From Patescibacteria group bacterium (GTDB lineage: Bacteria > Patescibacteriota > Minisyncoccia > Minisyncoccales > UBA10102): a stretch of 64,000 bases of DNA. Shown piece after piece: positions 1 to 64,000 of the stretch (positions within the stretch are counted from its first letter, which is position 1; each line of letters begins with the position of its first letter). The stretch covers positions 270,342 through 334,341 of the forward strand of contig JADFNM010000001.1 in the NCBI GenBank assembly GCA_022563395.1, read 5' to 3'. The notes beneath the pieces were generated by a model. It had not been told where the DNA came from and ran no database searches. It saw only the letters and a list, made by a program, of their open reading frames with translations. A program made the position numbers and the translations under genes.

Positions 1-91
1 CTTTTATGTCTGGAATATCAAACAAACGTAGTATTGCCTCAGTGTGAGTACGAGAAGTAAATCCCTGTAATATAAAATCTTTTTTGGGCAT
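1..91 (-). CDS. hypothetical protein, 5' part only (runs off left edge)
   Basis: ATG at 89-91 (minus) opens MPKKDFILQGFTSRTHTEAILRLFDIPDIK... No family recognised. Below the ORF-track size cutoff. Confidence 0.3.
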   Translation of the reverse strand, partial: MPKKDFILQGFTSRTHTEAILRLFDIPDIK

Positions 92-119
92 AGTATATAA
101 ATCCTGATTCACATACAAT

Positions 120-290
120 TTACTTTTCCTCTAACTCTCTCAAAGATCCTTGGATTACTTTAACTTTATGACGAGGACAATTTAATCTAGGACACCAAAT
201 TCTCATATTAACTCTATCCTCAGATTTACCAGTAATCTCAACTTCCATCTTAGTGCTACATATTGGGCAAAATTGATCTTTAATTTTCAT
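120..290 (-). CDS. small zinc-ribbon protein (56 aa, CxxC...CxxxxC)
   Basis: Hand translation MKIKDQFCPICSTKMEVEITGKSEDRVNMRIWCPRLNCPRHKVKVIQGSLRELEEK*. Family-A intergenic module lies directly upstream (296-412). Confidence 0.45.
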   Translation of the reverse strand: MKIKDQFCPICSTKMEVEITGKSEDRVNMRIWCPRLNCPRHKVKVIQGSLRELEEK

Positions 291-295
291 ATTTC

Positions 296-412
296 TATCT
301 TATCAAAAAATCACCATTCTGGCGATCTTTAGCACAAACGTCGTACAACATATAATGGACGTCATTTAGTCTCCCTCTGTACTCTCAAGTCCGGCCTCAT
401 ATAATATACGTC
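296..412 (-). repeat. family-A intergenic module, copy 1 (diverged)
   Basis: AAAAAATCACC-N5-GGCGA hairpin at 305-325 plus the TCAAGTCCGGCCTCATATAATATACGTC box at 385-412. Confidence 0.7.
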
Positions 413-594
413 TTTAATTTAATGTGTCTTAATCACGACCTTACTATCTTAAGAATAAGGTTACTAATACTCCTATTGCTATTCCTTTAATGAATGCAAT
501 CCAGACTACCCAATTACTCACTTTACTTAGCCACCATTTAAATATCTTCATAGTTATAAATCAAACTTATTATCATTTTATCTGACAATTCTAT

Positions 595-652
595 TCTATC
601 AAAAAACCGCCTTTCTAGCGACTTTGAGTCCAGCCTTATATATTGAACGTCT
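595..652 (-). repeat. family-A module, copy 2 (short form)
   Basis: CTATCAAAAAACCGCCTTTCTAGCGACTTTGAGTCCAGCCTTATATATTGAACGTC. Confidence 0.85.
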
Positions 653-681
653 TTAAATCCACTATCATAATTGCAAGGTCT

Positions 682-969
682 CTATTCTTCAAAAACCCAG
701 TCTTTGAGCTCTTCGTATGATACGGGATCACATATCAATCTTTTTCTTTCTGCGTCATAAAAACTAGGCACAACGAGATTCCCTCTGCAATGCTCTTTAT
801 AGAGATCTCTCATATCTTCCATTCTCTGATGATTTTCTGCGTCATGCCACGCTTCGCGCTTTACAATCTCTACCCCCTCTTCCGCTATCAACCGTTTCAC
901 TATGGGTATAACAGCTAAGCAATCTGGACACTCTCGCCCATAAAAAAATTCGATACGTTTTTTAATCAT
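682..969 (-). CDS. thioredoxin-fold / glutaredoxin-like small redox protein
   Basis: CPDC motif near the N-terminus in a ~95 aa protein. ATG at 969 preferred over the TTG at 984, which lies inside the upstream repeat. Confidence 0.65.
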   Translation of the reverse strand: MIKKRIEFFYGRECPDCLAVIPIVKRLIAEEGVEIVKREAWHDAENHQRMEDMRDLYKEHCRGNLVVPSFYDAERKRLICDPVSYEELKDWVFEE

Positions 970-977
970 ATTCAATT

Positions 978-1053
978 CTATCAAAAAATCGCCCTTTTAG
1001 CGATGCTGAGTCCCCCTTTATGCGCCTGAGTCCGGCTTCATATATTGTGGGAC
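978..1053 (-). repeat. family-A module, copy 3 (long form)
   Basis: Spans exactly from the NUDIX stop region to 9 nt before the thioredoxin-like ATG. Confidence 0.85.
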
Positions 1054-1057
1054 TAAC

Positions 1058-1525
1058 TCATCCCTGAGCTCGTTGTATGGCTTCTCGAGCATAGAACTTA
1101 ATACTAGATTCCAGGCGAAACCGTGAATCATCAAGTTCATCTTCTGTGAGCCATCGAATCTCGGTGTGTTCCTCTTCTGCAAGTTGAACCACATCAGTCT
1201 CAGTCCGCAAAAAATACACAAGACCAATGTGCTTGTGCGTTTTACTGATAGGATGAATATCTACATATGCTGGCGTATATAAAAACTTTCGACTAGGGTC
1301 CTCAAGACTTAGGTTCGGTTTTGACGCCAGCACTTCAACATTTTCAATACCGCTTTCTTCTTTAACTTCACGCAACAAAGCCTCATCAGGATCTTCATCA
1401 AGCTCTATGTGACCACCAAGGGGAAGCCACTTTTGGAGTTCCTTATGAAAAATAAAGAGCACCTTACGCTTATACACAACATAGGCTACGATTGTCCAAT
1501 CAATTTGCTCGTGAATATGAGACAT
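1058..1525 (-). CDS. NUDIX hydrolase
   Basis: Nudix box GGHIELDEDPDEALLREVKEESGI (GX5EX7REUXEEXGU). Confidence 0.85.
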   Translation of the reverse strand: MSHIHEQIDWTIVAYVVYKRKVLFIFHKELQKWLPLGGHIELDEDPDEALLREVKEESGIENVEVLASKPNLSLEDPSRKFLYTPAYVDIHPISKTHKHIGLVYFLRTETDVVQLAEEEHTEIRWLTEDELDDSRFRLESSIKFYAREAIQRAQG

Positions 1526-1533
1526 ATTATATT

Positions 1534-1573
1534 CTTATCGTAACAAAAAACCGCCTTTTTGGCGACTTTAAGC
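1534..1573 (-). repeat. family-A module, copy 4 (hairpin part only)
   Basis: AACAAAAAACCGCCTTTTTGGCGACTTTAAGC, 9 nt upstream of the NUDIX ATG. Confidence 0.85.
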
Positions 1574-1591
1574 ATAGCTTATTATCTTGTA

Positions 1592-3043
1592 TTACTTCCC
1601 AAGCTTAAGAGTTTCATCAATCCTAACTTGATCAACGAATTCCTTTACGTGACTCACAAGAATCATAGCACCCTCATACCGACTCAGTGCCTTTGCAATA
1701 ATAGGCAAATGCCTAAAGTTCATATGGTTTGTTGGTTCGTCTAAAATAAGCAAACCGGGCTTTTGCAATACTAACTGTGCTAAAGAAACCAGGCCTTTTT
1801 GCCCTTCAGACAAGCTCCCAATCTTTGAATAAATAATATCTTGATCTATGAGAAATCCGGCAGCTAATGCTCGTAATTTTTCATTGGTGACACCAGTAAA
1901 TACATTAACTAAAGAGTCATACACTATATCCTCAAAATTCAGTGTAGAAAAATCTTGACGATAATAACCAATCTTTACATCAGGATTTACCGTTATGCCT
2001 TTTGTATTGCGAAAAGCAATAGATTCCAATAATGTACTCTTCCCAATACCATTTGGGCCCGCTAAAAGAAGGTGATCGCCCTTGCGCAAAGATATGTTTA
2101 CAGAATGATGCGATTCTTTTCCATCAACCATACTCGTTACGATGAAAATATTAAGAATCTCTCCGGACAGCGATTCCTGCACGGGAATTATAAAGGAACG
2201 GATTGTCTTATCCTCTTTTCGCACCTCCACCTTATTCTCCTCTGACTCTTTAATCTCATCTCTCAGCTTTTTTGCAACAAGCCGCATCTTTCCACCTTTA
2301 TGAGAAAAAAAGTTAGCCTTATCTTTATTCTCTTGAATCACTTTTGCGAGTTGAGCATTCTTTCTCTTCTCTTGCTCAACTCTCGCTGTAATTTCTTTTA
2401 CTACATCAAAGTAGTTCCCCGTATATCTCTCTATTCTTTGTGTAAATATATCTAAATATAGTACGCCTTCGGTAAATGCATTCAAAAAGTCTGCATCGTG
2501 AGAAATGACTATAACGGTCTTATCATAGTTAATCAAGAATTGCTTTAAGTGTTCAATCCCCTCTGGATCCAAGTTATTGGTTGGCTCGTCCAACAACAGC
2601 AAATCTGGTTTTTGAATTAAGGCTGAAGCTAAAAGCAGTCGTGCTTGCTGTCCTCCAGAGAAAGATCGTATAATTCTGTCATGATCCGCCTTAAAGTTCA
2701 CTACTAAAAGAATCTCATCAATCTTTGGATCTATATCATATACCTTTTCTTTGAAACAAGCCTCAAAGAATTCACGCACTGTTATATCCAATTGTTCTTG
2801 CGGTATTACTTGCCGCGAGGTAGCGATAGTAAGTCCTCTTTCAACATGTATATTGCCGTCGGTAGATTCCAGCTTTCCATTCATTAACTGAAAGATTGTA
2901 CTCTTTCCAGCACCATTCTGCCCCATCAAAGTCATCTTTGATCCTCGCCTAACAGAAAAATCCACCTCAGAGAGGATGGATTGTTTGCTCGTATATTTAA
3001 ATGATACTTCACCAAATCTGACGATAACATTCCCATTGCTCAT
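1592..3043 (-). CDS. ABC-F family ATPase (two ABC domains, no TM domain)
   Basis: Walker A GQNGAGKST and GPNGIGKST, signatures FSGGQQAR and LSEGQKG, charged inter-domain linker. Confidence 0.85.
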   Translation of the reverse strand: MSNGNVIVRFGEVSFKYTSKQSILSEVDFSVRRGSKMTLMGQNGAGKSTIFQLMNGKLESTDGNIHVERGLTIATSRQVIPQEQLDITVREFFEACFKEKVYDIDPKIDEILLVVNFKADHDRIIRSFSGGQQARLLLASALIQKPDLLLLDEPTNNLDPEGIEHLKQFLINYDKTVIVISHDADFLNAFTEGVLYLDIFTQRIERYTGNYFDVVKEITARVEQEKRKNAQLAKVIQENKDKANFFSHKGGKMRLVAKKLRDEIKESEENKVEVRKEDKTIRSFIIPVQESLSGEILNIFIVTSMVDGKESHHSVNISLRKGDHLLLAGPNGIGKSTLLESIAFRNTKGITVNPDVKIGYYRQDFSTLNFEDIVYDSLVNVFTGVTNEKLRALAAGFLIDQDIIYSKIGSLSEGQKGLVSLAQLVLQKPGLLILDEPTNHMNFRHLPIIAKALSRYEGAMILVSHVKEFVDQVRIDETLKLGK

Positions 3044-3097
3044 CTAGACATAGTGCAACTTTTTGAGTCAGGAGTCAATAAGTCCTATGTATTCGTT

Positions 3098-3124
3098 AAT
3101 AAAAAACCGCCTGCTTGGCGATTC
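3098..3124 (-). repeat. family-A module, copy 5 (hairpin part only)
   Basis: AATAAAAAACCGCCTGCTTGGCGATTC, upstream of the ABC-F gene. Confidence 0.75.
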
Positions 3125-3147
3125 TTGAAAAAGTATAAGTTGACCAC

Positions 3148-3176
3148 TTGCACAAGAAGCTCACACAGTTTAGAAT
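3148..3176 (+). promoter_or_regulatory. sigma70-type promoter candidate for the radical SAM gene
   Basis: TTGCAC (3148-3153), 17-nt spacer, TAGAAT (3171-3176). GGGAGG Shine-Dalgarno at 3195-3200, 8 nt before the ATG at 3209. Confidence 0.5.
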
Positions 3177-3208
3177 GACTAAAACCTAGCAAGAGGGAGG
3201 TAAGTGAG

Positions 3209-4285
3209 ATGGTTCTTTCCAAAATAGAAGAAATAAAAATCCGACTTATGGTGGAAGGTATGGCGGTAGACCCAGGTGTGCGGAACCTAGCCCTTGGCCC
3301 CCTTACTTTAGCTGAGTACGCTTCGACGTCAGGAGTTATCCTGGTGCTTCCAGATGAGGTCTGGGTGAATGCCCCTATTGCGGAACATAACCCAAATTTT
3401 GTTGTCCGGCCTTCCATCATACTCTCTGCGCACGAGGATGAATTGGTACTTCAGGTGAATGGAGAAGAGATCCCAGTTCGATTTAGCCCTATGCCTCAGG
3501 ACCATGAAACAATGAGCCGATTGGGTGCGGTTATACATGCTGACCGTGTGCGCATTTCCCCCGTCGATGGGTGTGCTGTAACCTGCCTATTCTGTAATAT
3601 CCCATATGAGGACAGGTACCAAAGGAGAGAAGCTGCGGATTTGCTGCAAGGCATCACACTCGCGCTCCACGACGAAGTGGTACCGGCACAGCATATCCTT
3701 ATTTCGGGAGGAACCCCTCAACCCGGGGATTACGATTGGTTGAATGAGATGTATGAGCGGGTGGCGAATGCCTTCCGTGCTACCGTGGACATCATGATGG
3801 TACCAGAGGAAGGGTTACTCGACCCCGGGCATCTTAAAGAAATCGGCATTCACGGTCTATCTATCAATCTGGAGGTTTACAACCAAGAAGTCGCCCGGCG
3901 GATCATGGCAGGCAAATGGAAAGTGGGACTTGACCGCTACCTTAATTTCATTGGGAAAGCGGTGGAGATCTTTGGCGAAGGGAAGGTTCGGTCTCTCCTT
4001 CTTGTGGGCATTGAGTCGCTCGAAGATACCTTGCGGGGCGTGAGCGCATTGGCGGAGCGCGGATGCGACCCTGTCTTGAGCCCGTTCCGTCCCGACCCAG
4101 CAACACCCTTGCGGAACAATGTTCCTCCTTCTATAGAGCTCCTTAGGGAGGCATGGGAACGCAGCATAGAGATTGTAGGACGCTATTCAGGAGTCGTCCT
4201 CGGTCCGCGCTGCATCCCCTGCACCCACAACACTTTGACCTTCCCAGATGATAGCGGGAGGTACTACTACTCCCGCGTACACTAG
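3209..4285 (+). CDS. radical SAM enzyme, subfamily unknown, with ~110 aa N-terminal extra domain
   Basis: CAVTCLFC = CX3CX2C cluster motif, ISGGTPQ SAM-binding-like motif. GC-rich relative to flanks. Only large plus-strand gene in the first 20 kb. Confidence 0.8.
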   Translation: MVLSKIEEIKIRLMVEGMAVDPGVRNLALGPLTLAEYASTSGVILVLPDEVWVNAPIAEHNPNFVVRPSIILSAHEDELVLQVNGEEIPVRFSPMPQDHETMSRLGAVIHADRVRISPVDGCAVTCLFCNIPYEDRYQRREAADLLQGITLALHDEVVPAQHILISGGTPQPGDYDWLNEMYERVANAFRATVDIMMVPEEGLLDPGHLKEIGIHGLSINLEVYNQEVARRIMAGKWKVGLDRYLNFIGKAVEIFGEGKVRSLLLVGIESLEDTLRGVSALAERGCDPVLSPFRPDPATPLRNNVPPSIELLREAWERSIEIVGRYSGVVLGPRCIPCTHNTLTFPDDSGRYYYSRVH

Positions 4286-4307
4286 GTAATGAGAGAAGGG
4301 AGAGTAG

Positions 4308-4339
4308 AAGGCCCGTTCACCTGATGAGCGGGCCTTTTC
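4308..4339 (+). terminator. rho-independent terminator after the radical SAM gene
   Basis: Stem AAGGCCCG (4308-4315) / CGGGCCTT (4329-4336) followed by a T-run. Confidence 0.7.
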
Positions 4340-4344
4340 ACTAT

Positions 4345-5466
4345 TCAATGAAGAGAACAAACTTTCTCACGAAAGCCAATCATATTGAATTGTGCTGCTT
4401 GCACAGCGCAATACGCACCTGCTTTGGGAATTGCCACGAGATCGCCTTCACGGAGTTTCGGCATTTTCTTGAAAGGCACAAGTATATCGCCAACTTGGCA
4501 AGAAGCGCCAAGAATTGCTCCGTAGACAAGAGGTGATTTGCGAAAACTATACGGCCTTCTTTCATTTAACAAGCCTCTGATATGATGAATTGTGCCGTCC
4601 GAGAAGAAATAATATCGTCCCCTCCTTTGTAATACGGAATGGATACGGACAATATAATATCCTGCGCCGCGCACGATGTAGTTTCCAGGTTCCACTTGTA
4701 TTTTTAGAATTCTTTTATGTTTCTTGCCGAACTTTTCTGCCTCTGCAATAATTCTTTTTGCATATGTTGTGATATCAAACTCGGACTCCTCGCTTCCAAT
4801 AGGGGCTGCAATACCCCCACCGATGTTAATTACCAGAACAGAAGGATGTTTTTCCGTGATTTTAAGTAACCGCTGAAACGCTTCAATAAATAGACCAATT
4901 CGATATGAGTCCGAGCTTGTATGCATATGTAGTCTTGTTATACGATTTCTTAGTTTCGCAGGAATGCTTCTGAACTCTTCTGGAGAAACACCAAAATGGC
5001 TCTCTTTACTTCCCGAGGCAATTCCTGCCCCGTAACTCCACCCGATACGGGGATTGATGCGCAGTCCCACGTCTTTCATGGAGGCAATCTTTTTAAGGTC
5101 GGGAATACTATTTGCATTTGCTTTTACACTATTCCTCTTTATATATTGCAGTATCTCTGAGGTAAGTACTGGACCAGTGAAAGAAATATCCTTAGAAACT
5201 TTCCTCGCCGCCTTTAGTTCTTCCAAAGAAGAGACATGAAACCCCAAACCCATCCTACTTAGCTGCTTGAGTATCTCTGGGTTATTGTTCGCCTTTACAG
5301 CATAGAGCAGTTTGAAGTTTGTGTACGAAGAGAAGGCATTCTTGATTCTTTCCACCTGGCCTTTTACATGGTTTACATCATACAGAAAAACGGGCGTTCT
5401 TTCGCTCAAGGCTTTAGCATTCTCCAGCGTTGCTTTAATGCACTCAAGATCATTCACCGAAATCAT
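4345..5466 (-). CDS. PLP-dependent fold-type III decarboxylase (Orn/DAP/Arg decarboxylase family, LysA-like)
   Basis: YAVKANNNPEIL PLP-lysine motif and INIGGG glycine loop. Starts 5 nt after the ATP-grasp stop codon. Confidence 0.8.
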   Translation of the reverse strand: MISVNDLECIKATLENAKALSERTPVFLYDVNHVKGQVERIKNAFSSYTNFKLLYAVKANNNPEILKQLSRMGLGFHVSSLEELKAARKVSKDISFTGPVLTSEILQYIKRNSVKANANSIPDLKKIASMKDVGLRINPRIGWSYGAGIASGSKESHFGVSPEEFRSIPAKLRNRITRLHMHTSSDSYRIGLFIEAFQRLLKITEKHPSVLVINIGGGIAAPIGSEESEFDITTYAKRIIAEAEKFGKKHKRILKIQVEPGNYIVRGAGYYIVRIHSVLQRRGRYYFFSDGTIHHIRGLLNERRPYSFRKSPLVYGAILGASCQVGDILVPFKKMPKLREGDLVAIPKAGAYCAVQAAQFNMIGFREKVCSLH

Positions 5467-5471
5467 AGTAC

Positions 5472-6875
5472 CTATTGCAGTAAATCATGGGTTTTGGGGC
5501 TGTCAAAATAAAATTCCCAGTCGGTTGAATCAAAACTTGTCTCAATAATCTTGCCCACAGCCCCCCGTATTTTTTGTAGCGTCTGATCATACGACGTTCC
5601 TGTAGTAATATAGTATCCCGCGTTTCCTCCTGCGAATACATAACCTTTAGGATAGAACATCGCTTTGTAGGCAGCCCCTTTTTTCATAAATGGCGTGGAA
5701 GGGTTTTTGGAAGCGAAAACTCTTGTAATCTTTTGTCCACTCTTGTATGGCTTTATCTTACTGTGCGCCCATACATAATCAACCTGAAAGTTTGGGTAGG
5801 AAATATCAGGAATATCGTTGTGCAAGAATATGCGGAGTTCAAGGTCTATAAGATCTATGCCCTTGCTGCGAGCGGAAAGGATGTGACAAAGGTAACCACC
5901 TTGTCTCCGAGGATTCAAATCTGTAGGAAAAACAGAACCATTTTTATCAATAATAAAGTCGAGCCCAAATATACCCCGGAAACCCTTACGGGAAAGATAG
6001 TTCCCCACCACTGCAGTCGTTTTTCTCATTATGCCCTTGTGCCGTTCTGTGGCCTTTGAAGGGTAGATATTACCAATATATTGATTGCTGCGGAGAATCT
6101 GGTCTGAGATACAGTTCACAACAGTATTGTTTCTGCCTACTACTATAGCATTAGTGTTGGGGGATAATACAACATCCTCGATAAAGCGTGCCACAAGGAA
6201 TTCATTGTTTCGGTTAATACCTCGTAATTCATGCGAGAACGAGTCAATCTGGGCAGGATTGCTTATAATCCTGCTTTCGTGTCCTCCAGAACTAAAAGAT
6301 GCGGAAAGAAAAATAGGATATTGCTTTACAGTTCGTTGAACAGCAGCAAGGTTCTTAAAGATTTTGACTTCGTTCTTTGACAGACCTAGTTTATCAAAAA
6401 GCAGTTTATGCTGAACTTTATTATCATATTTCGTTACAACTTTTGAATCAGGGCCAAGAACAATCACTTTTGAGGAATTGAACGAAAGGTTGGTAGTCGT
6501 GAATGGAAGAAGAAATACGCGCTTTTGCTTCAAGATGAGTTTTCTAATAAAGTCTTTCACATAGGAAGATCTGCTAAATTCCTGATTAAGATCCTCATTC
6601 TCTGAGAGAAAGATGAAATTCTTTTCCCCAGTGTCTCTTTGTACTTTTTGCGCTCTCTGATTCATTACGAGGAAGTTCGCTTTTTGGAAATACTGATTGC
6701 TTCTTGCTGACACTACGAAAATGGGCTCAAAAGGTCTCTGAAAGCGATCCTGGAGTGCTTCTTTCCATAGCAGAGTAGCGTATTCAAAGCGGTCTACCAA
6801 AAAAGAGAAGAAGTACTCTCTCCGATTTGTAAATATGTTTGGATCCAGTTTTGCGGTGGAAATATCAGAGGCCAT
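5472..6875 (-). CDS. ATP-grasp ligase with long N-terminal pre-ATP-grasp region
   Basis: C-terminal half GFRGIFGLDFIIDKNGSVFPTDLNPRRQGG resembles an ATP-grasp nucleotide/Mg site. Substrate unknown. Confidence 0.6.
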   Translation of the reverse strand: MASDISTAKLDPNIFTNRREYFFSFLVDRFEYATLLWKEALQDRFQRPFEPIFVVSARSNQYFQKANFLVMNQRAQKVQRDTGEKNFIFLSENEDLNQEFSRSSYVKDFIRKLILKQKRVFLLPFTTTNLSFNSSKVIVLGPDSKVVTKYDNKVQHKLLFDKLGLSKNEVKIFKNLAAVQRTVKQYPIFLSASFSSGGHESRIISNPAQIDSFSHELRGINRNNEFLVARFIEDVVLSPNTNAIVVGRNNTVVNCISDQILRSNQYIGNIYPSKATERHKGIMRKTTAVVGNYLSRKGFRGIFGLDFIIDKNGSVFPTDLNPRRQGGYLCHILSARSKGIDLIDLELRIFLHNDIPDISYPNFQVDYVWAHSKIKPYKSGQKITRVFASKNPSTPFMKKGAAYKAMFYPKGYVFAGGNAGYYITTGTSYDQTLQKIRGAVGKIIETSFDSTDWEFYFDSPKTHDLLQ

Positions 6876-6883
6876 TCTTCAAT

Positions 6884-6958
6884 CTATCAAAAAATCGCCT
6901 GTTTGGCGACTTTGAGTCCCCCTTTATACATACAAGTCCGGCTTCATATATTGGACGT
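6884..6958 (-). repeat. family-A module, copy 6 (long form)
   Basis: Directly upstream of the ATP-grasp ATG (6875). Confidence 0.85.
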
Positions 6959-7089
6959 CTTATGGTCCTACTGCACATATTCTCCAAGTCTCCTATCTCA
7001 GGTCAACAAAAGACAAAGATAAAAAAAAGAGGAAGTAGTCAATTAAGTGACTACCCCCTCATGAAAATCCCGAAGGATTCCCTTTAAAC

Positions 7090-7989
7090 CTAGCTGACAA
7101 CATCCAGAGGCAGATCTATCTCGTAGCCCTCCAGTAGTTCGTCTAGGAACGCTGCCGTCTGTGGATCAGCCTCTACCAAAGGCAGACGCAGCCCACCAAC
7201 CGGGAAACCCACCTCATTCAGGCAATACTTCACAGGTATGGGGCTGGTGACCACAAACAGGCCCTTGGCCAAGGGAAGCTGCCGCAGGTGCTCAGACGCA
7301 GCCTTCTGCAACCTGCCTTCCACGGTCAGATTGATGAGCCGCTTGATCTGCTGCCCAATGAGGTGCGAGGCAACGCTCACCACCCCGTAACCTCCAAGGC
7401 TGAGGACGCCGAATGTGTCTGAGTCATTCCCGCTCCACACTTTGAACCCGTCTGGCGCGTTCCGAATGATCTCTCCGATCTGGTGGAAGTCTCCGGAAGC
7501 CTCCTTGACGCCAACGATGTTAGACACTTCGGCCAGACGCAACGTGGTCTCAGCCGTCATGTTGACGATGGTGCGGCTGGGCACGTTGTACAGAATGCAG
7601 GGCAACTCCACACTCTCAGCTATCGTCCTGAAGTGCAGATACAGGCCCTCTTGCGTGGGCTTATTGTAGTAAGGCACCACGAGCAAGAGAGCATCGGCTC
7701 CCGCTTCCTTCGCTTCCCGCGAAAGGTGCACGGATTCATCAGTTCCGTTGGTACCGGAACCCGCAATGACCGCTGCTGTGTCCCCTACCGCATTCTTGAC
7801 TGCAGCCCACAGCTTGACGTTCTCTTCGTGAAAGAGCACTGGATTCTCGCCCGTGGTGCCGGTGACCACGAGGCCGTCGCTCCCAGAGGCCACAAGGGCC
7901 TTGGCCAAAAGCCTTGCTCTCTCAAGATCCACGCCACCATCTTCTCTAAACGGCGTCACCATTGCAGTAACGAGTCTTCCAATTTCCAT
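7090..7989 (-). CDS. dapA: 4-hydroxy-tetrahydrodipicolinate synthase
   Basis: DapA/NAL family signatures (VVTGTTGE, YNVPSRT). GC-rich. GGAGG 7 nt upstream of the ATG. Confidence 0.9.
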   Translation of the reverse strand: MEIGRLVTAMVTPFREDGGVDLERARLLAKALVASGSDGLVVTGTTGENPVLFHEENVKLWAAVKNAVGDTAAVIAGSGTNGTDESVHLSREAKEAGADALLLVVPYYNKPTQEGLYLHFRTIAESVELPCILYNVPSRTIVNMTAETTLRLAEVSNIVGVKEASGDFHQIGEIIRNAPDGFKVWSGNDSDTFGVLSLGGYGVVSVASHLIGQQIKRLINLTVEGRLQKAASEHLRQLPLAKGLFVVTSPIPVKYCLNEVGFPVGGLRLPLVEADPQTAAFLDELLEGYEIDLPLDVVS

Positions 7990-8185
7990 TTCACTACCTC
8001 CATATTATTGTGACTTCTCCGTCAGTCTCTCGTCGCCAACCCCTTCATGAGATATCGTGCCTTCCTTTCTCCCTTTCCATAGAATCAGGATTTTTCATTC
8101 TTACTACCGGCTCTCTCCAGTAAGAATATTGTTAATGTACTTTGTGAGCCGATGAAGAGAGGTATGATCTCCCTTCATCGACACA

Positions 8186-8223
8186 TAAAAACCCGCCTTT
8201 CTGGCTTATCCAAGAAGGCGGGT
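8186..8223 (-). terminator. intrinsic terminator inside the dapA upstream leader
   Basis: Minus strand ACCCGCCTT-N15-AAGGCGGGT followed by TTTTT. Confidence 0.65.
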
Positions 8224-8249
8224 TCAAATGGCTTTATCTATCTAATGGA

Positions 8250-8333
8250 TTACAGCTTTTGCCAAGCGAAAATACGCGCCTTCTTGAAGGGCTTCTTCGC
8301 TTTTTTCTCGTCTATCATAAACAAATGCAACAT
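8250..8333 (-). CDS. candidate Lys-rich mini-ORF (27 aa, or 22 aa from the ATG at 8318)
   Basis: Hand translation MLHLFMIDEKKAKKPFKKARIFAWQKL*. Lies between a TTGACA-containing promoter-like stretch and the terminator at 8186-8223. Confidence 0.2.
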   Translation of the reverse strand: MLHLFMIDEKKAKKPFKKARIFAWQKL

Positions 8334-8374
8334 ATACTTTAATGTATAAGAAGAAGCTCAGGGTGTCAAGCACA

Positions 8375-8403
8375 CTTGAGTCCGGCTTCATATATTGTGG
8401 GAC
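8375..8403 (-). repeat. family-A module, copy 7 (distal box only)
   Basis: CTTGAGTCCGGCTTCATATATTGTGGGAC, just after the DUF3179 stop. Confidence 0.8.
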
Positions 8404-8429
8404 ACTACTCCCCCCCTACAAGATAACGT

Positions 8430-9500
8430 TCATTCCTCTTCGTAGATCAATGTATCTTTGTACCCAGCAAACCAAGCAAACCAGAATGTAGAACTTGAAG
8501 GTATTGATATTTGTTCTCCATCTTTAATTAAGAACACTTGAGCAGAACGTCCTGCTATATCTCCAATAATTTCAAACTCTTGTCCACTCACTATATCTCT
8601 GATCACTTTTCCCTGAACTATTTTCACTGGATATGCCTTTGATATCCCATCAATTGTAATTCCCACCACTTGATCCTTGGGTAGTAATCTGTTGTCCTGA
8701 ATACTAACAGGAAATCCGGGTTGCGAATCTGGATTTTCATATGCTCTATATGGATCACTAAGATAATTTCTTGTATATCCGGTATCAAGCGAGAGTACCT
8801 TGGTATCCTCGTGCAAAGCTCGCCACTCTTTCCACAACATCATCGTGGAAGGAAGTATAGAAAGCCGTTGTCCTTTTAAAGATCCGGTAAGAGCTTCACC
8901 AGTAATTTGGTACCAATAACTCTCAGTTTCTCTATCATACATTACCATGGCACTCTCATATAAAGCTCCTGTATTACCAAATGAAAGCAGCTGCTCATTA
9001 AGGTACCGGTCAAATACAATACCAGAGTTGCACAATGGGCAATACGTAATTACTATTTTCCGTCCTCCAATTGTCTCGTTCACAATCTCATGCCAATTCA
9101 TAATCTTAATCGGGTAAGCTCTTGCATCTCCAGCAAATTCTACGCCTAAAACAATATCGTCATTTTGAATCCATCTTTCTGCTTCCAAACTACTTTCGTA
9201 CTCTGGAGAATTAAGCGGTGGAATAGCGTCTCTGGGGACATCTTGAATAATGGGGATTATAGTGTCTTTACGCTGCGCATCCTCTCTGGATGGAATTACT
9301 TTCTCCGCCTTATTTGTGTAAATAAACATAAAAATGCTCAGTCCTATACCAAGCAAAGCAAGGAGCAGAACCAATAGAATCCCTAATATATGAACCAATT
9401 TTTGCCATTTTTCTACATAGCGGGATTCTTTTCCCCCTTTTCGCTCAAACAGTTTTTGTTGTTGTTCGGTAAACATTTGCTTTAACAAAAATCTTGACAT
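8430..9500 (-). CDS. DUF3179 family protein with N-terminal TM helix
   Basis: DDIVLGVEFAGDARAYPIKIMNWHEIVNE...ITYCPLCNSG...SYWYQITGEA matches my recollection of DUF3179 conserved blocks. Confidence 0.6.
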   Translation of the reverse strand: MSRFLLKQMFTEQQQKLFERKGGKESRYVEKWQKLVHILGILLVLLLALLGIGLSIFMFIYTNKAEKVIPSREDAQRKDTIIPIIQDVPRDAIPPLNSPEYESSLEAERWIQNDDIVLGVEFAGDARAYPIKIMNWHEIVNETIGGRKIVITYCPLCNSGIVFDRYLNEQLLSFGNTGALYESAMVMYDRETESYWYQITGEALTGSLKGQRLSILPSTMMLWKEWRALHEDTKVLSLDTGYTRNYLSDPYRAYENPDSQPGFPVSIQDNRLLPKDQVVGITIDGISKAYPVKIVQGKVIRDIVSGQEFEIIGDIAGRSAQVFLIKDGEQISIPSSSTFWFAWFAGYKDTLIYEEE

Positions 9501-9507
9501 CTTTACC

Positions 9508-9582
9508 CTATCAAAAAACCGCCTTTTTGGCGACTTTGAGTCCCCTCTATACGCTTGAGTCCGGCTTCATATATTGTAAGAC
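9508..9582 (-). repeat. family-A module, copy 8 (long form, closest to consensus)
   Basis: Fills the gap between the phosphatase stop (9582) and the DUF3179 ATG (9500). Confidence 0.9.
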
Positions 9583-10214
9583 TAGAGCTCTCCTAAATGA
9601 GCGTAATCGTTCCAAGTGACAAGTTTCCAGTTCTCTTCACCATCTTCCAAGTGAAAAACAGTGATGCCAGTATTTGTGGTACGCACATCGAAAGACTCTA
9701 CATCTCCAAAAGGAAGAGACTCCGGGCCAAAGAGCACCACGCTCAGCATCATCTTTAAGGGAAGACTATGCATAACAACAAGGATGTTGTCTTTTGAACC
9801 CTTTTTCATTTCCTCCAAAAACTGAACTATCCTATCTCGCAACTCACCGATAGATTCCTCATCCTGCCATTTCCAGTAGAGGTCATCTTTGTGTAAAACA
9901 AGCTTGTTGTGAAATTCTTTTGCTTTCTTACCATCAATAGAAATATCCAAAAGGGACGATGGTTTACCCCACTCGTTCACGAGCTCTGTTATGTGAATAG
10001 AGAGCTTGAGCTTTTCATTGATGATTTCGGCTGTCTCCTGCGCTCTTTTAAGCGAACTCGAATACAGTATATCTATTGGTATATGCTCAAACCTCTTTTG
10101 GAGAATATATGCCTGCTCTCTTCCCTCTTTAGAAAGAGAGGTTTCTTTTCTTTGATAAATACGTTTATCATTTGCTTCACTTTTGCCGTGGCGCACAAGA
10201 TACAGTGTTTTCAT
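9582..10214 (-). CDS. histidine phosphatase (phosphoglycerate mutase family)
   Basis: RHG catalytic motif (LVRHGKSEAN) and a downstream H in VVMHSLPL. Confidence 0.8.
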   Translation of the reverse strand: MKTLYLVRHGKSEANDKRIYQRKETSLSKEGREQAYILQKRFEHIPIDILYSSSLKRAQETAEIINEKLKLSIHITELVNEWGKPSSLLDISIDGKKAKEFHNKLVLHKDDLYWKWQDEESIGELRDRIVQFLEEMKKGSKDNILVVMHSLPLKMMLSVVLFGPESLPFGDVESFDVRTTNTGITVFHLEDGEENWKLVTWNDYAHLGEL

Positions 10215-10217
10215 ATT

Positions 10218-10251
10218 CCTATCGTAACAAAAAACCGCCTTTTTGGCGATC
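10218..10251 (-). repeat. family-A module, copy 9 (hairpin part only)
   Basis: CCTATCGTAACAAAAAACCGCCTTTTTGGCGATC, 4 nt upstream of the phosphatase ATG. Confidence 0.85.
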
Positions 10252-10326
10252 TATTGGCCCTGGAAGACCTTTCGACAGACTCAGGGCGGGGGCCAGGCAT
10301 TTCTCGCTCCCTCATTCACCCTTTTT

Positions 10327-10376
10327 GCCTAAATCTCGTTTAAGCATTCTTCGCTGTTGCCTAAACGAGATTTAGG
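10327..10376. repeat. family-B nested palindrome (inverted pair)
   Basis: GCCTAAATCTCGTTTAAGC-N13-GCCTAAACGAGATTTAGG, followed by GGATAACT. Confidence 0.9.
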
Positions 10377-10395
10377 TGTGGATAACTCAGGAAAA

Positions 10396-10477
10396 CCAAA
10401 AAAACCGCCTCCTTGGCGACTTTGAGTCCGGCTTCATATATTGGACGTAATTTGGTCCCCTTTTATACACCTGAGAC
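10396..10477 (-). repeat. family-A module, copy 10 (sub-boxes in permuted order)
   Basis: Hairpin plus distal box are fused, and the GGTCCCCTTTTATACACCTGAGAC box sits on the other side. Confidence 0.8.
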
Positions 10478-10568
10478 TTTAATATCGCCCTATTTTATCT
10501 ACGCATCGTGAACAACGCTAAACCTGTTGTTGGGCATTAAATATCTAATGTTCCATCTATAGGATTAA

Positions 10569-10769
10569 CTAAAGTCCTAAGCTATCAAGGTTAAGGCTGC
10601 TTAAAAATATTGGTATGACAATAATAAGTCCCAGGATGGGCAAAACAATCATCGCAGCAGTTATAACAAGAGTTAAAAGGAAATACTTCCTTGTTTTTTC
10701 AACCGAGGAATAAATTGCATCGATCTTTTTTTCTAGCACTTCAAACTTGTTGGAAATTTCTTGATCCAT
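10569..10769 (-). CDS. small membrane protein (66 aa)
   Basis: One long hydrophobic helix. Family-A module directly upstream. Confidence 0.4.
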   Translation of the reverse strand: MDQEISNKFEVLEKKIDAIYSSVEKTRKYFLLTLVITAAMIVLPILGLIIVIPIFLSSLNLDSLGL

Positions 10770-10778
10770 ATTTTAATT

Positions 10779-10854
10779 CTACACAAAAACCGCTATTTTA
10801 GCAACTTGAAGTTCTTCTTTATACACTTAAGTCCGGCCTCATATATTCTCCGAC
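10779..10854 (-). repeat. family-A module, copy 11 (long form, diverged)
   Basis: Minus strand reads TTGCTA, 17-nt spacer, TAGAAT, ending 8 nt before the ATG at 10769. Confidence 0.8.
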
Positions 10855-10858
10855 TCTC

Positions 10859-11386
10859 CTATCGCATCCTCTTAATATACTCATCTCGGCTGATCAGTTT
10901 TCTCATATCAGTTACTTTATCAAGATAGACAACTCCATTAAGATGGTCCATCTCATGCTGAATTACTCTAGCAAGCAAACCACTAGCTCGCAGGGTAAAA
11001 ATCTCTCCATCGCCATTTTGAGCCTTTATCACTATGCCCTTTGACCGCCTCACTGGACCGAACAACTGGCCAGACGCAACGCTTCCACATCCCTCATGCC
11101 CAACACTCTGATCTTTTGAGAAAGAGACAATGCGAGGATTTATATAGACCCGAAGAGAATCTGTTTCCTGGAGTTTTCTCGTTTTCGTCTTTCGTAGCTC
11201 AGTTACAAAGACTCGAAGACTCACCCCAATCTGCGGAGCAGCCATGCCAACAAGCCCATGGAAACGCATAGAGTCAGTCAAATCCTTAACAACCTTTATA
11301 ACCGTCTTTGAAGAAACTCTACCTACTCTCTGCGATTTCTTGCGAATAATGGAGCTCCCTATTTGTGTAGCTTTTCGTTTAACCAT
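10859..11386 (-). CDS. def: peptide deformylase
   Basis: Motifs GMAAPQIG, EGCGS, QHEMDHLNG. Confidence 0.88.
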   Translation of the reverse strand: MVKRKATQIGSSIIRKKSQRVGRVSSKTVIKVVKDLTDSMRFHGLVGMAAPQIGVSLRVFVTELRKTKTRKLQETDSLRVYINPRIVSFSKDQSVGHEGCGSVASGQLFGPVRRSKGIVIKAQNGDGEIFTLRASGLLARVIQHEMDHLNGVVYLDKVTDMRKLISRDEYIKRMR

Positions 11387-11398
11387 ACCTTCTCTAAT

Positions 11399-11426
11399 CT
11401 ATCAAAAAATCGCCTATCTGGCGATC
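11399..11426 (-). repeat. family-A module, copy 12 (hairpin part only)
   Basis: CTATCAAAAAATCGCCTATCTGGCGATC, upstream of def. Confidence 0.85.
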
Positions 11427-11437
11427 TCTTAAGTTTT

Positions 11438-11487
11438 GCTTAAATCTCGTTTAAGCACAAACCCATATTGCTTAAACGAGATTTAGG
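11438..11487. repeat. family-B nested palindrome (inverted pair)
   Basis: GCTTAAATCTCGTTTAAGC-N13-GCTTAAACGAGATTTAGG, followed by GGATAACT and CTAAATGGAATTTAG. Confidence 0.9.
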
Positions 11488-11517
11488 CGGGGATAACTAA
11501 ATGGAATTTAGGTTTCC

Positions 11518-12771
11518 TTAGCGAAATCTGCTCTGCCGCCTGCCAAATCCTGTATGTCGCTGCCTAGACCCGCTACGTCCACGCCCTCTCTGCTGGGGCC
11601 GGGAAGGCCTCTCTACTGCCCGCGACTTGGGAGCGGCCAAAATACCCTCCGGGAGAGGTAAAGCGAGGATTCGCTTTTGGATTGCTCGCTCTATGGCACG
11701 AACCTCTTTCCCTTCGCTCACCATAGCAAAAGTAATGGCGTGTCCCTTGGTGCCGGCTCTCGCCGTGCGCCCGATGCGATGAACGTAGTCATCTGAAGTA
11801 CCTGGCAAATCATAGTTCAAGACCAGCTCAATGCCCATAACGTCAATGCCTCTTGAAGCAATGTCGGTCGCCACGAGCACACGGTATTTCCCGGACTTGA
11901 ATCCGTCTAACGCCTCCCTTCTTTGGTTCAAACTCCTGTTGGAATGCAACTCTGAGGCCCGTATGCCAAGATCCCGTATCTGGCGCGCCACTTTCTTTGC
12001 TCCATACTTTGTTCTGGTAAACACAAGAGTTGGGCCCTTGTAGCTTTCAAGCAGTCGTTTTAAAAGTTCTGGCTTCTGCTCTCTCGCAACCACGAAAAGC
12101 TCTTGTGAAACCTCTTCTAGGGTTGTGCCGGGCGGGGCAATCTCTACCCGTAGCGGAGTTTTCATATAGTCTGTTGCCAGCTTCATTATCTCGGGGGGCA
12201 TGGTGGCACAAAACAGCATGGTCTGGCGCTCTTTGGGAAGGGCCTTAAGAATGGTTCGAATCTGGGGAAGAAAGCCCATATCAAACATACGGTCCGCCTC
12301 GTCAAGCACCACTATGGAAACGCTGGACAAAGAAAGGGTTTTTTGCAAAAGATGGTCGTTAATTCTTCCCGGTGTTCCAACGATAATGTGCGGCTTACGG
12401 GAGATATCACGGCGCTGTCGTCCAAAGGGAAGTCCGCCAATGAGCACGGCGGTTTTAAGACCCTGCTGTTGTCCCACCTTTTTTAGAAACGCTTCTACCT
12501 GAAGCGCAAGCTCTCGCGTAGGCAGCACCACCAACCCCTGTCTCTTTGTGCCAAGGAGCATTTGTATCATGGGAATGCCAAAAGCAAGGGTCTTTCCGGT
12601 TCCCGTCTGGGCTATGCCTACCAGGTCTTTTCCCTGAATCCCAAGAGGGATGGTACGAACCTGGATAGGGGTGGGTCTGGTGAATCCAGTCCGCTTGAGT
12701 ACCTCTAGGAGACCGGGCGCTATGCCCAATCCATAGAAGTTCTGTTCTCTGTTTTCTGAAGATTCCTGCAT
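11518..12771 (-). CDS. DEAD-box ATP-dependent RNA helicase with Arg-rich C-terminal tail
   Basis: Q-motif/TPIQ, AQTGTGKT, DEAD, HRIGRTARAG. GC-rich. ATG at 12771 preferred over the GTG at 12822. Confidence 0.9.
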   Translation of the reverse strand: MQESSENREQNFYGLGIAPGLLEVLKRTGFTRPTPIQVRTIPLGIQGKDLVGIAQTGTGKTLAFGIPMIQMLLGTKRQGLVVLPTRELALQVEAFLKKVGQQQGLKTAVLIGGLPFGRQRRDISRKPHIIVGTPGRINDHLLQKTLSLSSVSIVVLDEADRMFDMGFLPQIRTILKALPKERQTMLFCATMPPEIMKLATDYMKTPLRVEIAPPGTTLEEVSQELFVVAREQKPELLKRLLESYKGPTLVFTRTKYGAKKVARQIRDLGIRASELHSNRSLNQRREALDGFKSGKYRVLVATDIASRGIDVMGIELVLNYDLPGTSDDYVHRIGRTARAGTKGHAITFAMVSEGKEVRAIERAIQKRILALPLPEGILAAPKSRAVERPSRPQQRGRGRSGSRQRHTGFGRRQSRFR

Positions 12772-12923
12772 AAGAAAAGCCCTGGACGCGCTTGCCAGGG
12801 CACACGTTAGTATAGTATACACTCTTTTTAAGATACTGCAACCTTAAAAATTACAAACTGAATGCTAAAAGCGGCAAAAATCTCAAGTGATGCTGGGCTC
12901 GGTTTAGTTTTCCCCACGCATTT

Positions 12924-13796
12924 CTACCGGGCCACATCCCCGCCGGTAATAAAAATAATCTCGCCCGTCATGTAACTGGAGTCAGCTTCGGAGGCCAGGT
13001 ATACATAGGCCGGAGCCATTTCGTCTGGCTGGCCCGGACGACCCATGGGATTATACTTGCCAAAGTGCACAATATCCTCTTCTGATGAGTCTTTAATAGT
13101 TTGCAAGGGCGTCCAAACTGGCCCTGGAGCAACACAGTTCACGCGAATACCGCGCGGCAAGAGCTCTTTTGCAAGGGTTTTGGTTAAAGTATGCGTTGCA
13201 GCTTTGGTTCCAGAATATATCGGGTAGCCACCTCCACGCGATCCCACTATTGACCCCGTGTTTATGATACATGTACCTTCTTTCATATGTTTGAGTGCAG
13301 CGCGGGTCATGTAATAGTAGCTGAATACGTTCACTTGGTACATGCGTTCCAGCTCTTTGTCCGAGAACTTCTCAATATCGTCTGCAGGGGACATGGTAGC
13401 CACGTTGTTGACAAGGATATCCAGAGAGCCAAACTCCTGCACGGTCTTGTCTACGGCCTTCTGGCAGAAGGCGCTATCTGAAACATCACCCTCAAGGCAC
13501 AGGCACTTTTTGCCCAACTTTTCAATCTCTTGCGTAAGTATCTCTGCGTCCCGGCTTTCTACAGGCAGATACGTAATGGCAACATTTGCGCCCTCTCTGG
13601 CAAACAAAAAGGCAACTGCACGGCCAATTCCTGAATCCCCACCCGTGATGAGAGCGGTTTTCTTAAGAAGCTTGCCAGAGGGTTTGTACTCTTTTCCCTG
13701 ATACTGCGGCAAGGGCTTCATGTCTGCCTCTATCCCAGGGGGTTCTTGGTGCTGGGGTGGAAAAGGCGGGATTGGTCTTTTTGACTCAGACGCCAT
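12924..13796 (-). CDS. SDR family oxidoreductase (YghA / general-stress-protein-39-like)
   Basis: TGGDSGIGRA cofactor motif and YSGTK catalytic motif. Confidence 0.85.
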   Translation of the reverse strand: MASESKRPIPPFPPQHQEPPGIEADMKPLPQYQGKEYKPSGKLLKKTALITGGDSGIGRAVAFLFAREGANVAITYLPVESRDAEILTQEIEKLGKKCLCLEGDVSDSAFCQKAVDKTVQEFGSLDILVNNVATMSPADDIEKFSDKELERMYQVNVFSYYYMTRAALKHMKEGTCIINTGSIVGSRGGGYPIYSGTKAATHTLTKTLAKELLPRGIRVNCVAPGPVWTPLQTIKDSSEEDIVHFGKYNPMGRPGQPDEMAPAYVYLASEADSSYMTGEIIFITGGDVAR

Positions 13797-13799
13797 ACA

Positions 13800-13991
13800 T
13801 TACAGATGTTTCTTGATTAACCCGGTGAGCTCTTGAATGTGGTCTTCTTTATCCTTTTCCATCTTTTCCCAGAAGGCGTTGCAGTTTTCGCACTTCCCCG
13901 CGTCGCGCTTGTACACATCTTTGATGCGCCACAGACTTTTGTGCTCCACCACCAGCTGATTCATCAAGTTATACGTATGATTGTCAAACAT
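13800..13991 (-). CDS. small hypothetical protein (63 aa)
   Basis: ORF starts 3 nt downstream of the SDR gene. No family recognised. Confidence 0.4.
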   Translation of the reverse strand: MFDNHTYNLMNQLVVEHKSLWRIKDVYKRDAGKCENCNAFWEKMEKDKEDHIQELTGLIKKHL

Positions 13992-14048
13992 AGGGGCAAA
14001 ATACTCTATTAGACTTCTTTTTAAAACAACCTTTACTCATTTTAAAGT

Positions 14049-14103
14049 ATATCAAAAAACCGCCCGTTTGGCGATTTAAGTCCACGCTCATATATTGTAG
14101 GGC
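14049..14103 (-). repeat. family-A module, copy 13 (short form)
   Basis: TATATCAAAAAACCGCCCGTTTGGCGATTTAAGTCCACGCTCATATATTGTAGGGC. Confidence 0.85.
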
Positions 14104-14110
14104 TCATCCC

Positions 14111-15220
14111 CTAGCCAAAGGTGAAGGTGAAAAACTCAAGATTTAAAGAAGGAACAAGAAGTTCTAAGGTATGGGTACCATATTCCTCTTTTGTATCTAC
14201 AAGATTATACAAACTTGCACCCTGAACTTTCAAAAAAGAAGCGGTGCCCTGAAAAACAATATCCTCTCCCTTGTTCTTTTCAGTAAGATATTCCCCGTCT
14301 AGCTTCACTTCGGCCAGAATGTCTGCTTCTCCTTTTGTATCCAACACAAGATTCAGCTTATTTGCCTTGTAGCGAATAAGAACTTTCCCCTCCCCCTCTA
14401 CCAGTTGCGCAAACTCTGGGGCAATGCGCCAGGTTCCCACAAGATAAAAACGATTAAACTCTACTGCCTGGGGTTCTTTAAACTCGTGGGGTTCATTCAC
14501 TTGAACTGCCTCAATTGGGTTCCCGATGTTGTTAATACGAGAAGCTCCAAAGTATATCTCTGGAGTTCCAATGCTCTTAAAATCAACGCCTGCAGGGGGT
14601 TCTGTAACCTTGGTAATCTTGTCTAAAGAAAGGAGGCCTGCCTCAAGCAACAGCTGTTGTATTGCAGCCTCGGTCTCTGCATATTGCCCTTCCCCAAAAT
14701 GGGTGTAACGAATGTTCCCTTTTGCGTCAATTAAATAGAGTGCAGGCCAAAATCTATTCTCAAAAGCATTCCAGGTTGCATAGTTATTATCGAGGGCCAC
14801 GGGATACTCAACGCCGTACTCTTTCACATTCCTTCTTACATTCCCCTCATCCTCTTCAAACTCAAACTCCGGGGTATGCACCCCAAGAACAACAAGACCG
14901 TTATCTTTGTATTTTTCATGGAACGCTTCGATATGGGGGATGTTGCGAATACAGTTAATACAGGTATACGTCCAAAAATCCACCAGCACAACCTTGCCTT
15001 GAAGCTCCTTTAGTACAAGGGGTTCAGAATTCATCCAAGAGGTAAGGCCAACGAACTCTGGAGCTTTTTTAAGAATAGGCAACTCTTCGGAAGAACCCAG
15101 AAGATTCCTTATCTCCTCCAAGACAGGCTCACGGGAGGTAAGGAACTCTTGATCTCCAAGTATGGCGTACCCGACTGCAAAAATGACGATAGCAAGAAGA
15201 ACAAAAGTAATGAGTTTCAT
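14111..15220 (-). CDS. thioredoxin-like thiol-disulfide oxidoreductase (DipZ C-terminal-like), secreted or anchored
   Basis: N-terminal TM/signal, VVLVDFWTYTCINC (CxxC) redoxin motif, extra C-terminal beta-rich domain. Confidence 0.75.
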   Translation of the reverse strand: MKLITFVLLAIVIFAVGYAILGDQEFLTSREPVLEEIRNLLGSSEELPILKKAPEFVGLTSWMNSEPLVLKELQGKVVLVDFWTYTCINCIRNIPHIEAFHEKYKDNGLVVLGVHTPEFEFEEDEGNVRRNVKEYGVEYPVALDNNYATWNAFENRFWPALYLIDAKGNIRYTHFGEGQYAETEAAIQQLLLEAGLLSLDKITKVTEPPAGVDFKSIGTPEIYFGASRINNIGNPIEAVQVNEPHEFKEPQAVEFNRFYLVGTWRIAPEFAQLVEGEGKVLIRYKANKLNLVLDTKGEADILAEVKLDGEYLTEKNKGEDIVFQGTASFLKVQGASLYNLVDTKEEYGTHTLELLVPSLNLEFFTFTFG

Positions 15221-15229
15221 GGATATACT

Positions 15230-15258
15230 TTATCAGAAAACCACTTTCCTGGCGATTC
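15230..15258 (-). repeat. family-A module, copy 14 (hairpin part, diverged)
   Basis: TTATCAGAAAACCACTTTCCTGGCGATTC, 10 nt upstream of the redoxin ATG. Confidence 0.7.
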
Positions 15259-15338
15259 TTTTCATACTTCTCTGCTCTAATCTGAAAAGAAAACAGGACG
15301 TTTTTGCATCCTGTTTTCTTAAGCCAAAACTCCAAGCG

Positions 15339-15617
15339 TTAAGCGCCCTTGCTTTGAGCATACTTTCTCCAAGCTTCTGCTGCTGATGCCTCTGTTTTTT
15401 CTAATTCAGCAAGAATGACCTCCCGCAATTCAGAGGTTGCAATTTCTTCTTTGCTATTTGCTGCTGCCAATGCAATCGGCAAAACCTGATTTACTACCTC
15501 GTCTGTCCTATCTGAAGAAAGGGCTGCGTCTTGCACTGCCAACTTAATGGACCTTCTGATTTTCCCTTCGTCAAAGGGCTGCTTTGAGCCGTCTCGCTTG
15601 ACAACGTTTGTCGCCAT
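15339..15617 (-). CDS. stand-alone ATP-cone domain protein (92 aa)
   Basis: VVKRDGSKQPFDEGKIRRSI is a typical ATP-cone start. No zinc ribbon and no RNR catalytic domain attached. Confidence 0.6.
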   Translation of the reverse strand: MATNVVKRDGSKQPFDEGKIRRSIKLAVQDAALSSDRTDEVVNQVLPIALAAANSKEEIATSELREVILAELEKTEASAAEAWRKYAQSKGA

Positions 15618-15781
15618 AATTGCAATAATGATTCTTCATTATATTAAGTTTATAAAACAAGAGGGACCTTTCCTCTTGTTTTACTATGGCTTATGGAGAG
15701 ATCCTTGTCAATTCAAATGGAAAGGCCGATGCTGACTGCATCGGCCCTGTGTTCACAGCTTGCGTAGCTCATCCTCCTTTC

Positions 15782-16105
15782 TCAGATTTTGCGTACCAGA
15801 GGAAGCTCGCGAATCAACATAACAAGCTCTACTTCCGCTTCAAGGTTTAAAAGAAGCAGCACTTGCTTGCTGCCTGCTGCCTGGATGCGATAATGCCACA
15901 TCCCGTCGCTCATATACTCTTCCTCAGAGTCAATCCTGGGAGGAGAGAAGAGACTCATGGGTAAAACGATAACCCATGTGTTGTCATCCCTTTGCTCTCG
16001 AAGCTCCGCTTTGAGTAAAGACACCGCTTCTTCTGGCGTCTCTGCTAAAATAACAGCATCCGAGTCCTCTCCCTGAGTGAAAAGCTCATAGGCCTTGAGG
16101 CTCAT
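15782..16105 (-). CDS. hypothetical acidic protein (107 aa)
   Basis: GGAAGGTG SD upstream and a GC-rich hairpin downstream (15721-15748). No family recognised. Confidence 0.4.
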   Translation of the reverse strand: MSLKAYELFTQGEDSDAVILAETPEEAVSLLKAELREQRDDNTWVIVLPMSLFSPPRIDSEEEYMSDGMWHYRIQAAGSKQVLLLLNLEAEVELVMLIRELPLVRKI

Positions 16106-16200
16106 TACACACCTTCCTTTTTAGAATGATCAAAAGGGCACCACTTTTATACATGAAAAAGAAGCTTTTGTCAACCTCCGGCAGAAACCAAATCTGTCTT

Positions 16201-16932
16201 CTAGGAAAGCTCTATGCGCTTGAATCCTTCTGCGTAGCGAAAGCCGGCCTTCTTGCCCAGCATCCGGGAACGATCACGAATACGCTTTTCAAACACCGCG
16301 TCAGGCATAACCTGACTTACATGCGCTTTTAGGGTTTTAAGTTTTGTTTCAAAGCTACCCGTAATATCCTCGCAATGCGTGGGGTCTTCCATGGCAACGA
16401 GCAAAAGTGTCTTTACCTTGTGGGAAGCCAATCCCCTCTTTTCATGATAAGGAAAGTTCAAGCGGTCTCTTGCCAGAGGAAACACCGCGTCAATTGCGGC
16501 CTGCCCCGCTGCCCTATGATCTGAATGATTTATAAATCCTCTCTTTACAGAGTACAAAAAAGTGGGGTCAAGCGTAATGACCAAGTCCGGTTTCTTTTGG
16601 CGAATCACCCTGGCAATATCTTCTTTGAGCTTTTTGTTCACCACAAGCTCCCCGTCAACATGGCGCAGGAATATTACGTCTTTTACTCCAAGAATTTTAG
16701 CCGCCATACGTTGTTCTTTTTTGCGTATGAGAGAAAGCTTGCGGGAGGTCATCTTTGGGTCATCTGACCCTTTGCTCCCATCGGTGCACACAAGATAGGT
16801 GATAGCAGCTCCTCTTTTGGCCCACTTTGCAATGGTGCCAGAAGAGCTAAAGTCCATGTCATCTGGGTGTGCAAAGACCGCAAGAACACTTTTAGGAGTC
16901 TTAAGATTTTTTGTCATATTTTTTCTATTCAT
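16201..16932 (-). CDS. PIG-L / LmbE family deacetylase
   Basis: VLAVFAHPDDMDF metal-binding motif and a downstream HSDH. Confidence 0.8.
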   Translation of the reverse strand: MNRKNMTKNLKTPKSVLAVFAHPDDMDFSSSGTIAKWAKRGAAITYLVCTDGSKGSDDPKMTSRKLSLIRKKEQRMAAKILGVKDVIFLRHVDGELVVNKKLKEDIARVIRQKKPDLVITLDPTFLYSVKRGFINHSDHRAAGQAAIDAVFPLARDRLNFPYHEKRGLASHKVKTLLLVAMEDPTHCEDITGSFETKLKTLKAHVSQVMPDAVFEKRIRDRSRMLGKKAGFRYAEGFKRIELS

Positions 16933-16946
16933 ATTCTATTAGTACA

Positions 16947-17066
16947 CTATTCTTGAAGCTCAATTAAAAGCCGCGTCTCGTCTACAACCTTCTTTTCATC
17001 CTCTACTGCAAAATATCCTGCAGCAGACACAATAACAATAACAGCAAGAATGATAAACTTCATCAT
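16947..17066 (-). CDS. small secreted/membrane peptide (39 aa)
   Basis: Hand translation MMKFIILAVIVIVSAAGYFAVEDEKKVVDETRLLIELQE*. Its ATG overlaps the msrB stop codon. Confidence 0.3.
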   Translation of the reverse strand: MMKFIILAVIVIVSAAGYFAVEDEKKVVDETRLLIELQE

Positions 17067-17440
17067 TTCTTTTCAAAGTTTAAACATACCGAGTTAATGC
17101 AGTACCTCCTTCCTCCCCTGTCTTTGGGGCCGTCGTCAAACAAATGACCCAAGTGAGAACCACATTTCTTGCATACAATCTCGGTTCTCTTGATACCAAG
17201 ACTGCTGTCTTCTTTAAGCTCAACGTTCTCTAAGTTCGTAGGTTCAGTAAAGCTGGGCCAACCCGTGCCAGAGTCAAACTTGGTGTCAGAAGAAAACAAT
17301 TCTTGTCCGCAGGCAGCACACGTGAACATTCCCTTCTCATGAAAGTTCGCATACTTTCCTTTGAAAGGGGCTTCGGTCCCTTTTTCTCGCATAATCTTGT
17401 ACTGCTCGGGGCTCAGTTTCTCCTTCCAATTACTCTCCAT
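17063..17440 (-). CDS. msrB: peptide-methionine (R)-S-oxide reductase
   Basis: SelR domain with CxxC pairs and the GHLGHLFDDGP motif. Confidence 0.9.
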   Translation of the reverse strand: MESNWKEKLSPEQYKIMREKGTEAPFKGKYANFHEKGMFTCAACGQELFSSDTKFDSGTGWPSFTEPTNLENVELKEDSSLGIKRTEIVCKKCGSHLGHLFDDGPKDRGGRRYCINSVCLNFEKK

Positions 17441-17906
17441 CTTTTTGTAATAATTTCTTTACCTTTTCTACCTTTGGCGCAATAATTGCCTGGCTGTAGA
17501 CCGTGTTTGGGTTCTTTTCATAGAAATCCTTGTGATAATCCTCTGCCTCATGAAAATCTTCAAAAGGCCAAATCTCTGTTGCAATGGGCTCCTTGTACTT
17601 TGAGGCCTGCTCTTTTTTTGTTTGCTCAGCTATCTTTTGCTGTTCTTTGGTGTGATAAAAAATAACCGCCTGGTACTCTGGTCCAACGTCAGGACCCTGC
17701 TTGTTTTTCTCGGTAGGATTGTGAATCTCCCAGAATATCTTTAACAACTCTTGGTAGGAAGTAAGTTTTGGGTCATACTCAATCTGAACCGTTTCCACAT
17801 GCTCTTTTCCTGCGTATCCTGGGGTAACCGAAACCACGCCTTTTTTAAGCTTGAATGCGGCTTCTGCACACCAAAAGCATCCTATTCCAAGAGTAGCCTT
17901 TTCCAT
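17430..17906 (-). CDS. msrA: peptide-methionine (S)-S-oxide reductase
   Basis: GCFWC active-site motif. Overlaps the msrB start. Confidence 0.9.
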   Translation of the reverse strand: MEKATLGIGCFWCAEAAFKLKKGVVSVTPGYAGKEHVETVQIEYDPKLTSYQELLKIFWEIHNPTEKNKQGPDVGPEYQAVIFYHTKEQQKIAEQTKKEQASKYKEPIATEIWPFEDFHEAEDYHKDFYEKNPNTVYSQAIIAPKVEKVKKLLQKDGE

Positions 17907-17910
17907 GTCT

Positions 17911-18519
17911 CTATTCTACCCCACTCTCTTGAATCTCAAAAAGAAATGGGAGGGCTTTTTCAATTGCGCGCTTTCGGTGCATATCCTCCAGTTCTTCAAT
18001 GGCAAACTCAGAAAGCACCTTCCCTCCCAAAGTAAGGGAGAAAAGAGAACGATACGGATATCCTGCAACAATGGGATAGTACGCTTTCTCTGCAATGTAT
18101 CCTTCCATAATACCGTCAAACAGGCGGATGTCTTGTTTGTCTTTAGCAATCGCAATAACTGCCCGGAACCTGGCAGTCCTTTTCTCTTTTGGGACTCCCT
18201 CCAACCTTTTGAGCGCATAATCTATAAGTTCTTGGTCTGTTGCTTCATACCCAGGCCAGCGTCTTGCATGAATGCCAGGCTCGCCTCCCACAGCGTCAAT
18301 CTCAAGGCCCGTATCATCGGCAAGCACTGAAATCCCACTTTTCTCAAAGTAGAATTGCGCTTTCAAAAGAGCGTTCTCTTCCAAGGTTACACCAGTCTCT
18401 TCTGGTTTTTCCTCAATACCCAAATCAGAAAGTGTCACAAGCAAAAGAGGCACCTCTCTTAAAAGGTGCCTGTATTCTTTGATTTTCCCCGCGTTTGTTG
18501 TTGCAATAAGAAGTTGCAT
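17911..18519 (-). CDS. rdgB: non-canonical purine NTP pyrophosphatase (RdgB/HAM1 family)
   Basis: ATTNAGKIKE N-terminus and overall HAM1-like sequence. Confidence 0.85.
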   Translation of the reverse strand: MQLLIATTNAGKIKEYRHLLREVPLLLVTLSDLGIEEKPEETGVTLEENALLKAQFYFEKSGISVLADDTGLEIDAVGGEPGIHARRWPGYEATDQELIDYALKRLEGVPKEKRTARFRAVIAIAKDKQDIRLFDGIMEGYIAEKAYYPIVAGYPYRSLFSLTLGGKVLSEFAIEELEDMHRKRAIEKALPFLFEIQESGVE

Positions 18520-18527
18520 ATCTTGCT

Positions 18528-19196
18528 TTAAAACCGTAGTGCGCTCTCTCGTGCTCGCAATATCTCCTCTAAAGAAAGTCCAAATCCGTTTGCGCCCCGG
18601 TGCATGAGCCGCTGCACATTTTGCACATGGTCCAATCCCAATATGTGTCCCACTTCGTGAGCCAGGGCCCGAAAGTCGTAGACCGTGGTATAGTCTGCCA
18701 CGGCAACGCTGGAAAGTCCCCCAAAGGCAATGCCGTTTATCCCGCGCAATCTCGCCACGAGAAATACATTTATAAAGAAAGGGTCAAATCCCTCTACTCC
18801 TTCAACAAATTCGCGAGAAGAATCCAAGAGCAGAGTTATCTCCTCATCTGTTCTCTTTAACTCATACAGGTTGTGTATTTCTAATTCAATGTTTGCTTGT
18901 TCCCAAATCTGGGAAGCATTCTCAACCAAGTTCCTTATATTCTCTTTTGTACGCAGAGATCCGTTGTCTTCGTCGTTTCTGAGAATGAATAGAGAAAGAG
19001 GAACAAGAATCTCCTCTGCGTCTATTGCGCTCACCACTGGTTCTTGCTTGACCTCAGTTGGGGTCCTCTGGTAGAAAAAGTACTGGTCGAGCCCCGAAAG
19101 GTACACAAAACCCAAAAGAACCGCAAGGGCCATCAGCACTTTAAATATTCGAGCGAGAACACTGGGCTCTTGAATCTCTTCGTCTTCTTCAATCAT
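18528..19196 (-). CDS. membrane-anchored metzincin-like zinc metalloprotease
   Basis: HEVGHILGLDH (HExxHxxGxxH) plus an N-terminal TM helix. Confidence 0.6.
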   Translation of the reverse strand: MIEEDEEIQEPSVLARIFKVLMALAVLLGFVYLSGLDQYFFYQRTPTEVKQEPVVSAIDAEEILVPLSLFILRNDEDNGSLRTKENIRNLVENASQIWEQANIELEIHNLYELKRTDEEITLLLDSSREFVEGVEGFDPFFINVFLVARLRGINGIAFGGLSSVAVADYTTVYDFRALAHEVGHILGLDHVQNVQRLMHRGANGFGLSLEEILRARESALRF

Positions 19197-19897
19197 TTCC
19201 CAAATCTTCTCTGCCTTCTTTGATATTCTTGAATTGCTTCATTAAAATCCTCTTCTGTAAAGTCGGGCCAATACTTACTGCAAAAGTAGAGTTCAGCATA
19301 TGCTGATTGCCACAAAAGAAAGTTAGAAAATCTCTGCTCTCCTCCTGCCCGTATCACAAGGTCAGGATCTGGCAGGCCTGCGGTGGAAAGATAATTGGAA
19401 AACAACTCTTCTGTAACCTGTTCTGGAGATATCCCTTCTTTGAGCATTTTTTGTACCGCACTCACAATATCCCATCTTCCCCCGTAGCTTATAGCCAGGG
19501 TAACAAAGAATTTGTCATTGTCTTTGGTTGTCTCTTCTACCTTGGCAATAACCTTTTGCAGGGATTCTGGTAGGCGCTCTTTTTGACCAATGATACGTAT
19601 TTTTACTCCCCGTTCTTTTGCTTTTTCTCCTACATACTTTTTAAGCTGCTGAACCAAACCAGTTTCCAAAAGACGCATTAAGTAGGTGACCTCTCGCTCC
19701 GTACGGTTCCAGTTTTCCGTGGAGAACCCAAACATGGTAAGGGCTTTTACTCCCCGTTCTTGGCACCAGTCTACAAGTTGTACTGCTTTCTCGTACCCCA
19801 CCCGATGACCCTCTAAGGCATCCATGCCCCGTTCTCTTGCCCATCTCCGGTTTCCGTCCGGGAACAATACGATGTGTTGCGGAACATTATTCTCCAT
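19193..19897 (-). CDS. uppS: undecaprenyl diphosphate synthase
   Basis: cis-prenyltransferase motifs (PDGNRRWA, FSTENWNR, LLWQSAYAELYF). Confidence 0.9.
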   Translation of the reverse strand: MENNVPQHIVLFPDGNRRWARERGMDALEGHRVGYEKAVQLVDWCQERGVKALTMFGFSTENWNRTEREVTYLMRLLETGLVQQLKKYVGEKAKERGVKIRIIGQKERLPESLQKVIAKVEETTKDNDKFFVTLAISYGGRWDIVSAVQKMLKEGISPEQVTEELFSNYLSTAGLPDPDLVIRAGGEQRFSNFLLWQSAYAELYFCSKYWPDFTEEDFNEAIQEYQRRQRRFGK

Positions 19898-20054
19898 ACT
19901 GTTCTTGGACCTGAACCGGGCCTTTTAACTGGTCTTTTGCCACTAAATATCCCGCAGCAAAGGAAATGAGGGAAATCAGAATCACGCCCAAAACCAGGAC
20001 TATGTCCTTTTGATTTACTTTGACAAACTCTCTTATTTTTGTTAGTATAGTCAT
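19887..20054 (-). CDS. small membrane protein (55 aa)
   Basis: Hand translation MTILTKIREFVKVNQKDIVLVLGVILISLISFAAGYLVAKDQ... Overlaps the uppS start by 11 nt. Confidence 0.3.
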   Translation of the reverse strand: MTILTKIREFVKVNQKDIVLVLGVILISLISFAAGYLVAKDQLKGPVQVQEQYGE

Positions 20055-20121
20055 TGCTACATTGTTACATTGCTAAATTGTTTAACAATGTAACCATATA
20101 ACCATTTAACAATTCTGTCGT

Positions 20122-20394
20122 ATGGCTACTACAAAGTCAGTTGGATCAACGCGCCTCGGGCGGGATTCTCAACCAAAATATCTTGGAATAAAACTGTTTG
20201 CGGGTGAAAAAGCCAGGGCAGGACAGATTTTGGTCAGGCAGCGCGGCACCAAACTCTTTGCGGGCAAAAACGTTGGAACGGGAAAAGACTACACCCTCTT
20301 TGCCTTAAAAGAAGGTGTGGTGCAGTTTTCTACAAAGAGAAAGCGGGGATTTGACCGATCTCAAAGAATCGTCAAGGTGGTACATATTACCTAA
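20122..20394 (+). CDS. rpmA: 50S ribosomal protein L27
   Basis: [22 protein letters not shown]...RQRGTK signature. Confidence 0.92.
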
Positions 20395-22006
20395 CTGCAG
20401 CTCGCACAAACTCTAAAAATAAAGGGTGGGGCTCCAAAGGCCTTGATTTAAATTCTGGATGAAACTGGACTCCAACAAAGAACGGATGATTTTTCAGTTC
20501 AACAATCTCTACTAAATCTCTTTCTAGATTGACGCCTGATATTACCATACCTTTCTTTTCCAGAATACCTCGGTACTCATTATTCAACTCATAGCGATGG
20601 CGGTGCCGCTCTGAGATATCTTGTTTTCCATACGCCTCGTATGCTAGGGTTCCCTTCTGAATACGACATCTGTACGCCCCAAGGCGCATGGTGCTCCCGT
20701 ATTTCTTTTCTTTCAAAAGAGTCTTCTGGTCTTCCATCACATCAATAACGGGGTCAATAGTATCACGTGGGTAGAACTCTGCTGAAGATGCCTTTTTCAA
20801 TCCACACACATTCCGCGCGAACTCAATTACTGCCAACTGCATACCAAAACATAAGCCAAAATAAGGAATTTTGTTAATCCGGCAAATCTCACTTGCCTTT
20901 GTTTTTCCCTCCACTCCCCTAGTGCCAAAACCGCCGGGAACAATAATACCATCAAAGTTTTTAAGCTCCTGGGCCGCCTTTGGGTTCTTTATATACTTCT
21001 CTGAAGAAAGCCAAGTAATTTCAGGATTCCTCCCCATGGCCCACGAGGCATGCTTGATAGCCTCAATCACAGAAAGATAGGAATCCATTAGGGTAAAGTC
21101 CCCTGTCTCAAAGTATTTCCCCACGATCCCTATTCGCACGGTCTTTTTTAAGGAACGTACCCTGCGCACCAAAGCTCTCCAGTCTCTCATGTCTTGCTTT
21201 TTGCCTTTCAATCCGAACTTTTGCAATATCTTGTCTCCCACCTTCTCTTTTTCAAAGTTCACGGGAATCTCGTAAATAAACTTTACGTCGGGGGCTGAAA
21301 TGACGTAGTCTGCCGCAACGTTACAAGACAGGGAAATCTTTTGTTTTCTTGGCTTGTCTACGGGTAGTTCGGACCTGGCAATAATCATGTCTGGCTGAAT
21401 ACCTGCTGCGTTCAGAGTTCTGACAGCTGTCTGCGTAGGCTTGGTCTTTTGTTCTCCAATACTGGGTGGAATGGGAAGATAGCTTACCAACACAAAAAAA
21501 ACCTGCTCAGGAGCGCTTGCCTGCATCATGCGCGCTGCCTCCAAAAAGAGCATGTTTTGATATTCTCCCACCGTGCCCCCTATTTCAATCAAGACAAAGT
21601 CTGCCTTGTCTACTCTTGCAGCCGCCTTAATGCGCGAGATAACCTCTTCTGGGATATGGGGAACTACTTCTACGCACTTTCCTTTGTATTCCAGATTGCG
21701 CTCTCTTTTAATAACAGAGTCATATACCTGACCTGTAGTCATGTAGTTAACTTTGGAAAAGGGTCTTCCAAAAAAGCGTTCATAGTTTCCCAGGTCCTGG
21801 TCTGACTCGGTTCCGTCGTCAGTCACAAAAATCTCCCCGTGTTCCAGGGGATTCATGGTACCGGCATCAACGTTGATGTAGGGGTCAATCTTTACCGCAG
21901 AGACGGCAAAACCCTTGCTTAAGAGAATCTTTCCAAGAGAGGCCGTAGCCACGCCCTTGCCAACGCCGGACATGACGCCTCCTGCAACAAAGATGTACCG
22001 GGTCAT
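20387..22006 (-). CDS. pyrG: CTP synthase
   Basis: N-terminal synthetase domain ([10 protein letters not shown]) plus a C-terminal glutamine amidotransferase domain (GLCFGMQ, HRHRYE). Confidence 0.95.
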
Positions 22007-22455
22007 TCCGCTTCTTGTTCTGCAATGATTACTCGAATTTCTGCCTCCAGGTTATGCTCAAAGCTCAACTTTACAGGAAACTCTCCGAGTTCTTTTAAAG
22101 GATCCTCTAACTTTACCTGAGATTTCTTGACATTGTATCCCATCTCTTTTAACCTGTCTGCAATCTTTTGGGCGTTTACTGCCTCAAACAGCTGTCCTTC
22201 TTCTCCCACCTTCAGCACAAGCTGAACCTCCATGTCGTCTAACTGAGATGCCATTTCTTGAGATTTCTGCAGGCTCTCTTCTGCAACCTTTTCTACTAAC
22301 TCCTTTTGCATCTCCGCCCATTCTAAAGCTTCCTTGGTTGCAGGCTTTACCAGTCCTTCTGGAATGAGGTGGTTTTGGGCGTGGCCGTCTGCCACCTCCT
22401 TTACCTCAAACTTCTTGCCAAGTTTTGGAACATCTTGCAGCAAAATAACCTTCAT
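22003..22455 (-). CDS. rplI: 50S ribosomal protein L9
   Basis: MKVILLQDVPKLGKKFEVKEVADGHAQNHLIP N-terminal domain. Confidence 0.9.
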   Translation of the reverse strand: MKVILLQDVPKLGKKFEVKEVADGHAQNHLIPEGLVKPATKEALEWAEMQKELVEKVAEESLQKSQEMASQLDDMEVQLVLKVGEEGQLFEAVNAQKIADRLKEMGYNVKKSQVKLEDPLKELGEFPVKLSFEHNLEAEIRVIIAEQEAE

Positions 22456-22467
22456 GAAAGTATTTTC

Positions 22468-23697
22468 TCACAAATCCTTAACTAACTCAAGAGCCTTGTC
22501 AAGCTGGGGATCCAGCTCTAGGTCAAAGTCCTCTGGAGTCATCTCAACTTCCACATCCGGGTCCAAGCCAACGTCGGTAATATGGTTTCCATTGGGGGTA
22601 AGCCAGTTTGCCACGGTCACTTTCAAAGAAGCATCTCCAACAAGGTTCTCCAACTCCTGCACAGACCCTTTTCCAAAGGACTTTTCCCCCACGACCGTCA
22701 CTCCCTTGTGGTCTCGCAGGGCTCCAGCTAAGATCTCAGAGGCCGAAGCTGACCCCTGGTTCATTAAAATGACCAAAGGGTAGCCTCCCAGGCGGCCATT
22801 CCCTCTTGCCTTGTAGATGATTTCTTTTCCTTCTTCGCCAAAATCCTCCACCACCACAACCTGCCCTCTCTCTAGGAACCATCCTGCAATATCCACTGCA
22901 ACCTCAAGAAATCCTCCCGGGTTGTTTCTTAAGTCTAAAATAATTCGGTCAGCTGAAGAAGCAAGAATGCCGGTTGCTGCTGTTCTGAAAGTGCGCGAGG
23001 CATTTTCTGAAAAATGGAAAAGCTGAATATATGCAATATTCTCTTCCAACATTTCCCACTCCAAAGAAGGAATCTTAATGACTGCCCTGGTGATAACAAA
23101 GTCTTTGGTTTCAGACCAGTCGCCTCGCAGAATGGAAAGGGTCACATCGGTTCCCTTGGGACCCCGAATTAAAGAGACTGCTTCATCAATCGTAAGGTTT
23201 CTTGTGAAGGTGTCATCCACCCGCACAATAACGTCTCCCGGGCGCAATCCAGCTGCCTTTGCCGGAGTCCCCTCCAGGGGAGAGATAACCCGAAGCTCAC
23301 GGTTTCGAATGCCAATCTCCATACCCACCCCTTCAAAAGACCCGGAAATGTCGTCGCGGAACCGCTTGGTATCTTCTGGGTCCATGAACAAAGTATAGGG
23401 ATCACCCAAACTCTCCACCATGCCAGAGATGGCACCGTACACCATCTCTTGATAATCAAAGGATTCCTTGGCAGCATACTTTTCTTGGATGATATTCCAG
23501 GCATCCCAAAACAGAGAAAAGTCTACAGCTTCAGGCGCCCCGAACTGGGTGTTTTGCACCCCTTCGATGGGAACTATTCTGGCCTCAGATTTCCCCACCT
23601 GAAAACCAAAGTAGTAAGCCCCAAGGATGGAGCCCACAAGAAAAAAGAGGACTGCTATTTTCCCTGCACCTCTTAACATATGGAAATAGTATATCAT
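22468..23697 (-). CDS. S41 family C-terminal processing peptidase with PDZ domain
   Basis: TM anchor, PDZ (GLRPGDVIVRVD), catalytic GSASASEI...K region. The ORF-track N-terminal extension to 24003 overlaps purC, so it was trimmed to the ATG at 23697. Confidence 0.85.
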   Translation of the reverse strand: MIYYFHMLRGAGKIAVLFFLVGSILGAYYFGFQVGKSEARIVPIEGVQNTQFGAPEAVDFSLFWDAWNIIQEKYAAKESFDYQEMVYGAISGMVESLGDPYTLFMDPEDTKRFRDDISGSFEGVGMEIGIRNRELRVISPLEGTPAKAAGLRPGDVIVRVDDTFTRNLTIDEAVSLIRGPKGTDVTLSILRGDWSETKDFVITRAVIKIPSLEWEMLEENIAYIQLFHFSENASRTFRTAATGILASSADRIILDLRNNPGGFLEVAVDIAGWFLERGQVVVVEDFGEEGKEIIYKARGNGRLGGYPLVILMNQGSASASEILAGALRDHKGVTVVGEKSFGKGSVQELENLVGDASLKVTVANWLTPNGNHITDVGLDPDVEVEMTPEDFDLELDPQLDKALELVKDL

Positions 23698-23721
23698 TTG
23701 GGGCTGCCTGGCGCAACCCTT

Positions 23722-23771
23722 AATATAGAAAGCCCCCTGTCCGCTTCTCCTTACGAGTTGCAGACAGGGGC
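23722..23771 (-). terminator. terminator hairpin after purC
   Basis: Minus strand CCCCTGTC-N20-GACAGGGG followed by TTTCTATATT. Confidence 0.5.
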
Positions 23772-23779
23772 CTTTAGTG

Positions 23780-24781
23780 TCACTCATGCATCCTCTCCGT
23801 CTGGTACCGGACAAGAGGCATACCGGTGATGCGCTCAAAGATCTCCAGATACCTTGAGCTTGCGTCCGACAGGACCTCTTCTGGAACCTTAAGCGAGGCC
23901 ACGAAGGCGAGGTCTTCTGGAGCCTCAGGATCAAGCTTGTTGATTCCTTGCCCCTTTGGCGTCTCCACGGTACGCCCCCAGTTCCGCACCGTCTCCTTGT
24001 CATAGAAGACAGGGTCGCGCCCTTCTTTCATCGCGCGTTCAAAGTCCTCTACTGTAGTAAACCTTGAGGAGTCTGGAGTGAGCACCTCATCGGCAATGAC
24101 GGGCGAGCCGTGTTCATCTACACCTACCTCAAACTTTGTATCGAGGATTAGGATGCCGCGCTTGCGTGCTTCTTCGTACACCAGTGCATAGGCCTTAGCA
24201 AACATGGAAACTACCCGAGGGCCAAGCTGCCCGGTAGCAGCCAGAAACTCATCCTCGGTGATGTTCACGTCGTGCCCGGACTCGGCCTTTGTAGAAGGAG
24301 TGAAGATTGGGGCGCTTAGCTTCTCCCACTTGGTGAGACCGTGAGGAAGCTGCTTGCCCGCAACCATGCCTGTGTCCTGGTATGCGGCCCACACCGACCC
24401 CCCAAGATGACCCCGAAAGATCAGTTCAAAGGGAATCATCTGGAGCTTTTTGACGACGGATGTGCGCTGTGCAGGAATCGATGCAAAATTCCCCATCAGC
24501 ATACCCGAGTCCCTCAAATGGTGAGGAAAACTCGAAAGGACACCGCGCAACCAAAAGTGGGTCAGTGCGGTGAGCACCTCACCCTTCTTCTCCACGAAAG
24601 CGGGGAGAACAAGGTCAAAGATGCTTACGCGATCAGTTGCAACGATCAGAAGCAAGTCAGAGTTTGTTGGATGCGTATAGGTGTCCCGTACCTTCCCCTG
24701 ATACAACCGGTCCAGTCCACCCTTCCTCAGTTCCTTACTGAACGGTGACTCTCGTACCATCTTTGGAATGACAGCTCCCAT
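23780..24781 (-). CDS. purC: SAICAR synthase (long form)
   Basis: LYQGKVRDTY and LLIVATDRVSIFD motifs. GC-rich. Start overlaps the purE stop (ATGA). Confidence 0.85.
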   Translation of the reverse strand: MGAVIPKMVRESPFSKELRKGGLDRLYQGKVRDTYTHPTNSDLLLIVATDRVSIFDLVLPAFVEKKGEVLTALTHFWLRGVLSSFPHHLRDSGMLMGNFASIPAQRTSVVKKLQMIPFELIFRGHLGGSVWAAYQDTGMVAGKQLPHGLTKWEKLSAPIFTPSTKAESGHDVNITEDEFLAATGQLGPRVVSMFAKAYALVYEEARKRGILILDTKFEVGVDEHGSPVIADEVLTPDSSRFTTVEDFERAMKEGRDPVFYDKETVRNWGRTVETPKGQGINKLDPEAPEDLAFVASLKVPEEVLSDASSRYLEIFERITGMPLVRYQTERMHE

Positions 24782-25272
24782 CAGGACCCTCCTTTCCCCT
24801 CAAGATTGTATACGGGCTCTCGTTTATTGCTTTCCAGGTAGACAGTCAGACCGCTTTTCACTCCCTTATCCCCCAGCGCTATGATCTGACAGGCCTGGAT
24901 TGCGGCGTTCCGCAGTCCTGCACTCCCAATCCCCGTACAGGAAACTGAAACTCCAGGGGGCATACGCACAATAGAAAGCAGGGCGTCCATGCCGTCCAGC
25001 ACGTCAGAAGCAAGGGCAACCCCAATCACAGGGCGTTCCTTGACAATAGCTGCTATTGCGCCAGGGAGCGCTGCTGACATGCCAGCCACGCCAATGAACA
25101 CCTTGCCTCCGCTGCTCAGGCAGTAATCCCTGAGCTCCTCGGGATTTCGGTGGGCCGAGATCGCCGCAGCGGTCCAGGAGACCCCGACTTCATCCAAAAC
25201 CTCGAACATCTTTGAGCTTCGCACCGCCTCTTCGTCACTTGTGCTACCAAGGATAACAATTATATCAGCCAT
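24781..25272 (-). CDS. purE: N5-CAIR mutase / AIR carboxylase family protein
   Basis: IIVILGSTSDEE and AGMSAALPG motifs. AAGGAGG SD 6 nt upstream of the ATG at 25272. The longer ORF-track start would overlap dinB. Confidence 0.85.
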   Translation of the reverse strand: MADIIVILGSTSDEEAVRSSKMFEVLDEVGVSWTAAAISAHRNPEELRDYCLSSGGKVFIGVAGMSAALPGAIAAIVKERPVIGVALASDVLDGMDALLSIVRMPPGVSVSCTGIGSAGLRNAAIQACQIIALGDKGVKSGLTVYLESNKREPVYNLEGKGGS

Positions 25273-25354
25273 GACAGGCCTCCTTTGTAATGGGCAATTC
25301 TGAGCAAAGCTCAGATAGGACAGTATACACAGAAAAGAAAAAGAGCGCAAGAGT

Positions 25355-26413
25355 TCAAAGAGTGGATTGGGCAACTCTTGCCCTTACTCCTATAAGGCGT
25401 ATTGGGTTTAAGTTCTCAGTCAGAAATCTCAAAAGGAGCTGCATTGCTTCCTTCTCAAAGAGCTTCCAGTCTTTTTGGGGCTCCTTGAAGCTCTTTGCTT
25501 TCGTATGCGTCTCAAACCCATGGAAACGACACACCACGGTTATGGTTTTGAAAGCAAGCCCTGCTTCTTTGAGCTCTGAGGCAACCTCTCTTGCAAGCTC
25601 TCGGAACACGGGGAAGATTTCTTCGCCGTCTCTTGTATCCCTCTCAAAAGTGTGTTCCCTGCCAATAGACTTTACCTCTTCTTTAACGGTAACGGGGCTA
25701 TGGTCAATGCCTCGAACCTTGTCATACAGAGTACTTCCAAACACACCCAAGAGTTTCACCAGCTCTTCTTTTGATGTCTCTCTCACATCTTTTATTTTGA
25801 GTGCCTTTTTCTTGAAAAACTTTTCCAGGATTGCGGCGGTTTTTGGCCCAATACCTGGAATCTCCCTGATACTCAAAGAAGAAAGAAAGCTCTCTACCTT
25901 TTGTGGCTCCACAACCAAAACACCATTGGGCTTTGCATGCTCACAAGCTATTTTGGCTACCATTTTGTTTGGAGCAATGCCGCAAGAAGCAGGAAGTTTC
26001 TCTTTTTTAAAAATCTCCTTTCTTATCTTTTCAGCTAACTTCCTTGCATTCTCAAAGCTCCCAACAAAGCTGATGTCCAAATATGCTTCATCTAAAGAAA
26101 CTTGTTCTACCAAAAGAGTATACTTTCTCAAGATGGTCATGATGTTCTCTGACGCCTTATGATACAAGGCTCCATCCACCGGCAAGAACACGGCCTGGGG
26201 ACATAATCTCCAAGCTTCAGATATGGGCATTGCAGAATGAATGCCATACTTTCTTGCCTCATAGTTGCAGGTGGATACCACTCCCCTGCCCTTGCCTTCT
26301 TTGGGGTCTGCCCCAACCACCACTGGTTTTCCTCTAAAGTGGGGGTTTTCTCTTTCTTCTACCATGGCAAAAAATGCATCCATATCAAGAAGCAATACAA
26401 TTCTATTTTTCAT
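25355..26413 (-). CDS. dinB: DNA polymerase IV (Y-family)
   Basis: LLLDMDAFFAMVEE, SLDEAYLD, little-finger domain. Confidence 0.9.
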   Translation of the reverse strand: MKNRIVLLLDMDAFFAMVEERENPHFRGKPVVVGADPKEGKGRGVVSTCNYEARKYGIHSAMPISEAWRLCPQAVFLPVDGALYHKASENIMTILRKYTLLVEQVSLDEAYLDISFVGSFENARKLAEKIRKEIFKKEKLPASCGIAPNKMVAKIACEHAKPNGVLVVEPQKVESFLSSLSIREIPGIGPKTAAILEKFFKKKALKIKDVRETSKEELVKLLGVFGSTLYDKVRGIDHSPVTVKEEVKSIGREHTFERDTRDGEEIFPVFRELAREVASELKEAGLAFKTITVVCRFHGFETHTKAKSFKEPQKDWKLFEKEAMQLLLRFLTENLNPIRLIGVRARVAQSTL

Positions 26414-26867
26414 AACATAAATAGAAACTAAATTTCATTTAAGCAATATGCGGATATTATATTAAATTTAAGCAGGACCGTTATGACACAATCATTATAT
26501 ACCACGCACAAAACAAAAGCCCCCGATTCGTTCTTTTGGTTCAGAACTACTACGGGGGCTCAGGAGCTGTATCCTGTTGCTGCTTTTCTCGTCAGAAATC
26601 TTCCAGTTCCGCCTCTTCACACTCCTGGCAGATACCATGAGTGGTCTTAAGACGCCGGAAAATCCAGCGGAGGAAAACAACAAAGATGAAACCTGTGTAG
26701 CCCATGTGCTTTCCGCATTTTTATCCTTTTGTCAAACAAAAAGTGCCCCTTGAGGGACTTGATTGGGACCAGTTACTAGAGGAGTTGAAGTACTTAGAGA
26801 AGCTAAGAAATGAATTTACACTCTCTGTAGCAGCCTGAGTGGTATTTGTCTATATATTTATGAGAGA

Positions 26868-26913
26868 AAAGGAAAAGGGTCTCCGGTGCACAATGTGCAG
26901 GGTGGAGACCCTT
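26868..26913 (-). terminator. rho-independent terminator after asd
   Basis: AAGGGTCTCC / GGAGACCCTT 10-bp stem with an inner TGCACAATGTGCA hairpin, T-rich tail on the minus strand. Confidence 0.7.
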
Positions 26914-26916
26914 CTT

Positions 26917-27945
26917 TTAGAGGCGCTGCCGCAGCAACATACCTCTGTGGACCAGTTCTTCTGCAATCTGCACTGCGTTGGTCGCCGCGCCCTTGCGTAG
27001 ATTGTCTGAGACGATCCACATTGCTAGGCCGTTCGGATGCGAGGTGTCGCGACGTATCCGGCCAATGAATACCTCGTCATGTCCAGCAGCATCAATCGGC
27101 ATTGGGTAGACGGCGTTAGACGGGTCGTCGACCACAGAGATGCCAGGTGCACCAGTGAGGATGTCGCGGGCTTCCTCGGGGGTCATGGGGCGTTGGAATT
27201 CTACGAAAACGGCTTCACTGTGTGACACCTGCACCGGGACGCGCACGCACGTTGCTGCGAAGGCAACATCCGGTTCGTGCATGATCTTCTGCGTTTCCTG
27301 GCGCATCTTCACCTCTTCGGAGTAGTAGCCGTCCTCTCCGAGCGAACCGATGTGCGGTATAAGGTTGAGCGCAATCTGGTGGGGATATTGCTTGGGGACC
27401 GCTGGCTTGCCGGCGAGTACCTCACGGGATTGTTCGCTTAACTCTGCCATGGCAGCGGCGCCGGTACCCGACACAGACTGGTACGTGGCGACGACGACCC
27501 GCCTGACCGGGTTCTGTCGGTGCAACGGCCAAAGGGTCATCACCAATGGTGTGGTTGAGCAGTTGGGGATCGAGATGACTCCCTCGTGCTGATCTAGGTC
27601 ATCGCCGTTGACTTCGGGGACAACGAGCGGGACTCTGGGGTCCATGCGCCATACGCTGCTGTCGTCAATAACGATGCACCCTTGCTTTGGTGCAAGCTCG
27701 CCCATCTGGCGACTCATCTCGTCCGTTGCAGAGATGAATGCGATGTCGCACTCGGCCAAGAGACGTTCGTCTACTACCTCTACCGTAATTTCCTCACCCT
27801 TGAACTCAATAGTCTTGCCCACCGAGCGCGGCGAGGCACAAAGACGTAGTGAACTCATAGGGAAGGTGCGTTCCTCCAGCACCTGTAACACAACCTTTCC
27901 CACGGCCCCTGTGGCACCAATGACGACAACTCGAGGGGCATTCAT
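26917..27945 (-). CDS. asd: aspartate-semialdehyde dehydrogenase
   Basis: VVVIGATGAVG Rossmann motif, IPNCSTT active-site Cys, strongly GC-rich. ATG at 27945 preferred. Confidence 0.9.
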   Translation of the reverse strand: MNAPRVVVIGATGAVGKVVLQVLEERTFPMSSLRLCASPRSVGKTIEFKGEEITVEVVDERLLAECDIAFISATDEMSRQMGELAPKQGCIVIDDSSVWRMDPRVPLVVPEVNGDDLDQHEGVISIPNCSTTPLVMTLWPLHRQNPVRRVVVATYQSVSGTGAAAMAELSEQSREVLAGKPAVPKQYPHQIALNLIPHIGSLGEDGYYSEEVKMRQETQKIMHEPDVAFAATCVRVPVQVSHSEAVFVEFQRPMTPEEARDILTGAPGISVVDDPSNAVYPMPIDAAGHDEVFIGRIRRDTSHPNGLAMWIVSDNLRKGAATNAVQIAEELVHRGMLLRQRL

Positions 27946-28062
27946 ATAAAGTACTCCTTTCTGCTGGTTCTCTAGAGAAAAGGATTTCCTTATCTCCAGG
28001 GAACAGCACAAGAGCGCCTTCTCGTTGAGAAATCAGCTGTGAATATCGGTTATTGCTGATAG

Positions 28063-28134
28063 TGCCCCCAGCAGGACTCGAACCTGCAACCAATGGCTTA
28101 AAAGGCCACTGCTCTTCCATTGAGCTATGGGGGC
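28063..28134 (-). tRNA. tRNA-Lys (anticodon UUU)
   Basis: Hand-folded cloverleaf: acceptor GCCCCCA/TGGGGGC, anticodon loop CTTTTAA, T-loop GGTTCGAGTCC. Confidence 0.9.
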
Positions 28135-28245
28135 AAAAGCAAACTGCTTTGCTTTTGCCGGGAAACCTACCTTGATTTGCCATGTCGCCGTTGAGGCGAC
28201 GGCATAACAAGGGTTTCCCCGGGTCCGCCGGAGGCGGATACATTA

Positions 28246-28300
28246 CTCAACTGCTTGAGTTTTTGCGGGGCCAGAGTCAACTGCTTGACTCTGGCGGGCG
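28246..28300. repeat. family-C GC-rich hairpin element (intergenic copy)
   Basis: CTCAACTGCTTGAG and CAGAGTCAACTGCTTGACTCTG hairpins. 28265-28300 is 35/36 identical to 48011-48046 inside rpoD. Confidence 0.85.
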
Positions 28301-28414
28301 TTCTAGCAATTTAGTCCTTAAATTGCGTTAAGGAATGCCCAGGGCCCTCAATTGAATTCGTCCTCAACTAAATCAAGGAATCCTTGGTTTCACCAAGGAC
28401 GTAATGAGTATACT

Positions 28415-29503
28415 CTAAAGTCCTTGATTTTTCAAGCGCTCCAAGAGCTCTTTTTGCTCTTTGGTGAGTTTCTTTGGGGTGACAACATCAATCTCAACTA
28501 GCATGTTGCCGCGGCCTAAACCAGAGAAATGAGGAATACCTTTGCCTAAAACTCGCAATGTCTTGCCAGATTCAATACCTTGGGGAATGGTTAAGAGAAT
28601 CTTGGTTCCCTCAATGGTTGGAACTTCAATCTCGTCTCCCAAGGCGGCTTGCGAAAACAAGATTGGCATTTTTACATACAGATCATCCCCTTTTCTTTTG
28701 AACACGCTATGGGGCTTTACAAACACTCGAATGTATAAATCCCCTACTTTCCCTTTTCTTCTTCCCACGTCTCCTTTTCCTGCAATCTTAAGAATCTGGC
28801 TGCTATCCACTCCCGGGGGAATCTGTACCTTAATGCTATCTTCTCCCTGAATCCTTCCTTCTCCCTTGCATACGTTGCAGGAATGTTCTGGGATTAACCC
28901 TTCTCCCTTACATTCAGGACACAAACCAACCCTAGTAAAAGAGCCGAACACGGTTCTTTTAATCTGCTGCACCTGTCCTTGTCCCCTACAAGAAAAGCAC
29001 TCTTTGACTTTGGTTGAGGGTTCGGCTCCTACTCCCTGGCACCTGATGCAGGTTACAAGCTTTGAAAGGTTAATAACCTCTTCTTTTCCTTTGACGGTTG
29101 CTTCCAAAGGTATTGTAAGCTCAACCTCAATGTCTCGCCCGCTTTTTATGTCTTTTGTGGTTTTTTGACCAAAGAAATCTTCAAAGATTTCTCCAATGTC
29201 AAAGTCAACACCAAAACCCTCCGAAAACTCGTCTGCGTCATGCTCATGAGGGGTTCCCCAACCCCACTGAAAACCTCCAAATCCCGCACCTGGAGCCCCT
29301 TCAAACACTCTGCCAAACTTGTCGTACTGGGCTTTCTTGTCCATATCTGAAAGCACCTGGTAGGCCTCAGCAACCTCTTTGAAACGTGCTGCGTCACCGC
29401 CTTTGTCTGGGTGATACTTGTGGGCCAACTTCCGGTAGGCCTTTTTAATGTCATCTTCTGTGGCGTTTTTTGTAACGCCAAGAATTTTATAGTAATCCTT
29501 CAT
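28415..29503 (-). CDS. dnaJ: chaperone DnaJ
   Basis: J domain (HPD), G/F region, four CxxCxGxG zinc motifs. Confidence 0.95.
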   Translation of the reverse strand: MKDYYKILGVTKNATEDDIKKAYRKLAHKYHPDKGGDAARFKEVAEAYQVLSDMDKKAQYDKFGRVFEGAPGAGFGGFQWGWGTPHEHDADEFSEGFGVDFDIGEIFEDFFGQKTTKDIKSGRDIEVELTIPLEATVKGKEEVINLSKLVTCIRCQGVGAEPSTKVKECFSCRGQGQVQQIKRTVFGSFTRVGLCPECKGEGLIPEHSCNVCKGEGRIQGEDSIKVQIPPGVDSSQILKIAGKGDVGRRKGKVGDLYIRVFVKPHSVFKRKGDDLYVKMPILFSQAALGDEIEVPTIEGTKILLTIPQGIESGKTLRVLGKGIPHFSGLGRGNMLVEIDVVTPKKLTKEQKELLERLKNQGL

Positions 29504-29514
29504 CCTCGTATTTA

Positions 29515-31380
29515 TTATTTCTCACGATACTTTCCTTCTTCCGGTTTTTCTTTGCCATTCTTTTTCTCCTCTGACTCCTGCTGTTGATACATGGAGGCCC
29601 CAATCTTTTGGATCGCCTGGGAAAGCTCCTCGGTGGCTTTTTGAATCTCCTCTATTGTTTCACCATCCTTCACTTTTTTGAGGGCGTCAAGCTTTTCTTC
29701 CACATCCTTCTTGTCTTGTGGTGCAATCTTGTCTCCAGCATCTTTTAGGGTCTTTCCCACGGTATAGATTAAAGAGTCTGCCATGTTCCGTGCTTCCACC
29801 AACTCCCTTCTTTTTTTGTCTTCTTCTTCATGTGCCTCAGCTTCCTTACGCATGCGCTCTGCCTCCTCTTTAGAAATGCCAGAAGACCCTTCAATGCGGA
29901 TGGTCTGGGTTTTACCAGACGCCTTGTCTTTGGCAGTAACATTTAAGATACCGTTGGCATCAATGTCAAATACCACCTCAACCTGGGGAACTCCTCTGGC
30001 AGCCGGAGGAATGCTGTCTAAAATGAACCTGCCCAGAGACTTGTTGTCTTTTGCCATTTGGCGCTCTCCCTGCACCACATGAACCTCAACTGAAGTCTGA
30101 TTGTCTGCCGCAGTAGAAAACACCTGCGACTTTGCTGTGGGAATGGTGGTATTTTTGGCAATCAAAATGGTGTTTACCCCGCCCAGGGTCTCAATACCCA
30201 AAGACAAGGGAGTCACGTCTAACAAGAGAACGTCTTTTACTTCTCCATGCAAGATTCCGCCTTGCACTGCAGCTCCCAAGGCAACCACCTCATCTGGGTT
30301 AATGGAGCGGTTGGGATCTTTGCCAAACAGCTTTTTTGCTGCTTCTTGGATGGCTGGCATGCGGGTCTGCCCCCCTACCAAGACAATTTCGTCAATCTCT
30401 TTTGCCACAACCTTAGCTTCTTTTAAGGTTTGCTCCACTAGGGTAATAGACTTGTCGATATACTCTTGCACCAAACTTTCCAGCTGGGCTCTCGTCATTT
30501 TAAAATACAGGTGCTTTGGACCAGAACTGTCAGAGGTGATAAAGGGAAGATTAACTTCGGTCTCCATGGACGAGGAAAGTTCAATCTTTGCTTTTTCTGC
30601 CGCCTCTTTCAAGCGCTGTAAAGCTAAAGGGTCTTTGGAAAGATCAATACCCTCTTCCTTGTGGTACTGCTCCACCAGCCAGTTCATAATCTTTTGGTCA
30701 AAGTCCTCTCCCCCAAGGTGGGTATCTCCTCCTGTGGCTTTCACCTCAATGGTGTCCTGGGAAACTTCTAAAATGGAGATGTCAAAGGTTCCGCCGCCAA
30801 AGTCATACACCACAATACGCTCATCCTTTTTCTTATTTAAACCATAGGCCAAGGCTGCCGCCGTGGGCTCGTTCAACACTCGCTTTACTTCCAGGCCTGC
30901 AATCTCTCCTGCCACCTTGGTTTCCTTTCTCTGGCTATCGTCAAAGTAGGCTGGTACGGTAATGATGGCTTCTGTAATCTTCTCTCCCAGCTTTTCTTCT
31001 GCATCAACTTTTAGTTTGCGCAGCACCATGGCAGAGATCTCAGCTGGCTTCAGCCATTTCTCCCCCAGCTTGATTTCTACTCCCCCATCCTGGCCTTCTC
31101 GTATATTGTAGGGCAGAAGCTTCTTATCTTTTTGTACGACAGCATCAGAAAACCTCCTTCCAATTAACCTCTTTACCTGAGAGATAGTGTTTTGAGGGTT
31201 GGTTATCTGCTGGCGTCTTGCCTGCACCCCAACCAAGATCTCCCCATTCTTAGCTTGTGCCACCACAGAAGGAGTGGTTCTTGCTCCTTCCCGGTTTTCA
31301 ATGATTTTTGGTTCTCCACCCTCAATTACTGCCATAGCAGAGAACGTTGTTCCAAGGTCAATGCCTAATACTTTTGCCAT
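29515..31380 (-). CDS. dnaK: chaperone DnaK (Hsp70)
   Basis: [25 protein letters not shown] signatures. Confidence 0.97.
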
Positions 31381-31526
31381 AATGTTTGAATGTTAAATTG
31401 TGAGATGATATATGTTCTGCAAGCTCTCGGAGGCAATTTGGCATGGTTGCGAAAGCACAAATTGCCGAGAGTGCAGTTCCCAAAATCCGGCTGGGGATTT
31501 TGAGGAACGGTTGCCAAGAACATGTA

Positions 31527-31997
31527 TCATCGAACAACCTTTACTTTAGCTGGTCTTAGTAATATGTCTTTTATGGTATATCCTTTTTCTACCACCTCTA
31601 CCACCTTGCCCGGTTTTTCTCCTTGAACCATGCCTACTGCTTCGTGCAGGGCAGGGTTAAAGTTCTTTCCCTCTGCTTCAATCTCTTTTACTCCCTGGCT
31701 GTAAAGAAAGTCTTTTAACTGCTTTGCTATCTGCAAAAACCCTTGAACAAGCTTGCTGTTTCTCTCTTCGTCCTTTAGTTCCTTTTCTGCCCGTTCTAAG
31801 TTGTCCACCGTGGGAAGAAGGGAGGCAAGGAATTCTCCTCTGACATATTCCATCAAACCCTGCAACCGCTGTCTCTCTTCTTTCTTGTAGTTTACAAGGT
31901 CCGCCTTAGCTCGCTGCCATCCTGCCAGAAACTCTTCTTTCTCTTTTTGAAGCTCTTTTATCTTCTTTTGTAGTTTTTCAATATCTTTTTGTTCCAT
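31527..31997 (-). CDS. grpE: nucleotide exchange factor GrpE
   Basis: Coiled-coil N-terminus and a GrpE C-terminal beta domain. Directly upstream of dnaK. Confidence 0.9.
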   Translation of the reverse strand: MEQKDIEKLQKKIKELQKEKEEFLAGWQRAKADLVNYKKEERQRLQGLMEYVRGEFLASLLPTVDNLERAEKELKDEERNSKLVQGFLQIAKQLKDFLYSQGVKEIEAEGKNFNPALHEAVGMVQGEKPGKVVEVVEKGYTIKDILLRPAKVKVVR

Positions 31998-32130
31998 GAA
32001 ATGTAGGTTTTGTTCACGTCCACCATTATACCCGATTTTTCTCTTTTTGAAAAGGGGTGATGCGCAAAAAGCAAAAATGAGTGTGGATAGTCTTCTACTC
32101 CAATACGCTTGAATCTGTTACAATAATGTA

Positions 32131-33048
32131 ATGCGGAATATCATTGAACACGGAGGAATCACCTGGGTGGATATCCAAGATCCCACCAAAGAGGATGTGG
32201 AGTATTTGAGAGAGAGCTTTCATCTCCACCCCGTAGTACTAGAACAAATCATTCCTCCCTCCTGGGGAACCAGAGTAGAGCAGTTTGCCTCCAATCTCTT
32301 TTTGGTGCTGTTCTTTCCCATATACAGCAAAGAGCGCAAAGAAACACGTCCCAGAGAACTTGACATTATTGTTACCAGCAACGCTCTTATCACAAACCAC
32401 TATAGCTCCATCTTGCCTTTAAAAGCCATGTTTGACGAGTGCAACCTGTATGAAGACTTAAAAGAACAGCACATGGGAAAGGGAGTGGGTCTTTTGCTTT
32501 ACCGCGTGCTCCACACAATCTTGGAGGACACGGGAAAAAAGACAGGCAAGGTTGACCGCAAACTCATCCTTATTGAAGAATCCATTTTTAAGGGCAAGGA
32601 ACGAGAAATGTTAACAGAAATCTCCCTTGCAAAAGCAGACATCATCAATCTCTGGCGCATCGTGCGCCCCCAAAAGGGAGTATTCACTTCACTTCGCGAC
32701 AATGCAGCTAGTTTCTTTGACGGAGAGCACTACACTCCGTACTTCTCGCACCTGCGCAACCATTGGGCCCGCATCATGAGCACCCTCATTATTGCAAAAG
32801 AAACTATCAATTCTCTTGAGCAGACCAACAACGCCCTTTTAACAGACAAGACCAATGAGATTGTAAAGCTGCTCACCATTTTCTCGGTCATTGTCTTTCC
32901 CTTATCCTTAATTGCTGCCATATTTGGAATGAACACCAAGGTTCTCCCCTTGGTGGGACTCCCCGGAGACTTTTGGATTATCACTGCCATCATGGGAGTT
33001 GGCATCCTCTTTATGATTGCCTTTTTCAAAAAGAAAAAGTGGATCTAG
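32131..33048 (+). CDS. corA: CorA family magnesium transporter
   Basis: GMN motif (FGMNTKV) between two C-terminal TM helices. Confidence 0.88.
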   Translation: MRNIIEHGGITWVDIQDPTKEDVEYLRESFHLHPVVLEQIIPPSWGTRVEQFASNLFLVLFFPIYSKERKETRPRELDIIVTSNALITNHYSSILPLKAMFDECNLYEDLKEQHMGKGVGLLLYRVLHTILEDTGKKTGKVDRKLILIEESIFKGKEREMLTEISLAKADIINLWRIVRPQKGVFTSLRDNAASFFDGEHYTPYFSHLRNHWARIMSTLIIAKETINSLEQTNNALLTDKTNEIVKLLTIFSVIVFPLSLIAAIFGMNTKVLPLVGLPGDFWIITAIMGVGILFMIAFFKKKKWI

Positions 33049-33866
33049 TCTTGGTACTTAATGTAGGCCTGGTCCCCAAAACGAAGATCAATGTATTTAA
33101 GCTCCCCTCTTTTCTCCGGGGGGATTTTTTGTTCCAACACAAGCTGCAGCTTTGTTTGCTGCCATTCCATGCTTTCCTCCGTATCCAAGCGTATCTTCCA
33201 TCCTTCCTGAGTCACACCCTCCACTTGTCCTGCGCGCCCAATCTCAAAGGCAGCAAGAATAACGTGCATGGGCTCGCCTGCTGAAAGGAAGGCCTCTCGA
33301 AAATCCAACAGAGTGGAAAGAAGCTGAAGGTTCAGGGATTCCTTGCCTAATGCAACCTGGGAAGCTTCCTTGGAACTAAACAAGGTATAACCTTCTCCAG
33401 CCTCCACCTCCTTGAAAGCAATGCCTTCTTTATCTAGTGCAAAACACAAGCTTTCCTCGCCTGCCTTAAGAGACACGCACCACGTCCCCACCTGCACCCG
33501 CTCTTCTACTGAAACGACAATGGTCTGCGGAAAGGAGCGCTTCACAAAAACCGCTCTGAGCAAAGGAAACTTATAAGATAGCAATTCTCCTGCTCCCGTG
33601 CCGTCAAAGAGCAGAATACTGTTTGTGGGAATGCCAAACCAGTTCCACCACAACTTCTCACCCAGAGCAGCAAGGATATGCTCTTTTTTGACTTCCTGTG
33701 CTCCCTCAACTTGAACCTCTTTGATTTCCAGCCAGGAAGAAAATACTACGGCGTAAAAAAGAAAGGTAAGAAAAAAAAGAACACCCGTCGCATACCAAAA
33801 GGACCGCAATTTCAAAAATGACACTCGCTTCTTTTTTCTTTTAAAACGCATGGGTTTTCTCATCAA
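33045..33866 (-). CDS. ftsQ: FtsQ/DivIB-like cell division protein (TM + POTRA)
   Basis: N-terminal TM and a POTRA-like segment (IKEVQVEGAQEVKKEHILAAL). Confidence 0.65.
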   Translation of the reverse strand: MMRKPMRFKRKKKRVSFLKLRSFWYATGVLFFLTFLFYAVVFSSWLEIKEVQVEGAQEVKKEHILAALGEKLWWNWFGIPTNSILLFDGTGAGELLSYKFPLLRAVFVKRSFPQTIVVSVEERVQVGTWCVSLKAGEESLCFALDKEGIAFKEVEAGEGYTLFSSKEASQVALGKESLNLQLLSTLLDFREAFLSAGEPMHVILAAFEIGRAGQVEGVTQEGWKIRLDTEESMEWQQTKLQLVLEQKIPPEKRGELKYIDLRFGDQAYIKYQD

Positions 33867-34891
33867 AGATGTCTTCTTATTCTTCTGACAGTTTCAAAAA
33901 ATGCGGTGAACCAATATTTTAAGCTCACTGGGTAATCCTGGGTCTTCACATAAAGCTTTGCCTCTCCTCCAAATCCCTGTTTGAAAAGCGTGGGTCCTGC
34001 CCAAGGATGCTTTGGCTGCGTCTTTGGGTCAACGTATCCCCAAAAATCATACAGCACACACCCTCTTCTCTTTGCCTCTTTTAAAGCTTCCCATAATAAC
34101 AGATAAGACAAAGAAAGCTTTGCAAATTCCGGCAGAGAGACTGCGTGATGATAGAATCCAATGCCAGACCAAAACACCACAAAGGAAGCAGCTGCCACAT
34201 TGCTTTTGTACTTTGCGAGAAACAAAAGAACCTGATTGTCTTTTGAAAATGCTTCAAACTCACCTTGTAAGTACTCCAAAGAAAAAGGGACAAAGGCCTG
34301 CCGCCTTGAAACTTTCTCATGCATGCGAGAAAAGAGTTCAACATCAACTCTGCTGCTGCTCCGTTCAATGGTAATGTCCTGGTTCTTTGCTGCCTGGCGA
34401 ATAAGATAGCGTGTGGTCTTTCGCATCTGAGACAGTAACTCCTCTAGGTCAAGAGTAATATCTAACTTCCAAGAAGCTTCAGGGTGCATTTGTGAAGGAG
34501 CATCTTTGAATCCAGCTTTCCTGAAAAGCTGCACGTTTTCCTCTACCCTCTCCCAAATGGGGTTAAAACGAATAAAGCTTGCCTTTTCTTTTAAGGCAAC
34601 GTCTTTCAAAAAAGGAAGCAGAGCAGAGAGTATTGCCTCCTTTCTCTGTTCCCCTGGTTTTGTCACCGGACCATGAGGCAAGAGCAAGAAAGTTCCCCGG
34701 CGGGCTACAACCTTCACCACAAGGGAAACTGCAACAAGGTTTTCCTCCTCATACACTCCCAAGCGCCATACACGCCCCCGTATGAGTTTCTGGAACTCGC
34801 CCCAGTTCCAAGACTGCAAAAAGGTCTTATCACGACATCCTTGCAAAAACCCTTCCCATTCTTCCTTGTTTGTAACCTTCTTAATCTCCAT
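33863..34891 (-). CDS. FemAB family peptidoglycan interpeptide-bridge aminoacyltransferase
   Basis: FLQSWNWGEFQK N-terminal signature and ~340 aa size typical of FemX-like enzymes. Confidence 0.75.
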   Translation of the reverse strand: MEIKKVTNKEEWEGFLQGCRDKTFLQSWNWGEFQKLIRGRVWRLGVYEEENLVAVSLVVKVVARRGTFLLLPHGPVTKPGEQRKEAILSALLPFLKDVALKEKASFIRFNPIWERVEENVQLFRKAGFKDAPSQMHPEASWKLDITLDLEELLSQMRKTTRYLIRQAAKNQDITIERSSSRVDVELFSRMHEKVSRRQAFVPFSLEYLQGEFEAFSKDNQVLLFLAKYKSNVAAASFVVFWSGIGFYHHAVSLPEFAKLSLSYLLLWEALKEAKRRGCVLYDFWGYVDPKTQPKHPWAGPTLFKQGFGGEAKLYVKTQDYPVSLKYWFTAFFETVRRIRRHL

Positions 34892-34893
34892 AG

Positions 34894-34932
34894 TGCTTAA
34901 ACGAGATTTAAGAACTCTTAAATCTCGTTTAG
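34894..34932. repeat. family-B nested palindrome (inverted pair, opposite order)
   Basis: GCTTAAACGAGATTTAAG-N4-CTTAAATCTCGTTTAGG, between DegT-like and FemAB-like genes. Confidence 0.9.
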
Positions 34933-36153
34933 GAGAAACTGGATAATAGTGTTTACTTCTTTTTCTGAAATGCGAATGTGCGTGGGGAGGTTAAGCGTAG
35001 TCTTGGCAAGTTCCTCTGCCTTAGGACAGCTCCCCCACTCGTATCCCATCTTCTCTATTTGAGTATCATAAGGAGCTATGGGAGTCGTGTACCAATCTCC
35101 CAAAAGCAGATTTTGCCGCCATGCCCTTTTGATGATCTCGTGGGCCTTTACATGCCGCAAGGGAAATCGAAGGTAAATATTTCCTTCCTGGTATTTCGTA
35201 TCTAGTATTTGGTATTGAGTATGAGATAGGGCTTGAACATATTTTTGAGCAATCTGTCTTCGGTGTTCATTGAAACGTTCCAGTTTTCTCAATTGTTTTC
35301 TTGCCAAAAGCGCCAGCGCATTGGGGAGTGCCTTGGGGAAATATCCTGGTTTCTCGCCCCTTTTCTCTTTTTTGTGGACTGCCTTAGAAAGAACATGGAG
35401 GTATTGGGCAATACGAAGCGTGTACTTGCCTCCAATTCCATACAGAGGCAGAATCCTCCAGTTCATGATAACTGGATGAAGCAACTGCTGAAAAATCCAA
35501 AGTAAAAAAGGATACCCAACTTTTTTCTGAAACTCCCTCATACTCTCTGCAAGCGGAGCATCGTTTGTGACAACCATTCCTCCATACACAGAAGAAATCA
35601 CCTTATCTCTTGAGAAACTGAAAAAAGAAGCTTTCCCAAACGTGCCAACTTTTCTACCTTTGTATTCTGCCCCCAGGGCATGGGCACAATCTTCCAGGAG
35701 AACAAGGTTGTGTTTGCTACAAATTTCTTGAATCTTGTCCATATCAGCTGGCGCGCCAAAGGTATGCTGCACCAACACTGCCTTTGTGTGTGGGGTAATC
35801 TTTTTTTTAAGATCCTCAGGAGACATGTTGTAGTCCTCTTTACAGTCAACGTACACGGGTTTCAAACCGGACCAAAGTATAGGATTGGGTACTGCATTGC
35901 AGGTGAAAGCTTGAATAAGAATTTCGTCTCCTTTTTTAAGCCCCAAAGATTCTAAGATAGCAAGAAAGGCAGACCTGCCACTGTTAAATGCAAACGCATA
36001 TTCCACCCCCAAATACTCCCGAAACTCCTCCTCCAAAAGGGGGGTCTGACCCCCCTTTTGCCATCTCCACGGCTGAAATAACAACGCGAAAGCAGCCAGA
36101 ATATCATCTGTCTCAGTATTGGGAGACAAGGAAATGGAAATGGGGCGAATCAT
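34918..36153 (-). CDS. DegT/DnrJ/EryC1/StrS family PLP aminotransferase
   Basis: FSFSRDKVIS PLP-lysine region. The C-terminal LNEI* is encoded by a family-B repeat arm. Confidence 0.8.
   Translation of the reverse strand: MIRPISISLSPNTETDDILAAFALLFQPWRWQKGGQTPLLEEEFREYLGVEYAFAFNSGRSAFLAILESLGLKKGDEILIQAFTCNAVPNPILWSGLKPVYVDCKEDYNMSPEDLKKKITPHTKAVLVQHTFGAPADMDKIQEICSKHNLVLLEDCAHALGAEYKGRKVGTFGKASFFSFSRDKVISSVYGGMVVTNDAPLAESMREFQKKVGYPFLLWIFQQLLHPVIMNWRILPLYGIGGKYTLRIAQYLHVLSKAVHKKEKRGEKPGYFPKALPNALALLARKQLRKLERFNEHRRQIAQKYVQALSHTQYQILDTKYQEGNIYLRFPLRHVKAHEIIKRAWRQNLLLGDWYTTPIAPYDTQIEKMGYEWGSCPKAEELAKTTLNLPTHIRISEKEVNTIIQFLLNEI
36035..36059. repeat. perfect 25-bp palindrome inside the DegT-like CDS
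   Basis: AAAAGGGGGGTC-T-GACCCCCCTTTT. Encodes ..QKGGQTPLL.. Confidence 0.9.
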
Positions 36154-37751
36154 ACTTCAAGCAAAGGAAGAATACCAGCTGGTATTCTTCCTTCCAGCAA
36201 CACAACATCTTCTTTCTTTGCTATCTTGAGAATCTTTTCCGCAATCTCCTTTGGATTTTCAGAAAGGAACATATCTTTTTCTTTCATGCCCTTTTCTTTT
36301 GCCCCCTTGAGAAGCGCAGGGAACTCATCTTGAGTGGTGATAATGGCCATGTCGCATACCTCCCCTATCTTGCGTCCTATCTGAACATGCAGTGTAGAGG
36401 AAGCTGACCCCAGCTCAATCAAAGAAGGCATAACCATAATCTTTTTTCCTTCCCACAGCTTTATGTGCTCTAAAGCAGCAAACACTCCGGTAGGATTAGC
36501 CGAGTAGCTGGAGTCCAGAATCTCAATGCCTTGCTTTCCCTTTTTAAGCAGCATGACACCTACTTCTGCCGGAACATCGCGCAGCGCCTCTGCTATCTCT
36601 TGTATACTCATGCCAAGAACCTCGGCTGTCGCAGCTGCCAAGAGCACATTTTCCACGTTGTGTTTCCCTACCAAAGGAAGGACTACCTTTGCCTCTTTTT
36701 CGTTCTTTCCTGCCATGGTGAAGCTGACTTGATCTTTTGCGACAACAACGTCTCTTGCAAAAAAGTCCTTTTGGGTTTTTGCAGAACACCACACATAGTT
36801 GGCAAAATTGGGATTCCACAACTGCAGCCAAGGCCCAAGTTCGTGCAGTTGTCTTGAATCATCGTTGAGGATTAAAACCCCCTCTTGTGGCAAAGACTGC
36901 ACCAATTCTCCTCCTCCTTCAGCTGAAAACAGGCTCATTTCAGACCCAAATACACCCAGGTGCTGTTCGTTCACTCCCGTTACAATACCTATGGTAGGCT
37001 TTGCCATATTAGCTAACAGTTTTATACCTCCTTTGCTGTACGCCCCCATCTCACATACAAATACCTGGTGCTCGTCGGTAAGGTTATACAAAATGGTATG
37101 GGCAATACCCATTTCAGAGTTTTTGTGCTCTGGGGTTTTTAAAACAATAAACTTCTTTCCCAGAATGTGTGCCAAGAACTCTTTGGTTGAGGTTTTTCCG
37201 TAGCTCCCGGTAATTCCAACCACCTTGAGGTTTTTGAGCTTTGCTCTCTTTTGCGTTGCGCGCCTGAGGACTCTGCTTCTCTCAAATATGGTGTAGGGTT
37301 GCCATAAAAGCACCACCAAAGAACCAATCAGCAAAGACAACACATCAAAAAGAAGCAGGGCAAGAAACGGGGAATCAAGAATATACAAAAGTGTGCCGGC
37401 TAAAAACACGGATTGCAAAAAGAGTAGAGAGAACATAAGAACTGTGGTCTTTCTTGTAAGTACCGGGAAAAGCAATGTCTTTGTATTTGCGGCACGGAAA
37501 AACAGTATAGTTTCTCCAATATACAAGACCAGTAGCAAAAATGCTGCCGTCACTGGCTGAAAGAACCACAACACAAGTAAGGCAAGCTTTGCTGCAACAA
37601 AGGGATGGAAGAGTAGGCGTTTCCCTTTTGCAGTACGAAAATGCGCCAAGAACCGCCCTATGTGGTACTCTTTTAACTGCCAAAGGTACAAGGTAAAAAA
37701 GAGGGCTCTCGCAGTTCTTATATACCAAAAGAAAGAAAGAAGAAGTATCAT
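36150..37751 (-). CDS. murF: UDP-MurNAc-tripeptide--D-Ala-D-Ala ligase (MurF-like) with ~170 aa N-terminal multi-TM extension
   Basis: GITGSYGKTSTKE Mur-ligase P-loop. Residues 1-170 are strongly hydrophobic (about 5 helices). Confidence 0.8.
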   Translation of the reverse strand: MILLLSFFWYIRTARALFFTLYLWQLKEYHIGRFLAHFRTAKGKRLLFHPFVAAKLALLVLWFFQPVTAAFLLLVLYIGETILFFRAANTKTLLFPVLTRKTTVLMFSLLFLQSVFLAGTLLYILDSPFLALLLFDVLSLLIGSLVVLLWQPYTIFERSRVLRRATQKRAKLKNLKVVGITGSYGKTSTKEFLAHILGKKFIVLKTPEHKNSEMGIAHTILYNLTDEHQVFVCEMGAYSKGGIKLLANMAKPTIGIVTGVNEQHLGVFGSEMSLFSAEGGGELVQSLPQEGVLILNDDSRQLHELGPWLQLWNPNFANYVWCSAKTQKDFFARDVVVAKDQVSFTMAGKNEKEAKVVLPLVGKHNVENVLLAAATAEVLGMSIQEIAEALRDVPAEVGVMLLKKGKQGIEILDSSYSANPTGVFAALEHIKLWEGKKIMVMPSLIELGSASSTLHVQIGRKIGEVCDMAIITTQDEFPALLKGAKEKGMKEKDMFLSENPKEIAEKILKIAKKEDVVLLEGRIPAGILPLLEV

Positions 37752-37754
37752 ATT

Positions 37755-38516
37755 CTAGTAAAGAAACTCAAGAATCTTTTGCGTGAAAGCTTGTGGCATT
37801 TTCTGCTCTATATCATGGTCGCCTTCAGGGAAGAGAGTGAGTTTTGAGTCTGTAATGTGTTTTTTGATGAAATAGGCATCTTCCACAGAAACCACATCGT
37901 CTTTCTCTCCCCAGAGAATAACAGTTGGAACTTTAACTTCTGAAAGAAGCGGGGAAAGATCCTGACCAATAACTTTAAGATAGATATCTTTCATGATTCC
38001 TTTTTGGTAAGGATAGTCGCTTGTTCTAATAATATATTTATACACTGCTTTGCGAAAAAGTGCATAGAAAGGAAGAAAGGAGAAAAACTTTCCTATCTTT
38101 GCTGCCGTCCTCAAGATATGCTTTCTTAAACTCTTTTCTCTTCTGATGGCGGCTGCCACCAAAAACAACTTTTTTACTCTCTCGGGATTCTTAGCAGTAT
38201 AGGCAAGAGCTAATCCCCCACCAAAGGAGTGGCCGAGAAGATAAAACTCTTTTAATCCCAAGGCATCAACAAACTCCTCAACAAAGACACGGTACTCCTC
38301 TATGCCCCAGGGAGACTTTGGCTTCTCGCTCCTTCCAAACCCTGGCAAGTCTGGGATAATTACTTCATATCCCTGCTGCGTAAGTCCAACTTGCACAGAC
38401 TGCCAGCTGGCTGAAGAACTTCCCCATCCATGCAGAATTAAAACCGCAGGACCTTCTCCCGCAGTTTTATAACCTACCTGAAAGCCTTGAATGTTGAGTA
38501 TCTCTTCTTTCATCAT
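37755..38516 (-). CDS. alpha/beta hydrolase
   Basis: HGWGSS oxyanion region and GHSFGG nucleophile elbow. Confidence 0.8.
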   Translation of the reverse strand: MMKEEILNIQGFQVGYKTAGEGPAVLILHGWGSSSASWQSVQVGLTQQGYEVIIPDLPGFGRSEKPKSPWGIEEYRVFVEEFVDALGLKEFYLLGHSFGGGLALAYTAKNPERVKKLFLVAAAIRREKSLRKHILRTAAKIGKFFSFLPFYALFRKAVYKYIIRTSDYPYQKGIMKDIYLKVIGQDLSPLLSEVKVPTVILWGEKDDVVSVEDAYFIKKHITDSKLTLFPEGDHDIEQKMPQAFTQKILEFLY

Positions 38517-39742
38517 TTCTTTATCTCTTTCTTTCCAACGTACTTTGTAAGCACCTTGGGTATTTTCACGCTTCCGTCTTTCTGCTGGTAATTCTCCAGA
38601 ATGGCAATCAGCGTTCTCCCAATGGCAAAGGCAGTGGCATTAAGCATGTGAACATATTGGAGCTCTCCATTCTTTCCCTTAAACTTGATGTTCAGTCTTC
38701 TTGCCTGGAAGTCCGTGGTGTTGGAGGCAGAACTTACCTCGCGGTACTTGCCCTGTCCCGGGAGCCACGCCTCAATGTCTATCGTGGACGAAGAAGGTCG
38801 CGCCATGTCTCCCGTGGATAGCTGCACTACCTGGTAGGGAATCTCCAATGCTTGCCACAGGCGTTCTTGCATGGAAACTAAGAACTGGTGCTCTTCTTTG
38901 GACTTATCTTTGTGTGTGAAACTGAAAAACTCTACTTTGTCGAACTGGTGAACCCGCAATATTCCTTTGGTATCTTTGCCGTAAGAACCTGCTTCCTCAC
39001 GAAAGCACGTTGAAAAAGCAACAGCCCTACTCGGAAGCTCGTTTTCCTCAAAAACCTCTCCCTGGTGCAAGGGCCCAATGGCTTGTTCTGCAGTCCCAAC
39101 CAAAAAGAGTTGATCTTTTTCTAAATAATATCGCTCTGCCAAGTCCTCGGGAGTATCTATATACCCCATTCCTTGCATCGCTTTGAGCTTAATGAGAACC
39201 GGGGGCACGACAGGAACAAACCCTTCTTTGACAGCAATTTCGAAAGCAAGCTGAACCAAAGCAAACTCAATTAAAGCTGCTTCTCTTTTCAAATATCCAA
39301 ACCTCGAACCCGAAAGTTTTGCTGCTCTTTTCACATCTATAATATTTAGTTCTTCTCCAAGATTTAAGTGATCTTTTGGTTCAAAGTCGAATTTTGGAAC
39401 TTTTCCAACTTGTCTCAATACTACATTGGCAGATTCATCTCCTACCGGAACATCATCTTGGGGCATGTTGGGTAACAAGACAAGCAAAGAGCGTAGTCCT
39501 TCTTCCACTTCCTCCAATTGCGGCTCCAACTTCTTGATTTCCACCTTTATGCCTCTTGCTTCCTCAATATCTTCTTTTCCGAGTTTGTTCTGTTGCGCTT
39601 TCAAGGTTTCTATCATTCCCACAAGCTCCCTCTTTTTCTCGTCCAACTCCAAAACTCTGCTTACATCACAGGCAATACCTCTTTTTTGACACCCATCTTT
39701 TACCTTTTCTGGATTCTCTCTAATGTATTTTAAATCGAGCAT
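38513..39742 (-). CDS. serS: seryl-tRNA synthetase
   Basis: N-terminal coiled coil, class II motifs, FREEAGS. Confidence 0.93.
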   Translation of the reverse strand: MLDLKYIRENPEKVKDGCQKRGIACDVSRVLELDEKKRELVGMIETLKAQQNKLGKEDIEEARGIKVEIKKLEPQLEEVEEGLRSLLVLLPNMPQDDVPVGDESANVVLRQVGKVPKFDFEPKDHLNLGEELNIIDVKRAAKLSGSRFGYLKREAALIEFALVQLAFEIAVKEGFVPVVPPVLIKLKAMQGMGYIDTPEDLAERYYLEKDQLFLVGTAEQAIGPLHQGEVFEENELPSRAVAFSTCFREEAGSYGKDTKGILRVHQFDKVEFFSFTHKDKSKEEHQFLVSMQERLWQALEIPYQVVQLSTGDMARPSSSTIDIEAWLPGQGKYREVSSASNTTDFQARRLNIKFKGKNGELQYVHMLNATAFAIGRTLIAILENYQQKDGSVKIPKVLTKYVGKKEIKK

Positions 39743-39752
39743 AGTATACTTT

Positions 39753-39794
39753 GCTTAAACGAGATTTAGTTTTTCAAAACTAAATCTCGTTTAG
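39753..39794. repeat. family-B nested palindrome (inverted pair)
   Basis: GCTTAAACGAGATTTAG-N10-CTAAATCTCGTTTAG, between lysS and serS. Confidence 0.9.
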
Positions 39795-39797
39795 TCA

Positions 39798-41270
39798 TTA
39801 CTTCTCTTTAGGTCTCATGGTGGGGAATAAAATGACTTCACGCAAACTATGCGAATCGGTAAGTAAAGCTGTTAATCTATCGACGCCCATGCCAAAGCCG
39901 GCTGCTGGTGGCATGCCATATTCCAGGGCCTCAATAAAATCTTTGTCCATACGCTGAGCATCCTCAAGCCCTTTTTTAAACAAAGACTCTTGCTGTGCAA
40001 ATGCCTTTTTTTGCACTATGGGATCATTTTGCTCAGAATACGCCCTTACCAACTCCCATCCACCGCCAACCAACAGCTGAAAGGTTTCTGCCTTACTGGG
40101 ATCATTTGCCCTGGTCTTTGCCAAAGGATACATCTCTGAAGGATGGTGGATAACGAACTGGGGTTCCCACAGCTCTGGGCGAATTGCCTTTTTATACAGC
40201 GCATCTACAACACGGCCTTTACTAAACGTTTTTTCAACATCAATACCAAGTTTCTTTGCTTCTTTTGCTAAAGCATCGCGATTCAAAGATTCAATATCCA
40301 GCTTAAGATACTTTCTAAACAGCTCGGCATATTCCACGCGAGGCCACGGGGTCTTAAAATTAATCTTTTTTTGCTCATACACAATCTCTTTTCCCCCTGC
40401 CACCCTCAAAACGACAAAAGAAATGAATTCTTCGGTGAACTTCATTAAATCCTTGTAGTCAGCATAGGCCCAGTAAAACTCCAGCATGGTAAAATCTGGG
40501 TTGTGTTGTCTGTCTACTCCTTCGTTTCGGAATACTCTCCCTATCTCGTACACTTTTTCAAAACCCCCAACAATCAAACGCTTTAAGGGCAGCTCCAGGG
40601 AAATACGAAGGTACATATCTAAATCAAAAGCGTTAAGATGCGTCATAAAGGGCTTTGCATCAGCTCCCCCGTATGTGCTTTGAAGAACAGGTGTTTCTAC
40701 CTCAACGAACCCTTTTTTATCTAAAAACTCGCGAATGGATTTTAAAACAAGGGTTCTTTTTTTAAACTTCTCTTTAACCTCTTTGTTGAAGATAAGATCA
40801 AGGTAGCGCTTTCGGTATCGCTCTTCTTCGTCTTTTAGCCCATGCCATTTTTCTGGCAAAGGCAACAAGGATTTTGCCAGCATCTTTACCGAGCTTGCCT
40901 CAATAGTCTTTTCTCCTTTTTTAGTGGAAAAAAGAGTACCGCGGATTTGCACAAAATCACCTATATCAAAGGCATCCAAGAAAAACTGGTATGCCTTCTC
41001 CCCCACCCGATCTCGCTTGAGATAGACCTGTACTTGTCCCGTTCCGTCTTCAATATGAAAAAAAGTGGAACCTCCATGCTCCCTTACACTACGAATCCTC
41101 CCAACAGCCGTCACCTCCCTTCTTGACTTTACCAAAGCAGAAAACTCCTTGAGAAGCTCTTGCGCCTCGTGGGTTCTTTTAGACTCTGAAGGATATGCCG
41201 ACTCTCCCGCCTTTTTCAGCAGGCCGAGTTTCTTCATTCTGGCTTTGCGTATCTCTGGGTTGCTTGCCAT
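39798..41270 (-). CDS. lysS: lysyl-tRNA synthetase (class II)
   Basis: OB anticodon-binding domain plus class II core (VFRNEG, GMGVDRL). Confidence 0.93.
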   Translation of the reverse strand: MASNPEIRKARMKKLGLLKKAGESAYPSESKRTHEAQELLKEFSALVKSRREVTAVGRIRSVREHGGSTFFHIEDGTGQVQVYLKRDRVGEKAYQFFLDAFDIGDFVQIRGTLFSTKKGEKTIEASSVKMLAKSLLPLPEKWHGLKDEEERYRKRYLDLIFNKEVKEKFKKRTLVLKSIREFLDKKGFVEVETPVLQSTYGGADAKPFMTHLNAFDLDMYLRISLELPLKRLIVGGFEKVYEIGRVFRNEGVDRQHNPDFTMLEFYWAYADYKDLMKFTEEFISFVVLRVAGGKEIVYEQKKINFKTPWPRVEYAELFRKYLKLDIESLNRDALAKEAKKLGIDVEKTFSKGRVVDALYKKAIRPELWEPQFVIHHPSEMYPLAKTRANDPSKAETFQLLVGGGWELVRAYSEQNDPIVQKKAFAQQESLFKKGLEDAQRMDKDFIEALEYGMPPAAGFGMGVDRLTALLTDSHSLREVILFPTMRPKEK

Positions 41271-41287
41271 ACTCCCCTATTCTACGA

Positions 41288-41755
41288 CTATTTTAAGCCT
41301 TCTGCAATCTCCAGAATTTTGTAGGCAGTCTCTCCTTGAGGCGTTTGTACGACAACTTTCTCACCTTTCTTCTTCCCCAAAATAGCTTCACCCAGGGGCG
41401 AGGAAGCTGAGATCTTGTCTTTAAACGGGTCTGCTTCTTGCGACCCTGTAATGGTAATGGTCCACTTTTCTTTTTCGGTCTCCAGGGTTACCTTAGAACC
41501 TATTTCTACTGTTTCGTTTGTAGAAGAGCCTTCCACAATCTTAGCGTTGAAAAGGGTAGATTCAAGCTCTGCTATCCTGCGCTCCATGAAGCCCTGCTCT
41601 TCTTTGGCGTTCTGGTAGTCAAAGTTTTCAGACAGGTCTCCCATGGCAGCGGCCTGTCGAATGCGATTTGAAATCTCTTTTCGCTTGGTCTTTTTTAAGT
41701 ATTCCAGCTCCTTTTGGAGCTTTTCTTTTCCCTCTTTGGTAATATATTGTTCCAT
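41288..41755 (-). CDS. greA: transcription elongation factor GreA
   Basis: ITKEGKEKLQKELEYLK start and Gre C-terminal domain. ATG at 41755 chosen over the longer ORF-track start. Confidence 0.88.
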   Translation of the reverse strand: MEQYITKEGKEKLQKELEYLKKTKRKEISNRIRQAAAMGDLSENFDYQNAKEEQGFMERRIAELESTLFNAKIVEGSSTNETVEIGSKVTLETEKEKWTITITGSQEADPFKDKISASSPLGEAILGKKKGEKVVVQTPQGETAYKILEIAEGLK

Positions 41756-41847
41756 ATTATTAATATATGCCGGTGCGGTTTTATACGGCTCCGCAGGAGC
41801 TCCGCCTAAACCGCCCGTAAAAGTAAAGCAGTTTACTTTTACCCATA

Positions 41848-43761
41848 CTATTGATTGAAATACCACTGAAACGCGTCACGCACAACCGGAAGGGTTGCAA
41901 CCTGCCCCTCTATGACATCCTCCACAAGAACCACCAGAACAATCTCAGGGTTTACAAAAGGAGCAAAGGCCACGGTCCAGGAATAGAGATAATCTTTACC
42001 GTCAATAGTTTTTCTCCCGATTTGGGCCGTTCCGGTCTTTGCAGCGACAGCCACGGGCAATTCATTAAGAAATCCTGTGGCAGAACCTGAGGTCACGGCC
42101 TGTCGCATCCCTTGCCTGATAATCTCTATGCTCTGTCCGTCTACAAATCCTTGCCTCTTTACCTTGGGCTCTCGAATCTCCAAGGTGTTTCTCTCACCAT
42201 CAACAAGCAGCTTTATTGCCTGTGGCTCCAGTAAAGTTCCGCCATTTGCCAAAGCTGCAAAAGCCGATGCAACCTGAAGAGGAGTTATGGCAAAGGGGCC
42301 TTGCCCAATGGAAAGATGGTAGGTGTCTCCCAATCTCCAATTTTGATCAAACGTTGGCAAGATGCCGCTTCCTTCCCCGGACAAATCCACCCCGGTTGTT
42401 TCACCCCACCCAAACTTCTCAATGTACTCTTTAATCTTTCCCGGTCCCAAGCCAGCAAAACCCTCATATCCTCCGCCAATGATGTAAAAAAAGGTGTTCA
42501 CCGATTCTGCAATGCCCCGTGCAATGTCGGTCGTGCCATGAAACATCCAATCCCGGAAACATTCATCTTCTTTGGTGTAAATATTCTCAACACAGATTTC
42601 CAGAGGGGCAAAGATCTTGGTATCTTCTTGAATAATGCCCTCTTCTAAAGCTGCAATCCCGACTAAGGGCTTAATGACAGAACCGGTAGGATAGCCAATA
42701 CCGGATATGGCGCGGTTAAACAGCGGCTTTGAGGGGTTTTGTATTAAATTATTCCATTGTTCTAAGGAAATACCCTGTCCAAAAAGATTTGCGTCAAAGG
42801 AGGGTAAGCTCACTAAAGCAAGAATGCCCCCAGTGGAGGGGTCAAGAGCTACTGCAGCTCCCTTCTTGGTTGTAGTCTGCTTAAACACCGCCTCAAGAGA
42901 TTCTGCAATGCGCTCTTGCAATCCTGCGTTAAGCCACAAAACAAGGCTGGTACCCTGCTGTGAGGGGATTGTTTCTTTTTGCCCCACGATCTTTCCTGCA
43001 GCATCCCGCGAAAGCACTATTCTCCCGGGATTCCCCCGAAGAAACTCCTCGTATGTTTTTTCTACCCCAACCTTGCCAATCTGGTCGGTCACCGAGTATC
43101 CCTGAAGCCCTAAAAACTCCTGAGCTGAAATCTTTGCGGTATATCCCAAGAGATGGGAAAACAGCTCTCCTTCAACATACTCTCGCCTCACGTTTTCTAC
43201 AACGTGGCATCCTGGAAATTCTTGAAGTCGCGCCTCCAGCAGCACAAGTTCTTCGTGGGAAAGATTTTCTTTCACCAAAATGCGGGGTGCAAGATTCTTT
43301 TGAATCTCGTCTTTCAACTCCCCAAAGGAAATGCCTAACAAAGCAGAGGCTTTTTTAAAAATGGCTTCGTTTTCTTTTGGGATAGTAGGCATGTTAAACT
43401 TGTCGCATACAAAGTCAAAACTGGGCCTGTTGAATGCAAGCTGCACAAAGGAATTATCGTACAACACCCCGCGGTCTGGGGCCAAAGGAATGTTGCGAAC
43501 TGCGTTTTGTTCTGCTGATTTTCGCATCTCTTCCCCTAAAAATACCTGAAGGTCAAAGGTTTTTACCAGAACAAGAGCCGCAACCAAAAGAAAGGTACCA
43601 TAGAGAACACGCATAATTGTTTCAGACAGAGGGAGTTCAATCCTTTGCTCGGCAAACTCATCTCCTGCCTTTTTTTGAGCAAGCTTGTCGAGCAATACCT
43701 CCTGAATCTCAATCTCCTTCCCTGCCGCCTTCTTTTTATATATATTGCGGGAGGCGAACAT
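41848..43761 (-). CDS. mrdA: penicillin-binding protein 2 (elongation transpeptidase)
   Basis: TM anchor, dimerisation domain, SVIK (SxxK) and KTGTA motifs. ATG at 43761 preferred over the TTG at 43788. Confidence 0.88.
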   Translation of the reverse strand: MFASRNIYKKKAAGKEIEIQEVLLDKLAQKKAGDEFAEQRIELPLSETIMRVLYGTFLLVAALVLVKTFDLQVFLGEEMRKSAEQNAVRNIPLAPDRGVLYDNSFVQLAFNRPSFDFVCDKFNMPTIPKENEAIFKKASALLGISFGELKDEIQKNLAPRILVKENLSHEELVLLEARLQEFPGCHVVENVRREYVEGELFSHLLGYTAKISAQEFLGLQGYSVTDQIGKVGVEKTYEEFLRGNPGRIVLSRDAAGKIVGQKETIPSQQGTSLVLWLNAGLQERIAESLEAVFKQTTTKKGAAVALDPSTGGILALVSLPSFDANLFGQGISLEQWNNLIQNPSKPLFNRAISGIGYPTGSVIKPLVGIAALEEGIIQEDTKIFAPLEICVENIYTKEDECFRDWMFHGTTDIARGIAESVNTFFYIIGGGYEGFAGLGPGKIKEYIEKFGWGETTGVDLSGEGSGILPTFDQNWRLGDTYHLSIGQGPFAITPLQVASAFAALANGGTLLEPQAIKLLVDGERNTLEIREPKVKRQGFVDGQSIEIIRQGMRQAVTSGSATGFLNELPVAVAAKTGTAQIGRKTIDGKDYLYSWTVAFAPFVNPEIVLVVLVEDVIEGQVATLPVVRDAFQWYFNQ

Positions 43762-44032
43762 AGTTTCTGAGAATATGCCGTGCTGCAAAGAACAGCATCA
43801 AAGAAAGGATTATCCAGAATCCAAAAGGGAGCGAAGAGTATAGGTCTAAAACAAAACCCCCAGCCAATGCTGCGACAATCCCTGTTTCAGTAGAGGCAAA
43901 AGAGGCCAAGATCACCAGAGAAATTAACACAAGGTTTGGTACCCATCCCCACAAAGGAAAGTGGGGCAAGAAACTCACTTGGAGCAAGGCAAGAATGAAA
44001 AAGCTGAGTATGACAAGGAATCCTTTCTTCAT
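43736..44032 (-). CDS. mreD: rod shape-determining protein MreD
   Basis: Small polytopic membrane protein between mreC and PBP2. Confidence 0.7.
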   Translation of the reverse strand: MKKGFLVILSFFILALLQVSFLPHFPLWGWVPNLVLISLVILASFASTETGIVAALAGGFVLDLYSSLPFGFWIILSLMLFFAARHILRNYVRLPQYI

Positions 44033-44805
44033 TGGTAGTTTGTGAGGATAAACAAGGAGTTCTCCTTTCTCAATTGAAAGAACAGCTCAACCTTTCCTCC
44101 TTGAAAAGCGGTAAGGTCGCTCTTTTCAATGCTTTTCACATCTCCAATCAAGAGATTGTCTGGAAACACACCTCCTAAAGCTGAAGTCACCACAGCGTCT
44201 CCTTCCAGTAGTTCTTCTTCTTGAGGAATAAGATCTAAAAGAACACGATATCTTCCCTGCCCTTTCAACACTCCTATCACCTCTTTTCCCTGGATCTTCA
44301 CGTCAGAAGAACGGCCACTCAGCGAAAGAAGAAGAACCTTTGAGGTGTGTTCAAATACTTCACCGATGCTTCCCACGGCAACCTTGCTTTGCGTAATGAC
44401 AGGCATTCCTTGTTTTACGCCATCTTGAGCCCCTTTGTTTAAGAGCAACACGTCCCGTTCAACTTCCTTTCCAATAATCTCAGTAAAAAGCAGATTAAAC
44501 TCCTCCCTTGAGGCAATATCAAGCGCTTCCCTCAGACGTTCGTTCTCCTTTGCCACTTCCTGGACCAAAAGGAGCTTCTGGCGAAGGAGAAGATTCTCTG
44601 TTTCTAGTTCCCAGGCACGCTCTTGTGAAACCTTAGAAAAAATCTCTACAGTAGACGTACCCGCTTTCCAAAGCAAAGACTGCACGGGAGAAAGGAGTGA
44701 GGAAAACGTTCCCCGTACGCTTTGCGAACTAAGGTTTAAAATCAAAAGAACACCCGCGAGAAAGAGCAGTGTTAAAAGCTTGTGTTTTTTGAGAAGAGAT
44801 TGCAT
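44029..44805 (-). CDS. mreC: rod shape-determining protein MreC
   Basis: TM, coiled coil and beta domains. Position upstream of mreD and mrdA. Confidence 0.8.
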   Translation of the reverse strand: MQSLLKKHKLLTLLFLAGVLLILNLSSQSVRGTFSSLLSPVQSLLWKAGTSTVEIFSKVSQERAWELETENLLLRQKLLLVQEVAKENERLREALDIASREEFNLLFTEIIGKEVERDVLLLNKGAQDGVKQGMPVITQSKVAVGSIGEVFEHTSKVLLLSLSGRSSDVKIQGKEVIGVLKGQGRYRVLLDLIPQEEELLEGDAVVTSALGGVFPDNLLIGDVKSIEKSDLTAFQGGKVELFFQLRKENSLFILTNYQ

Positions 44806-44836
44806 GCGTTCCCCTAGTATATCAGGAAATGAGGAA

Positions 44837-44864
44837 CAAAAAAAACCGCCTAATTGACAATTCT
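44837..44864 (-). repeat. family-A module, copy 15 (degenerate)
   Basis: ACAAAAAAAACCGCCTAATTGACAATTC, upstream of mreC. Confidence 0.5.
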
Positions 44865-44925
44865 TTGTTTTGAGATAAACGGATATCTCCTAAATGAAAT
44901 TTAGGAACCATTGGCTTCAATGAAT

Positions 44926-44950
44926 ATTGCTTAAATCTCGTTTAAGCAAT
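44926..44950. repeat. family-B single unit (self-hairpin)
   Basis: ATTGCTTAAA-TCTCG-TTTAAGCAAT, 10-bp stem. Confidence 0.9.
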
Positions 44951-44954
44951 AACG

Positions 44955-44987
44955 GCTCCCCCTGCTGGACGAAGTTAGAACCTGTTT
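44955..44987. repeat. 33-bp direct repeat, left copy (identical at 45516-45548)
   Basis: GCTCCCCCTGCTGGACGAAGTTAGAACCTGTTT is identical at both positions. The two copies bracket the GC-rich orphan gene. Confidence 0.9.
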
Positions 44988-45063
44988 GGTGTAAAGATAA
45001 AGGCCGCTGGGCGAACCATGCGGCCTTGCAATCGGGCAGATTAACACTTCTTCATACTGTGAA

Positions 45064-45456
45064 TCAACCGAGCGCTGGACTGAAGCGTTCGAGTGCTTCT
45101 TGGTCGGCTGGATGCATGTTGTCCGGGCGTGGTTGATCAACCCGGTCATCCATCCCCCAATCTTCCAGTATCTGCGGCTCCCCAATCTTTGGAAGGATGA
45201 GCCGCTCCAGATGTCCTTCTGGAGCAATCACGATCCATCTTGATTGAGAAGCGTCTCGACGGCTGGAGAAGATGACGACCTTGGTCTCACCAGTTACTCC
45301 CTCAAGGAGAGTAACGTGGGGTCTTCGTCGCAACAGCCTCTCTCCGAGAGAGCGTTCCACAGCACCGAGCTTGATCGCAAGATCCGGAGCGAGCTGGACA
45401 TGCCCTTTCTCTTGAAGGAAACGCTCAGCCCTGGAACGTAACACAGAAGTGTTCAT
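45064..45456 (-). CDS. orphan GC-rich hypothetical protein (130 aa)
   Basis: Own promoter and AAGGAAGG SD upstream of the ATG at 45456. Hairpin AAGGCCGC-N12-GCGGCCTT downstream. No family recognised. Confidence 0.55.
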   Translation of the reverse strand: MNTSVLRSRAERFLQEKGHVQLAPDLAIKLGAVERSLGERLLRRRPHVTLLEGVTGETKVVIFSSRRDASQSRWIVIAPEGHLERLILPKIGEPQILEDWGMDDRVDQPRPDNMHPADQEALERFSPALG

Positions 45457-45481
45457 TCTTCTACCTTCCTTTCTAAATGCA

Positions 45482-45510
45482 ACCATACCACATCTCTATG
45501 GTATTGTCAA
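45482..45510 (-). promoter_or_regulatory. sigma70-type promoter of the orphan gene
   Basis: Minus strand TTGACA (45505-45510), 17-nt spacer, TATGGT (45482-45487). Confidence 0.55.
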
Positions 45511-45515
45511 TATTA

Positions 45516-45548
45516 GCTCCCCCTGCTGGACGAAGTTAGAACCTGTTT
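45516..45548. repeat. 33-bp direct repeat, right copy
   Basis: Identical to 44955-44987. Its last bases supply the stop codon of the HIT gene. Confidence 0.9.
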
Positions 45549-45975
45549 AGTTGCTCAATAATTGGAAAAGTCGTTCTTTTTCTTCCCCTGGTAAATCCTT
45601 GTAGAGGGGTTTGCGGTGAATGTCTGCCTTCTCGTGAAGCTCGTCTTGATACTCTCTTGGATAAAGGTGGAAGTGCATATGATTTACGTGGGTTTCACTG
45701 TTTTCAATATAGGGCTTGTAGTTCTGGCGGATATCACACCCAGAGGCGAGTTTATCAAGAATCTTTGCCTGAAACTCAGCAACAAAGTCTATAGTCTCGT
45801 CTCGCTCTTCCTTGGAAAGCTCCTGAAGTTTTCCCTCAATGTGCCTCTTGGGAATGACCAGAAGATGCCCTGGCATGAGCCGTGGATTGCTAAAAATCAC
45901 ATAGGCATACTGCCCGTCTTTGAGTATCCTTCCCTCTTCTTTTGCGGTTGTACAGAATGGACAAGTGTTAATCAT
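45547..45975 (-). CDS. HIT family hydrolase
   Basis: Histidine triad HVNHMHFHL and N-terminal CPFC. Confidence 0.85.
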   Translation of the reverse strand: MINTCPFCTTAKEEGRILKDGQYAYVIFSNPRLMPGHLLVIPKRHIEGKLQELSKEERDETIDFVAEFQAKILDKLASGCDIRQNYKPYIENSETHVNHMHFHLYPREYQDELHEKADIHRKPLYKDLPGEEKERLFQLLSN

Positions 45976-45981
45976 ACCACC

Positions 45982-46380
45982 CTAATCTCTTCTCAAAATC
46001 TTGAACTCCTTGAATCCAGTGTTCTCATCGAGCTCTCGAGAAAACTTATGCTTTTCTGACTCCCCAATAACTACCTCTGCTGTAGTATGCAAAACACATC
46101 CTTCTTTAAGGTGTCCTCCTATCGTGTTCCCTTTCTTATCTCCCAAACCAATATGTAGGTGCATCCCATCCTGCGAAAGGGTGCCTACTAAAGAGATGAT
46201 TTCAAACTTCTCATCCCATGTTCTAATCTCATTCTCATCTGCAAGCCTAAGCGTTGCCTTCTTCAAGCTTCCAACGCACGTTAGAATGAAACCTGCCTGA
46301 ATGTTGTTTTCCGCAACAAACTTCTTGAGCTCTTCTCTAAGATCCTGGCCTGGTTGAAGTCGAAAGATATGAGTTTTCAT
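45982..46380 (-). CDS. PPC domain (DUF296) protein
   Basis: FRLQPGQDLREEL...FILTCVGSLKKATLR is typical of PPC/DUF296. Confidence 0.7.
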   Translation of the reverse strand: MKTHIFRLQPGQDLREELKKFVAENNIQAGFILTCVGSLKKATLRLADENEIRTWDEKFEIISLVGTLSQDGMHLHIGLGDKKGNTIGGHLKEGCVLHTTAEVVIGESEKHKFSRELDENTGFKEFKILRRD

Positions 46381-46389
46381 ATGCTCACT

Positions 46390-46418
46390 CTACCAAAGAA
46401 CCGCCAGATTGGCGATTC
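46390..46418 (-). repeat. family-A module, copy 16 (hairpin part only)
   Basis: CTACCAAAGAACCGCCAGATTGGCGATTC, 10 nt upstream of the PPC-domain ATG. Confidence 0.75.
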
Positions 46419-46430
46419 TTTTTCTCCATA

Positions 46431-46469
46431 CTGCTTAAATCCATGCTGCTTAAATCTCGTTTAAGCATG
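46431..46469. repeat. family-B units (partial plus full)
   Basis: CTGCTTAAATCCATGCTGCTTAAATCTCGTTTAAGCATG. Confidence 0.85.
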
Positions 46470-46526
46470 ATTGACTCTATTGATTATCTCCTAAATGAAA
46501 TTTAGGAATCACTGGCTTCAATGAAT

Positions 46527-46551
46527 ATTGCTTAAATTTCGTTTAAGCAAT
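46527..46551. repeat. family-B single unit
   Basis: ATTGCTTAAATTTCGTTTAAGCAAT. Part of the ~80-bp direct repeat shared with 44882-44962. Confidence 0.9.
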
Positions 46552-46625
46552 AAGAGCTCCCCCCCAATCGGGCACAGTCAAAACTGCAATCCTTATGTAA
46601 GTCCGAATTGCACAGGGGTTTACAG

Positions 46626-46653
46626 TTGTAATCAATAGCAAAACCTGTATAAT
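46626..46653 (+). promoter_or_regulatory. promoter candidate for tRNA-Asn (extended -10)
   Basis: TTGTAA, 16-nt spacer, TGTATAAT. About 45 nt upstream of the tRNA. Confidence 0.5.
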
Positions 46654-46699
46654 GACAAAGTAGAAGAATGCAACAGTGGAGATTTGAAGACGCGCGGGC

Positions 46700-46771
46700 T
46701 CCGCGGTAGCTCAACGGTAGAGCCATTCGCTGTTAACGAAGGGGTTGTAGGTTCGAATCCTACCCGCGGAG
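46700..46771 (+). tRNA. tRNA-Asn (anticodon GUU)
   Basis: Acceptor TCCGCGG/CCGCGGA, anticodon loop CTGTTAA, T-loop GGTTCGAATCC. Confidence 0.9.
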
Positions 46772-46792
46772 CTCGCGTGTTTTCTTTACAAC

Positions 46793-46820
46793 AAAAACAG
46801 GGTGCTTATGCCCTGTTTTT
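46793..46820. terminator. bidirectional terminator between tRNA-Asn and rpoD
   Basis: AAAAACAGGG-N8-CCCTGTTTTT. Confidence 0.75.
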
Positions 46821-46847
46821 GTGTAGATAACTTAGCCGGGATAAATT

Positions 46848-48212
46848 TTAATAACCGCGGAGTTTTTTTAAAGACCGGTGGTCCCGGATTTTCTCTAGAG
46901 ATTTAGCCTCAATCTGGCGGATGCGCTCTCTTGTAACGCCAAATTCACTTCCCACTTCTTCTAGGGTGTGGGTAATTCCATCATCCAGGCCAAAGCGCAT
47001 AGCAAGAATCTTTTGTTCTCGTGGGGTAAGATCAATTAAGATTTCTTTTAAGCGCTCTTTTAAAAGATTTCTTGATGCTTCCACAGAAGGAGGTGGAACC
47101 TTTTCGTCTTCCACAAACTCAGCCAGCACGCTGTCTTCATCATCCTTTCCTACGGGAGTTTCCAAAGACACGGTTTCCTGAGAAATCCTTTGAATCTGGT
47201 GAATCTTCTCTATCTGAAGCCCCATCTCGGCTGCAACCTCCTCTGCTAAAGGCTCCCTTCCCAAATCCTGCAGCAAGCGCCTTCTTACCTGGGTGTACTT
47301 TGAGATGGTTTCAATCATGTGCACGGGAATACGAATGGTCCGCGCCTGGTCAGCTAGAGCTCTGGTAATGGCTTGCCTAATCCACCAGGTAGCGTATGTT
47401 GAAAACTTGTATCCCCGCCTCCAGTCAAACTTCTCTACCGCACGAAACAACCCGAGATTTCCCTCTTGGATCAAGTCCAGCAGGGTAAGGTTTGGGGAGC
47501 GACCTACATATCTCTTTGCAATAGAAACCACGAGGCGGAGATTTGCCCGTGCCAACTGCTTTTTTGCCTCAATGTCTCCTTTTTCAATGCGCTTTGCAAG
47601 CTCTTTTTCTTGCTCTGCTGTTACAAAAGGAATTTTGCCGATTTCTTTTAAGTACATCTGCACCGAGTCTAAAGGAGCTTCTGCTTCCACCCTTTTCTTT
47701 TCTACCTCTTCTTTTTGAGGCACACTCAGGTATTCTCTTACCTCTTCCACCCGAATACCAGACTCCTCTAACCTTTCGTACAAGGCCTCCAGAGCAGGAA
47801 CCTTCTTTTCAATGCCGGGGAAAGCGTACAAGATTTCAGAATACGTTACAAACCCCCGGGGCTGTCCTCTTTCAAAAAGTTCCTGGAGGAGATCCTCTGA
47901 AAACAAGGCTCTTTCCCCCTTCCTTCCTCTGCCCTGCTTTTTCGTTTGCCTGAAGTGTGGGCGGATAAACGTTCGCTTTGTGGGGCGAGGAACCAACTGC
48001 TTGGTTCCTCGCGGGGTCAGAGTCAACTGCTTGACTCTGGCGGGCGATTTAGCGAGGCGTCTCTGCCAAGCGTTAGAAATCGCCCTGGGCTTGCGGCGAG
48101 AGGTCATAGAGCGCCCCGGGTCTAATTTTTTCTTCTTCTTTCTTGTCGGCTTACGCCTCTTTTGCGTACCCGCCGGCGTAACGGGCCTTTTTGCTTTCTG
48201 TTTTCTTGCCAT
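46848..48212 (-). CDS. rpoD: RNA polymerase sigma factor RpoD with ~110 aa basic N-terminal extension
   Basis: Regions 1.2-4.2 ([44 protein letters not shown]). 3 nt downstream of dnaG. Confidence 0.95.
47986..48046. repeat. family-C GC-rich hairpin element inside the rpoD coding sequence
   Basis: CGAGGAACCAACTGCTTGGTTCCTCG and CAGAGTCAACTGCTTGACTCTG hairpins. Near-identical to 28265-28300. Confidence 0.85.
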
Positions 48213-48215
48213 ATA

Positions 48216-49967
48216 TTATTGAGATAACTCCCTGGTTATCTCATGAAATTCCTGCAAAAGCAAGTCGAGTTTTGCTCCTTCTTTTGCCCCTTCTGCCTTC
48301 TTAACTTCCTGTATGATCTCTTCCAAGCGCTCTCTTAAAGAAAATACCGCAAGGGATTTCAAACACAGGTGAAACTCATCTTCCAAACCTTCTTCATCTT
48401 CTTCAAGATCTGCCAGCAAGGCAATGTGCTTTACTATTTTCAGGTTTGTTTCTGGGAATATCTTTTCTAAAGAAGAAAAATCCAAGTCCTCTGCTTTTTT
48501 AAGCCCCGTAACGATCTCTTGCGTTCTAAGAGACATCTGTTTTACATCTTGCTCTTTGAGTTTTTTTAAGTTCTCTTTGTCACGGAACAGTAAAATGAGA
48601 ATGCGCTCTTCAATCAACTCTCGTCTCCCTTTCTTTTCTTTTGGGGGTTGCGCCAAGGGAGCTGTCTCTTTTCGTTCTCCAGGATCTTTTTTGACTTTCG
48701 ATAACTCCTCAAAAACTGCCTCTTCTTTTACTCCAAGCTCCACGGCCAAACGCTGAATCCAGTGGGTCTGCTCAATTTTGTTGGGAAGCTTGCTGATAAT
48801 ATGCAACAGAAACGTTCCTGCCTTCTTTTTTCCTTCGGCTGTTGTCCTATCAAACTGAGAAAACGCTGTTTCAAAATAATAATCAATAATAGAAAAAGCC
48901 TGAGAAAGCGCTTTCTCCCACAAAGCGGGATCTTCCCTGGCAATGTCTGCTGGGTCTTTTCCTTTTAAAAGACGAGCAATCTTTAAATTAAACCCTTCAG
49001 ACAAGGCCAGCTCAATGCCTCTCTTGGTTGCTGAATCCCCTGCAACGTCCATGTCAAAAGCCAATACTAGATTCTCTGAATAACGCTTTAACAACTGAAG
49101 ATGAAAAGAGGTCAAGGCGGTTCCCGAGGTTGCAACCACATTCTTTGTTGCAGTCTGGGTTGTCAAGATAACATCCATGTATCCTTCCACTAAAATGCAA
49201 GAATCCTGTTTTCGCATTTCCAGTTTTGCCTTGTCCAATCCATAGAGAATCCTCCCTTTGTCATACAGAGGAGTTCCGGGGGTGTTCACATATTTTGCAA
49301 GGTCCTTTCCTTCCTTACCAAAGATTCTGCCTCCAAAACCAACAACGACGCCTTGCACACTGAACACGGGAAACATAATGCGAGAACGAAACCTATCGTA
49401 CACTCCCTCATCCGTTCTCACCAAAAGCCCCGCCCTACCGATTTCCTGCTCTCGGTATCCCTTCTCCAGCAAAAAGTCCAGTAGGGTTCTTTTGGTATCT
49501 GGCGCATATCCCAAACTCCAGGTTATAAAGGACTCGTCTGAAACTCCCCTGCTTTTTAGATATTCCTTTGCCGCAAGACCCTGCTGTGACTCAAGCTGCT
49601 TTGCAAAAAACTTGGAGGCGAGTTCCAAAACCTCTTCTAAGCGCTTTCTCTCTGACTGCAGTCTAGCAAAGGCAGGGTCTCTTTTGGGAAGTTCTACTCC
49701 TGCTTTTTGGGCCAACAGGCGTAACACATCCCCAAACTCTATACTCTCAATCTGCATAACAAACTGAAATACGTCTCCCCCAACCGAACACCCAAAACAG
49801 TGGTACATCTGGCGGGCTGGACTCACAAAAAAGGAAGGACCCTTTTCTGAATGAAAGGGACACAGGGCACGATAATTTGCCCCGGCCTTCTGGAGTTTCA
49901 CGTATTCTCCAACTACTTGAACTATGTCTAATCTATTTTTTATTTCTTCTATGGGAGAATTGAGCAT
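48216..49967 (-). CDS. dnaG: DNA primase
   Basis: Zinc ribbon CPFHSEKGPSFFV...CFGC, TOPRIM (EGYMDV) domain. Confidence 0.93.
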   Translation of the reverse strand: MLNSPIEEIKNRLDIVQVVGEYVKLQKAGANYRALCPFHSEKGPSFFVSPARQMYHCFGCSVGGDVFQFVMQIESIEFGDVLRLLAQKAGVELPKRDPAFARLQSERKRLEEVLELASKFFAKQLESQQGLAAKEYLKSRGVSDESFITWSLGYAPDTKRTLLDFLLEKGYREQEIGRAGLLVRTDEGVYDRFRSRIMFPVFSVQGVVVGFGGRIFGKEGKDLAKYVNTPGTPLYDKGRILYGLDKAKLEMRKQDSCILVEGYMDVILTTQTATKNVVATSGTALTSFHLQLLKRYSENLVLAFDMDVAGDSATKRGIELALSEGFNLKIARLLKGKDPADIAREDPALWEKALSQAFSIIDYYFETAFSQFDRTTAEGKKKAGTFLLHIISKLPNKIEQTHWIQRLAVELGVKEEAVFEELSKVKKDPGERKETAPLAQPPKEKKGRRELIEERILILLFRDKENLKKLKEQDVKQMSLRTQEIVTGLKKAEDLDFSSLEKIFPETNLKIVKHIALLADLEEDEEGLEDEFHLCLKSLAVFSLRERLEEIIQEVKKAEGAKEGAKLDLLLQEFHEITRELSQ

Positions 49968-49969
49968 GC

Positions 49970-50317
49970 CTATTTAGAAAGTTTAGCTAGGGCCAGGGCA
50001 GCAAAGAAAAGGCCAGCATCCCGAAACACAATATCCATGGCTCCCAGGTTAAGGACAACGATTCCAAGAAAGGTAAGGGCCGAAAGCAGGGCGGAGTATA
50101 CAACCTTTTTCCCCCACAGGAGCCACAGGCCCAATGCCGCCTCATACAGAGAGAACCCTCCCAGCACCAACCCTTCCGGGATGCCAATGCGAAAGAGAAA
50201 CGTCGGGAAAAACCCTATCCAGTTCAAGGGTTCTATAAAAGAACCCAGGGCAGCATACAACAAGACGAAGCCAAGGCCTACTCTCAAAAGGAGGGCTGCT
50301 GAGACATACTGGAGCAT
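49970..50317 (-). CDS. DoxX-like membrane protein
   Basis: Four hydrophobic helices. ATG at 50317 avoids overlap with the upstream gene. Confidence 0.55.
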   Translation of the reverse strand: MLQYVSAALLLRVGLGFVLLYAALGSFIEPLNWIGFFPTFLFRIGIPEGLVLGGFSLYEAALGLWLLWGKKVVYSALLSALTFLGIVVLNLGAMDIVFRDAGLFFAALALAKLSK

Positions 50318-50325
50318 ATATACTG

Positions 50326-50763
50326 CTATTGTACGGTAATCTTTCCCGTATTGGAAATGTTCAAGTGGTTGTGGTACCCCCAGCTTCCCTGCTCCTGAAA
50401 GGCAAAGGACCAACTTTCCCCGGGAGCTATGCCTTTGCAGGCATCAAAGATTCGAGACTCCTCTCGCGTACCGCACTTTTGAATGCCAGAACCAGGATAG
50501 ATGGTGTGGGTTGGGTGAATGGCACTAGCAGGCCACATTTCCCTTGAGCTTTGGTTCTCAAATGTCACGGTTCCCCCTGCCAAAACAGCAACCTCTCTTG
50601 GGAAATACCCAGAGTCCGTATACGTTACTGTAACTGAAGATTGAGGAGGGATGCTTGCCTCTAAAGCAGCCTCTTGGGGAGCATCTCCTGACTGAAGAAA
50701 CAGAAATCCTCCCAGCACAATAATGACAACAACGGCAATGATGATATAGGTGTTTTTCGACAT
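50326..50763 (-). CDS. secreted/anchored hypothetical protein, possibly cupredoxin-like fold
   Basis: N-terminal TM followed by a beta-rich ~100 aa domain with conserved-looking His/Cys. Assignment is tentative. Confidence 0.4.
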   Translation of the reverse strand: MSKNTYIIIAVVVIIVLGGFLFLQSGDAPQEAALEASIPPQSSVTVTYTDSGYFPREVAVLAGGTVTFENQSSREMWPASAIHPTHTIYPGSGIQKCGTREESRIFDACKGIAPGESWSFAFQEQGSWGYHNHLNISNTGKITVQ

Positions 50764-50831
50764 ATGCTTCTGAAGTTAAGTAGTATGAAACTCGACTGAT
50801 ATACCCTACTCTAGCAAAAGAAAGGAAAAGT

Positions 50832-51353
50832 TTAAAGCGAGAATTCTCTCAGCACTCTCCAATCTTTCAACTCTGTATTCTTTGAAGAATTGGTAAGAAA
50901 AAGACTTTTTACCTCAAAGTTTCGAGGAAACTCTCTCCCGATCTCTGTAATAATCTGTTTTTTTATCTCTTCAGAAAACTCTCCATAGAGCAAGCTCACA
51001 TGTGGCATGAAAGGAGGGACTTGTTCTCGAGAAAAGATCTTCCTTGTTTTACTGTTAGCCTTCATCAATCCTTGCGTTTCTTGTGCTCTAATGAAGACGC
51101 AACGAAAATACTCATCAGAAGAATCGAGGGCGGTGAAGGAAGTGGAAAAAGGTTTTAAAAGACCGGCTAACTCTGCCGTTTTGGACATGATTTTTTCTTC
51201 TGTCTCTACAATATCGCCAAGCAGGGTAATGTGCGGCTCAAAAAGAGGGGCGGCATACTCCTTGCTCAACCGAGATATTATTCCAGCCAGTTCATCATAC
51301 AGCTCTCCCTCAGGCATTAACCAAATGGTATACTCTTTTGTTTTCTCCATCAT
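50832..51353 (-). CDS. 2H phosphoesterase superfamily protein (LigT / cyclic phosphodiesterase-like)
   Basis: Two HxT/S motifs (EPHITLLGD and PHVSLLYG). Confidence 0.7.
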   Translation of the reverse strand: MMEKTKEYTIWLMPEGELYDELAGIISRLSKEYAAPLFEPHITLLGDIVETEEKIMSKTAELAGLLKPFSTSFTALDSSDEYFRCVFIRAQETQGLMKANSKTRKIFSREQVPPFMPHVSLLYGEFSEEIKKQIITEIGREFPRNFEVKSLFLTNSSKNTELKDWRVLREFSL

Positions 51354-51583
51354 AACAAATGCTTTCTTATAAAAGCTCTGCTAGAACCTGACTTGAGATA
51401 TTTTTCAAAGGCAAATGCTTTGTATTTACCACCAGTCCCAAAATAAAAATCTAATTTTACAGGCAAACGGTCTGTAGTGGCTGAAATTTGACCCTTGTTA
51501 TGTCTTTTCAACCTGTTCTCAAGATCGTCGGTACAACCGATGTAATAGCCGTCTTTACATTTTAAGCTGTATACATAATACAT
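51350..51583 (-). CDS. GIY-YIG domain nuclease (77 aa)
   Basis: YYVYSLKC...GYYIGCTDDLENRLKRHN. Its stop overlaps the 2H phosphoesterase start (ATGA). Confidence 0.8.
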   Translation of the reverse strand: MYYVYSLKCKDGYYIGCTDDLENRLKRHNKGQISATTDRLPVKLDFYFGTGGKYKAFAFEKYLKSGSSRAFIRKHLL

Positions 51584-51660
51584 AAAGCGGATTTATCACG
51601 CCGTAGCTGAGCCGAGCTTTTGCGAAGCTCGCCTTCGCTAAAGCTTCGGCGAAGCGAAGG

Positions 51661-51747
51661 CGGAGGGGGAGAGATTCGAACTCTCGATGCCCTTTCGGAC
51701 ATAGCTGCTCTCCAAGCAGCCGCACTAGGCCACTATGCGACCCCTCC
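51661..51747 (-). tRNA. tRNA-Ser (anticodon GGA), class II with long variable arm
   Basis: Acceptor GGAGGGG/CCCCTCC, anticodon loop TTGGAGA, variable arm TATGTCCGAAAGGGCAT, T-loop GAGAGTTCGAATCTCTC. Confidence 0.9.
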
Positions 51748-51748
51748 T

Positions 51749-52285
51749 TTATTTCGGTAATGATACTATTATCTGGGAAAGCCTGGCATGCTGTACAGCA
51801 AACTTATACACCAAAAGCTTGAGAATAGTCAAGAAATCCAGAATTTCCTCGCGCAGTATTTCAGGTCCAGAAAACACTTCCCATGTTTCTTCAAACAGGT
51901 TCCGGGCATAGTGATAGAGAATCCTGTTGTTAGCAGATTCCCTTACATACACAACAATGTTCTTGAACTCTCCCCTATCCAGCCACACTCCGTGGCATAA
52001 ACTGCACACATCCACTTTGATGTTAGAATCCCCGTACCTAACCTCATACATGGGAAGACGGTCTTTGGGGCACAGCTTTTGGTCTAAAGAAAGAACAAAC
52101 TTGGCAGGGTCTTTCCACAAATCAATGTCCAGCCATCTCAAATCCCTGTCTTTCTCATCCTTTGCCTCTCTAAGCTCATGCTCGTCAAACCACAAACCAT
52201 AGTCTTTTGGGCAATAATCAACCTCAACTCCCAAGATGGCAGACTGCTCTAAAGGTATTTGATGATGGGGACAAAGCTTTTTCAT
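51749..52285 (-). CDS. protein with two TFIIB-type zinc-ribbon domains
   Basis: Two CPxxxxP...C..C.G.W.D..E blocks. ATG at 52285 preferred over the TTG at 52321. Confidence 0.6.
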   Translation of the reverse strand: MKKLCPHHQIPLEQSAILGVEVDYCPKDYGLWFDEHELREAKDEKDRDLRWLDIDLWKDPAKFVLSLDQKLCPKDRLPMYEVRYGDSNIKVDVCSLCHGVWLDRGEFKNIVVYVRESANNRILYHYARNLFEETWEVFSGPEILREEILDFLTILKLLVYKFAVQHARLSQIIVSLPK

Positions 52286-52343
52286 TTCAAGATTATATAT
52301 TTCACTTCCTTGGCGAATCAAGGTTCTGCCAGCAGGCAGGTTC

Positions 52344-53249
52344 TTATGTTTTCTGATTTCTCAACACGGCTACGCGTTCTTCAATAGGAGGATGGCTCAT
52401 AAACAATTTATGAATCCAGCTCTTCTGTTCTTTTCCTCGAAACGGGTTTGCAATGTAAAGGTGGGATAGAGCATCGTTTGCAGATTTTAATTGATGCGGG
52501 TCAGCTGAAATCTTTTCTAAAGCCCTGGCCAATCCTTCAGGATACCGGGTCAACAAAGCACCTGAAGCATCTGCCAAGAACTCCCTCTTCCTTGAAATAG
52601 CAAGCTTCATTATTTGAGCAAGCACCGGCGCTATAACCAAGAAGACCAAGGCAATGAGAATCATCACTATTCTTGCCTGTCCTCCTCCCCTATTGTTATT
52701 TCTTCCCATACCGCCAAAGAAAGCTAAGCGAAAGAACAAATTTGCGAGTAATACCACAATTCCCACCAACACCACCACAATAGTAGAAATCAGCATGTCT
52801 TTGTTCCCAATGTGCGACAACTCATGGGAAAGGACTCCTTCCAGCTCCACGCGCTCAAGGCGCTTAAGTAGTCCCGTGGTTACTGCAACCACAGCATGTT
52901 TTGCATCTCTCCCTGTCGCAAAGGCATTGGGCTGCTGGTCCTGAATAATGAATATCCTTGGTGCTGGCAATCCTGCCGTAATGCTCAGATTCTCCACAAT
53001 TCGGTAGAGTTCAGGAGCATCTTTTTTCTCAATGGGTTTTGCATGGGACAGAGACAACACCAGCTTGTCTGAATACCAGAAAGAACCGAAGCTCATCACG
53101 ATACTCAAGACAACTGCAATCCACAAAATGAGCTGACTCCCGAGAACATAGCTCATCAACCACCCGGACCCAATCACAAAAAGAAAAAAACCCAGGAGGT
53201 ACAGCCAAGTCTTTCTTGTGTTTGCCTCCGCATGCGAGTAAATGTTCAC
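52344..53249 (-). CDS. htpX: M48 family zinc protease HtpX
   Basis: HELSHI motif, four TM helices, paired with lemA. Confidence 0.88.
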   Translation of the reverse strand: MNIYSHAEANTRKTWLYLLGFFLFVIGSGWLMSYVLGSQLILWIAVVLSIVMSFGSFWYSDKLVLSLSHAKPIEKKDAPELYRIVENLSITAGLPAPRIFIIQDQQPNAFATGRDAKHAVVAVTTGLLKRLERVELEGVLSHELSHIGNKDMLISTIVVVLVGIVVLLANLFFRLAFFGGMGRNNNRGGGQARIVMILIALVFLVIAPVLAQIMKLAISRKREFLADASGALLTRYPEGLARALEKISADPHQLKSANDALSHLYIANPFRGKEQKSWIHKLFMSHPPIEERVAVLRNQKT

Positions 53250-53260
53250 GGCACTGTTGC

Positions 53261-53824
53261 CTAAAAGTTTACTTTCGGAACTACCCGTTGCCCCTCCTCT
53301 TCAATCTCAAAGAACTCCTCTTTTTTAAATCCAAGGCTCTTTGCAACAAAGACCGCAGGGAAGTTTTGTATCATGGTGTTTAATGCCATGACTGTGGTGT
53401 TAAAAAACCTTCGTGCTGCTTGAATCTTGTCCTCTGCATCGCGAAGCTCACGCTGCAACTCCATAAAGTTTGCAGAAGCCTTAAGCTGGGGGTAGTTTTC
53501 TGCTACCGCAAACAGGGATTTTAAAGTTTGAGAAAGCATGTTTTCTGCCTTCCCCATATTCTTGACGTTTCCTGACTTTTCAGCAGAAAGCGCGTTTGCT
53601 CTCGCCTCGGTCACTTTTACGAATACTCCCCGTTCGTGCTGCGCATATCCCTTTACGGCTTCCACCAAGTTGGGAATTAAGTTGTACCTTCTCTTAAGCT
53701 GCACATCGATGTCAGAAAAGGCCTCTTTTGCCCGGTTCCTCAAGGTAATTAAGCGATTGTAGGTGAAAATTGCCCAGACGACAATAACAGCTACAACCAA
53801 AATAATGATTTGTGTAATGTTCAT
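53261..53824 (-). CDS. lemA: LemA family protein
   Basis: N-terminal TM plus the YNRLITLRNRAKEAFSDIDVQLKRR signature. Confidence 0.85.
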   Translation of the reverse strand: MNITQIIILVVAVIVVWAIFTYNRLITLRNRAKEAFSDIDVQLKRRYNLIPNLVEAVKGYAQHERGVFVKVTEARANALSAEKSGNVKNMGKAENMLSQTLKSLFAVAENYPQLKASANFMELQRELRDAEDKIQAARRFFNTTVMALNTMIQNFPAVFVAKSLGFKKEEFFEIEEEGQRVVPKVNF

Positions 53825-53910
53825 ATGCCTCTATTCTACCAACAATACCTCCAAAAAACAACACCCCGCACATAAAGTTATGTGCGGGGCGCTGTTTTTG
53901 TGGGCGTAGC

Positions 53911-53954
53911 CTGCTTAAACGAGATTTAGGAGTTCCTAAATCTCGTTTAAGCAG
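53911..53954. repeat. family-B nested palindrome, perfect 20-bp stem with 4-nt loop
   Basis: CTGCTTAAACGAGATTTAGG-AGTT-CCTAAATCTCGTTTAAGCAG, between groEL and lemA. Confidence 0.95.
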
Positions 53955-53965
53955 TATCCCATGGA

Positions 53966-55904
<1,939 letters not shown>

Positions 55905-55922
55905 AACTCTTTTGAGAATAGA

Positions 55923-55949
55923 TTAGTAAACGCAACCTTTGAGTGCTGA
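55923..55949. promoter_or_regulatory. degenerate CIRCE-like element upstream of groES
   Basis: TTAGTAAAC-N9-GAGTGCTGA versus the consensus TTAGCACTC-N9-GAGTGCTAA. Right half matches 8/9, left half 6/9. No hrcA in the window. Confidence 0.3.
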
Positions 55950-55991
55950 TTTCGCGCATAGGTACTCTACAAGACAAGAGAGAAATTGTCA

Positions 55992-56022
55992 ATAAAAAAG
56001 CCCTTCTTTGGCAAGAAGGGCT
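55992..56022 (-). terminator. rho-independent terminator after the orphan ORF at 56021-56425
   Basis: AGCCCTTCT/AGAAGGGCT stem followed by TTTTTTATTG on the minus strand. Confidence 0.7.
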
Positions 56023-56425
56023 ACTCTCGGGACAGATGCCTCATCTTCCTCACGTGCACCTGGGGACGAGGAATCCCGACGCGAGGAGCAAGATTGCGGC
56101 TGATGCGGTGCGTAAGGTTACTGAATTTCCCCTTCTGGAATCCTTCAGCGGGTTGAACCAGAACCTCAAGAATACGTTTGCGGTCCACGCCCGTCTTAAA
56201 TGAGATGCGTACATCCTCTACTCCAAGCTCTGCTCGGACCACCTCCTCAAGGAACTCGACGTCTTCAATGATTTGGACGCCTTCGTCTCTTCTTTGAGGA
56301 AGGATATCTATGGCTTTGAGCTCAACAGGCTCCTCGTCCTCTGCTTCCTCAGCTTCCTGCTCTGCCTCCTGCGGCCTCCCATTCCGATGAGGTAAAAAGA
56401 GGCGCAGGAATGATAGTATCTCCAT
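56021..56425 (-). CDS. orphan GC-rich hypothetical protein (134 aa, acidic N-terminus, basic C-terminus)
   Basis: GGAGGTG SD 5 nt upstream, TATAAT upstream, own terminator. No family recognised. Confidence 0.5.
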   Translation of the reverse strand: MEILSFLRLFLPHRNGRPQEAEQEAEEAEDEEPVELKAIDILPQRRDEGVQIIEDVEFLEEVVRAELGVEDVRISFKTGVDRKRILEVLVQPAEGFQKGKFSNLTHRISRNLAPRVGIPRPQVHVRKMRHLSRE

Positions 56426-56485
56426 TTCTCACCTCCGTAGGATTATAGTAAGCCGCTTCTAACAAATCATAAAACGGCCGAATTG

Positions 56486-59344
56486 TCAAAGAACCCTGCC
56501 CGTGTAGCTCTTTTTCACTCTTGCTACTTCCTTGGGAGTGCCCTCTGCAACAAGCTCGCCTCCTTTTTCTCCGCCTTCCGGTCCTAAATCCAAAATCCAG
56601 TCTGCATTACGCACCAAATCCAAATTATGCTCAATAACCAGCACGGTGTTTCCTTTATCTACAAGTTCTCCTAAAACCTGCAAGAGTTTTTTTACGTCGT
56701 CAAAATGCAACCCGGTGGTTGGCTCATCTAATATGTACAAGGTCTTTCCTGTTGCTTTCTTTGCAAGCTCTGTTGCCAGCTTTACCCGCTGTGCTTCCCC
56801 GCCAGACAAAGAGGGGGCCGGCTGTCCCAACTCAATATACGAGAGACCAACATCATGTAAGGTTTTTAACTTTGCTGCGAGCGATGGAATGTTCTTGAAA
56901 AACGCCAAGGCTTCCTCTACGGTCATCTCAAGTACCTCTGCAATATTCTTTCCCTTATACTGTACCTCCAGCACTTCTTTCATGTACCTTTTTCCCTGAC
57001 ACTCCTCACACTCAACATACACATCAGGCAAAAAGTACATCTCAATCTTTTTTAACCCTTGGCCTTCACAACTCTCACATCTTCCCCCCTTCACGTTAAA
57101 AGAAAATCTGCCCAAAGCATAGCCCCTTACCCTGGCCTCTCTTGTTCCGGCAAACAAATCACGTACGACAGAGAAAGCTCCGGTATAGGTTGCGGGGTTA
57201 GAGCGCGGCGTTCTTCCAATGGGCGACTGGTCCACCAACACCACCTTATTTACATACTCAATGCCTTCAATTGCTTTGTGTGCTCCCGGCTCTTCTTTTG
57301 CCTTGTAGAACTTTTGGAGCAGGGCTTTTGCCAAAATGTCGTTTATCAAAGAACTCTTCCCAGAACCAGAAACTCCGGTCACGCACACCAACTTTCCCAA
57401 AGGTATTTTTACGTCAATGTTTTTTAAGTTGTTGTGGGAAGCTCCCTTTATTGTAAGGAAATGCTGAGTGGGGTGCTGAGCGGGGTCAGACCCCGCTCTG
57501 CCTTGAAGGGGGGGTCTGACCCCGCTTTGCCTCAACATCGTGACTGTTTTTCTCCCCGCAAGATAATCACCAGTAAGGGTGCGAGATTTCTTCAGTTTTG
57601 CAGGAGTACCCGTAAATGTAACACGGCCTCCGTGCTTTCCAGCTCCGGGGCCAATGTCTATCACCCAGTCAGCAGAGCGGATGGTTTGGGGATCGTGCTC
57701 TACCACTACAATGGTGTTGCCCAATGTGCGCAATTTCTGCAATATTGCAATCAACCTGTATTGGTCTCTTGCATGCAGACCAACCGATGGTTCATCTAAT
57801 ATGTATAAGACTCCGGCGAGCTTAGAACCAATCTGGGTTGCAAGCCGTATTCTCTGCTCTTCTCCCCCAGACAAGGTTCCTGCCTTTCTTGCTAGGGTCA
57901 AATATTCCAACCCAACGTCAATCAAAAACTGAAGTCTATTCAACACTTCTTTTATTATGGGTTGGGCTATCTTCTTTTCGTACTCTTTTAAAGAGAGCTT
58001 GGAGAAAAACTCTTTGGTGTGATTAAGCTGAAGGTTCACTACTTGGTGGATGGATTTTGAGCCAACCGTCACTGCCAAGACCTCTGGCTTTAATCTCTTT
58101 CCTTGGCACTTGACGCAAATCTTCTCAACCATATACTGCTCAATTTCTTCCCTTGCATATTCAGAATCGGTTTCATGGTATCTCCTCTCTAGCCAAGGAA
58201 TCACACCCTCAAACCCCGCACCAGAAGCTTCGCTTCGGTGCGGGGCGGGATCTCCGTAGAGTATTAAATCAATCGCTTTTTTGGGTAAATCCTTAACTGG
58301 ACTATCCAAAGAAAACTTGCGCTCTTTTGCCAAATCCTCCAGTTTCCACCAAAAGAATCCCTGCCTCCCTATCCTATGGGAAGCATGGGCCCAGGGGAAA
58401 ATAGCGCCTTCTGCAATGGAGAGCCGGGGATTGGGAATGACCAGTTTTGGATCAACCTCCAACTTCTCTCCCAACCCTTGGCAGGCAGGGCATGCTCCAA
58501 AAGGAGAATTGAAAGAAAAGACCCTGGGCTCAATCTCTGGCAAAGAGATACCGCAATCCTCGCAGGCAAACCGCTCTGAAAAAACAAGGTCAACATCATT
58601 TTGATTTTTTGCTTTTGATTTTTGACTTATCATCACCATGCCCTTTCCAAGCTTTAACGCGGTCTCTAAAGAATCAACAAGCCGGGGGCGGTCCAAATCA
58701 TTTTCCATGGTCAACCTATCTACTACAACTTCAATGGAATGTTTCTTTTTGCGGTCCAACTCTTTTTCCAGGGCTTCTTCAATGCGGTATACGATACCGT
58801 CAATCCGAACTCGCACAAACCCGGAACGCTGAATCTCTTCTAAAATGCCTTGATGCTCACCCTTTCTTTCTCTTATCACAGGACCTAAAATGGCAACCTC
58901 GGTATCTTTGGGAAGTTTTTGCACCTGCAGCGCAATGTGAGAAACAGATTGCCTGGAAACTACCTTGCCGCAATTTGGGCAATGGGGTATGCCAATCCGC
59001 GCAAACAAAAGACGGAGATAATCATAAATCTCCGTAATGGTTCCAACCGTAGACCTTGGATTGTGCGCCCCTTTTCTCTGGTCAATGGCAATGGCAGGAG
59101 AAATGCCTTCAATGCTGTCTACGTCGGGTTTTTGCATGATACCCAGAAACTGGCGGGCGTATGCACTCAAACTTTCTACATACCTTCTTTGTCCTTCAGC
59201 ATATAAGGTATCAAAGGCAAGAGAGCTTTTCCCAGAACCAGAAAGCCCGGTAATAACCACAAGCTTCCCCTTTGGGATGTCAACGTCAATGTTTTTTAGA
59301 TTATGGACTCTTGCTCCCCTAATTTTAATGAGATCTTGCGCCAT
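56486..59344 (-). CDS. uvrA: excinuclease ABC subunit A
   Basis: Two ABC modules ([18 protein letters not shown]) and zinc fingers. ATG at 59344 preferred over the GTG at 59362. Confidence 0.96.
57478..57526. repeat. two GGGGTC-N-GACCCC palindromes inside the uvrA CDS
   Basis: GAGCGGGGTC-A-GACCCCGCTC (57478-57498) and GGGGGGGTCTGACCCCGCT (57508-57526), preceded by the tandem GCTGAGYGGGG. Confidence 0.9.
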
Positions 59345-59484
59345 GTCGGTGCAATTATACACTCATTATCAAATCATTTCAAGAGATGAATGGGGAACCT
59401 GCAATTATTGACAAAGAGAGAAATATATGATATGAAAAATTCTAGCTCACGGCCAAAAAAATCAGTCAGCAGACGGAGGATACG

Positions 59485-59706
59485 ATGAACGAACAGGAAA
59501 TGCGCCAGGAAAAGATAGCTCTTGTCACAGGCGTCCTATTTGCTGTTTTGGGCGGCGCGTTCGGGTTCTGGATGGGGCTTGAAGCGGCGAGCGAGCCTAT
59601 TGGAATTCTCGCAGGCATGATGGTTGTCGCCTTCGTCGGATACTTTTTCGGAGTTATCCTCGGAGGTATACTCGCCGCACCCCCAGAAAACGGCACTGCA
59701 CACTAA
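59485..59706 (+). CDS. small GC-rich membrane protein (73 aa, two TM helices)
   Basis: Gly/Ala-rich hydrophobic segments. Terminator-like hairpin at 59724-59749. Confidence 0.4.
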   Translation: MNEQEMRQEKIALVTGVLFAVLGGAFGFWMGLEAASEPIGILAGMMVVAFVGYFFGVILGGILAAPPENGTAH

Positions 59707-59773
59707 GCAAACCTGGTCAGTATAGCCCCGGAGTTTCGACTCTGGGGCTTCCTATTTCTGCTATACTATTTTT

Positions 59774-61261
59774 ATGGAGAAGTTTCGATATATTCTAAAA
59801 GCAAAACTCTCAATACTTCCCAAGGCACCCGGTGTCTATGCTTTGTCGTCTCCCAAAACAATCTTATATATAGGAAAGGCAGCCAACATCAAAGACCGGG
59901 TCAAAAACCACTTTGCAAAAATCATCTACAAAGACAACCTCTTCATTAAAGACGTAACCAGGGTTGGATATATCAAAACAGACTCAGATATTGATGCTTT
60001 GCTGCTGGAATCAAAACTCATTAAAACAAAGCAGCCAAAGTATAATGTCATGTGGAAAGACGACAAGAAGTACTTCTATGTCGCAATAACTAAAGAAAAC
60101 TTTCCACGAGTATTTCTCACTCATCAACCCACAGGTTCCGCTACGGGAGCATCCACCGTCGCTTCGCGCGCCATACCCACGGCCCCTCCCGAGCTTCGCT
60201 CCGTCGGACGCTCCCTCCGCCAGGGCATAGACTATATTGGTCCTTTTACCGAAGGAAAGGCAATTAAGCGAGTGCTAAGATTGTTAAGAAGAGTATTCCC
60301 CTATTACACGGCAAAAAAGCATGGGACTCTTCTTTGTCAGTACTGTCATTTGAATCTATGCCCAGGCCCCACCCCTAACAAAAAAGCATACAAAAAGAAC
60401 ATACGCAATCTTGTTGCTGTTCTTTTAGGAAAGAAAACCTCGGTGTTGAAACAACTAAAAAAAGATATGGAGAGCGCGGCAAAGAACCAGGATTTTGAAA
60501 AGGCGGCAGGATTAAGAGACCAGTTTCTTTCTTTAGAACACATCATTTCCCATGCACGGCTTCTTTCTCCCGAGGTTTCGCCTTCCCTTAACTGGACCAT
60601 GATAGAAAAAGAACTGCAAAAGCTCTTTTTGACCAAAAAGAGAATTACCCGCATTGAGGCATACGACATCTCCAACATTCAGGGTAAGGAGGCAACGGGT
60701 TCCCAGATTACCTTTCTTAAAGGAGTTCCTGCAAAGGAGTACTATAAAAAATACAAGATTCGATTGGTACATAATAAGAGCCGGGGCATTGCTAAACGCT
60801 CGACAGGGACGCCTCGCTACAATGCCCGTCGGAACCAAGCAGTTGGCTCCGACCCAAATGATTTCGCCATGATGAAAGAACTTCTTGAAAGGCGCCTTCG
60901 GCATCCAGAGTGGCCCTACCCCCAGCTCATGGTTATTGACGGCGGCAAGGGCCAACTCACCTCAGTTCTCAAAGCCATTTCAAACTTAATCTCGTCAAAT
61001 TATCCCCAACCCTTCGGGTCTGAAAACCCTTCAGGGTCTGAACGACTTAGTTTAACTAAGTTACGAGGTATTAAAATCGTAGCTTTGGCAAAGAGACAGA
61101 ATGAACTGTTCTTTCCAAAAAAGCCAAAGTCAGTATTACTCCGAGATCTGCCAAGACCGCTGGAAAACTTATTCTTGCACATTCGAGATGAGGCACACCG
61201 CTTTGCCATTAAATATCACCGTACCCTACGCTCAAAAAACCTATTCTTGAGGTCCTCTTAA
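59774..61261 (+). CDS. uvrC: excinuclease ABC subunit C, lacking the C-terminal (HhH)2 region and carrying three in-frame insertions
   Basis: GIY-YIG (VYALSS...ILYIGKAANIKDRV), UVR domain (FEKAAGLRDQ), endonuclease domain (IDGGKGQL, LAKR, EAHRFAI). Confidence 0.9.
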   Translation: MEKFRYILKAKLSILPKAPGVYALSSPKTILYIGKAANIKDRVKNHFAKIIYKDNLFIKDVTRVGYIKTDSDIDALLLESKLIKTKQPKYNVMWKDDKKYFYVAITKENFPRVFLTHQPTGSATGASTVASRAIPTAPPELRSVGRSLRQGIDYIGPFTEGKAIKRVLRLLRRVFPYYTAKKHGTLLCQYCHLNLCPGPTPNKKAYKKNIRNLVAVLLGKKTSVLKQLKKDMESAAKNQDFEKAAGLRDQFLSLEHIISHARLLSPEVSPSLNWTMIEKELQKLFLTKKRITRIEAYDISNIQGKEATGSQITFLKGVPAKEYYKKYKIRLVHNKSRGIAKRSTGTPRYNARRNQAVGSDPNDFAMMKELLERRLRHPEWPYPQLMVIDGGKGQLTSVLKAISNLISSNYPQPFGSENPSGSERLSLTKLRGIKIVALAKRQNELFFPKKPKSVLLRDLPRPLENLFLHIRDEAHRFAIKYHRTLRSKNLFLRSS

Positions 61262-61271
61262 ATGAGGTCCT

Positions 61272-61313
61272 CTTAAATCTCGTTTAAGCATGTATGCTTA
61301 AACGAGATTTAGG
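61272..61313. repeat. family-B nested palindrome (inverted pair)
   Basis: CTTAAATCTCGTTTAAGCAT-GT-ATGCTTAAACGAGATTTAGG, just after the uvrC stop. Confidence 0.9.
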
Positions 61314-61362
61314 CATTATCTGTATTATTGACGAAACGAGAGAATACCTATATACTAAGGTA

Positions 61363-61704
61363 ATGCTGCAGACAATTGTACTCTCTTTGCTTGCAGGACT
61401 GGCTGGCCTTTGGATTGCAACGGAGTTCGTTCCAGGAGTTAGCTTTACGGGCAATCTGAAAAGCTTCTTGATTGCAGGTGTTATTCTTGGTATTATCATC
61501 GCTGTATCGCGCCCCTTGCTGAACCTCTTTTCTTTGATTGTGAAACTCGTGGTTCTGGTGGCCCTCACTCTTTTGGGAGTATGGATCTTGGACATTCTCT
61601 TTCCCGAACTCAACATTCTTGGTATAACCTCTTTGTTGTGGACCGGGCTTGCGGTGGCAGGAGCTACCGTAGTCCTTTCTCTGTTTGGCAGAGGTAAAGT
61701 ATGA
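61363..61704 (+). CDS. phage-holin-4 superfamily-like 4-TM membrane protein
   Basis: LSLLAGLAGLWIATEFVPGVSFTG pattern and 4 TM helices. The ORF-track ATG at 61294 lies inside a family-B repeat arm, so the ATG at 61363 is preferred. Confidence 0.55.
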   Translation: MLQTIVLSLLAGLAGLWIATEFVPGVSFTGNLKSFLIAGVILGIIIAVSRPLLNLFSLIVKLVVLVALTLLGVWILDILFPELNILGITSLLWTGLAVAGATVVLSLFGRGKV

Positions 61705-61916
61705 ATCCTTTAAGCATTGCGCAAATTGTCGTAGCGGTCCTCTTGGTGGTTGCCATCCTTCTTCAGCAGCGTGGAGGAGGGTTGGGCGGCATTTTTGGAG
61801 GCGGAGGTGAAGGATTCTACGCCGCGAGGCGTGGGCTCCAACAAAAACTCTACTGGGCAACCGTTACATTGGGTATTCTCTTTGTAGCCCTTGCCCTGCT
61901 CAATCTCCTTTTTTAG
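61701..61916 (+). CDS. secG: preprotein translocase subunit SecG
   Basis: LLQQRGGGLGGIFGGG signature in a 71 aa two-TM protein. Confidence 0.8.
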   Translation: MNPLSIAQIVVAVLLVVAILLQQRGGGLGGIFGGGGEGFYAARRGLQQKLYWATVTLGILFVALALLNLLF

Positions 61917-61919
61917 GTA

Positions 61920-63926
61920 ATGTTTCGAAAATCTCCTCTTTTTGACAACTTTTCTGGTTTTGTGCGGGACTTCAGGTTTCCCTCGTTTGATCAATGGACA
62001 AAACTGCCCCGCGTTCTTTCTCTAAAAGAAAAGAAGGGGCTGCTCTTGCTTCTGGTTCTCTTTTTGGGCTCCTTTCTGTTCTTAGCTTCCCATATCTATA
62101 TCACCTACACCGTAGTAACTCCGGCCAGGGGGGGTCAGGTAACCGAGGGCATGGTGGGCTCTCCTCGCTTTTTAAACCCCGTGTATGCTGAGGTAAACGA
62201 CATTGATAGAAGTTTGAGCCAACTTTTGTTCTCTGGGCTGCTCCGTTACGACAATGATGGTAACCTCGCTTACGACCTTGCAGAGAATTACAGCGTTTCG
62301 GAAGGCGGGAGAGTATTTGAGGTAAACTTAAAAGACAATGTGAGGTGGCACGACGGCTACGGCTTTGACGCAGACGATATTCTCTTTACCATACAGACCA
62401 TTCAGGACCCCAGGTACAAGTCGCCGGTGAGGGCAAACTGGGTGGGAGTTAATGTTCAAAAGGTTTCTCCTCTTAAGGTACGATTTGTTTTAAAAGACCC
62501 TTTTGCAAGCTTCCCAGAACGTCTCACCTTAAAAATCCTGCCCAAGCACGTATGGGAAGAAATTAGTCCTGAAAACTTTGCTCTTTCCATATATAACCTT
62601 CAGCCCATAGGAACTGGCCCCTATCGCTTGGTTGATGTAAAACGCACCAAGTCAGGCTCGGTAAGTGAAATACAGCTCAGGGCAAATTCAAGATACCATC
62701 TTTTGGGCCCATACATTGAGAAACTCGTGTTCAAATTCTTTGAAACAGAAGAAGAGTTGCTCCGCGAAGCTGATGCGGGCAAGCTTCAGAGCTTTTCTCT
62801 CATAAACCCCGCCCCCTCAAGATTCCGCAACCCCGCATTAAAGCTATACGAGTTTTCTCTTCCACGCTCCTACTCTTTATTCTTTAACCTTGAAGCAAAC
62901 TCTCCGGTTGCAGAAAAAAATGTCAGAAAAGCGCTTGCCCTCGGAATTGACCAACAAGAGTTAAACAAAAAAGTGTTTGCAGGAAATGCAATTCTGCTGT
63001 CTTCTCTTCTGCGGCCTGACCTATTTTTGTTTACCAATCCTCCAATCCAGGACAAAGATATTGCAAAAGCCTTTACCTTGCTTCAAGAAGAAGGATACCA
63101 AAAAACAGAGCAGGGAAATTTGGTAAAGGTTGCAGTTTCAAGCGAGTTTTCAACAGACCTTCGCCGAGGAAACCAAGGCGCCTTAGTGACTGCTTTGCAA
63201 CAATGCCTATCGCTAGACCCCAATGTATATCCTGACGGCACGGTAAACGGGGTGTTTGGACCCGCAACCCAGGCTGCGGTCATACGATTTCAAGAAAAAT
63301 ATGCAGAGGATGTCTTGGCTCCCTCAGGCTTAAGCAAGGGAACAGGAACAGTGGGTCCCGCAACCCGTGCAAGGCTTAATGAAGTATGCTCTACTCCAGA
63401 AGAAGACACTCCGTTTAAGCTCACTCTTACCACCCTAGACCAGTCTCCCTTAAAAGACGTAGCCCTGTTTGTGGCAGATTCATGGAAAGAGCTGGGAATC
63501 GCCACAAAGATTAATTTTCTCACCTCTGGCGAATTGGAACGAGATGTGCTAAAACCAAGAAACTTTGAAATACTCTTGTTTGGAGAAATTCTCAGCAGAA
63601 TTCCAGACCCCCTTCCCTTTTGGCACTCCTCTCAAGTAAAAGACCCGGGGCTTAACCTTTCAGGATACGACAACTCAGATGCAGACACACTGCTTGAACA
63701 AATCCGCAGGAGTTTAAACGCAAAAGACCGGAGCAATTTCCTGCTTGAGCTCCAAAGCCTTCTGTTAAAAGACCTTCCAGCAATAGCGCTCTATGACCTT
63801 CCTTTCCAGTATGTTGTTTCAAAGAAAATTAAGGACGTGAAAGGACAGCTCTTGTCTGAGCCTTCACAAAGGTTTTCTGGCGTTTTGGATTGGTATATAA
63901 AGACAAAACGAGTTTGGAGCTTTTAG
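61920..63926 (+). CDS. family-5 (peptide/nickel type) ABC substrate-binding protein with TM anchor and an inserted peptidoglycan-binding domain
   Basis: SBP_bac_5-like blocks (VRWHDG, GTGPYRL). Inserted PG_binding_1-like segment GNQGALVTALQQCL...GVFGPATQAAVIRFQ. Confidence 0.75.
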   Translation: MFRKSPLFDNFSGFVRDFRFPSFDQWTKLPRVLSLKEKKGLLLLLVLFLGSFLFLASHIYITYTVVTPARGGQVTEGMVGSPRFLNPVYAEVNDIDRSLSQLLFSGLLRYDNDGNLAYDLAENYSVSEGGRVFEVNLKDNVRWHDGYGFDADDILFTIQTIQDPRYKSPVRANWVGVNVQKVSPLKVRFVLKDPFASFPERLTLKILPKHVWEEISPENFALSIYNLQPIGTGPYRLVDVKRTKSGSVSEIQLRANSRYHLLGPYIEKLVFKFFETEEELLREADAGKLQSFSLINPAPSRFRNPALKLYEFSLPRSYSLFFNLEANSPVAEKNVRKALALGIDQQELNKKVFAGNAILLSSLLRPDLFLFTNPPIQDKDIAKAFTLLQEEGYQKTEQGNLVKVAVSSEFSTDLRRGNQGALVTALQQCLSLDPNVYPDGTVNGVFGPATQAAVIRFQEKYAEDVLAPSGLSKGTGTVGPATRARLNEVCSTPEEDTPFKLTLTTLDQSPLKDVALFVADSWKELGIATKINFLTSGELERDVLKPRNFEILLFGEILSRIPDPLPFWHSSQVKDPGLNLSGYDNSDADTLLEQIRRSLNAKDRSNFLLELQSLLLKDLPAIALYDLPFQYVVSKKIKDVKGQLLSEPSQRFSGVLDWYIKTKRVWSF

Positions 63927-64000
63927 GCCTGGGTGGTGAAATTGGCAAACACGCTAGCTTCAGGAGCTAGTGCCTTCACGGGCTTGCGAGTTCAAGTCTC
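63927..64000 (+). tRNA. tRNA-Leu (anticodon CAG), 3' end truncated by the window edge
   Basis: GCCTGGGTGGTGAAATTGG D-arm, anticodon loop TTCAGGA, long variable arm, T-arm start GCGAGTTCAAGTCTC. Confidence 0.8.

Follow-up and report, generated by a model that had tools for sequence, protein, structure and literature searches.

The analysed stretch of DNA (64 kb, hereafter the window) carries a conserved hairpin/T-run module between its genes, as an earlier sequence-only reading had noted. By Pfam, these genes code for NUDIX, ABC-F-like, ATP-grasp plus decarboxylase, DUF3179, histidine phosphatase, deformylase and redoxin proteins, in agreement with the functions proposed in that reading. Matches to CTATCAAAAAACCGCC with at most three mismatches occur 11 times, on a single strand (expectation 0.85; this count was not equalled in any of 100 shuffles). 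A covariance model made from the module copies and run unfiltered over the entire window returned hairpin/T-run copies at exactly 15 sites, each of them on the minus (gene) strand, with E-values from 1.6e-9 to 4.8e-5; the next-best match has E = 0.047. Thirteen of these copies fall within 286–15262 and the remaining two at 44821–44867 and 46376–46422. The 14 + 2 copies originally counted match these 13 + 2 hairpins plus a copy at 8372–8403 that consists of Box A only. Box A occurs nine times in the window, and mid boxes are present in the long forms. The modules are as follows:

286–420, minus: composite junction of Box A (381–412), mid-like box, degenerate Box A and hairpin/T-run (covariance-model match 286–332); -35-like TCGCCA 320–325, -10 TAAGAT 297–302; ATG 6 nt on, opening a 56-aa zinc-ribbon ORF (120–290)
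582–655, minus: short form, Box A variant (about 625–650) and hairpin/T-run; TCGCTA 616–621, TAGAAT 593–598; the next ORF (35-aa membrane peptide) begins 41 nt downstream and is therefore not leaderless
964–1057, minus: long form filling the gap behind the NUDIX stop codon; Box A 1022–1053, mid box, hairpin; TCGCTA 998–1003, TAGAAT 975–980; ATG 5 nt on, opening a 95-aa ORF
1526–1572, minus: hairpin/T-run without Box A; -10 TACGAT 1537–1542; ATG of the NUDIX gene (1058–1525) 11 nt on
3082–3128, minus: hairpin/T-run only, between divergent genes; the nearby ABC-F-like gene is driven by a canonical promoter of its own, TTGACT-17-CACTAT, with ATG (3043) 6 nt on
6870–6966, minus: long form; Box A 6928–6959, mid box, hairpin; TCGCCA 6904–6909, TAGATT 6881–6886; ATG of the ATP-grasp gene (5472–6875) 5 nt on; strong separate terminator upstream at 7029–7060
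8372–8403, minus: Box A alone, then canonical promoter TTGACA-17-TACATT; ATG 7 nt on, opening a 49-aa ORF
9494–9582, minus: long form that takes up the gap from the histidine phosphatase stop codon to the start of DUF3179; Box A 9551–9582, mid box, hairpin; TCGCCA 9528–9533, TAGGGT 9505–9510; ATG 4 nt on
10210–10256, minus: hairpin/T-run; -10 TACGAT 10221–10226; ATG of the histidine phosphatase gene (9582–10214) 6 nt on
10380–10475, minus: terminator-like only, without -10; mid box, Box A (10418–10449), hairpin and T7, behind a 66-aa ORF
10765–10858, minus: long form behind the def stop codon; Box A 10823–10854, mid box, variant hairpin TTGCT/AGCGG; TTGCTA-17-TAGAAT; ATG 6 nt on, opening a 66-aa ORF
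11385–11431, minus: hairpin/T-run; -10 TAGATT 11396–11401; ATG of def (10859–11386) 9 nt on
14035–14103, minus: short form behind the redoxin stop codon; Box A 14072–14103, hairpin; TCGCCA-17-TATACT (promoter scan match, TG present); ATG 5 nt on opens no ORF of at least 30 aa, and a 63-aa ORF begins further down
15216–15262, minus: hairpin variant CGCC/AGTG in shifted register; -10 TAAAGT 15227–15232; ATG of the redoxin gene (14111–15220) 6 nt on
44821–44867, minus: degenerate hairpin TTGTC/GGCGG (all G.U-compatible) with T8; promoter TGATATACT ~20 nt further downstream, ahead of mreC
46376–46422, minus: hairpin, TCGCCA-17-TAGAGT; ATG 6 nt on, opening a 132-aa ORF

In 12 of the 15 copies a TAnnnT lies exactly 17 bp downstream of TCGCCA. 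The rule that an ATG closely follows the module held for ten copies, where an ORF-opening ATG is found 4–11 nt past TAnnnT, but not for the hairpins at 3082–3128, 10380–10426 and 44821–44867, which have no adjacent -10 or ATG. Likewise, the long forms fill the intergenic gap at 964–1057 and 9494–9582, but not at 6884–6958, where the gap is 214 nt and holds the separate terminator. Several details of the original description were found again: the spaced hexamers of the 10.78-kb copy, the GGACTCA direct repeat (copies 19–20 bp apart) and the permuted sub-box order (at 10.4 kb the mid box precedes Box A). GGACTCA by itself is not enriched across the window (10 matches, 7.3 expected).

Hairpin, -10 element and start codon

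An exact-pattern scan for hairpin/T-run/GATAG yielded at least 120 loci where about one was expected by our own estimate. Among the loci listed, almost every one is a Patescibacteria MAG, mostly Parcubacteria. The 54 downstream proteins that were tested gave 91 Pfam families, which, with the number of loci, suggests that the module is a general signal and not a regulon. The spread of the hairpin/promoter part over many Parcubacteria lineages does not support the idea of a local, MITE-like element, one of the possibilities first proposed; terminal inverted repeats and attC cores were not found either.

Taking all 15 copies in the window together, 98.1% of stem cells are paired. About one quarter (27/105) are G.U and would read as A.C mismatches on the opposite strand, and one compensatory C-G to U-A change is seen. 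Near-consensus variants in other CPR genomes comprise 22 G.U, 14 A.C and 15 other changes, and the strand asymmetry of pairing is weak outside the window. The left-arm T is retained in 202 of 217 copies, 198 of these pairing it with A (91) or G (107). In some promoters the hairpins CCGCCT/AGGCGG, ACTGCCC/GGGTAGT or ACCTC/GAGGT end at the same position before the T-run. Several copies stand directly behind tRNA genes. Leaderless promoters are of the hairpin type in 80 of 133 cases behind co-directional genes vs 7 of 20 behind divergent ones (p = 0.05), a borderline enrichment; the window hairpin at 3082–3128 sits between divergent genes, contrary to this trend. The low stability of the hairpin counts against termination: its fold energy has a median of -7.6 kcal/mol (range -3.1 to -14.1), that of other terminators in the window lies between -11 and -34 kcal/mol, and the U-run partly pairs with upstream A residues. 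The hairpin resembles a weak terminator in the sense RNA, at which transcription may end.

The promoter half was assessed in 123 modules from other CPR genomes, at loci all chosen for containing the motif, in which the four nucleotides after GATA were left unconstrained by the search pattern. These nucleotides form TAnnnT in nearly all of the 123 independent copies (TAGAAT 46, TATAAT 20, TAAAAT 12, TAGGAT 11). The unconstrained flanks give the extended -10 TGnTAKAAT, and TCGCCA invariably precedes the -10 by 17 bp. Among 89 cases, the first long ORF has its ATG 6 nt past the -10 hexamer in 33, 7 nt past it in 11 and 8 nt past it in 12 (56 in all), with a sharp peak at 6 nt, and only 3 of 57 ORFs starting within 8 nt have an SD-like motif. 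In the window, the start codon of the histidine phosphatase gene is supported by the uniform length of its homologues, nearly all of those listed being ~210 aa. The RpoD encoded in the window retains the motifs of regions 3.0 (VHMIE) and 4.2 known from E. coli, and the same genomes also have canonical TTGACA-17-TAnnnT leaderless promoters. TCGCCA matches TTGACA at only four of six positions, and promoters with an extended -10 may be able to do without a -35; both points count against TCGCCA as such an element. The comparative data favour the suggestion that GATAG is part of a -10 box close to the ATG and would give (near-)leaderless mRNAs. Of 179 exact hairpins, 158 are attached to a -10 element, and 13 are found at gene ends without a promoter. 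The hairpin is therefore coupled almost always to a -10 and not to gene ends generally, which would not be expected of a general terminator. This coupling and the fixed left-arm T are taken to reflect a dual constraint on the stem.

Box A and gene order in relatives

Box A and the mid box are lineage-specific: here and in close relatives the 3′ flank of each gene carries one to four units of ~20 nt (Box A, mid box). Box A is orthologous with its gene across relatives and, like the mid box, stays joined to the upstream gene's stop codon; it belongs to the 3′ flank of that gene and not to the downstream promoter. Seven of the nine Box A copies here have AGCC or GGCC, making them more uniform than those in the relative L131.

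Along the ~15-kb module-rich stretch, close relatives differ by a reshuffling of single genes. In relatives with 75–91% identical orthologues, the same single genes have different neighbours and a different order, and the promoter linkers beside orthologous genes are wholly different; the adjacent core region is perfectly syntenic and without modules. Five modules are present in 7.6 kb of L131 vs none in 29 kb of the syntenic L141 and L142. Contigs of the same strain break at modules; across six such contigs, structural polymorphism was not observed. As the array is permuted while the neighbouring core is syntenic, the earlier impression of a cassette-like array holds: gene order is conserved only in the core. 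The accompanying statement that the array is without an integrase stands for an integron integrase, but a Xer-like tyrosine recombinase is encoded ~4 kb past the left edge of the window; a tyrosine recombinase is found near the array in two genomes.

Proposed terminator-promoter linkers and alternative explanations

We consider it fairly probable that the linker is a weak sense-strand terminator fused to a leaderless extended -10 promoter, and that such linkers take part in gene shuffling. Among the roles that had been suggested, the comparative data point to the first, punctuation by a dual terminator/promoter unit. As sense RNA, (AAAG)UCGCC-A-NNNN-GGCGR followed by U6 would form a small, weak hairpin resembling an intrinsic terminator and damp upstream read-through. 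The 5′ arm with the first loop base (TCGCCA) would provide a -35-like hexamer exactly 17 bp upstream of the TG-preceded TAnnnT, and the T-run would form the spacer, making up a sigma-70 promoter with an extended -10. Transcription by RNA polymerase would begin ~6–7 nt past the TAnnnT hexamer, at the A of the ATG, giving a leaderless mRNA that would be translated. Such a double role would account for the conservation of one stem sequence in many Parcubacteria lineages. As direct repeats that separate monocistronic genes, the linkers are probably recombination substrates, and their recombination would be the reason that single-gene units are permuted, gained and lost with their orientation kept.

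That the module is a terminator only, with GATAG close to the ATG simply because intergenic spacers are very short, is very improbable: a hairpin and T-run behind co-directional genes and three window copies without a -10 would fit, but not the TAnnnT formed by search-free bases in nearly all 123 copies, the sharp ATG peak at 6 nt or the rarity of the hairpin at gene ends lacking a following promoter. The fixed distance to the -10, the promoter coupling of 158 of the 179 exact copies and the persistence of the same sequence over many Parcubacteria lineages would also suit an operator, in which the palindrome ATCGCC-N5-GGCGAT, from -35 to -17, binds a conserved dimeric regulator for global repression or tuning and its terminator likeness is incidental. 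Two more points in its favour are that the hairpin lacks the strength of an efficient terminator and that left-arm C-to-T and right-arm G-to-A changes are about equally common in other genomes. However, the half-sites are asymmetric (the left T is fixed, its partner A or G about equally), all but two window deviations retain RNA pairing via G.U, unrelated hairpins take its place in some promoters, the downstream genes are functionally very diverse and a candidate regulator was not identified; we find an operator quite unlikely.

Two further explanations address the array as a whole. The entire junction could be a selfish or semi-selfish mosaic repeat that spreads by duplication or gene conversion, carries terminator and promoter signals by chance and causes rearrangements by homologous recombination, which we hold to be unlikely. 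Its modular units of variable number and order, the greater uniformity of Box A than in L131, a module density that follows rearranged regions, the completely different linkers beside orthologues and the contig breaks speak for it; against it are the lack of terminal inverted repeats or signs of target duplications, the absence of polymorphism in the six contigs, a hairpin/promoter part conserved too widely for recent spread, the orthology of Box A with genes, and the absence of RAYT-like or other transposases in the sequence examined. An integron-like cassette array or CALIN with attC-type repeats is hardly credible and was largely refuted. Single, co-oriented, functionally unrelated genes, each with a 3′ repeat travelling along, their permuted order and the tyrosine recombinase near the array in two genomes would be expected of it. 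But that recombinase is XerC/XerD-like (about 215–227 bits), only a C-terminal fragment of it matches integron integrase models (88–104 bits vs a cut-off of 265), and it is located where the array ends downstream, in convergent orientation. Neither strand of the seven modules tested has a GTTRRRY or RYYYAAC core, three long modules folded as single-stranded DNA did not form the single long imperfect hairpin, and each unit has its own promoter.

Integron cassettes and CALINs share with the array co-oriented, unrelated single-gene units, a 3′ repeat and variable order and content, whereas the array is without IntI, attC architecture or core sites and has a promoter per unit. Leaderless genes with a -10 box ~6–7 nt from the start codon have been described in Actinobacteria and Deinococcus; the module resembles these in its ATG at the expected start site, the lack of a Shine-Dalgarno sequence and the conserved RpoD sigma-70 motifs. 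It also resembles a terminator abutting a sigma-70 extended -10 promoter (stem-loop with U-run, TGnTAnnnT), but there the two are separate, while the module shares bases between them (stem as -35 region, U-run as spacer). No description of such a shared-base module was found in the searchable literature. Ordinary terminators have only structure in common, whereas the module keeps one stem sequence across many Parcubacteria lineages. Mosaic intergenic repeats are known as REP/BIME in E. coli, BOX (boxA-boxB(n)-boxC) in Streptococcus pneumoniae and Correia elements in Neisseria. Like the module, these are short modular units of variable number and order between co-directional genes, with possible terminator or promoter activity, rearrangements and assembly breaks. 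Unlike them, the module is without terminal inverted repeats or an associated transposase in what was seen, its 3′ unit keeps a fixed register to the next start, and its Box A is inherited with the gene.

Copies of the module and their spread across Parcubacteria

In the intergenic regions of the window that we read, a recurrent string in gene (minus-strand) orientation, AAGTCGCCAAAAAGGCGGTTTTTTGATAGnnT, is followed after a few bases by ATG. A 16-mer search allowing up to 3 mismatches gave 11 matches in the window, all on a single strand, against 0.85 expected. A covariance model made from the aligned copies was used in an unfiltered search of the whole 64 kb and yielded 15 copies, every one gene-oriented, with E-values of 1.6e-9 to 4.8e-5, while the best remaining match had E = 0.047. 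Thirteen of these copies lie at 286-15262 and the other two at 44.8 and 46.4 kb. Both searches thus bear out the repeated module ahead of start codons that had been described in a sequence-only reading. The details of that description mostly stand as well, except for the long form at 6884-6958: it does not fill its gap, which is 214 nt long and also holds a strong separate terminator.

In the long forms the hairpin is accompanied by two further units, Box A (CAATATATGArGCCGGACTyA; 9 occurrences in the window) and the mid box (GyrTATAAAGGGGGACTCA). Box A, mid box and hairpin combine as 1-4 units in either order, as in a mosaic repeat. The module resembles the REP/BIME or BOX-type mosaic repeats in its many extragenic copies, few unit types and variable combinations. 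Rfam had no family matching the module: tRNAs alone passed the gathering score, and with the limit relaxed to E = 1 the 1-16 kb region gave just a chance FinP match outside the modules. Pattern scans of viral contigs gave 0 matches, and thus no sign of a phage-borne module. Some independent metagenome contigs of the same strain stop exactly at modules (L003 at window ~991; L002 and L004 at ~1590) and L004 carries a small inverted piece at ~1590, which indicates that the repeats fragment assemblies.

Many lineages of Parcubacteria share the hairpin/T-run/GATAG part. The pattern TCGCYANNNNGGCGRTTTTTTGATA, which has ~20 specified bases and for which we estimate ~1 chance match in 596 Gb, was found in exact form at at least 120 loci, nearly all in Patescibacteria MAGs among the matches listed. 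The lineages among these matches include Nealsonbacteria, Paceibacterota, Parcubacteria, Komeilibacteria, Staskawiczbacteria, Wildermuthbacteria, Spechtbacteria and others. These CPR loci were selected for containing the motif. Bases left free by the pattern are conserved too in the matches listed, namely an A-run ahead of the stem, GAAT, TAAT, AAAT or GGAT after GATA, and an ATG a few bases on.

Promoter, hairpin and their possible dual reading

Among the matches listed, the free bases give TAGAAT (46), TATAAT (20), TAAAAT (12) or TAGGAT (11) in 89 of the 123 foreign copies. This hexamer is always preceded by TGA in the foreign copies, and together they form a predicted extended -10 element. 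In the 89 copies with a recognisable ORF, again among the matches listed, the ATG lies 6, 7 or 8 nt past the hexamer in 33, 11 and 12 cases, respectively (56/89 in total), and just 3 of 57 ORFs starting within 8 nt have an SD-like motif. The window copies are similar: TAnnnT is seen exactly 17 bp past TCGCCA in 12/15 copies, eight of which have TGn ahead of it, and an ORF-opening ATG follows TAnnnT after 4-11 nt in 10 copies (4-6 nt in 8, exactly 6 nt in 5). A six-base gap would place the A of ATG at the canonical +1, predicting a leaderless start. For the histidine phosphatase, the start codon is supported by the length of the listed homologues, nearly all of which have ~210 aa.

The RpoD of the window (46848-48212) keeps a region 3.0 motif, VHMIE, and a 12-residue region 4.2 motif, which in E. 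coli sigma-70 read TG and TTGACA. It also has a Lys/Arg-rich N-terminal extension of ~100 aa before region 1.1. A sigma-54 reading of GGCGG-N-TTGA was rejected, as the register is one off from what we take to be the sigma-54 consensus and the conserved TG/TAnnnT suits sigma-70. Canonical TTGACA-17-TAnnnT leaderless promoters are also present in the same genomes, and SD-led genes occur as well, e.g. with GGAGG ahead of the DHDPS gene. The window has the following leaderless-type promoters without the TCGCC hairpin.

Leaderless-type promoters without TCGCC hairpin in the window
3044-3075: TTGACT-17-CACTAT-6-ATG, ABC-F gene
8341-8369: TTGACA-17-TACATT-7-ATG, 49-aa ORF
53825-53870: TGGTAGAAT-8-ATG, 3' of a strong terminator
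55960-56000: TTGACA-17-TAGAGT, 3' of a strong terminator

On the antisense (plus) strand, two short modules contain TTGGCG-17/18-TATATT (10413-10442 and 14068-14096). This is a 9/12 sigma-70-like match, which may be due to chance and would read into the upstream gene at its 3' end.

The stems of the window copies have 5-9 pairs, 3-4 of them G-C. Taken over the 15 copies, the sense RNA has 98.1% of its stem cells paired, and about a quarter (27/105) are G.U, which pair on the sense strand only and become A.C mismatches on the opposite strand. Stem variation consists almost wholly of one-sided changes to G.U, along with one compensatory change of C-G to U-A. A run of T5-T8 is found 3' of the stem in 14/15 copies, the exception being the interrupted TTCTTT of 46376-46422. 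In the CPR loci, among the matches listed, module contexts are co-directional in 136 cases and divergent in 19, and hairpin-type promoters make up 80/133 of those behind co-directional genes versus 7/20 behind divergent ones (p = 0.05). Of the divergent cases in the CPR loci, some in fact come after a tRNA gene; in the window, one hairpin lies in a divergent gap. In some CPR promoters, unrelated hairpins terminate at the same spot ahead of the T-run.

Three observations weaken the reading of the hairpin as a terminator. The module hairpins fold weakly, with a median of -7.6 kcal/mol versus -11 to -34 for other terminators of the window. Across other CPR genomes the bias of G.U over A.C is small (22 vs 14 among the matches listed). 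Furthermore, 158 of 179 exact TCGCC hairpins among the matches listed are attached to a -10, and they are almost never seen where a gene ends and no promoter is present. The main rival to the combined terminator/promoter reading is that the palindrome is the binding site of a global regulator. Of the roles first considered, the dual terminator/promoter unit is the one that the comparison across genomes favours: the extended -10, the ATG at 6-8 nt and the pairing in sense RNA speak for it, whereas the weakness of the hairpins and their rarity without a promoter speak against it.

A terminator combined with a promoter could explain why one stem sequence is kept. TCGCCA is always 17 bp from the -10 and agrees with TTGACA at T1, G3, C5 and A6, i.e. 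at 4/6 positions; the variants TTGCTA and TTGTCA occur in window copies. Among the matches listed, the T of the left arm is kept in 202/217 copies, in 198 of which it is paired with A (91) or G (107). A fixed T with A or G as partner would be expected of a T recognised in the DNA, where it is base 1 of the -35, opposite a partner that needs only to pair in the RNA. The terminator stem would then be constrained to resemble a -35 hexamer and the U-run to act as promoter spacer. We infer from these sequence patterns that the module may be a terminator stem doubling as -35, with its U-run as the spacer. The whole analysis is computational; where transcripts start, that they terminate at the hairpin, and how the recombination discussed below would work are predictions.

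Box A and gene order in the accessory array

The first 15 kb of the window hold mainly stand-alone genes of accessory type, and the other 49 kb a core with pyrG, rplI, dnaK/dnaJ/grpE, ftsQ, mur, serS, lysS, greA, PBP, mreC, rpoD, dnaG, groEL and uvrA. Outside the source genome, Box A and the mid box were found just in the close relatives L128, L131 and L137-L140, and a Box A scan of metagenome contigs yielded L128 as its only true relative, besides one match in high-GC DNA that is due to chance. The two boxes are variants of one ~20-nt unit, TATAwr ... GGACTCAA, of which each junction has 1-4 in variable order. All phosphatase orthologues have Box A directly 3' of the stop codon, including those with a convergent gene next or with no hairpin behind the box, and the same goes for the NUDIX gene. 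Thus, Box A belongs to the 3' flank of the upstream gene. A small stem around Box A, AGTCC/GGACT, is possible: one change is compensatory (AGCC/GGCT in L131) and several lead to G.U, but pairing fails in several copies and RNA-fold z-scores range from +0.3 to -2.6. Box A was rejected as a tiny ORF (ATG AAG ...), since several copies have no ATG. An NrdR box was rejected too: CACAATATAT, which the copies share, is similar to what we take to be the NrdR consensus, but only its AT core is palindromic.

Five phosphatase orthologues, at 91, 84, 82, 77 and 75% identity, each have different neighbours. In three of them the nucleotide homology to the window spans from approximately just 5' of the ATG to Box A, and in the other two it reaches into the generic flanking linker. 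The order of array genes also differs in relatives, all of which are short metagenome contigs.

Array genes in relatives
L131: NUDIX, phosphatase and def units (78-83% nucleotide identity) in the order NUDIX-phosphatase-def, versus def-phosphatase-NUDIX in the window, which lacks the other genes of L131
L137: two other genes between redoxin and phosphatase, where the window has five
L128: ABC-F (89% nucleotide identity), then a YgjP-like gene in place of NUDIX

As the L131 units are all co-oriented, a simple inversion cannot account for the change of order. The core behaves differently: two relatives with a GreA 82-84% identical are perfectly syntenic with the window over 14 kb, from mreC to grpE. 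These two contigs have no modules, compared with five in 7.6 kb of L131, and one of them has a sample number close to that of L131. The cassette-like appearance of the array suggested earlier is hence confirmed by the phosphatase neighbours and the permuted order in L131, and the gene-order comparison proposed alongside it gave rearrangement in the array only.

If the directly repeated linkers underwent homologous recombination, gene orientation would be kept, in line with these data. The array stops at the left edge of the window, with a Xer-like tyrosine recombinase and restriction/defence genes beyond.

Genes bordering the array
L143:12561-20468, beyond window coordinate 1: 316-aa Xer-like tyrosine recombinase, Mrr-type endonuclease, HEPN protein, two N6/N4 methyltransferases
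L128:1076-4163, near the array: similar recombinase and Mrr-domain gene

XerC/XerD models give the highest scores for the 316-aa recombinases near the array, and integron integrase models match a C-terminal fragment only, far below cut-off, so an IntI-type integrase beside the array was rejected. The absence of an integrase noted at the outset accordingly holds for the integron type, the recombinase nearby being XerC/XerD-like. No attC cores (RYYYAAC ... GTTRRRY, imperfect palindrome of 55-140 nt) were found on either strand of 7 modules tested, and three long modules folded as ssDNA gave no single long hairpin. The MITE-like role that had been considered was not supported: the best terminal inverted match is just 6-9/12, and six contigs of the same strain show no indels, i.e. 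no presence/absence polymorphism.

We tentatively propose that a conserved, fused terminator/promoter linker might be the standard means by which Parcubacteria express leaderless genes that stand alone. The direct-repeat linkers and gene-attached 3' boxes of at least one lineage near Wildermuthbacteria might be the joints of an integrase-independent cassette system. Single genes would then be relocated, gained and lost in an accessory region set aside within a 0.67-Mb genome, always arriving in register with a ready-made promoter. We regard this full picture as possible rather than probable.

A full-text literature search on expression signals and intergenic repeats in CPR, Patescibacteria and Parcubacteria gave no description of the module, and a Nanosynbacter lyticus paper with 188 RNA-seq start sites does not treat its motif. 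Terminator, extended -10 promoter, leaderless start and mosaic repeat are each of a known kind; the apparent novelty is that they are fused in a single unit, conserved in sequence over many Parcubacteria lineages, and that this unit is associated with single-gene shuffling. To our knowledge, hardly any Patescibacteria have been cultured, and their transcription signals are therefore essentially uncharacterised. A sequence-defined terminator/promoter/leaderless unit common to Parcubacteria would give gene finders the right start codons; gene callers had trimmed several starts on the same-strain metagenome contigs. It would also supply portable expression parts for the emerging genetics of CPR and show how regulatory signals are compressed in ultra-small genomes. 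The array itself is a concrete, testable case of a minimal genome's flexible accessory compartment without classical mobile-element machinery.

Source genome and other repeats

Proteins of the window recur on several metagenome contigs at 99.8-100% nucleotide identity, and its GreA is found at 100% identity, with 81% of the query covered, in an NCBI Patescibacteria group bacterium sequence. Among named relatives, the one closest to the histidine phosphatase comes from a Wildermuthbacteria MAG (57% identity).

A motif aACAGGTTCTAACaTCGTCC-N6-9-GGAGC lies directly 3' of the stop codon at 44947-44990 and 45508-45551 (minus strand). Among the matches listed it has 31 copies in 23 of 121 sources, 29 of them outside the window, in 22 CPR loci (e.g. 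L018:7914, L036, L052, L095), often immediately 5' of a TCGCC hairpin or a canonical promoter; Rfam had no match for it. A tRNA T-arm-like hairpin, CTCGGTTCGAGnGACCGAG, is seen just 5' of the hairpin/promoter module in other Parcubacteria (L009, L065, L073, e.g. at L073:2347, and L122).

A second repeat family of the window consists of long, mostly perfect palindromes built on TGCTTAAACGAGATTTAAGCA, which probably serve this genome as its strong terminators or else form a REP-like family.

Palindromes built on TGCTTAAACGAGATTTAAGCA
10323-10387
11434-11498
26414-26494
34894-34913
39743-39797 (folds at -21 kcal/mol)
44884-44962
46485-46563
53911-53954
61262-61347

Finally, a 60-nt repeat with 87% identity is shared by 28248-28307, in a hairpin-rich spacer by tRNA-Lys, and 47994-48053, in the 5' coding part of rpoD.

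Follow-up and report, generated by a model that had tools for sequence, protein, structure and literature searches.

The 64,000-nucleotide window analysed here very probably belongs, in keeping with its NCBI label, to a Patescibacteria genome in which native genes without a Shine-Dalgarno (SD) sequence are interspersed with several SD-led foreign pieces of one or two genes, inserted separately and drawn from different donors. Such pieces would have entered intergenic spacers of a conserved backbone in separate events, keeping or gaining the signals of leadered expression, that is, an SD spaced 5-8 nt from the start codon, usually a GC-rich intrinsic terminator and, in some cases, a sigma-70-like promoter. 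A piece that brings its own SD, and usually its own terminator, should be translatable wherever it lands among leaderless units. The type of event is already known in Patescibacteria, where islands and singly transferred genes, mostly exchanged within the phylum, have been described by the hundred (Gios et al. 2025, mSystems, PMC12455944), and the present case is well-documented, ordinary horizontal gene transfer in a tiny genome. It shares with that survey the short acquired segments in streamlined genomes and transfers that are mostly old and often confined to the phylum, other phyla serving occasionally as donors; the transferred share here is roughly 7-10 kb of 64 kb, as compared with up to 13% of patescibacterial genome length there. 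It differs in that Chloroflexota are absent from the donor phyla of Table 1 in PMC12455944, whereas the DAP genes described below point to Dehalococcoidia/SAR202, and in that neither an SD-versus-leaderless contrast nor empty-site synteny is described in that work. This contrast between SD-led and leaderless genes is the sole fresh angle of the case.

The initial annotation had singled out eight GC-elevated segments in an AT-rich host. All eight indeed lie above the per-gene medians of the window (GC 0.447, GC3 0.467), and sliding-window GC, GC3 and codon usage give a profile that is far from uniform, with the islands as outliers; the host itself, however, is only moderately AT-rich (the window has 45.5% G+C). 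The GC-rich named genes span GC 0.53-0.58 and GC3 0.53-0.68, and the 500-nt sliding GC peaks at 0.57 over dapA and at 0.59 over asd, the region of the latter also standing out by its dinucleotide distance (about 200; window median 74). Leave-one-out codon-usage log-odds are positive in all SD-bearing GC-rich genes and negative in the remaining genes, except for the weakly positive corA, orf63 and a DoxX-like ORF.

When an SD is called as a match of at least 5 nt to AAGGAGGTGA placed at -3 to -20, it is found upstream of 9 of the 67 genes in the window: radical SAM, dapA, purE, purC, asd, both orphans, the small membrane ORF and a 107-aa ORF at 15782-16105. Genes with a GC of at least 0.53 divide 7 to 0 in favour of an SD, the rest 2 to 58 (Fisher p=4e-8), and GC3 likewise differs between SD and non-SD genes (Mann-Whitney p=6e-6). 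A strong SD had been ascribed to most islands, which applies to radical SAM, dapA, purE and both orphans but not to the DEAD-box helicase, whereas its reported lack before dnaK, groES and serS was borne out by the upstream scan, which finds none before these genes or before L27 and L9. GC-rich intrinsic terminators were also correctly recognized, as a GC-rich hairpin followed by a T-run lies 3' of each SD-bearing unit. What, then, do the native genes use instead? In 12 of 58 of them the end of a -10-like hexamer lies exactly 6 nt 5' of the ATG, and 21 such hexamers occur at 5-9 nt from the ATG where 4.2 per bin are expected; the same layout recurs in the relative L024, as TGGTATACT-N8-ATG at DinB and TGATATACT-N7-ATG at Ctp. 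The missing SDs can thus be explained by -10 boxes sitting 6 nt 5' of the start codons, a leaderless arrangement. From this spacing we infer that native mRNAs are leaderless: operon-first genes would carry a -10 box, often TGnTAnnnT, ending 6 nt before the ATG, and genes within operons would follow in tight packing and without an SD. The SDs of the acquired genes, in turn, are probably in use, given their conservation. In genomic work, leaderless genes are inferred from a -10 box that keeps a constant, short spacing to the ATG (Zheng et al. 2011, PMC3160421; GeneMarkS-2, PMC6028130), and just 48% of the 16S genes of Parcubacteria were found to carry the anti-SD motif (Tsurumaki et al. 2022, PMC9297842). 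The SD-less native genes agree with these reports of SD-poor or leaderless organization; those works, however, deal with genome-wide initiation modes, whereas here both modes occur within a single genome, where they divide native from acquired genes.

Repeated horizontal acquisition, as originally proposed, stands for dapA and asd by donor affinity and for asd and purE-purC by empty sites, while the other units are aligned with them by composition and signals. The dapA unit (7021-8001, minus strand) comprises an SD (GGAGGT, 7996-8001), a CDS at 7090-7989 for 299 aa (GC 0.57, GC3 0.68) and two terminator hairpins at 7021-7082; the proposed 'dapA leader' did not prove to be a known element, as no Rfam family matched it. 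The product (Pfam DHDPS, 1e-87) is 71-79% identical to its best non-self matches, many of which lie on contigs longer than 1.5 Mb, and all 10 organism-named sequences among the top 120 matches are Chloroflexi, Dehalococcoidia or SAR202. A phylogenetic check pointed the same way, in that a quick NJ tree, built from the top matches only and without a broad outgroup, unites the two patescibacterial sequences as sisters (86%) and nests them among donor-type sequences. The second of these comes from a related species (about 80% nucleotide identity), in which dapA has a GC of 0.56 against 0.42 in the neighbouring gene and retains AGGGAGGTGA; the alignment is confined to SD and CDS, and the surroundings are rearranged between the two species. 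Acquisition of dapA is older than their split. The asd insert (26414-28061, minus strand), directly downstream of a tRNA-Lys gene, carries asd at 26917-27945 (342 aa; GC 0.58, GC3 0.67) with an SD (AAAGGAG, 27954-27960), a terminator at 26873-26911 and an unassigned spacer of about 450 nt towards DinB. Its product (Pfam Semialdhyde_dh and Semialdhyde_dhC) is 66-71% identical to its best matches, and 5 of 5 organism-named ones are Chloroflexota, listed as Dehalococcoidia (2), SAR202, Chloroflexota and Chloroflexi. Donor affinity, joined for asd by an empty site, shows at the level of sequence comparison that both genes were transferred horizontally, and their source would be Chloroflexota of the Dehalococcoidia/SAR202 type, where they share a dapB-asd-dapA operon. 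In donor-type contigs, which have 66-70% GC and a GC3 of 0.91-0.95, PNPase and S15 come after dapB-asd-dapA or asd-dapA. Because the GC of the islands is intermediate between that of the sampled relatives of donor type (GC3 about 0.92) and that of the host (0.47), the acquisitions are probably old and partly ameliorated. Within the window a lysA-like decarboxylase of native composition is present and dapB was not found.

Could asd and dapA have come jointly, on one Dehalococcoidia-type dapB-asd-dapA fragment that was later split by rearrangement, with loss of dapB? This is possible, if rather doubtful. The two genes are neighbours in every donor-type contig examined, their products match the same donor contigs, their GC3 values are nearly equal and the dapA region has been rearranged between the two patescibacterial species. 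Yet there is no asd or dapB relic beside dapA and no dapB relic beside asd, a collection of 5.8 billion proteins yields no Asd of more than 71% identity for the dapA-bearing sister species, and asd sits at a tRNA hotspot with a dinucleotide anomaly much stronger than that of dapA. Separate acquisition of the two genes thus remains the preferred reading.

The purE-purC insert (23698-25354, minus strand) has a -10-like TATACT at 25322-25327, followed by purE (24781-25272; SD 25279-25285; Pfam AIRC; GC 0.56, GC3 0.58), purC (23780-24781; SD 24787-24794; Pfam SAICAR_synt; GC 0.54, GC3 0.62) and a strong terminator at 23729-23772. In three relatives (L024, L029 and L030) the gene order runs GrpE-DnaK-DnaJ-tRNA-Lys-DinB-Ctp-L9-PyrG-L27, with neither asd nor purE-purC; the DinB-Ctp junction in all three is free of purE-purC, and in L024, whose DnaK is 88% identical at the amino acid level, only 66 nt separate tRNA-Lys from DinB. 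These empty syntenic sites demonstrate, as far as gene order can, that purE-purC was acquired horizontally. Its source was most probably another, GC-richer Patescibacterium. Since the nearest relatives of PurC are just 48-57% identical and 3 of the 4 organism-named ones are Patescibacteria, purE-purC may also have resided long within the phylum and been relocated. With Chloroflexota-like DAP genes on the one hand and a PurC closest to Patescibacteria on the other, the donors would differ.

The tRNA-Lys(UUU) gene (28062-28134, minus strand; ARAGORN, Rfam), on whose 3' side asd is inserted, is conserved in four relatives, where it also stands between DnaJ and DinB, and in L029 the 3' flank holds a different SD-led gene of 223 aa; the flank is a recurrent insertion spot. 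The position directly 3' of a tRNA gene, the atypical composition and the different cargo in a relative recall classical integrase-mediated tRNA islands, but the asd insert is a single gene within 1.6 kb and has no integrase, duplicated tRNA 3' end or flanking repeat.

Composition and signals by themselves make a foreign origin plausible for radical SAM, for two orphans and for the small membrane ORF, and the 107-aa ORF would be a further piece of this kind. The radical SAM unit (3149-4338, plus strand) has a promoter-like sequence at 3149-3176, an SD (GGGAGGT, 3195-3201), a CDS at 3209-4285 (358 aa; GC 0.53, GC3 0.55; codon log-odds +0.055) and a GC-rich terminator at 4310-4338; the product matches Pfam Radical_SAM and, under the curated cutoff, NCBIfam variant_rSAM, and searches among viral and PDB sequences found no relatives. 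The 107-aa orphan unit (15719-16119, minus strand; SD AAGGAAGGTG at 16110-16119, CDS 15782-16105, GC-rich terminator 15719-15746) was missing from the earlier list and has a GC of only 0.49 and a GC3 of 0.53. The orphan cassette orfA (44947-45551, minus strand) encodes 130 aa at 45064-45456 (GC 0.55, GC3 0.53) behind a sigma-70-like TTGACA-N17-TATGGT (45482-45510) and an SD (45463-45471), with a terminator at 44998-45025; it lies between direct repeat copies at 45508-45551 and 44947-44990 and is present in 7 of 7 same-species contigs. A second orphan unit, between uvrA and groES (55994-56447, minus strand), encodes 134 aa at 56021-56425 (GC 0.53, GC3 0.56; codon log-odds +0.084), preceded by a -10 TATAAT (56442-56447) and an SD GGAGGTGA (56429-56436) and followed by a terminator (55994-56020). 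None of these three orphans matched a family in Pfam, NCBIfam or PHROG. The small membrane-protein unit (59408-59749, plus strand), between the divergent uvrA and uvrC, has TTGACA at 59408-59413, an SD (GGAGG, 59475-59479) and a terminator at 59724-59749; its CDS, listed before as GC-rich, is here corrected to 59485-59706 on the plus strand (73 aa with two hydrophobic stretches; GC 0.54, GC3 0.57; log-odds +0.143), and in the NCBI annotation it is a hypothetical protein. The DEAD-box helicase, by contrast, is no typical island. It belongs to a GC-elevated block (11518-13991, minus strand) composed of the helicase itself (11518-12771; Pfam DEAD/Helicase_C, CshA/RhlE-like by NCBIfam; GC 0.53, GC3 0.55), an SDR oxidoreductase (12924-13796; Pfam adh_short, PRK06701-like by NCBIfam; GC 0.51) and a 63-aa ORF (13800-13991; GC3 0.67), and the upstream scan found no SD in the block. 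Helicase and SDR gene (GC 0.51-0.53) have codon log-odds of -0.02 and -0.01, intermediate between those of host and islands, with the helicase near native usage, and the origin of the pair is ambiguous.

A systematic gene-capture mechanism had also been put forward, and a dedicated system, integron-like or based on a tRNA-targeting integrase, that loads self-contained cassettes might account for the direct repeat around orfA (33 nt without a mismatch, or 44 nt at 91%, far over the chance maximum for flanking repeats, whose 99th percentile is 12 nt), for asd immediately 3' of a tRNA-Lys that holds another SD-led gene in a relative, and for a tyrosine-recombinase gene that lies outside the window, about 2.7 kb past its left end. 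It is nevertheless improbable. Flanking repeats exceed chance in only one of eight units and none is common to them; the orfA repeat does not fold and is absent from the viral contigs searched; no integrase, transposase or attC-like element is annotated within the window, let alone adjoining the units; and the units are dispersed over 56 kb rather than arrayed, with at least two donor groups. Small, mostly single-gene units, one of them bracketed by repeats, do resemble integron gene cassettes, but the latter are promoterless, arrayed beside intI and bounded by attC hairpins, whereas the units here are dispersed, have their own signals and lack both an attC-like fold and intI. Similar in build are phage morons, reportedly autonomous promoter-gene-terminator units of deviant G+C lying between genes. 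Both have a single gene that brings start signals of its own and ends in a factor-independent terminator, placement in a spacer between unrelated genes, and deviant composition; the units here differ in lying outside a prophage and in including core biosynthetic enzymes among their cargo, and no viral relatives of them were found.

Slightly less probable still is a native origin of the GC-rich genes, with composition and SDs shaped by gene-specific selection (on expression, amino acids or leadered regulation) and with loss of the genes in the relatives. This would suit the patescibacterial kinship of PurC, the mild shift of the DEAD helicase and SDR genes and the somewhat raised GC1 and GC2 of these enzymes. 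However, the shift is greatest at third codon positions (0.62-0.68 versus 0.47), the highly expressed groEL, dnaK, L27 and L9 have ordinary GC and no SD, and the 66-79% identity of DapA and Asd to Chloroflexota is far over what vertical descent across phyla would leave. Moreover, three relatives at different distances lack asd and purE-purC in a conserved block, so that gain takes fewer events than loss.

Least credible is an assembly or binning chimera, in which GC-rich fragments of Chloroflexota and others were misjoined into a patescibacterial contig, the concern that first arises with a metagenome-assembled genome whose composition changes in sharp steps, and one to which a common break of three assemblies near position 43160 might seem to lend weight. 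Assemblies made independently from at least four samples, two scaffold-named and two k141-named, run colinear with positions 1-17989 of the window at 99.8-100% identity and span the junctions of radical SAM, dapA and DEAD/SDR; the assemblies thus agree, and chimeric joins are excluded at the junctions examined. Seven same-species contigs contain the orfA region with its junctions. Island genes that are merely 66-79% identical to any donor-type protein, and half ameliorated, would not be reads of a co-occurring donor, and the second species, too, has dapA beside a native gene.

The window has a G+C content of 45.5%, with gene medians of 0.447 for GC and 0.467 for GC3; nearly all of its genes lie on the minus strand and their content is typical housekeeping (GrpE-DnaK-DnaJ, GroES/EL, UvrA/C, PyrG, L9, L27, SerS, LysS and GreA, as well as PBP2, MreCD, RpoD, DnaG, a Mur ligase, FemAB and CorA). 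The initial annotation had picked out by eye a series of segments as richer in G+C than their surroundings, and computation upholds this impression, with GC3 values of 0.53-0.68 against the median of 0.47: asd (GC 0.58, GC3 0.67), dapA (0.57, 0.68), purE (0.56, 0.58), purC (0.54, 0.62), the radical SAM gene and the DEAD helicase (each 0.53, 0.55), the orphan ORFs orfA (45064-45456; 0.55, 0.53) and orfB (56021-56425; 0.53, 0.56), and a 73-aa membrane ORF on the plus strand (59485-59706; 0.54, 0.57). Codon usage deviates as well, leave-one-out log-odds being above zero for all GC-rich genes that bear a Shine-Dalgarno (SD) site, about zero for the DEAD helicase and the neighbouring SDR gene, and below zero for the other genes except the weakly positive corA, 63-aa ORF and DoxX-like ORF; in dinucleotide distance the strongest outlier is the asd region (~200 versus a median of 74). 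An SD match of at least 5 nt precedes only nine of the 67 genes, namely eight GC-rich ones and a 107-aa ORF at 15782-16105 (Fisher p=4e-8 for the association of SD with GC-rich genes; Mann-Whitney p=6e-6 for GC3). Outside the eight GC-rich SD-bearing genes, an SD is found before 1 of 58, the 107-aa ORF, as compared with the 8% seen at random positions. Downstream of every SD-bearing unit there is also a hairpin rich in G+C that runs into a stretch of T. The contrast between these units and the rest is real and statistically strong.

Why do the native genes do without SD sites? The answer seems to lie in leaderless-type starts: native operon-first genes carry a -10-like hexamer, often TG-extended, whose end lies exactly 6 nt upstream of the ATG. 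Such a hexamer stands at exactly 6 nt in 12 of 58 native genes and at 5-9 nt in 21 genes, against 4.2 expected per 5-nt bin; this accords with leaderless gene organisation, in which a -10 box unaccompanied by an SD sits at a fixed ~6-7 nt from the start codon. The same layout recurs in the syntenic relative L024, with TGGTATACT-N8-ATG upstream of DinB and TGATATACT-N7-ATG upstream of Ctp. Such spacing is the mark by which leaderless mRNAs are recognised in genomes, and native mRNAs are therefore probably leaderless. An SD-poor host is not new in itself, given that a published survey detected the anti-SD motif in no more than 48% of the 16S genes of Parcubacteria (PMC9297842).

Relatives recovered by a metagenome scan with DinB show the backbone devoid of two of the units. 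L024 (39% GC; DnaK 88% and DinB 70% identical to the window at the amino-acid level) keeps the gene order FemAB-FtsQ-CorA-GrpE-DnaK-DnaJ-tRNA-Lys-DinB-Ctp-L9-PyrG-L27, yet only 66 nt separate tRNA-Lys from DinB, versus 1648 nt with asd in the window, and a few dozen nt at most separate DinB from Ctp, versus ~1.66 kb with purE-purC. Two further relatives, L030 and L029, concur, their DnaJ-tRNA-Lys-DinB-Ctp block having neither asd nor purE-purC, which means that both units are absent from the syntenic site in relatives. At the exact position of asd, between tRNA-Lys and DinB, L029 carries a different gene of 223 aa (L029 3984-4655; no Pfam match) that is preceded by a perfect SD, AAGGAGGTGA, and whose GC3, 0.37, exceeds the 0.26-0.28 of its neighbours; the tRNA-Lys flank is therefore a recurrent landing site. 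On the other side of DinB, the Ctp promoter box is intact at the very edge of the purE-purC insert, which reassigns the Ctp start to 23679. As a separate observation, a 60-nt repeat (87% identity) enclosing a perfect 10-bp hairpin occurs at 28248-28307, in the DnaJ/tRNA-Lys spacer, and at 47994-48053, inside the 5' coding part of rpoD. This spacer measures 280 nt in the window versus ~20 nt in L024, and the repeat may be a small mobile palindromic element.

The origin of dapA and asd can be traced further. Both products match their families over the full length (DapA, DHDPS 294 bits; Asd, Semialdhyde_dh 107 and Semialdhyde_dhC 178 bits) and are 71-75% identical to the proteins of a dapB-asd-dapA operon in the donor-type locus L009; family match and dap-operon orthology together place them in the diaminopimelate-lysine pathway. 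Their best non-self matches (71-79% identity for DapA, 66-71% for Asd) lie in a distant lineage, all those with an organism name being Chloroflexota (10 of 10 for DapA, 5 of 5 for Asd) labelled as Dehalococcoidia, SAR202, Chloroflexi or Chloroflexota. Many of the matches sit on contigs longer than 1.5 Mb and the two match lists have contigs in common. The donor-type contigs that were opened carry dapB-asd-dapA or asd-dapA followed by PNPase and S15, at 66-70% GC and a GC3 of 0.91-0.95; the GC3 of the patescibacterial copies, 0.63-0.68, is roughly half-way from these sampled relatives to the host value. In the window 19 kb separates the two genes, dapB is missing, and tblastn with donor DapB, Asd and DapA detected no operon relics beside either of them; nor did Rfam, even at E <= 0.5, reveal a riboswitch or leader RNA upstream of dapA, asd or purE.

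A sister species with ~80% nucleotide identity to the window also possesses dapA, in a different context, directly after an AhpC-like gene that is 6 kb away in the window. That copy is still GC-rich (0.56 versus 0.42 for its neighbour) and retains TTGACA-N17-TAGTAT, AGGGAGGTGA and a GC-rich terminator. In a neighbour-joining tree of the top matches, the two patescibacterial DapA proteins are sisters nested among donor-type sequences; the entry of dapA therefore predates the split of the two species. For Asd, the protein collection searched contained nothing more than 71% identical, an absence that hints at a separate event, later than that of dapA. Apart from these genes, an operon of native composition (4345-6875), with one gene for an ATP-grasp ligase and one for a lysA-like PLP decarboxylase (181 bits, under the lysA cutoff of 298), occupies the stretch that separates the radical SAM islet from the dapA islet; genes for DAP/lysine-type chemistry, some acquired and some native, are thus grouped there.

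The purE-purC unit points elsewhere. The best representative protein is at most 57% identical to PurC, and three of the four top PurC relatives with an organism name are Patescibacteria (including Ca. Campbellbacteria), the fourth belonging to Myxococcales; a scan of the genome collection yielded just four distant loci at 35-42% identity (Vicinamibacterales, Acidobacteriota, Tritonobacter) and so no donor. With Patescibacteria prominent among the named PurC relatives, an unoccupied site in related genomes, SD sites and a shifted GC, the unit is best explained by transfer from another Patescibacterium, which is the most frequent route described within this phylum (PMC12455944).

For four or five further units a foreign origin is plausible. 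The radical SAM gene, orfA, orfB, the membrane ORF and the 107-aa ORF all have an SD and a terminator and, save for the 107-aa ORF, raised GC. The orphans match nothing in Pfam or NCBIfam, their 90% identity clusters hold only one or two members, and a single-sequence AlphaFold model of orfA reaches a pLDDT of 50. No PDB relative of the radical SAM protein was found by sequence, and tblastn of the island proteins against all fetched non-self loci returned nothing further. On either side of orfA stands a copy of a direct repeat, 33 nt long when exact and 44 nt long at 91% identity, which starts 2 nt ahead of the stop codon of the HIT gene upstream. By chance, flanking repeats would attain 12 nt at the 99th percentile, and a repeat so far beyond this suggests site-specific insertion. 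Within the species no empty site was found for orfA, the cassette being present in all seven same-species contigs. The block of DEAD helicase, SDR gene and 63-aa ORF (11518-13991) has no SD, and its codon usage is intermediate.

By what route did the units arrive? The initial annotation had offered two readings, repeated horizontal acquisition or a systematic gene-capture mechanism. The former is demonstrated for dapA, asd and purE-purC; the latter is not supported, since no integrase is annotated among the window genes, no border motif is shared by the units, and the units are dispersed over 56 kb and stem from at least two donor groups. Of the possible marks of mobility, asd has a tRNA-Lys flank and orfA a direct repeat, the only flanking repeat found, and the other units have none. 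An integron cassette array would call for intI and adjacent attC-bounded cassettes, in contrast to these scattered units, and the orfA repeat is unstructured. Phage morons or prophage cargo are likewise rejected: the flanks are housekeeping genes, PHROG gave no matches save weak HNH ones for the 63-aa ORF, and viral contigs (IMG/VR) contained neither relatives of the radical SAM gene, orfA or orfB nor the orfA repeat. In their behaviour, the acquired units resemble chromosomal counterparts of phage 'morons': self-sufficient, leadered expression units placed in the spacers of a probably leaderless backbone. Chimeric assembly, finally, which would have produced artificial joins at the island borders, is rejected for the junctions examined: four samples, each assembled independently, yielded contigs that match positions 1-17989 colinearly at 99.8-100% identity and cross the radical SAM, dapA and DEAD/SDR borders, and the orfA region recurs in seven same-species contigs. 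Within the PBP2 gene (41848-43761), three independent assemblies (L017, L018 and L019) all stop at ~43160, where the window and L016 read through, which suggests a repeat or a strain variant.

Between the window and the sister species, only the SD and the coding sequence of dapA can be aligned. That this SD is conserved despite diverged flanks suggests that it is used, in which case the host 16S rRNA would be predicted to keep its anti-SD; the 10 kb past the right window end, where a 16S rRNA gene was sought, contain housekeeping genes only. It is conceivable, albeit unlikely in our estimate, that in an SD-free, leaderless-type lineage SD-led initiation persists, through speciation, on acquired genes only. 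An SD would then mark foreign origin over long periods and also be functionally needed between leaderless units, with ribosomes running both modes; in the same scenario, the Chloroflexota of the Dehalococcoidia/SAR202 type, as the source of repeatedly acquired DAP genes, would be the likely physical host or partner of a presumed episymbiont.

What is the significance of these units? A symbiont-type genome of roughly 0.7 Mb acquires and keeps the biosynthetic genes asd, dapA, purE and purC, and the window provides a worked example in which empty sites supply the proof and the donor lineage can be identified. Current concepts are unchanged: publications already describe SD loss in Parcubacteria as well as horizontal transfer into Patescibacteria, and the window adds one more, well-resolved case of a known phenomenon. 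The most useful by-products are the split between SD-led and leaderless genes and the Chloroflexota donor signal: where a lineage makes no use of SD sites, an SD upstream of a gene is an inexpensive marker of acquired DNA, and genes derived from Chloroflexota could help to find out which partners uncultured Patescibacteria of marine or subsurface habitats have, provided that the donor signal stems from physical association.

Several compositional features lie outside the islets. Without an SD, raised GC3 also occurs in a DoxX-like membrane ORF (49970-50317; GC3 0.58, codon log-odds +0.07) and in corA (32131-33048; GC3 0.57); corA is syntenic in L024, and raised GC3 alone is thus no proof of foreign origin. 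In the syntenic relatives L024, L029 and L030, GC amounts to 36-39% (gene GC3 0.21-0.43), as against 0.44-0.47 for the corresponding backbone genes of the window; G+C has therefore risen in the host lineage itself. The non-island genes at 120-11386 form a third compositional class, with a GC3 of 0.25-0.44 (mean ~0.37) versus ~0.46 for the rest of the backbone and codon log-odds among the most negative of the window. A tyrosine-recombinase gene lies ~2.7 kb outside the window start (L001 20735-20900), and this left 11 kb may be a separate AT-rich accessory region. At the opposite end, a tRNA gene (63927-64000; Rfam 33.5 bits) is cut by the window border and misses its 3' end.

Concentrated in the same left 11 kb is a compact terminator-plus-promoter module of 12-14 copies read on the minus strand, in which a palindrome, TCGCC-A5-GGCG(A/G), is followed by a T6 run, GATAGaaT and, 5-6 nt on, an ATG. 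The copies lie at 289-325, 585-621, 967-1003, 1529-1565, 3085-3121, 6873-6909, 9497-9533, 10213-10249, 10768-10804, 11388-11424, 14038-14074, 15224-15260, 44829-44865 and 46379-46415; the stem shows some compensatory changes, and a second conserved box, GTCCCACAATATATGAAGCCGGACTCAAG, often precedes the module (8 copies). One gene would appear to be terminated by the hairpin and T-run, and the following gene to start, as a leaderless unit, from the overlapping TGnTAnnnT box. Many intergenic spacers are filled by an AT-rich palindromic repeat family, TGCTTAAACGAGATTTAGG / CCTAAATCTCGTTTAAGCA (10323-10400, 11434-11511, 26429-26448, 34894-34913, 39751-39794, 44884-44962, 46421-46563, 53911-53956 and 61244-61314), a 79-nt version of which occurs twice (44884-44962 and 46485-46563; 94% identity). 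Unlike the GC-rich terminators of the islands, these repeats are presumably native terminators or REP-like elements.

Follow-up and report, generated by a model that had tools for sequence, protein, structure and literature searches.

The CTGC-centred hairpins in the 64,000-nucleotide stretch of DNA analysed here (the window) probably constitute helix P1 of a dispersed repeat of about 75–80 nt, hereafter element E, which appears to be both non-coding and non-autonomous and to occur in CPR/Patescibacteria of the Paceibacteria type. The window itself derives from a genome that is Wildermuthbacteria-like. The sequence-only reading had described the hairpin as the whole unit; it is real, but it is only one helix of a three-helix element of about 75 nt. 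On the strand that carries CTGC, E begins with (T/G)GGG and continues with P1 (11 bp, loop CTGC, i.e., CUGC in RNA) and P2 (GGGCGATTT/AAATCGCCC), which encloses P3, and ends with CCNGG. Written as RNA, the 5' arm of P2 reads GGGCGAUUU and is followed by AG, P3 comprises 6–7 bp with tandem G·A/A·G pairs and a (C/G)UCCNN loop, and after P3 come CGUUAAA, the 3' arm of P2 (AAUCGCCC) and N-GG(G). An extra GC hairpin (P4) and a TAnnnT motif often follow on the 3' side. Neither coding capacity nor terminal inverted repeats were found in E, its 5' end (GGGYC...) not being the reverse complement of its 3' end.

Within the window, a chance origin of the hairpin family is excluded. CAACTGCTTG occurs five times where 0.29 occurrences are expected, a count reached in none of 100 shuffles, CTGC is the loop in 5 of the 36 perfect hairpins that combine a 4-nt loop with 6 or more stem bp, and the extended 39-nt pattern GGG-N8-AACTGCTT-N8-CGGGC-NNTNTAG is present four times versus 0.00 expected. 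With regard to individual members, several of the earlier observations hold: a 36-mer at 28265–28300 recurs at 48011–48046 with 35/36 identity, the preceding hairpin sequences are in place (CTCAACTGCTTGAG at 28246 and CGAGGAACCAACTGCTTGGTTCCTCG at 47986), GGCAAAAGCAAACTGCTTTGCTTTTGCC at 28132–28159 adjoins tRNA-Lys, and a reverse-oriented copy, CGGAACCAAGCAGTTGGCTCCG, lies at 60830–60851 within uvrC. The shared centre of the hairpins was likewise recognised, but the real loop is CTGC and the A–T pairs merely close it; the supposed second hairpins at 28245–28260 and 47985–48012 exist, but as lone P1 hairpins immediately 5' of a full element; and the list of members was correct but lacked a copy at 41770–41844. 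Overlooked altogether were the 75-nt three-helix unit, the widespread CPR repeat family with its hallmarks of mobility and the association with tRNA genes.

The window contains five full E copies (covariance model, all with E-values of at most 7e-8) and two lone P1 hairpins. A full copy of a variant type (28131..28222, plus strand, 42.7 bits, E-value 7e-8) has a P1 of 12 bp (GGCAAAAGCAAA-CTGC-TTTGCTTTTGCC), a P2 consisting of GGGAAACC/GGTTTCCC and a P3 that is enlarged. tRNA-Lys(UUU) (28062..28134, minus strand, identified with ARAGORN and Rfam) has its first bases encoded by the complement of this copy's 5' GGGGGC, and loci L030 and L034 are arranged in the same way. Behind this copy stands the optional fourth hairpin P4, TCCGCC-GGA-GGCGGA, followed by TACATT (28224..28238, plus strand, read from the sequence), and equivalent GC hairpins are found behind many E copies elsewhere. 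A lone short P1 hairpin, ACTCAA-CTGC-TTGAGT (28245..28260, plus strand, partial match to model positions 8–23), precedes a canonical full copy in the dnaJ/tRNA-Lys spacer that is antisense to both genes (28268..28343, plus strand, 85.6 bits, E-value 1e-17) and whose predicted fold of -39.2 kcal/mol agrees with the consensus. This element probably split an older copy, of which the lone hairpin would be the 5' part and the adjoining segment 28344..28383 (plus strand, ..CAATTGAATTCGTCCTCAACTAAATCAAGGAATCC) the P3/P2' remainder, the latter judging from its likeness to the CAATTC-GTCCTC-GAATTG...AAGGAAT type of P3/P2'.

The canonical copy at 41770..41844 (minus strand, 82.6 bits) fills the spacer between the stop codon of a PBP2-like gene (41848–41850) and the ATG of greA (41755–41753), in sense orientation relative to the operon; the GreA Pfam domain starts at residue 41 of the extended greA ORF. 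In rpoD (ORF 46848–48212, minus strand), the basic N-terminal extension harbours a lone 12-bp P1 hairpin (GCGAGGAACCAA-CTGC-TTGGTTCCTCGC, 47985..48012, plus strand, partial match of 18.7 bits) and a canonical full copy, antisense and in-frame (48014..48088, plus strand, 85.9 bits). As had been proposed, the latter appears to lie within coding sequence, the start MAKKQKxKK being common to the orthologues. It is followed by GCTTGCGGCGAGAGGTCATAGAGCGCCCCGGG (48089..48120, plus strand), probably the decayed 3' remainder of an older copy according to the alignment with L049, where a diverged form is also present. The remaining canonical copy is antisense and in-frame in uvrC (60781..60855, minus strand, 84.3 bits; uvrC at 59774–61261, plus strand), where together with 3 flanking nt it accounts for 26 added amino acids (HNKSRGIAKRSTGTPRYNARRNQAVG).

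Covariation in E is very strong. In 52 copies retrieved by a pattern without constraints on the stem positions, pairing in P1 reaches 99.3%, and double (compensatory) changes affect 8 of its 11 pairs. For the complete 27-pair structure, 90.1% of the cells are paired versus 70.1% in shuffles and 33–41% with the partners slid, and double changes amount to 282 cells versus 88 in shuffles; of the 22 pairs predicted by RNAalifold, 14 are compensatory. Folding is required of one particular strand, and both the types of mismatch (126 purine-purine and 31 G·U cells versus 8 A·C and 5 pyrimidine-pyrimidine cells) and the folding energy (CTGC strand more stable in 99 copies, the other strand in 38) identify it as the CTGC strand. 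The idea that selection acts on a folded single strand, be it RNA or ssDNA, and not on coding sequence is thus supported by covariation beyond the shuffle and slide controls as well as by strand-specific mismatch types. Orthologous copies of long residence retain their helices via compensatory substitution: the 28131..28222 composite is also present in L034, with three P1 pairs and two P3 pairs compensatorily altered and the CTGC loop unchanged.

An exact-pattern scan located E at 46 genome loci in 27 metagenome-assembled genomes (MAGs), the titles of which are all CPR group names or "bacterium", and on at least 120 metagenome contigs among the matches listed, while the pattern scan of viral contigs gave no match. 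The family is conserved across several named CPR groups, and no counterpart was found in the literature searched. Comparison of close relatives indicates that E copies are gained, lost and decaying. The nearest orthologous rpoD locus, L049, lacks exactly 75 nt at the E site, and L047 has a diverged copy in the dnaG–rpoD spacer instead. In UvrC, the 26 residues form an insert relative to PDB 3c65 (alignment gap), and 9 of 12 uvrC orthologues have the empty site KYKIHITGKxNDF. The insert is common to the window copy and P0123, a 33-nt remnant of it is left in P0121, and P0128 has two insertions, one of the variant type that arose independently at the same codon and another elsewhere in the gene. 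With the independent hit in L173, one uvrC site was thus struck twice. Judged from these sequences, E occupies intergenic spacers and tolerant parts of proteins, in-frame and in either orientation, with sense-orientation in-frame copies in the middle of genes at L104 and L150. Five of the six lone P1 hairpins are directly followed by a full E, which points to nesting at the internal GGG. The stems of E copies are highly divergent within one genome, unlike those of recently amplified MITEs or SINEs. Since the folded strand is frequently antisense to all neighbouring genes, e.g., at window sites 1 and 2, and orientation is independent of GC skew (20 vs. 21), there is no direct support for either a transcript-borne intermediate or one from the lagging strand. 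Because no transposase, reverse transcriptase or recombinase was linked to E in the window or in the neighbourhoods of copies, the case for mobility is built from comparative patterns.

The strongest association of E is with tRNA genes. Of 143 unique contexts, 42 have a same-strand tRNA gene no more than 200 nt downstream, compared with 10 in which the tRNA gene is on the opposite strand. Preferred targets are G-runs within tRNA genes or next to them (D-loop GG, anticodon GGG of tRNA-Pro, acceptor CCC), together with the P1/P2 junction of E itself; this target rule is loose, since GG is missing from the 5' junction of the uvrC target. A duplicated flank of 13 to 65 nt was present in 31 of 135 contexts, ending exactly on the first two G of E in 18 of the 31, and was not detectable in 104. 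At tRNA-associated copies, the duplicated flank is often the 5' flank of the tRNA. No mechanism tested accounts for duplications of such length and variability beside tRNA genes.

It is conceivable, albeit unlikely, that E is a host-functional structured RNA, such as a cis module of tRNA precursors (leader, processing, stability), a small RNA or a self-cleaving ribozyme, that spread by duplication and whose copies in coding sequences or in antisense are accidental. About 35 of 75 positions are near-invariant in MAGs whose titles span several CPR group names, and loops and junctions invariant over such a range point to a functional RNA more than to a selfish repeat; strand-specific wobble pairs and a tandem sheared G·A motif are further traits typical of such RNAs, compensatory change maintains orthologous copies, the 42 versus 10 contexts with a downstream tRNA fit a precursor module, and copies behind a duplicated tRNA promoter and 5' fragment would be strongly transcribed. 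However, no conserved upstream promoter was found, the 5' flanks being heterogeneous, orientation is random relative to protein genes and coding strand, copies are missing without replacement in close relatives, and one is decaying through an internal deletion. Nor can E define a processing site, given that the tRNA lies anywhere from 6 to 84 nt away. Rfam holds no family matching E at an E-value of up to 10, all ribozyme families included, and the nested three-helix topology is unlike the HDV-like fold. We consider it extremely improbable that E is a protein-binding site on double-stranded DNA or a cruciform (nucleoid protein, gyrase, recombinase site) or a family of intrinsic terminators, even though copies are mostly intergenic, occur in both orientations and could form a stable hairpin on either transcript. 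A duplex site would show no strand asymmetry in its mismatch types, which is strong here; a terminator is opposed by the absence of a T/U run after P1 and P2, by copies upstream of start codons within operons (greA) and within coding sequence, and by an asymmetric three-helix architecture that exceeds what termination requires.

Quite improbable, too, is a REP/REPIN-like or IS200/IS605-derived (PATE-like) origin, with folded ssDNA moved by a RAYT/TnpA-type HUH (Y1) transposase whose single-copy gene lies at another place in the genome. Structural constraint on one strand only, conserved nucleotides flanking the hairpins, REPIN-resembling tail-to-tail inverted pairs in L006 and L008, the extragenic position of 41 of 60 copies and their clustering and nesting would agree with it, yet E has no GTAG/GTGG-type 5' tetranucleotide, its unit consists of 75 nt with three helices and not of a 20–40-nt palindrome, copies are mostly singletons and some are intragenic, and no HUH/Y1 gene was seen in the window or adjoining any copy. 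Insertion of the IS608 type takes place specifically in the lagging-strand template, and a GC-skew orientation bias is absent from E; peel-and-paste transposition, to our knowledge, yields no long flank duplications. We are very doubtful that E is a SINE-like retroelement whose transcript undergoes reverse transcription starting at a target 3'-OH, the terminal GG of that target pairing with the CCC-3' of the antisense transcript and the other end being joined by microhomology. Such a process would leave one end precise and the other ragged, with target duplications of differing length, and indeed 18 duplications end exactly at X-GG|G, the 3' tail is variable (P4 present or absent, differing tails) and duplications measure 13 to 65 nt. 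A conserved structure would moreover be expected if a reverse transcriptase recognises E, and eukaryotic retroelements target tRNA genes as safe havens. On the other hand, E has no linked reverse transcriptase, lone P1 fragments are not scattered but stand almost only immediately before a full copy, stems are highly diverged in each genome without young subfamilies, and 104 of 135 contexts are without detectable duplication.

Among known systems, Rickettsia palindromic elements (RPE) resemble E as short non-coding palindromic repeats without a transposase of their own that are dispersed in a reduced genome, lie in intergenic regions, RNA genes and, in-frame, protein genes to which they add a peptide segment, and differ in presence between relatives; these properties are established knowledge (review: PMC2229807). 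RPE are longer (about 100–150 bp vs. 75–80 nt) and without sequence similarity to E, which belongs to the CPR lineage and differs by a defined fold of three helices, the invariant loops and junctions of which are conserved over several named CPR groups, its strong tRNA-gene preference with flank duplication and nesting at its own junction. REP/REPIN sequences with RAYT transposases share with E the abundance of small, largely extragenic hairpin repeats, a fold preserved despite variable stems, inverted doublets in some cases and a possible secondary role as transcript hairpins, whereas E has three helices instead of one imperfect palindrome, no 5' GTAG-type motif and no identified RAYT, occurs mostly as singletons and also within genes, and is conserved far past the genus level. 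Bacterial MITEs (Correia/NEMIS, ERIC) are also non-autonomous, of a scale of about 100 bp and able to occupy transcribed spacers and alter the expression of neighbouring genes, but E lacks their terminal inverted repeats and fixed short target duplication. In integron attC sites and IS200/IS605 ends, structure-specific substrates of ssDNA recombination, one strand must likewise fold and structure is kept while sequence varies, making a trans-acting enzyme plausible; E differs by the absence of a cassette/integrase context, of the R''/L''-L'/R' organisation and of a replication strand bias, and by its many invariant nucleotides. Eukaryotic tRNA-targeting retroelements and SINEs (Ty3, TRE, tRNA-derived SINEs) parallel E in having, within a compact genome, insertions clustered directly 5' of tRNA genes, in target duplications of variable length and in a non-coding element's reliance on trans-acting machinery; E has a bacterial host, no linked reverse transcriptase, no poly-A or A-rich tail, no internal promoter and an entirely inferred mechanism.

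For E as a dispersed non-autonomous repeat, we propose that copying would proceed via a single-stranded intermediate of the CTGC strand, either ssDNA or RNA, the folded form of which may be recognised in trans by an unlinked enzyme and joined to its targets by GG/CCGG microhomology. Hits in essential tRNA genes would survive only with a duplicated 5' flank that preserves an intact tRNA, and resident copies may later serve, or at least be tolerated, as stable hairpin modules in transcripts.

The hairpins to which a sequence-only reading had drawn attention in the dnaJ/tRNA-Lys spacer, in rpoD and in uvrC belong to a larger repeated element. All sequences quoted in that reading were recovered from the window where it had placed them, and the repetition is not a chance event, with CAACTGCTTG occurring five times in 64 kb vs. 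0.29 occurrences expected. CTGC is the loop in five of the 36 perfect hairpins with 4-nt loops present in the window. A sixth hairpin, overlooked at the time, resides at 41817-41842 and carries GCAG on the plus strand. On the strand bearing the CTGC loop (CTGC strand), the copies have common flanks that had likewise gone unseen, i.e., (T/G)GGG-[8 nt]-AACTGCTT-[8 nt]-CGGGCG-nTnTAG, and the flank-extended pattern of 39 nt is found four times in the window vs. 0.00 expected. Alignment among loci extends ~40 nt past the hairpin and yields an element of 75 nt, referred to here as E.

E begins with GG and folds into three helices. Helix P1 comprises 11 bp including one G-C and two A-U closing pairs and is capped by the loop CUGC; P2 results from pairing of GGGCGAUUU with AAAUCGCCC and encloses P3, a helix of 6-7 bp with the loop (C/G)UCCNN, and the 3' end reads N-GG. 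Hardly any variation is seen at the junctions AG and CGUUAAA, and ~35 positions of the fold altogether are nearly invariant. RNAalifold recovers this fold, with compensatory changes in 14 of 22 pairs. For a structure of 27 pairs, 90.1% of the cells are paired, compared to 70.1% in shuffles and 33-41% when partners were slid, and double-change cells number 282 vs. 88 in shuffles. P1 is 99.3% paired and shows covariation in eight of its 11 pairs, and P3 of most copies contains tandem G·A/A·G pairs. Over all pairs, the non-Watson-Crick cells are made up of 126 purine-purine, 31 G·U, eight A·C and five pyrimidine-pyrimidine combinations. The CTGC strand is the more stable one in 99 copies vs. 38 for its complement (p = 7e-8). 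Based on the types of mismatches and on folding stability, it is therefore the CTGC strand that is under structural selection. A replication-strand bias was not detected, as the orientation of E is independent of GC skew (20 vs. 21). An HDV-like double pseudoknot is excluded because the topology supported by covariation is nested and thus incompatible with it; pairing of the UCC loop with the terminal G-runs in a pseudoknot was also considered, and both segments are without variation.

Many copies possess an optional GC-rich fourth hairpin, P4, on the 3' side of E, with the loop GAGG, GGAG or GAAG, and in many copies a TAnnnT hexamer (e.g., TACAAT, TATAAT, TACATT, TACCTT) follows this hairpin. 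In the window, P4 is located at 28224-28238 (TCCGCCGGAGGCGGA) and is succeeded by TACATT at 28239-28244. The hexamer could act as a motif for recognition of the terminus or as a -10-like box directed outward. An outward promoter starting from this tail was dropped as an explanation in view of inconsistent spacing to -35-like sequences and to the +1 position of tRNAs.

A covariance model built from 52 copies was used to search the window with filters off. Full copies were found at 48014-48088 and 28268-28343 on the plus strand and at 60781-60855 and 41770-41844 on the minus strand. They are complemented by a full copy of variant type with enlarged P3 at 28131-28222 on the plus strand, the 5' GGGGGC of which, read on the opposite strand, forms the start of tRNA-Lys. 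This corresponds to a density of one E per ~10-15 kb. In addition, the model identified P1 hairpins lacking the rest of E at 47985-48012 and 28245-28260, each directly 5' of a full copy, an arrangement that holds for five of six lone P1 hairpins among the loci compared. At both window sites the sequence 3' of the inner E resembles the remainder of P3 and of the 3' strand of P2 of an older copy, and we infer that older copies received younger ones at the GGG joining their P1 and P2. The alternative that dispersed 5'-only fragments stem from abortive copying was rejected because a lone P1 almost always directly precedes a full E. The composite consisting of tRNA-Lys, variant E, P4 hairpin, lone P1 and E is common to the window and to L034, a locus from another Wildermuthbacteria metagenome-assembled genome (MAG). 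Comparison of both sites reveals compensatory changes in three consecutive P1 pairs of the variant E, the CTGC loop being kept, and in two P3 pairs of the second E; the lone P1 has decayed. Paired full copies in tail-to-tail inverted orientation, ~36 nt apart and with a central GC hairpin in common, were seen in two loci only, L006 (1948-2133) and L008 (2448-2632); the latter REPIN-like doublet adjoins uvrC (2645-3964).

With regard to distribution, a scan of one genome per species with a pattern leaving 16 stem positions free returned 46 loci in 27 assemblies. According to the record titles, which are the source of all taxon names used for them, these are assigned to Wildermuthbacteria, Terrybacteria, Sungiibacteriota, Paceibacterota, the Parcubacteria group and "uncultured Candidatus Saccharibacteria" or simply termed "bacterium." A metagenome scan added at least 120 further contigs containing the pattern. 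As copies were gathered by a pattern that fixes conserved positions, the diversity of E is under-sampled. A phage or plasmid origin was rejected, the same pattern giving 0 matches in the scan of viral contigs. In the Rfam 15 search of the whole window the gathering score was reached by three tRNAs only, and an E-value search of window positions 28100-28420 and of locus L005 returned nothing on the element at E-values ≤ 10. The families covered included tRNA-like and HEARO/omega RNAs as well as twister, pistol, hatchet, hammerhead and HDV ribozymes, and on these grounds assignment to a known RNA family was rejected. A full-text literature search did not retrieve a description of E either. E constitutes a structured, strand-specific, non-coding repeat family that, in the collections scanned, is confined to genomes of CPR type.

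Intergenic positions account for 41 of 60 copies, and tRNA genes are conspicuous neighbors. Among the matches listed, 42 of 143 unique contexts feature a tRNA gene on the same strand within 200 nt downstream, mostly 6-84 nt away; a downstream tRNA gene on the opposite strand was found in ten of these 143 contexts and a divergent upstream one in 11. On its 5' side, E is often flanked by an incomplete copy of the downstream tRNA gene, comprising the promoter -10 region and nucleotides 1 up to the GG of the D-loop or, for tRNA-Pro, up to the anticodon GGG, and the intact gene comes after E. With the 99th percentile of mismatched-control scores as the value to exceed, the upstream flank is repeated downstream over 13-65 nt in 31 of 135 contexts among the matches listed; 18 of these 31 repeats stop exactly at the first two G of E, and no duplication was detectable in the other 104. 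In three cases, i.e., the window tRNA-Lys and the loci L030 and L034, the complement of the GGG(G)C of E forms the 5' end of a divergent tRNA. In locus L041 (3293-3438), the whole 39-nt spacer between minus-strand genes for tRNA-Thr and tRNA-Gly is duplicated on both sides of E, and each tRNA therefore retains its native flank. In locus L139, a 35-nt 3' part of tRNA-Thr is repeated just 3' of E with 100% identity.

Copies in or beside protein genes allow comparison with orthologues lacking them. When window UvrC is aligned with the Bacillus UvrC fragment 3c65, query residues 333-358 are unmatched and fall between chain residues 55 and 56, constituting a 26-residue insert relative to PDB 3c65 and to nine of 12 orthologues, in which the empty site reads KYKIHITGKxNDFAMM. 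Among the remaining orthologues, P0123 has the insert in common with the window (81.5 bits with the covariance model), P0121 retains only a 33-nt in-frame remnant, and P0128 contains an independent variant-type E at the same codon in a different reading frame as well as a second copy elsewhere in uvrC. E has been gained, lost and eroded between relatives, and the same uvrC codon has been hit twice. At this site the target duplication amounts to 1 nt at most, and the inferred target contains CCGG at the end of E, whereas its 5' junction lacks GG; microhomology through GG is therefore preferred but not obligatory.

The window UvrC furthermore exhibits a low-complexity stretch, TGSATGASTVASRAIPTAPPELRSVGRSLRQG, at residues ~118-152 (60121-60245), where other orthologues have a shorter segment. 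It matches only the orthologues in L170 and L171, is not a recognisable repeat and may be a decayed older insertion. In L173, the locus encoding P0128, a variant-type E (703-788) occupies this region. UvrC of CPR relatives varies in length from 397 to 569 residues, and the orthologue alignment reveals at least five separate lineage-specific in-frame inserts (e.g., PSLRPVLRSTATEGDQGYGG, YTQPHGAGAG and RPEGADEAHSQSEQNSF); it thus seems that core proteins of the group frequently carry short insertions. A weak plus-strand match to the covariance model (9.9 bits, E-value 2.6) lies within the minus-strand uvrA gene at 58169-58248, where UvrA presumably has ~15 residues more than the E. coli protein; this segment could be a decayed insertion or due to chance.

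The sequence-only reading had placed the rpoD copy inside a basic N-terminal extension, and this is probably right. RpoD orthologues have the start MA(K/R)KQKxKK followed by a variable basic extension in common, and L049, the nearest rpoD orthologue locus, shows the same arrangement of dnaG stop and ATG as the window, minus exactly 75 nt. In L047, a diverged E precedes the conserved ATG and lies in the spacer that separates dnaG from rpoD. For the window, an untranslated dnaG-rpoD spacer harboring the rpoD copies, with a downstream TTG start behind the SD-like GGAAGGAAGGGGG, was rejected because orthologues conserve the MAKKQK start and the basic extension. The spacer that separates a PBP gene from greA is taken up by the copy at 41770-41844, and the Pfam GreA domain begins at residue 41 of the extended greA ORF. 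Two more copies are located mid-gene, in-frame and in sense orientation on metagenome contigs L104 and L150, one in a protein whose HRLDR motif is of RluA type (read by eye), the other in a large membrane protein. E inserts in-frame into proteins as well as beside and into tRNA genes, and it is kept in place at some loci.

Genes that might mobilize E were sought in the 64 kb of the window genome and in ~8-kb pieces of the other genomes. When ORFs from the surroundings of 46 and later ~165 loci were clustered all against all, only housekeeping families recurred beside E; a Pfam scan of 40 window ORFs revealed no transposase or mobile-element domain, and a linked transposase, reverse transcriptase or nuclease was dropped on this basis. 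Small GIY-YIG proteins occur near E at roughly background rate. A gene for a 2'-5' RNA ligase/cyclic phosphodiesterase family protein (LigT/ThpR-like) is present in the window at 50835-51353; substrates of such enzymes are 2',3'-cyclic phosphate RNA ends as left by self-cleaving RNAs. The window also contains a second, unrelated repeat, the 13-mer TAAACGAGATTTA, occurring 15 times at ≤1 mismatch vs. 0.06 expected (10330-10374, 11441-11485, 34898-34931, 39756-39793, 44932-44944, 46451-46463, 46533-46545, 53916-53949 and 61274-61311). It is mostly arranged in inverted pairs, head-to-head and tail-to-tail, with several perfect palindromes of 13-20 bp in intergenic spacers, and could serve as a terminator, operator or uptake-type signal.

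Compared to established classes, E takes a position of its own. MITEs carry terminal inverted repeats and a fixed short target duplication, whereas the 5' GGGYCNNAG... of E is not the reverse complement of its 3' ...ATCGCCCNGG, pairing is internal (P1 and P2/P3), and duplications are of variable length (13-65 nt) or undetectable. REP/REPIN sequences are imperfect palindromes of 20-40 nt with a 5' GT(A/G)G, strictly extragenic and often present as inverted doublets; E, in contrast, is 75 nt long with three helices and a 5' (G/T)GGG and also resides in-frame in uvrC, rpoD, L104 and L150. REP/REPIN-RAYT systems further have a matching RAYT (Y1 HUH) gene, present once per genome and usually flanked by REPs; no transposase domain is encoded by the 40 window ORFs scanned, and no such family recurs next to E in the ~8-kb pieces. 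An intrinsic terminator would place a GC-rich hairpin and an adjoining U-tract at the 3' end of a gene, whereas no T run follows P1 or P2, and copies are found within coding sequence or immediately precede greA and tRNA genes.

The tRNA 5' halves upstream of E suggested an intron in the D-loop. A tRNA intron, whether of group I or BHB type, has to interrupt an otherwise single gene and to be excised before the tRNA can function; here the upstream piece is a partial duplicate, the intact same tRNA always lies downstream, and this reading was rejected. Integron attC sites are expected at cassette boundaries beside an integron integrase and with R/L boxes, whereas the neighbors of E are housekeeping genes and not cassette arrays, the R/L box organization having been judged by eye. 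E lacks the defining properties of MITEs, REP/RAYT systems, terminators, tRNA introns, attC sites and every Rfam family. In its behavior it is nearest to the Rickettsia palindromic elements, which occur in-frame and intergenically without a transposase, followed by REP elements. Like the former, E is found both between genes and in-frame in conserved protein genes and is missing from orthologues; the likeness is one of behavior, and lineage and length differ. What distinguishes E is its three-helix fold with ~35 near-invariant positions, its conservation among MAGs whose titles name several CPR groups, its targeting of tRNA genes, accompanied by long duplications of the flank, and its nesting in its own junction.

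We propose that E is a non-autonomous mobile element that would be copied via a single-stranded, folded form of the CTGC strand, either ssDNA (HUH-like) or RNA (retro-like). This intermediate would be recognised by an unlinked enzyme and joined to the target through GG/CCGG microhomology. tRNA genes would be preferred targets, with only those insertions surviving that duplicate the promoter and the 5' part, and copies already in place may be recruited as hairpins in transcripts. A more far-reaching version, which we regard as rather improbable, envisages a new bacterial mobile RNA of retro- or ribozyme type, in which the 75-nt three-helix RNA (or its ssDNA copy) would be recognised by a CPR enzyme unlinked to E and would home to GG exposed in loops of tRNA genes. 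Duplication of promoter and 5'-tRNA would keep the tRNA and put E behind a strong tRNA promoter. E would then be the prokaryotic equivalent of SINEs that target tRNA genes, and the invariant junction nucleotides might form a catalytic core.

CPR/Patescibacteria genomes are tiny and streamlined, and to our knowledge hardly anything has been described of their mobile DNA and non-coding repertoire. E indicates that such genomes, too, carry an active, structured element, selfish or semi-domesticated, that remodels tRNA loci and adds peptide segments to UvrC, to the sigma-70 N-terminus and to a pseudouridine-synthase-like protein, thereby explaining some of the length variation and "low-complexity inserts" of CPR proteins. 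As a strongly covarying motif it is ready for structural and biochemical work, and it can serve as a marker of CPR contigs in metagenomes and as a tractable way to the recognising enzyme. Should an RNA intermediate or a catalytic core prove true, E would represent a new class of bacterial mobile RNA.
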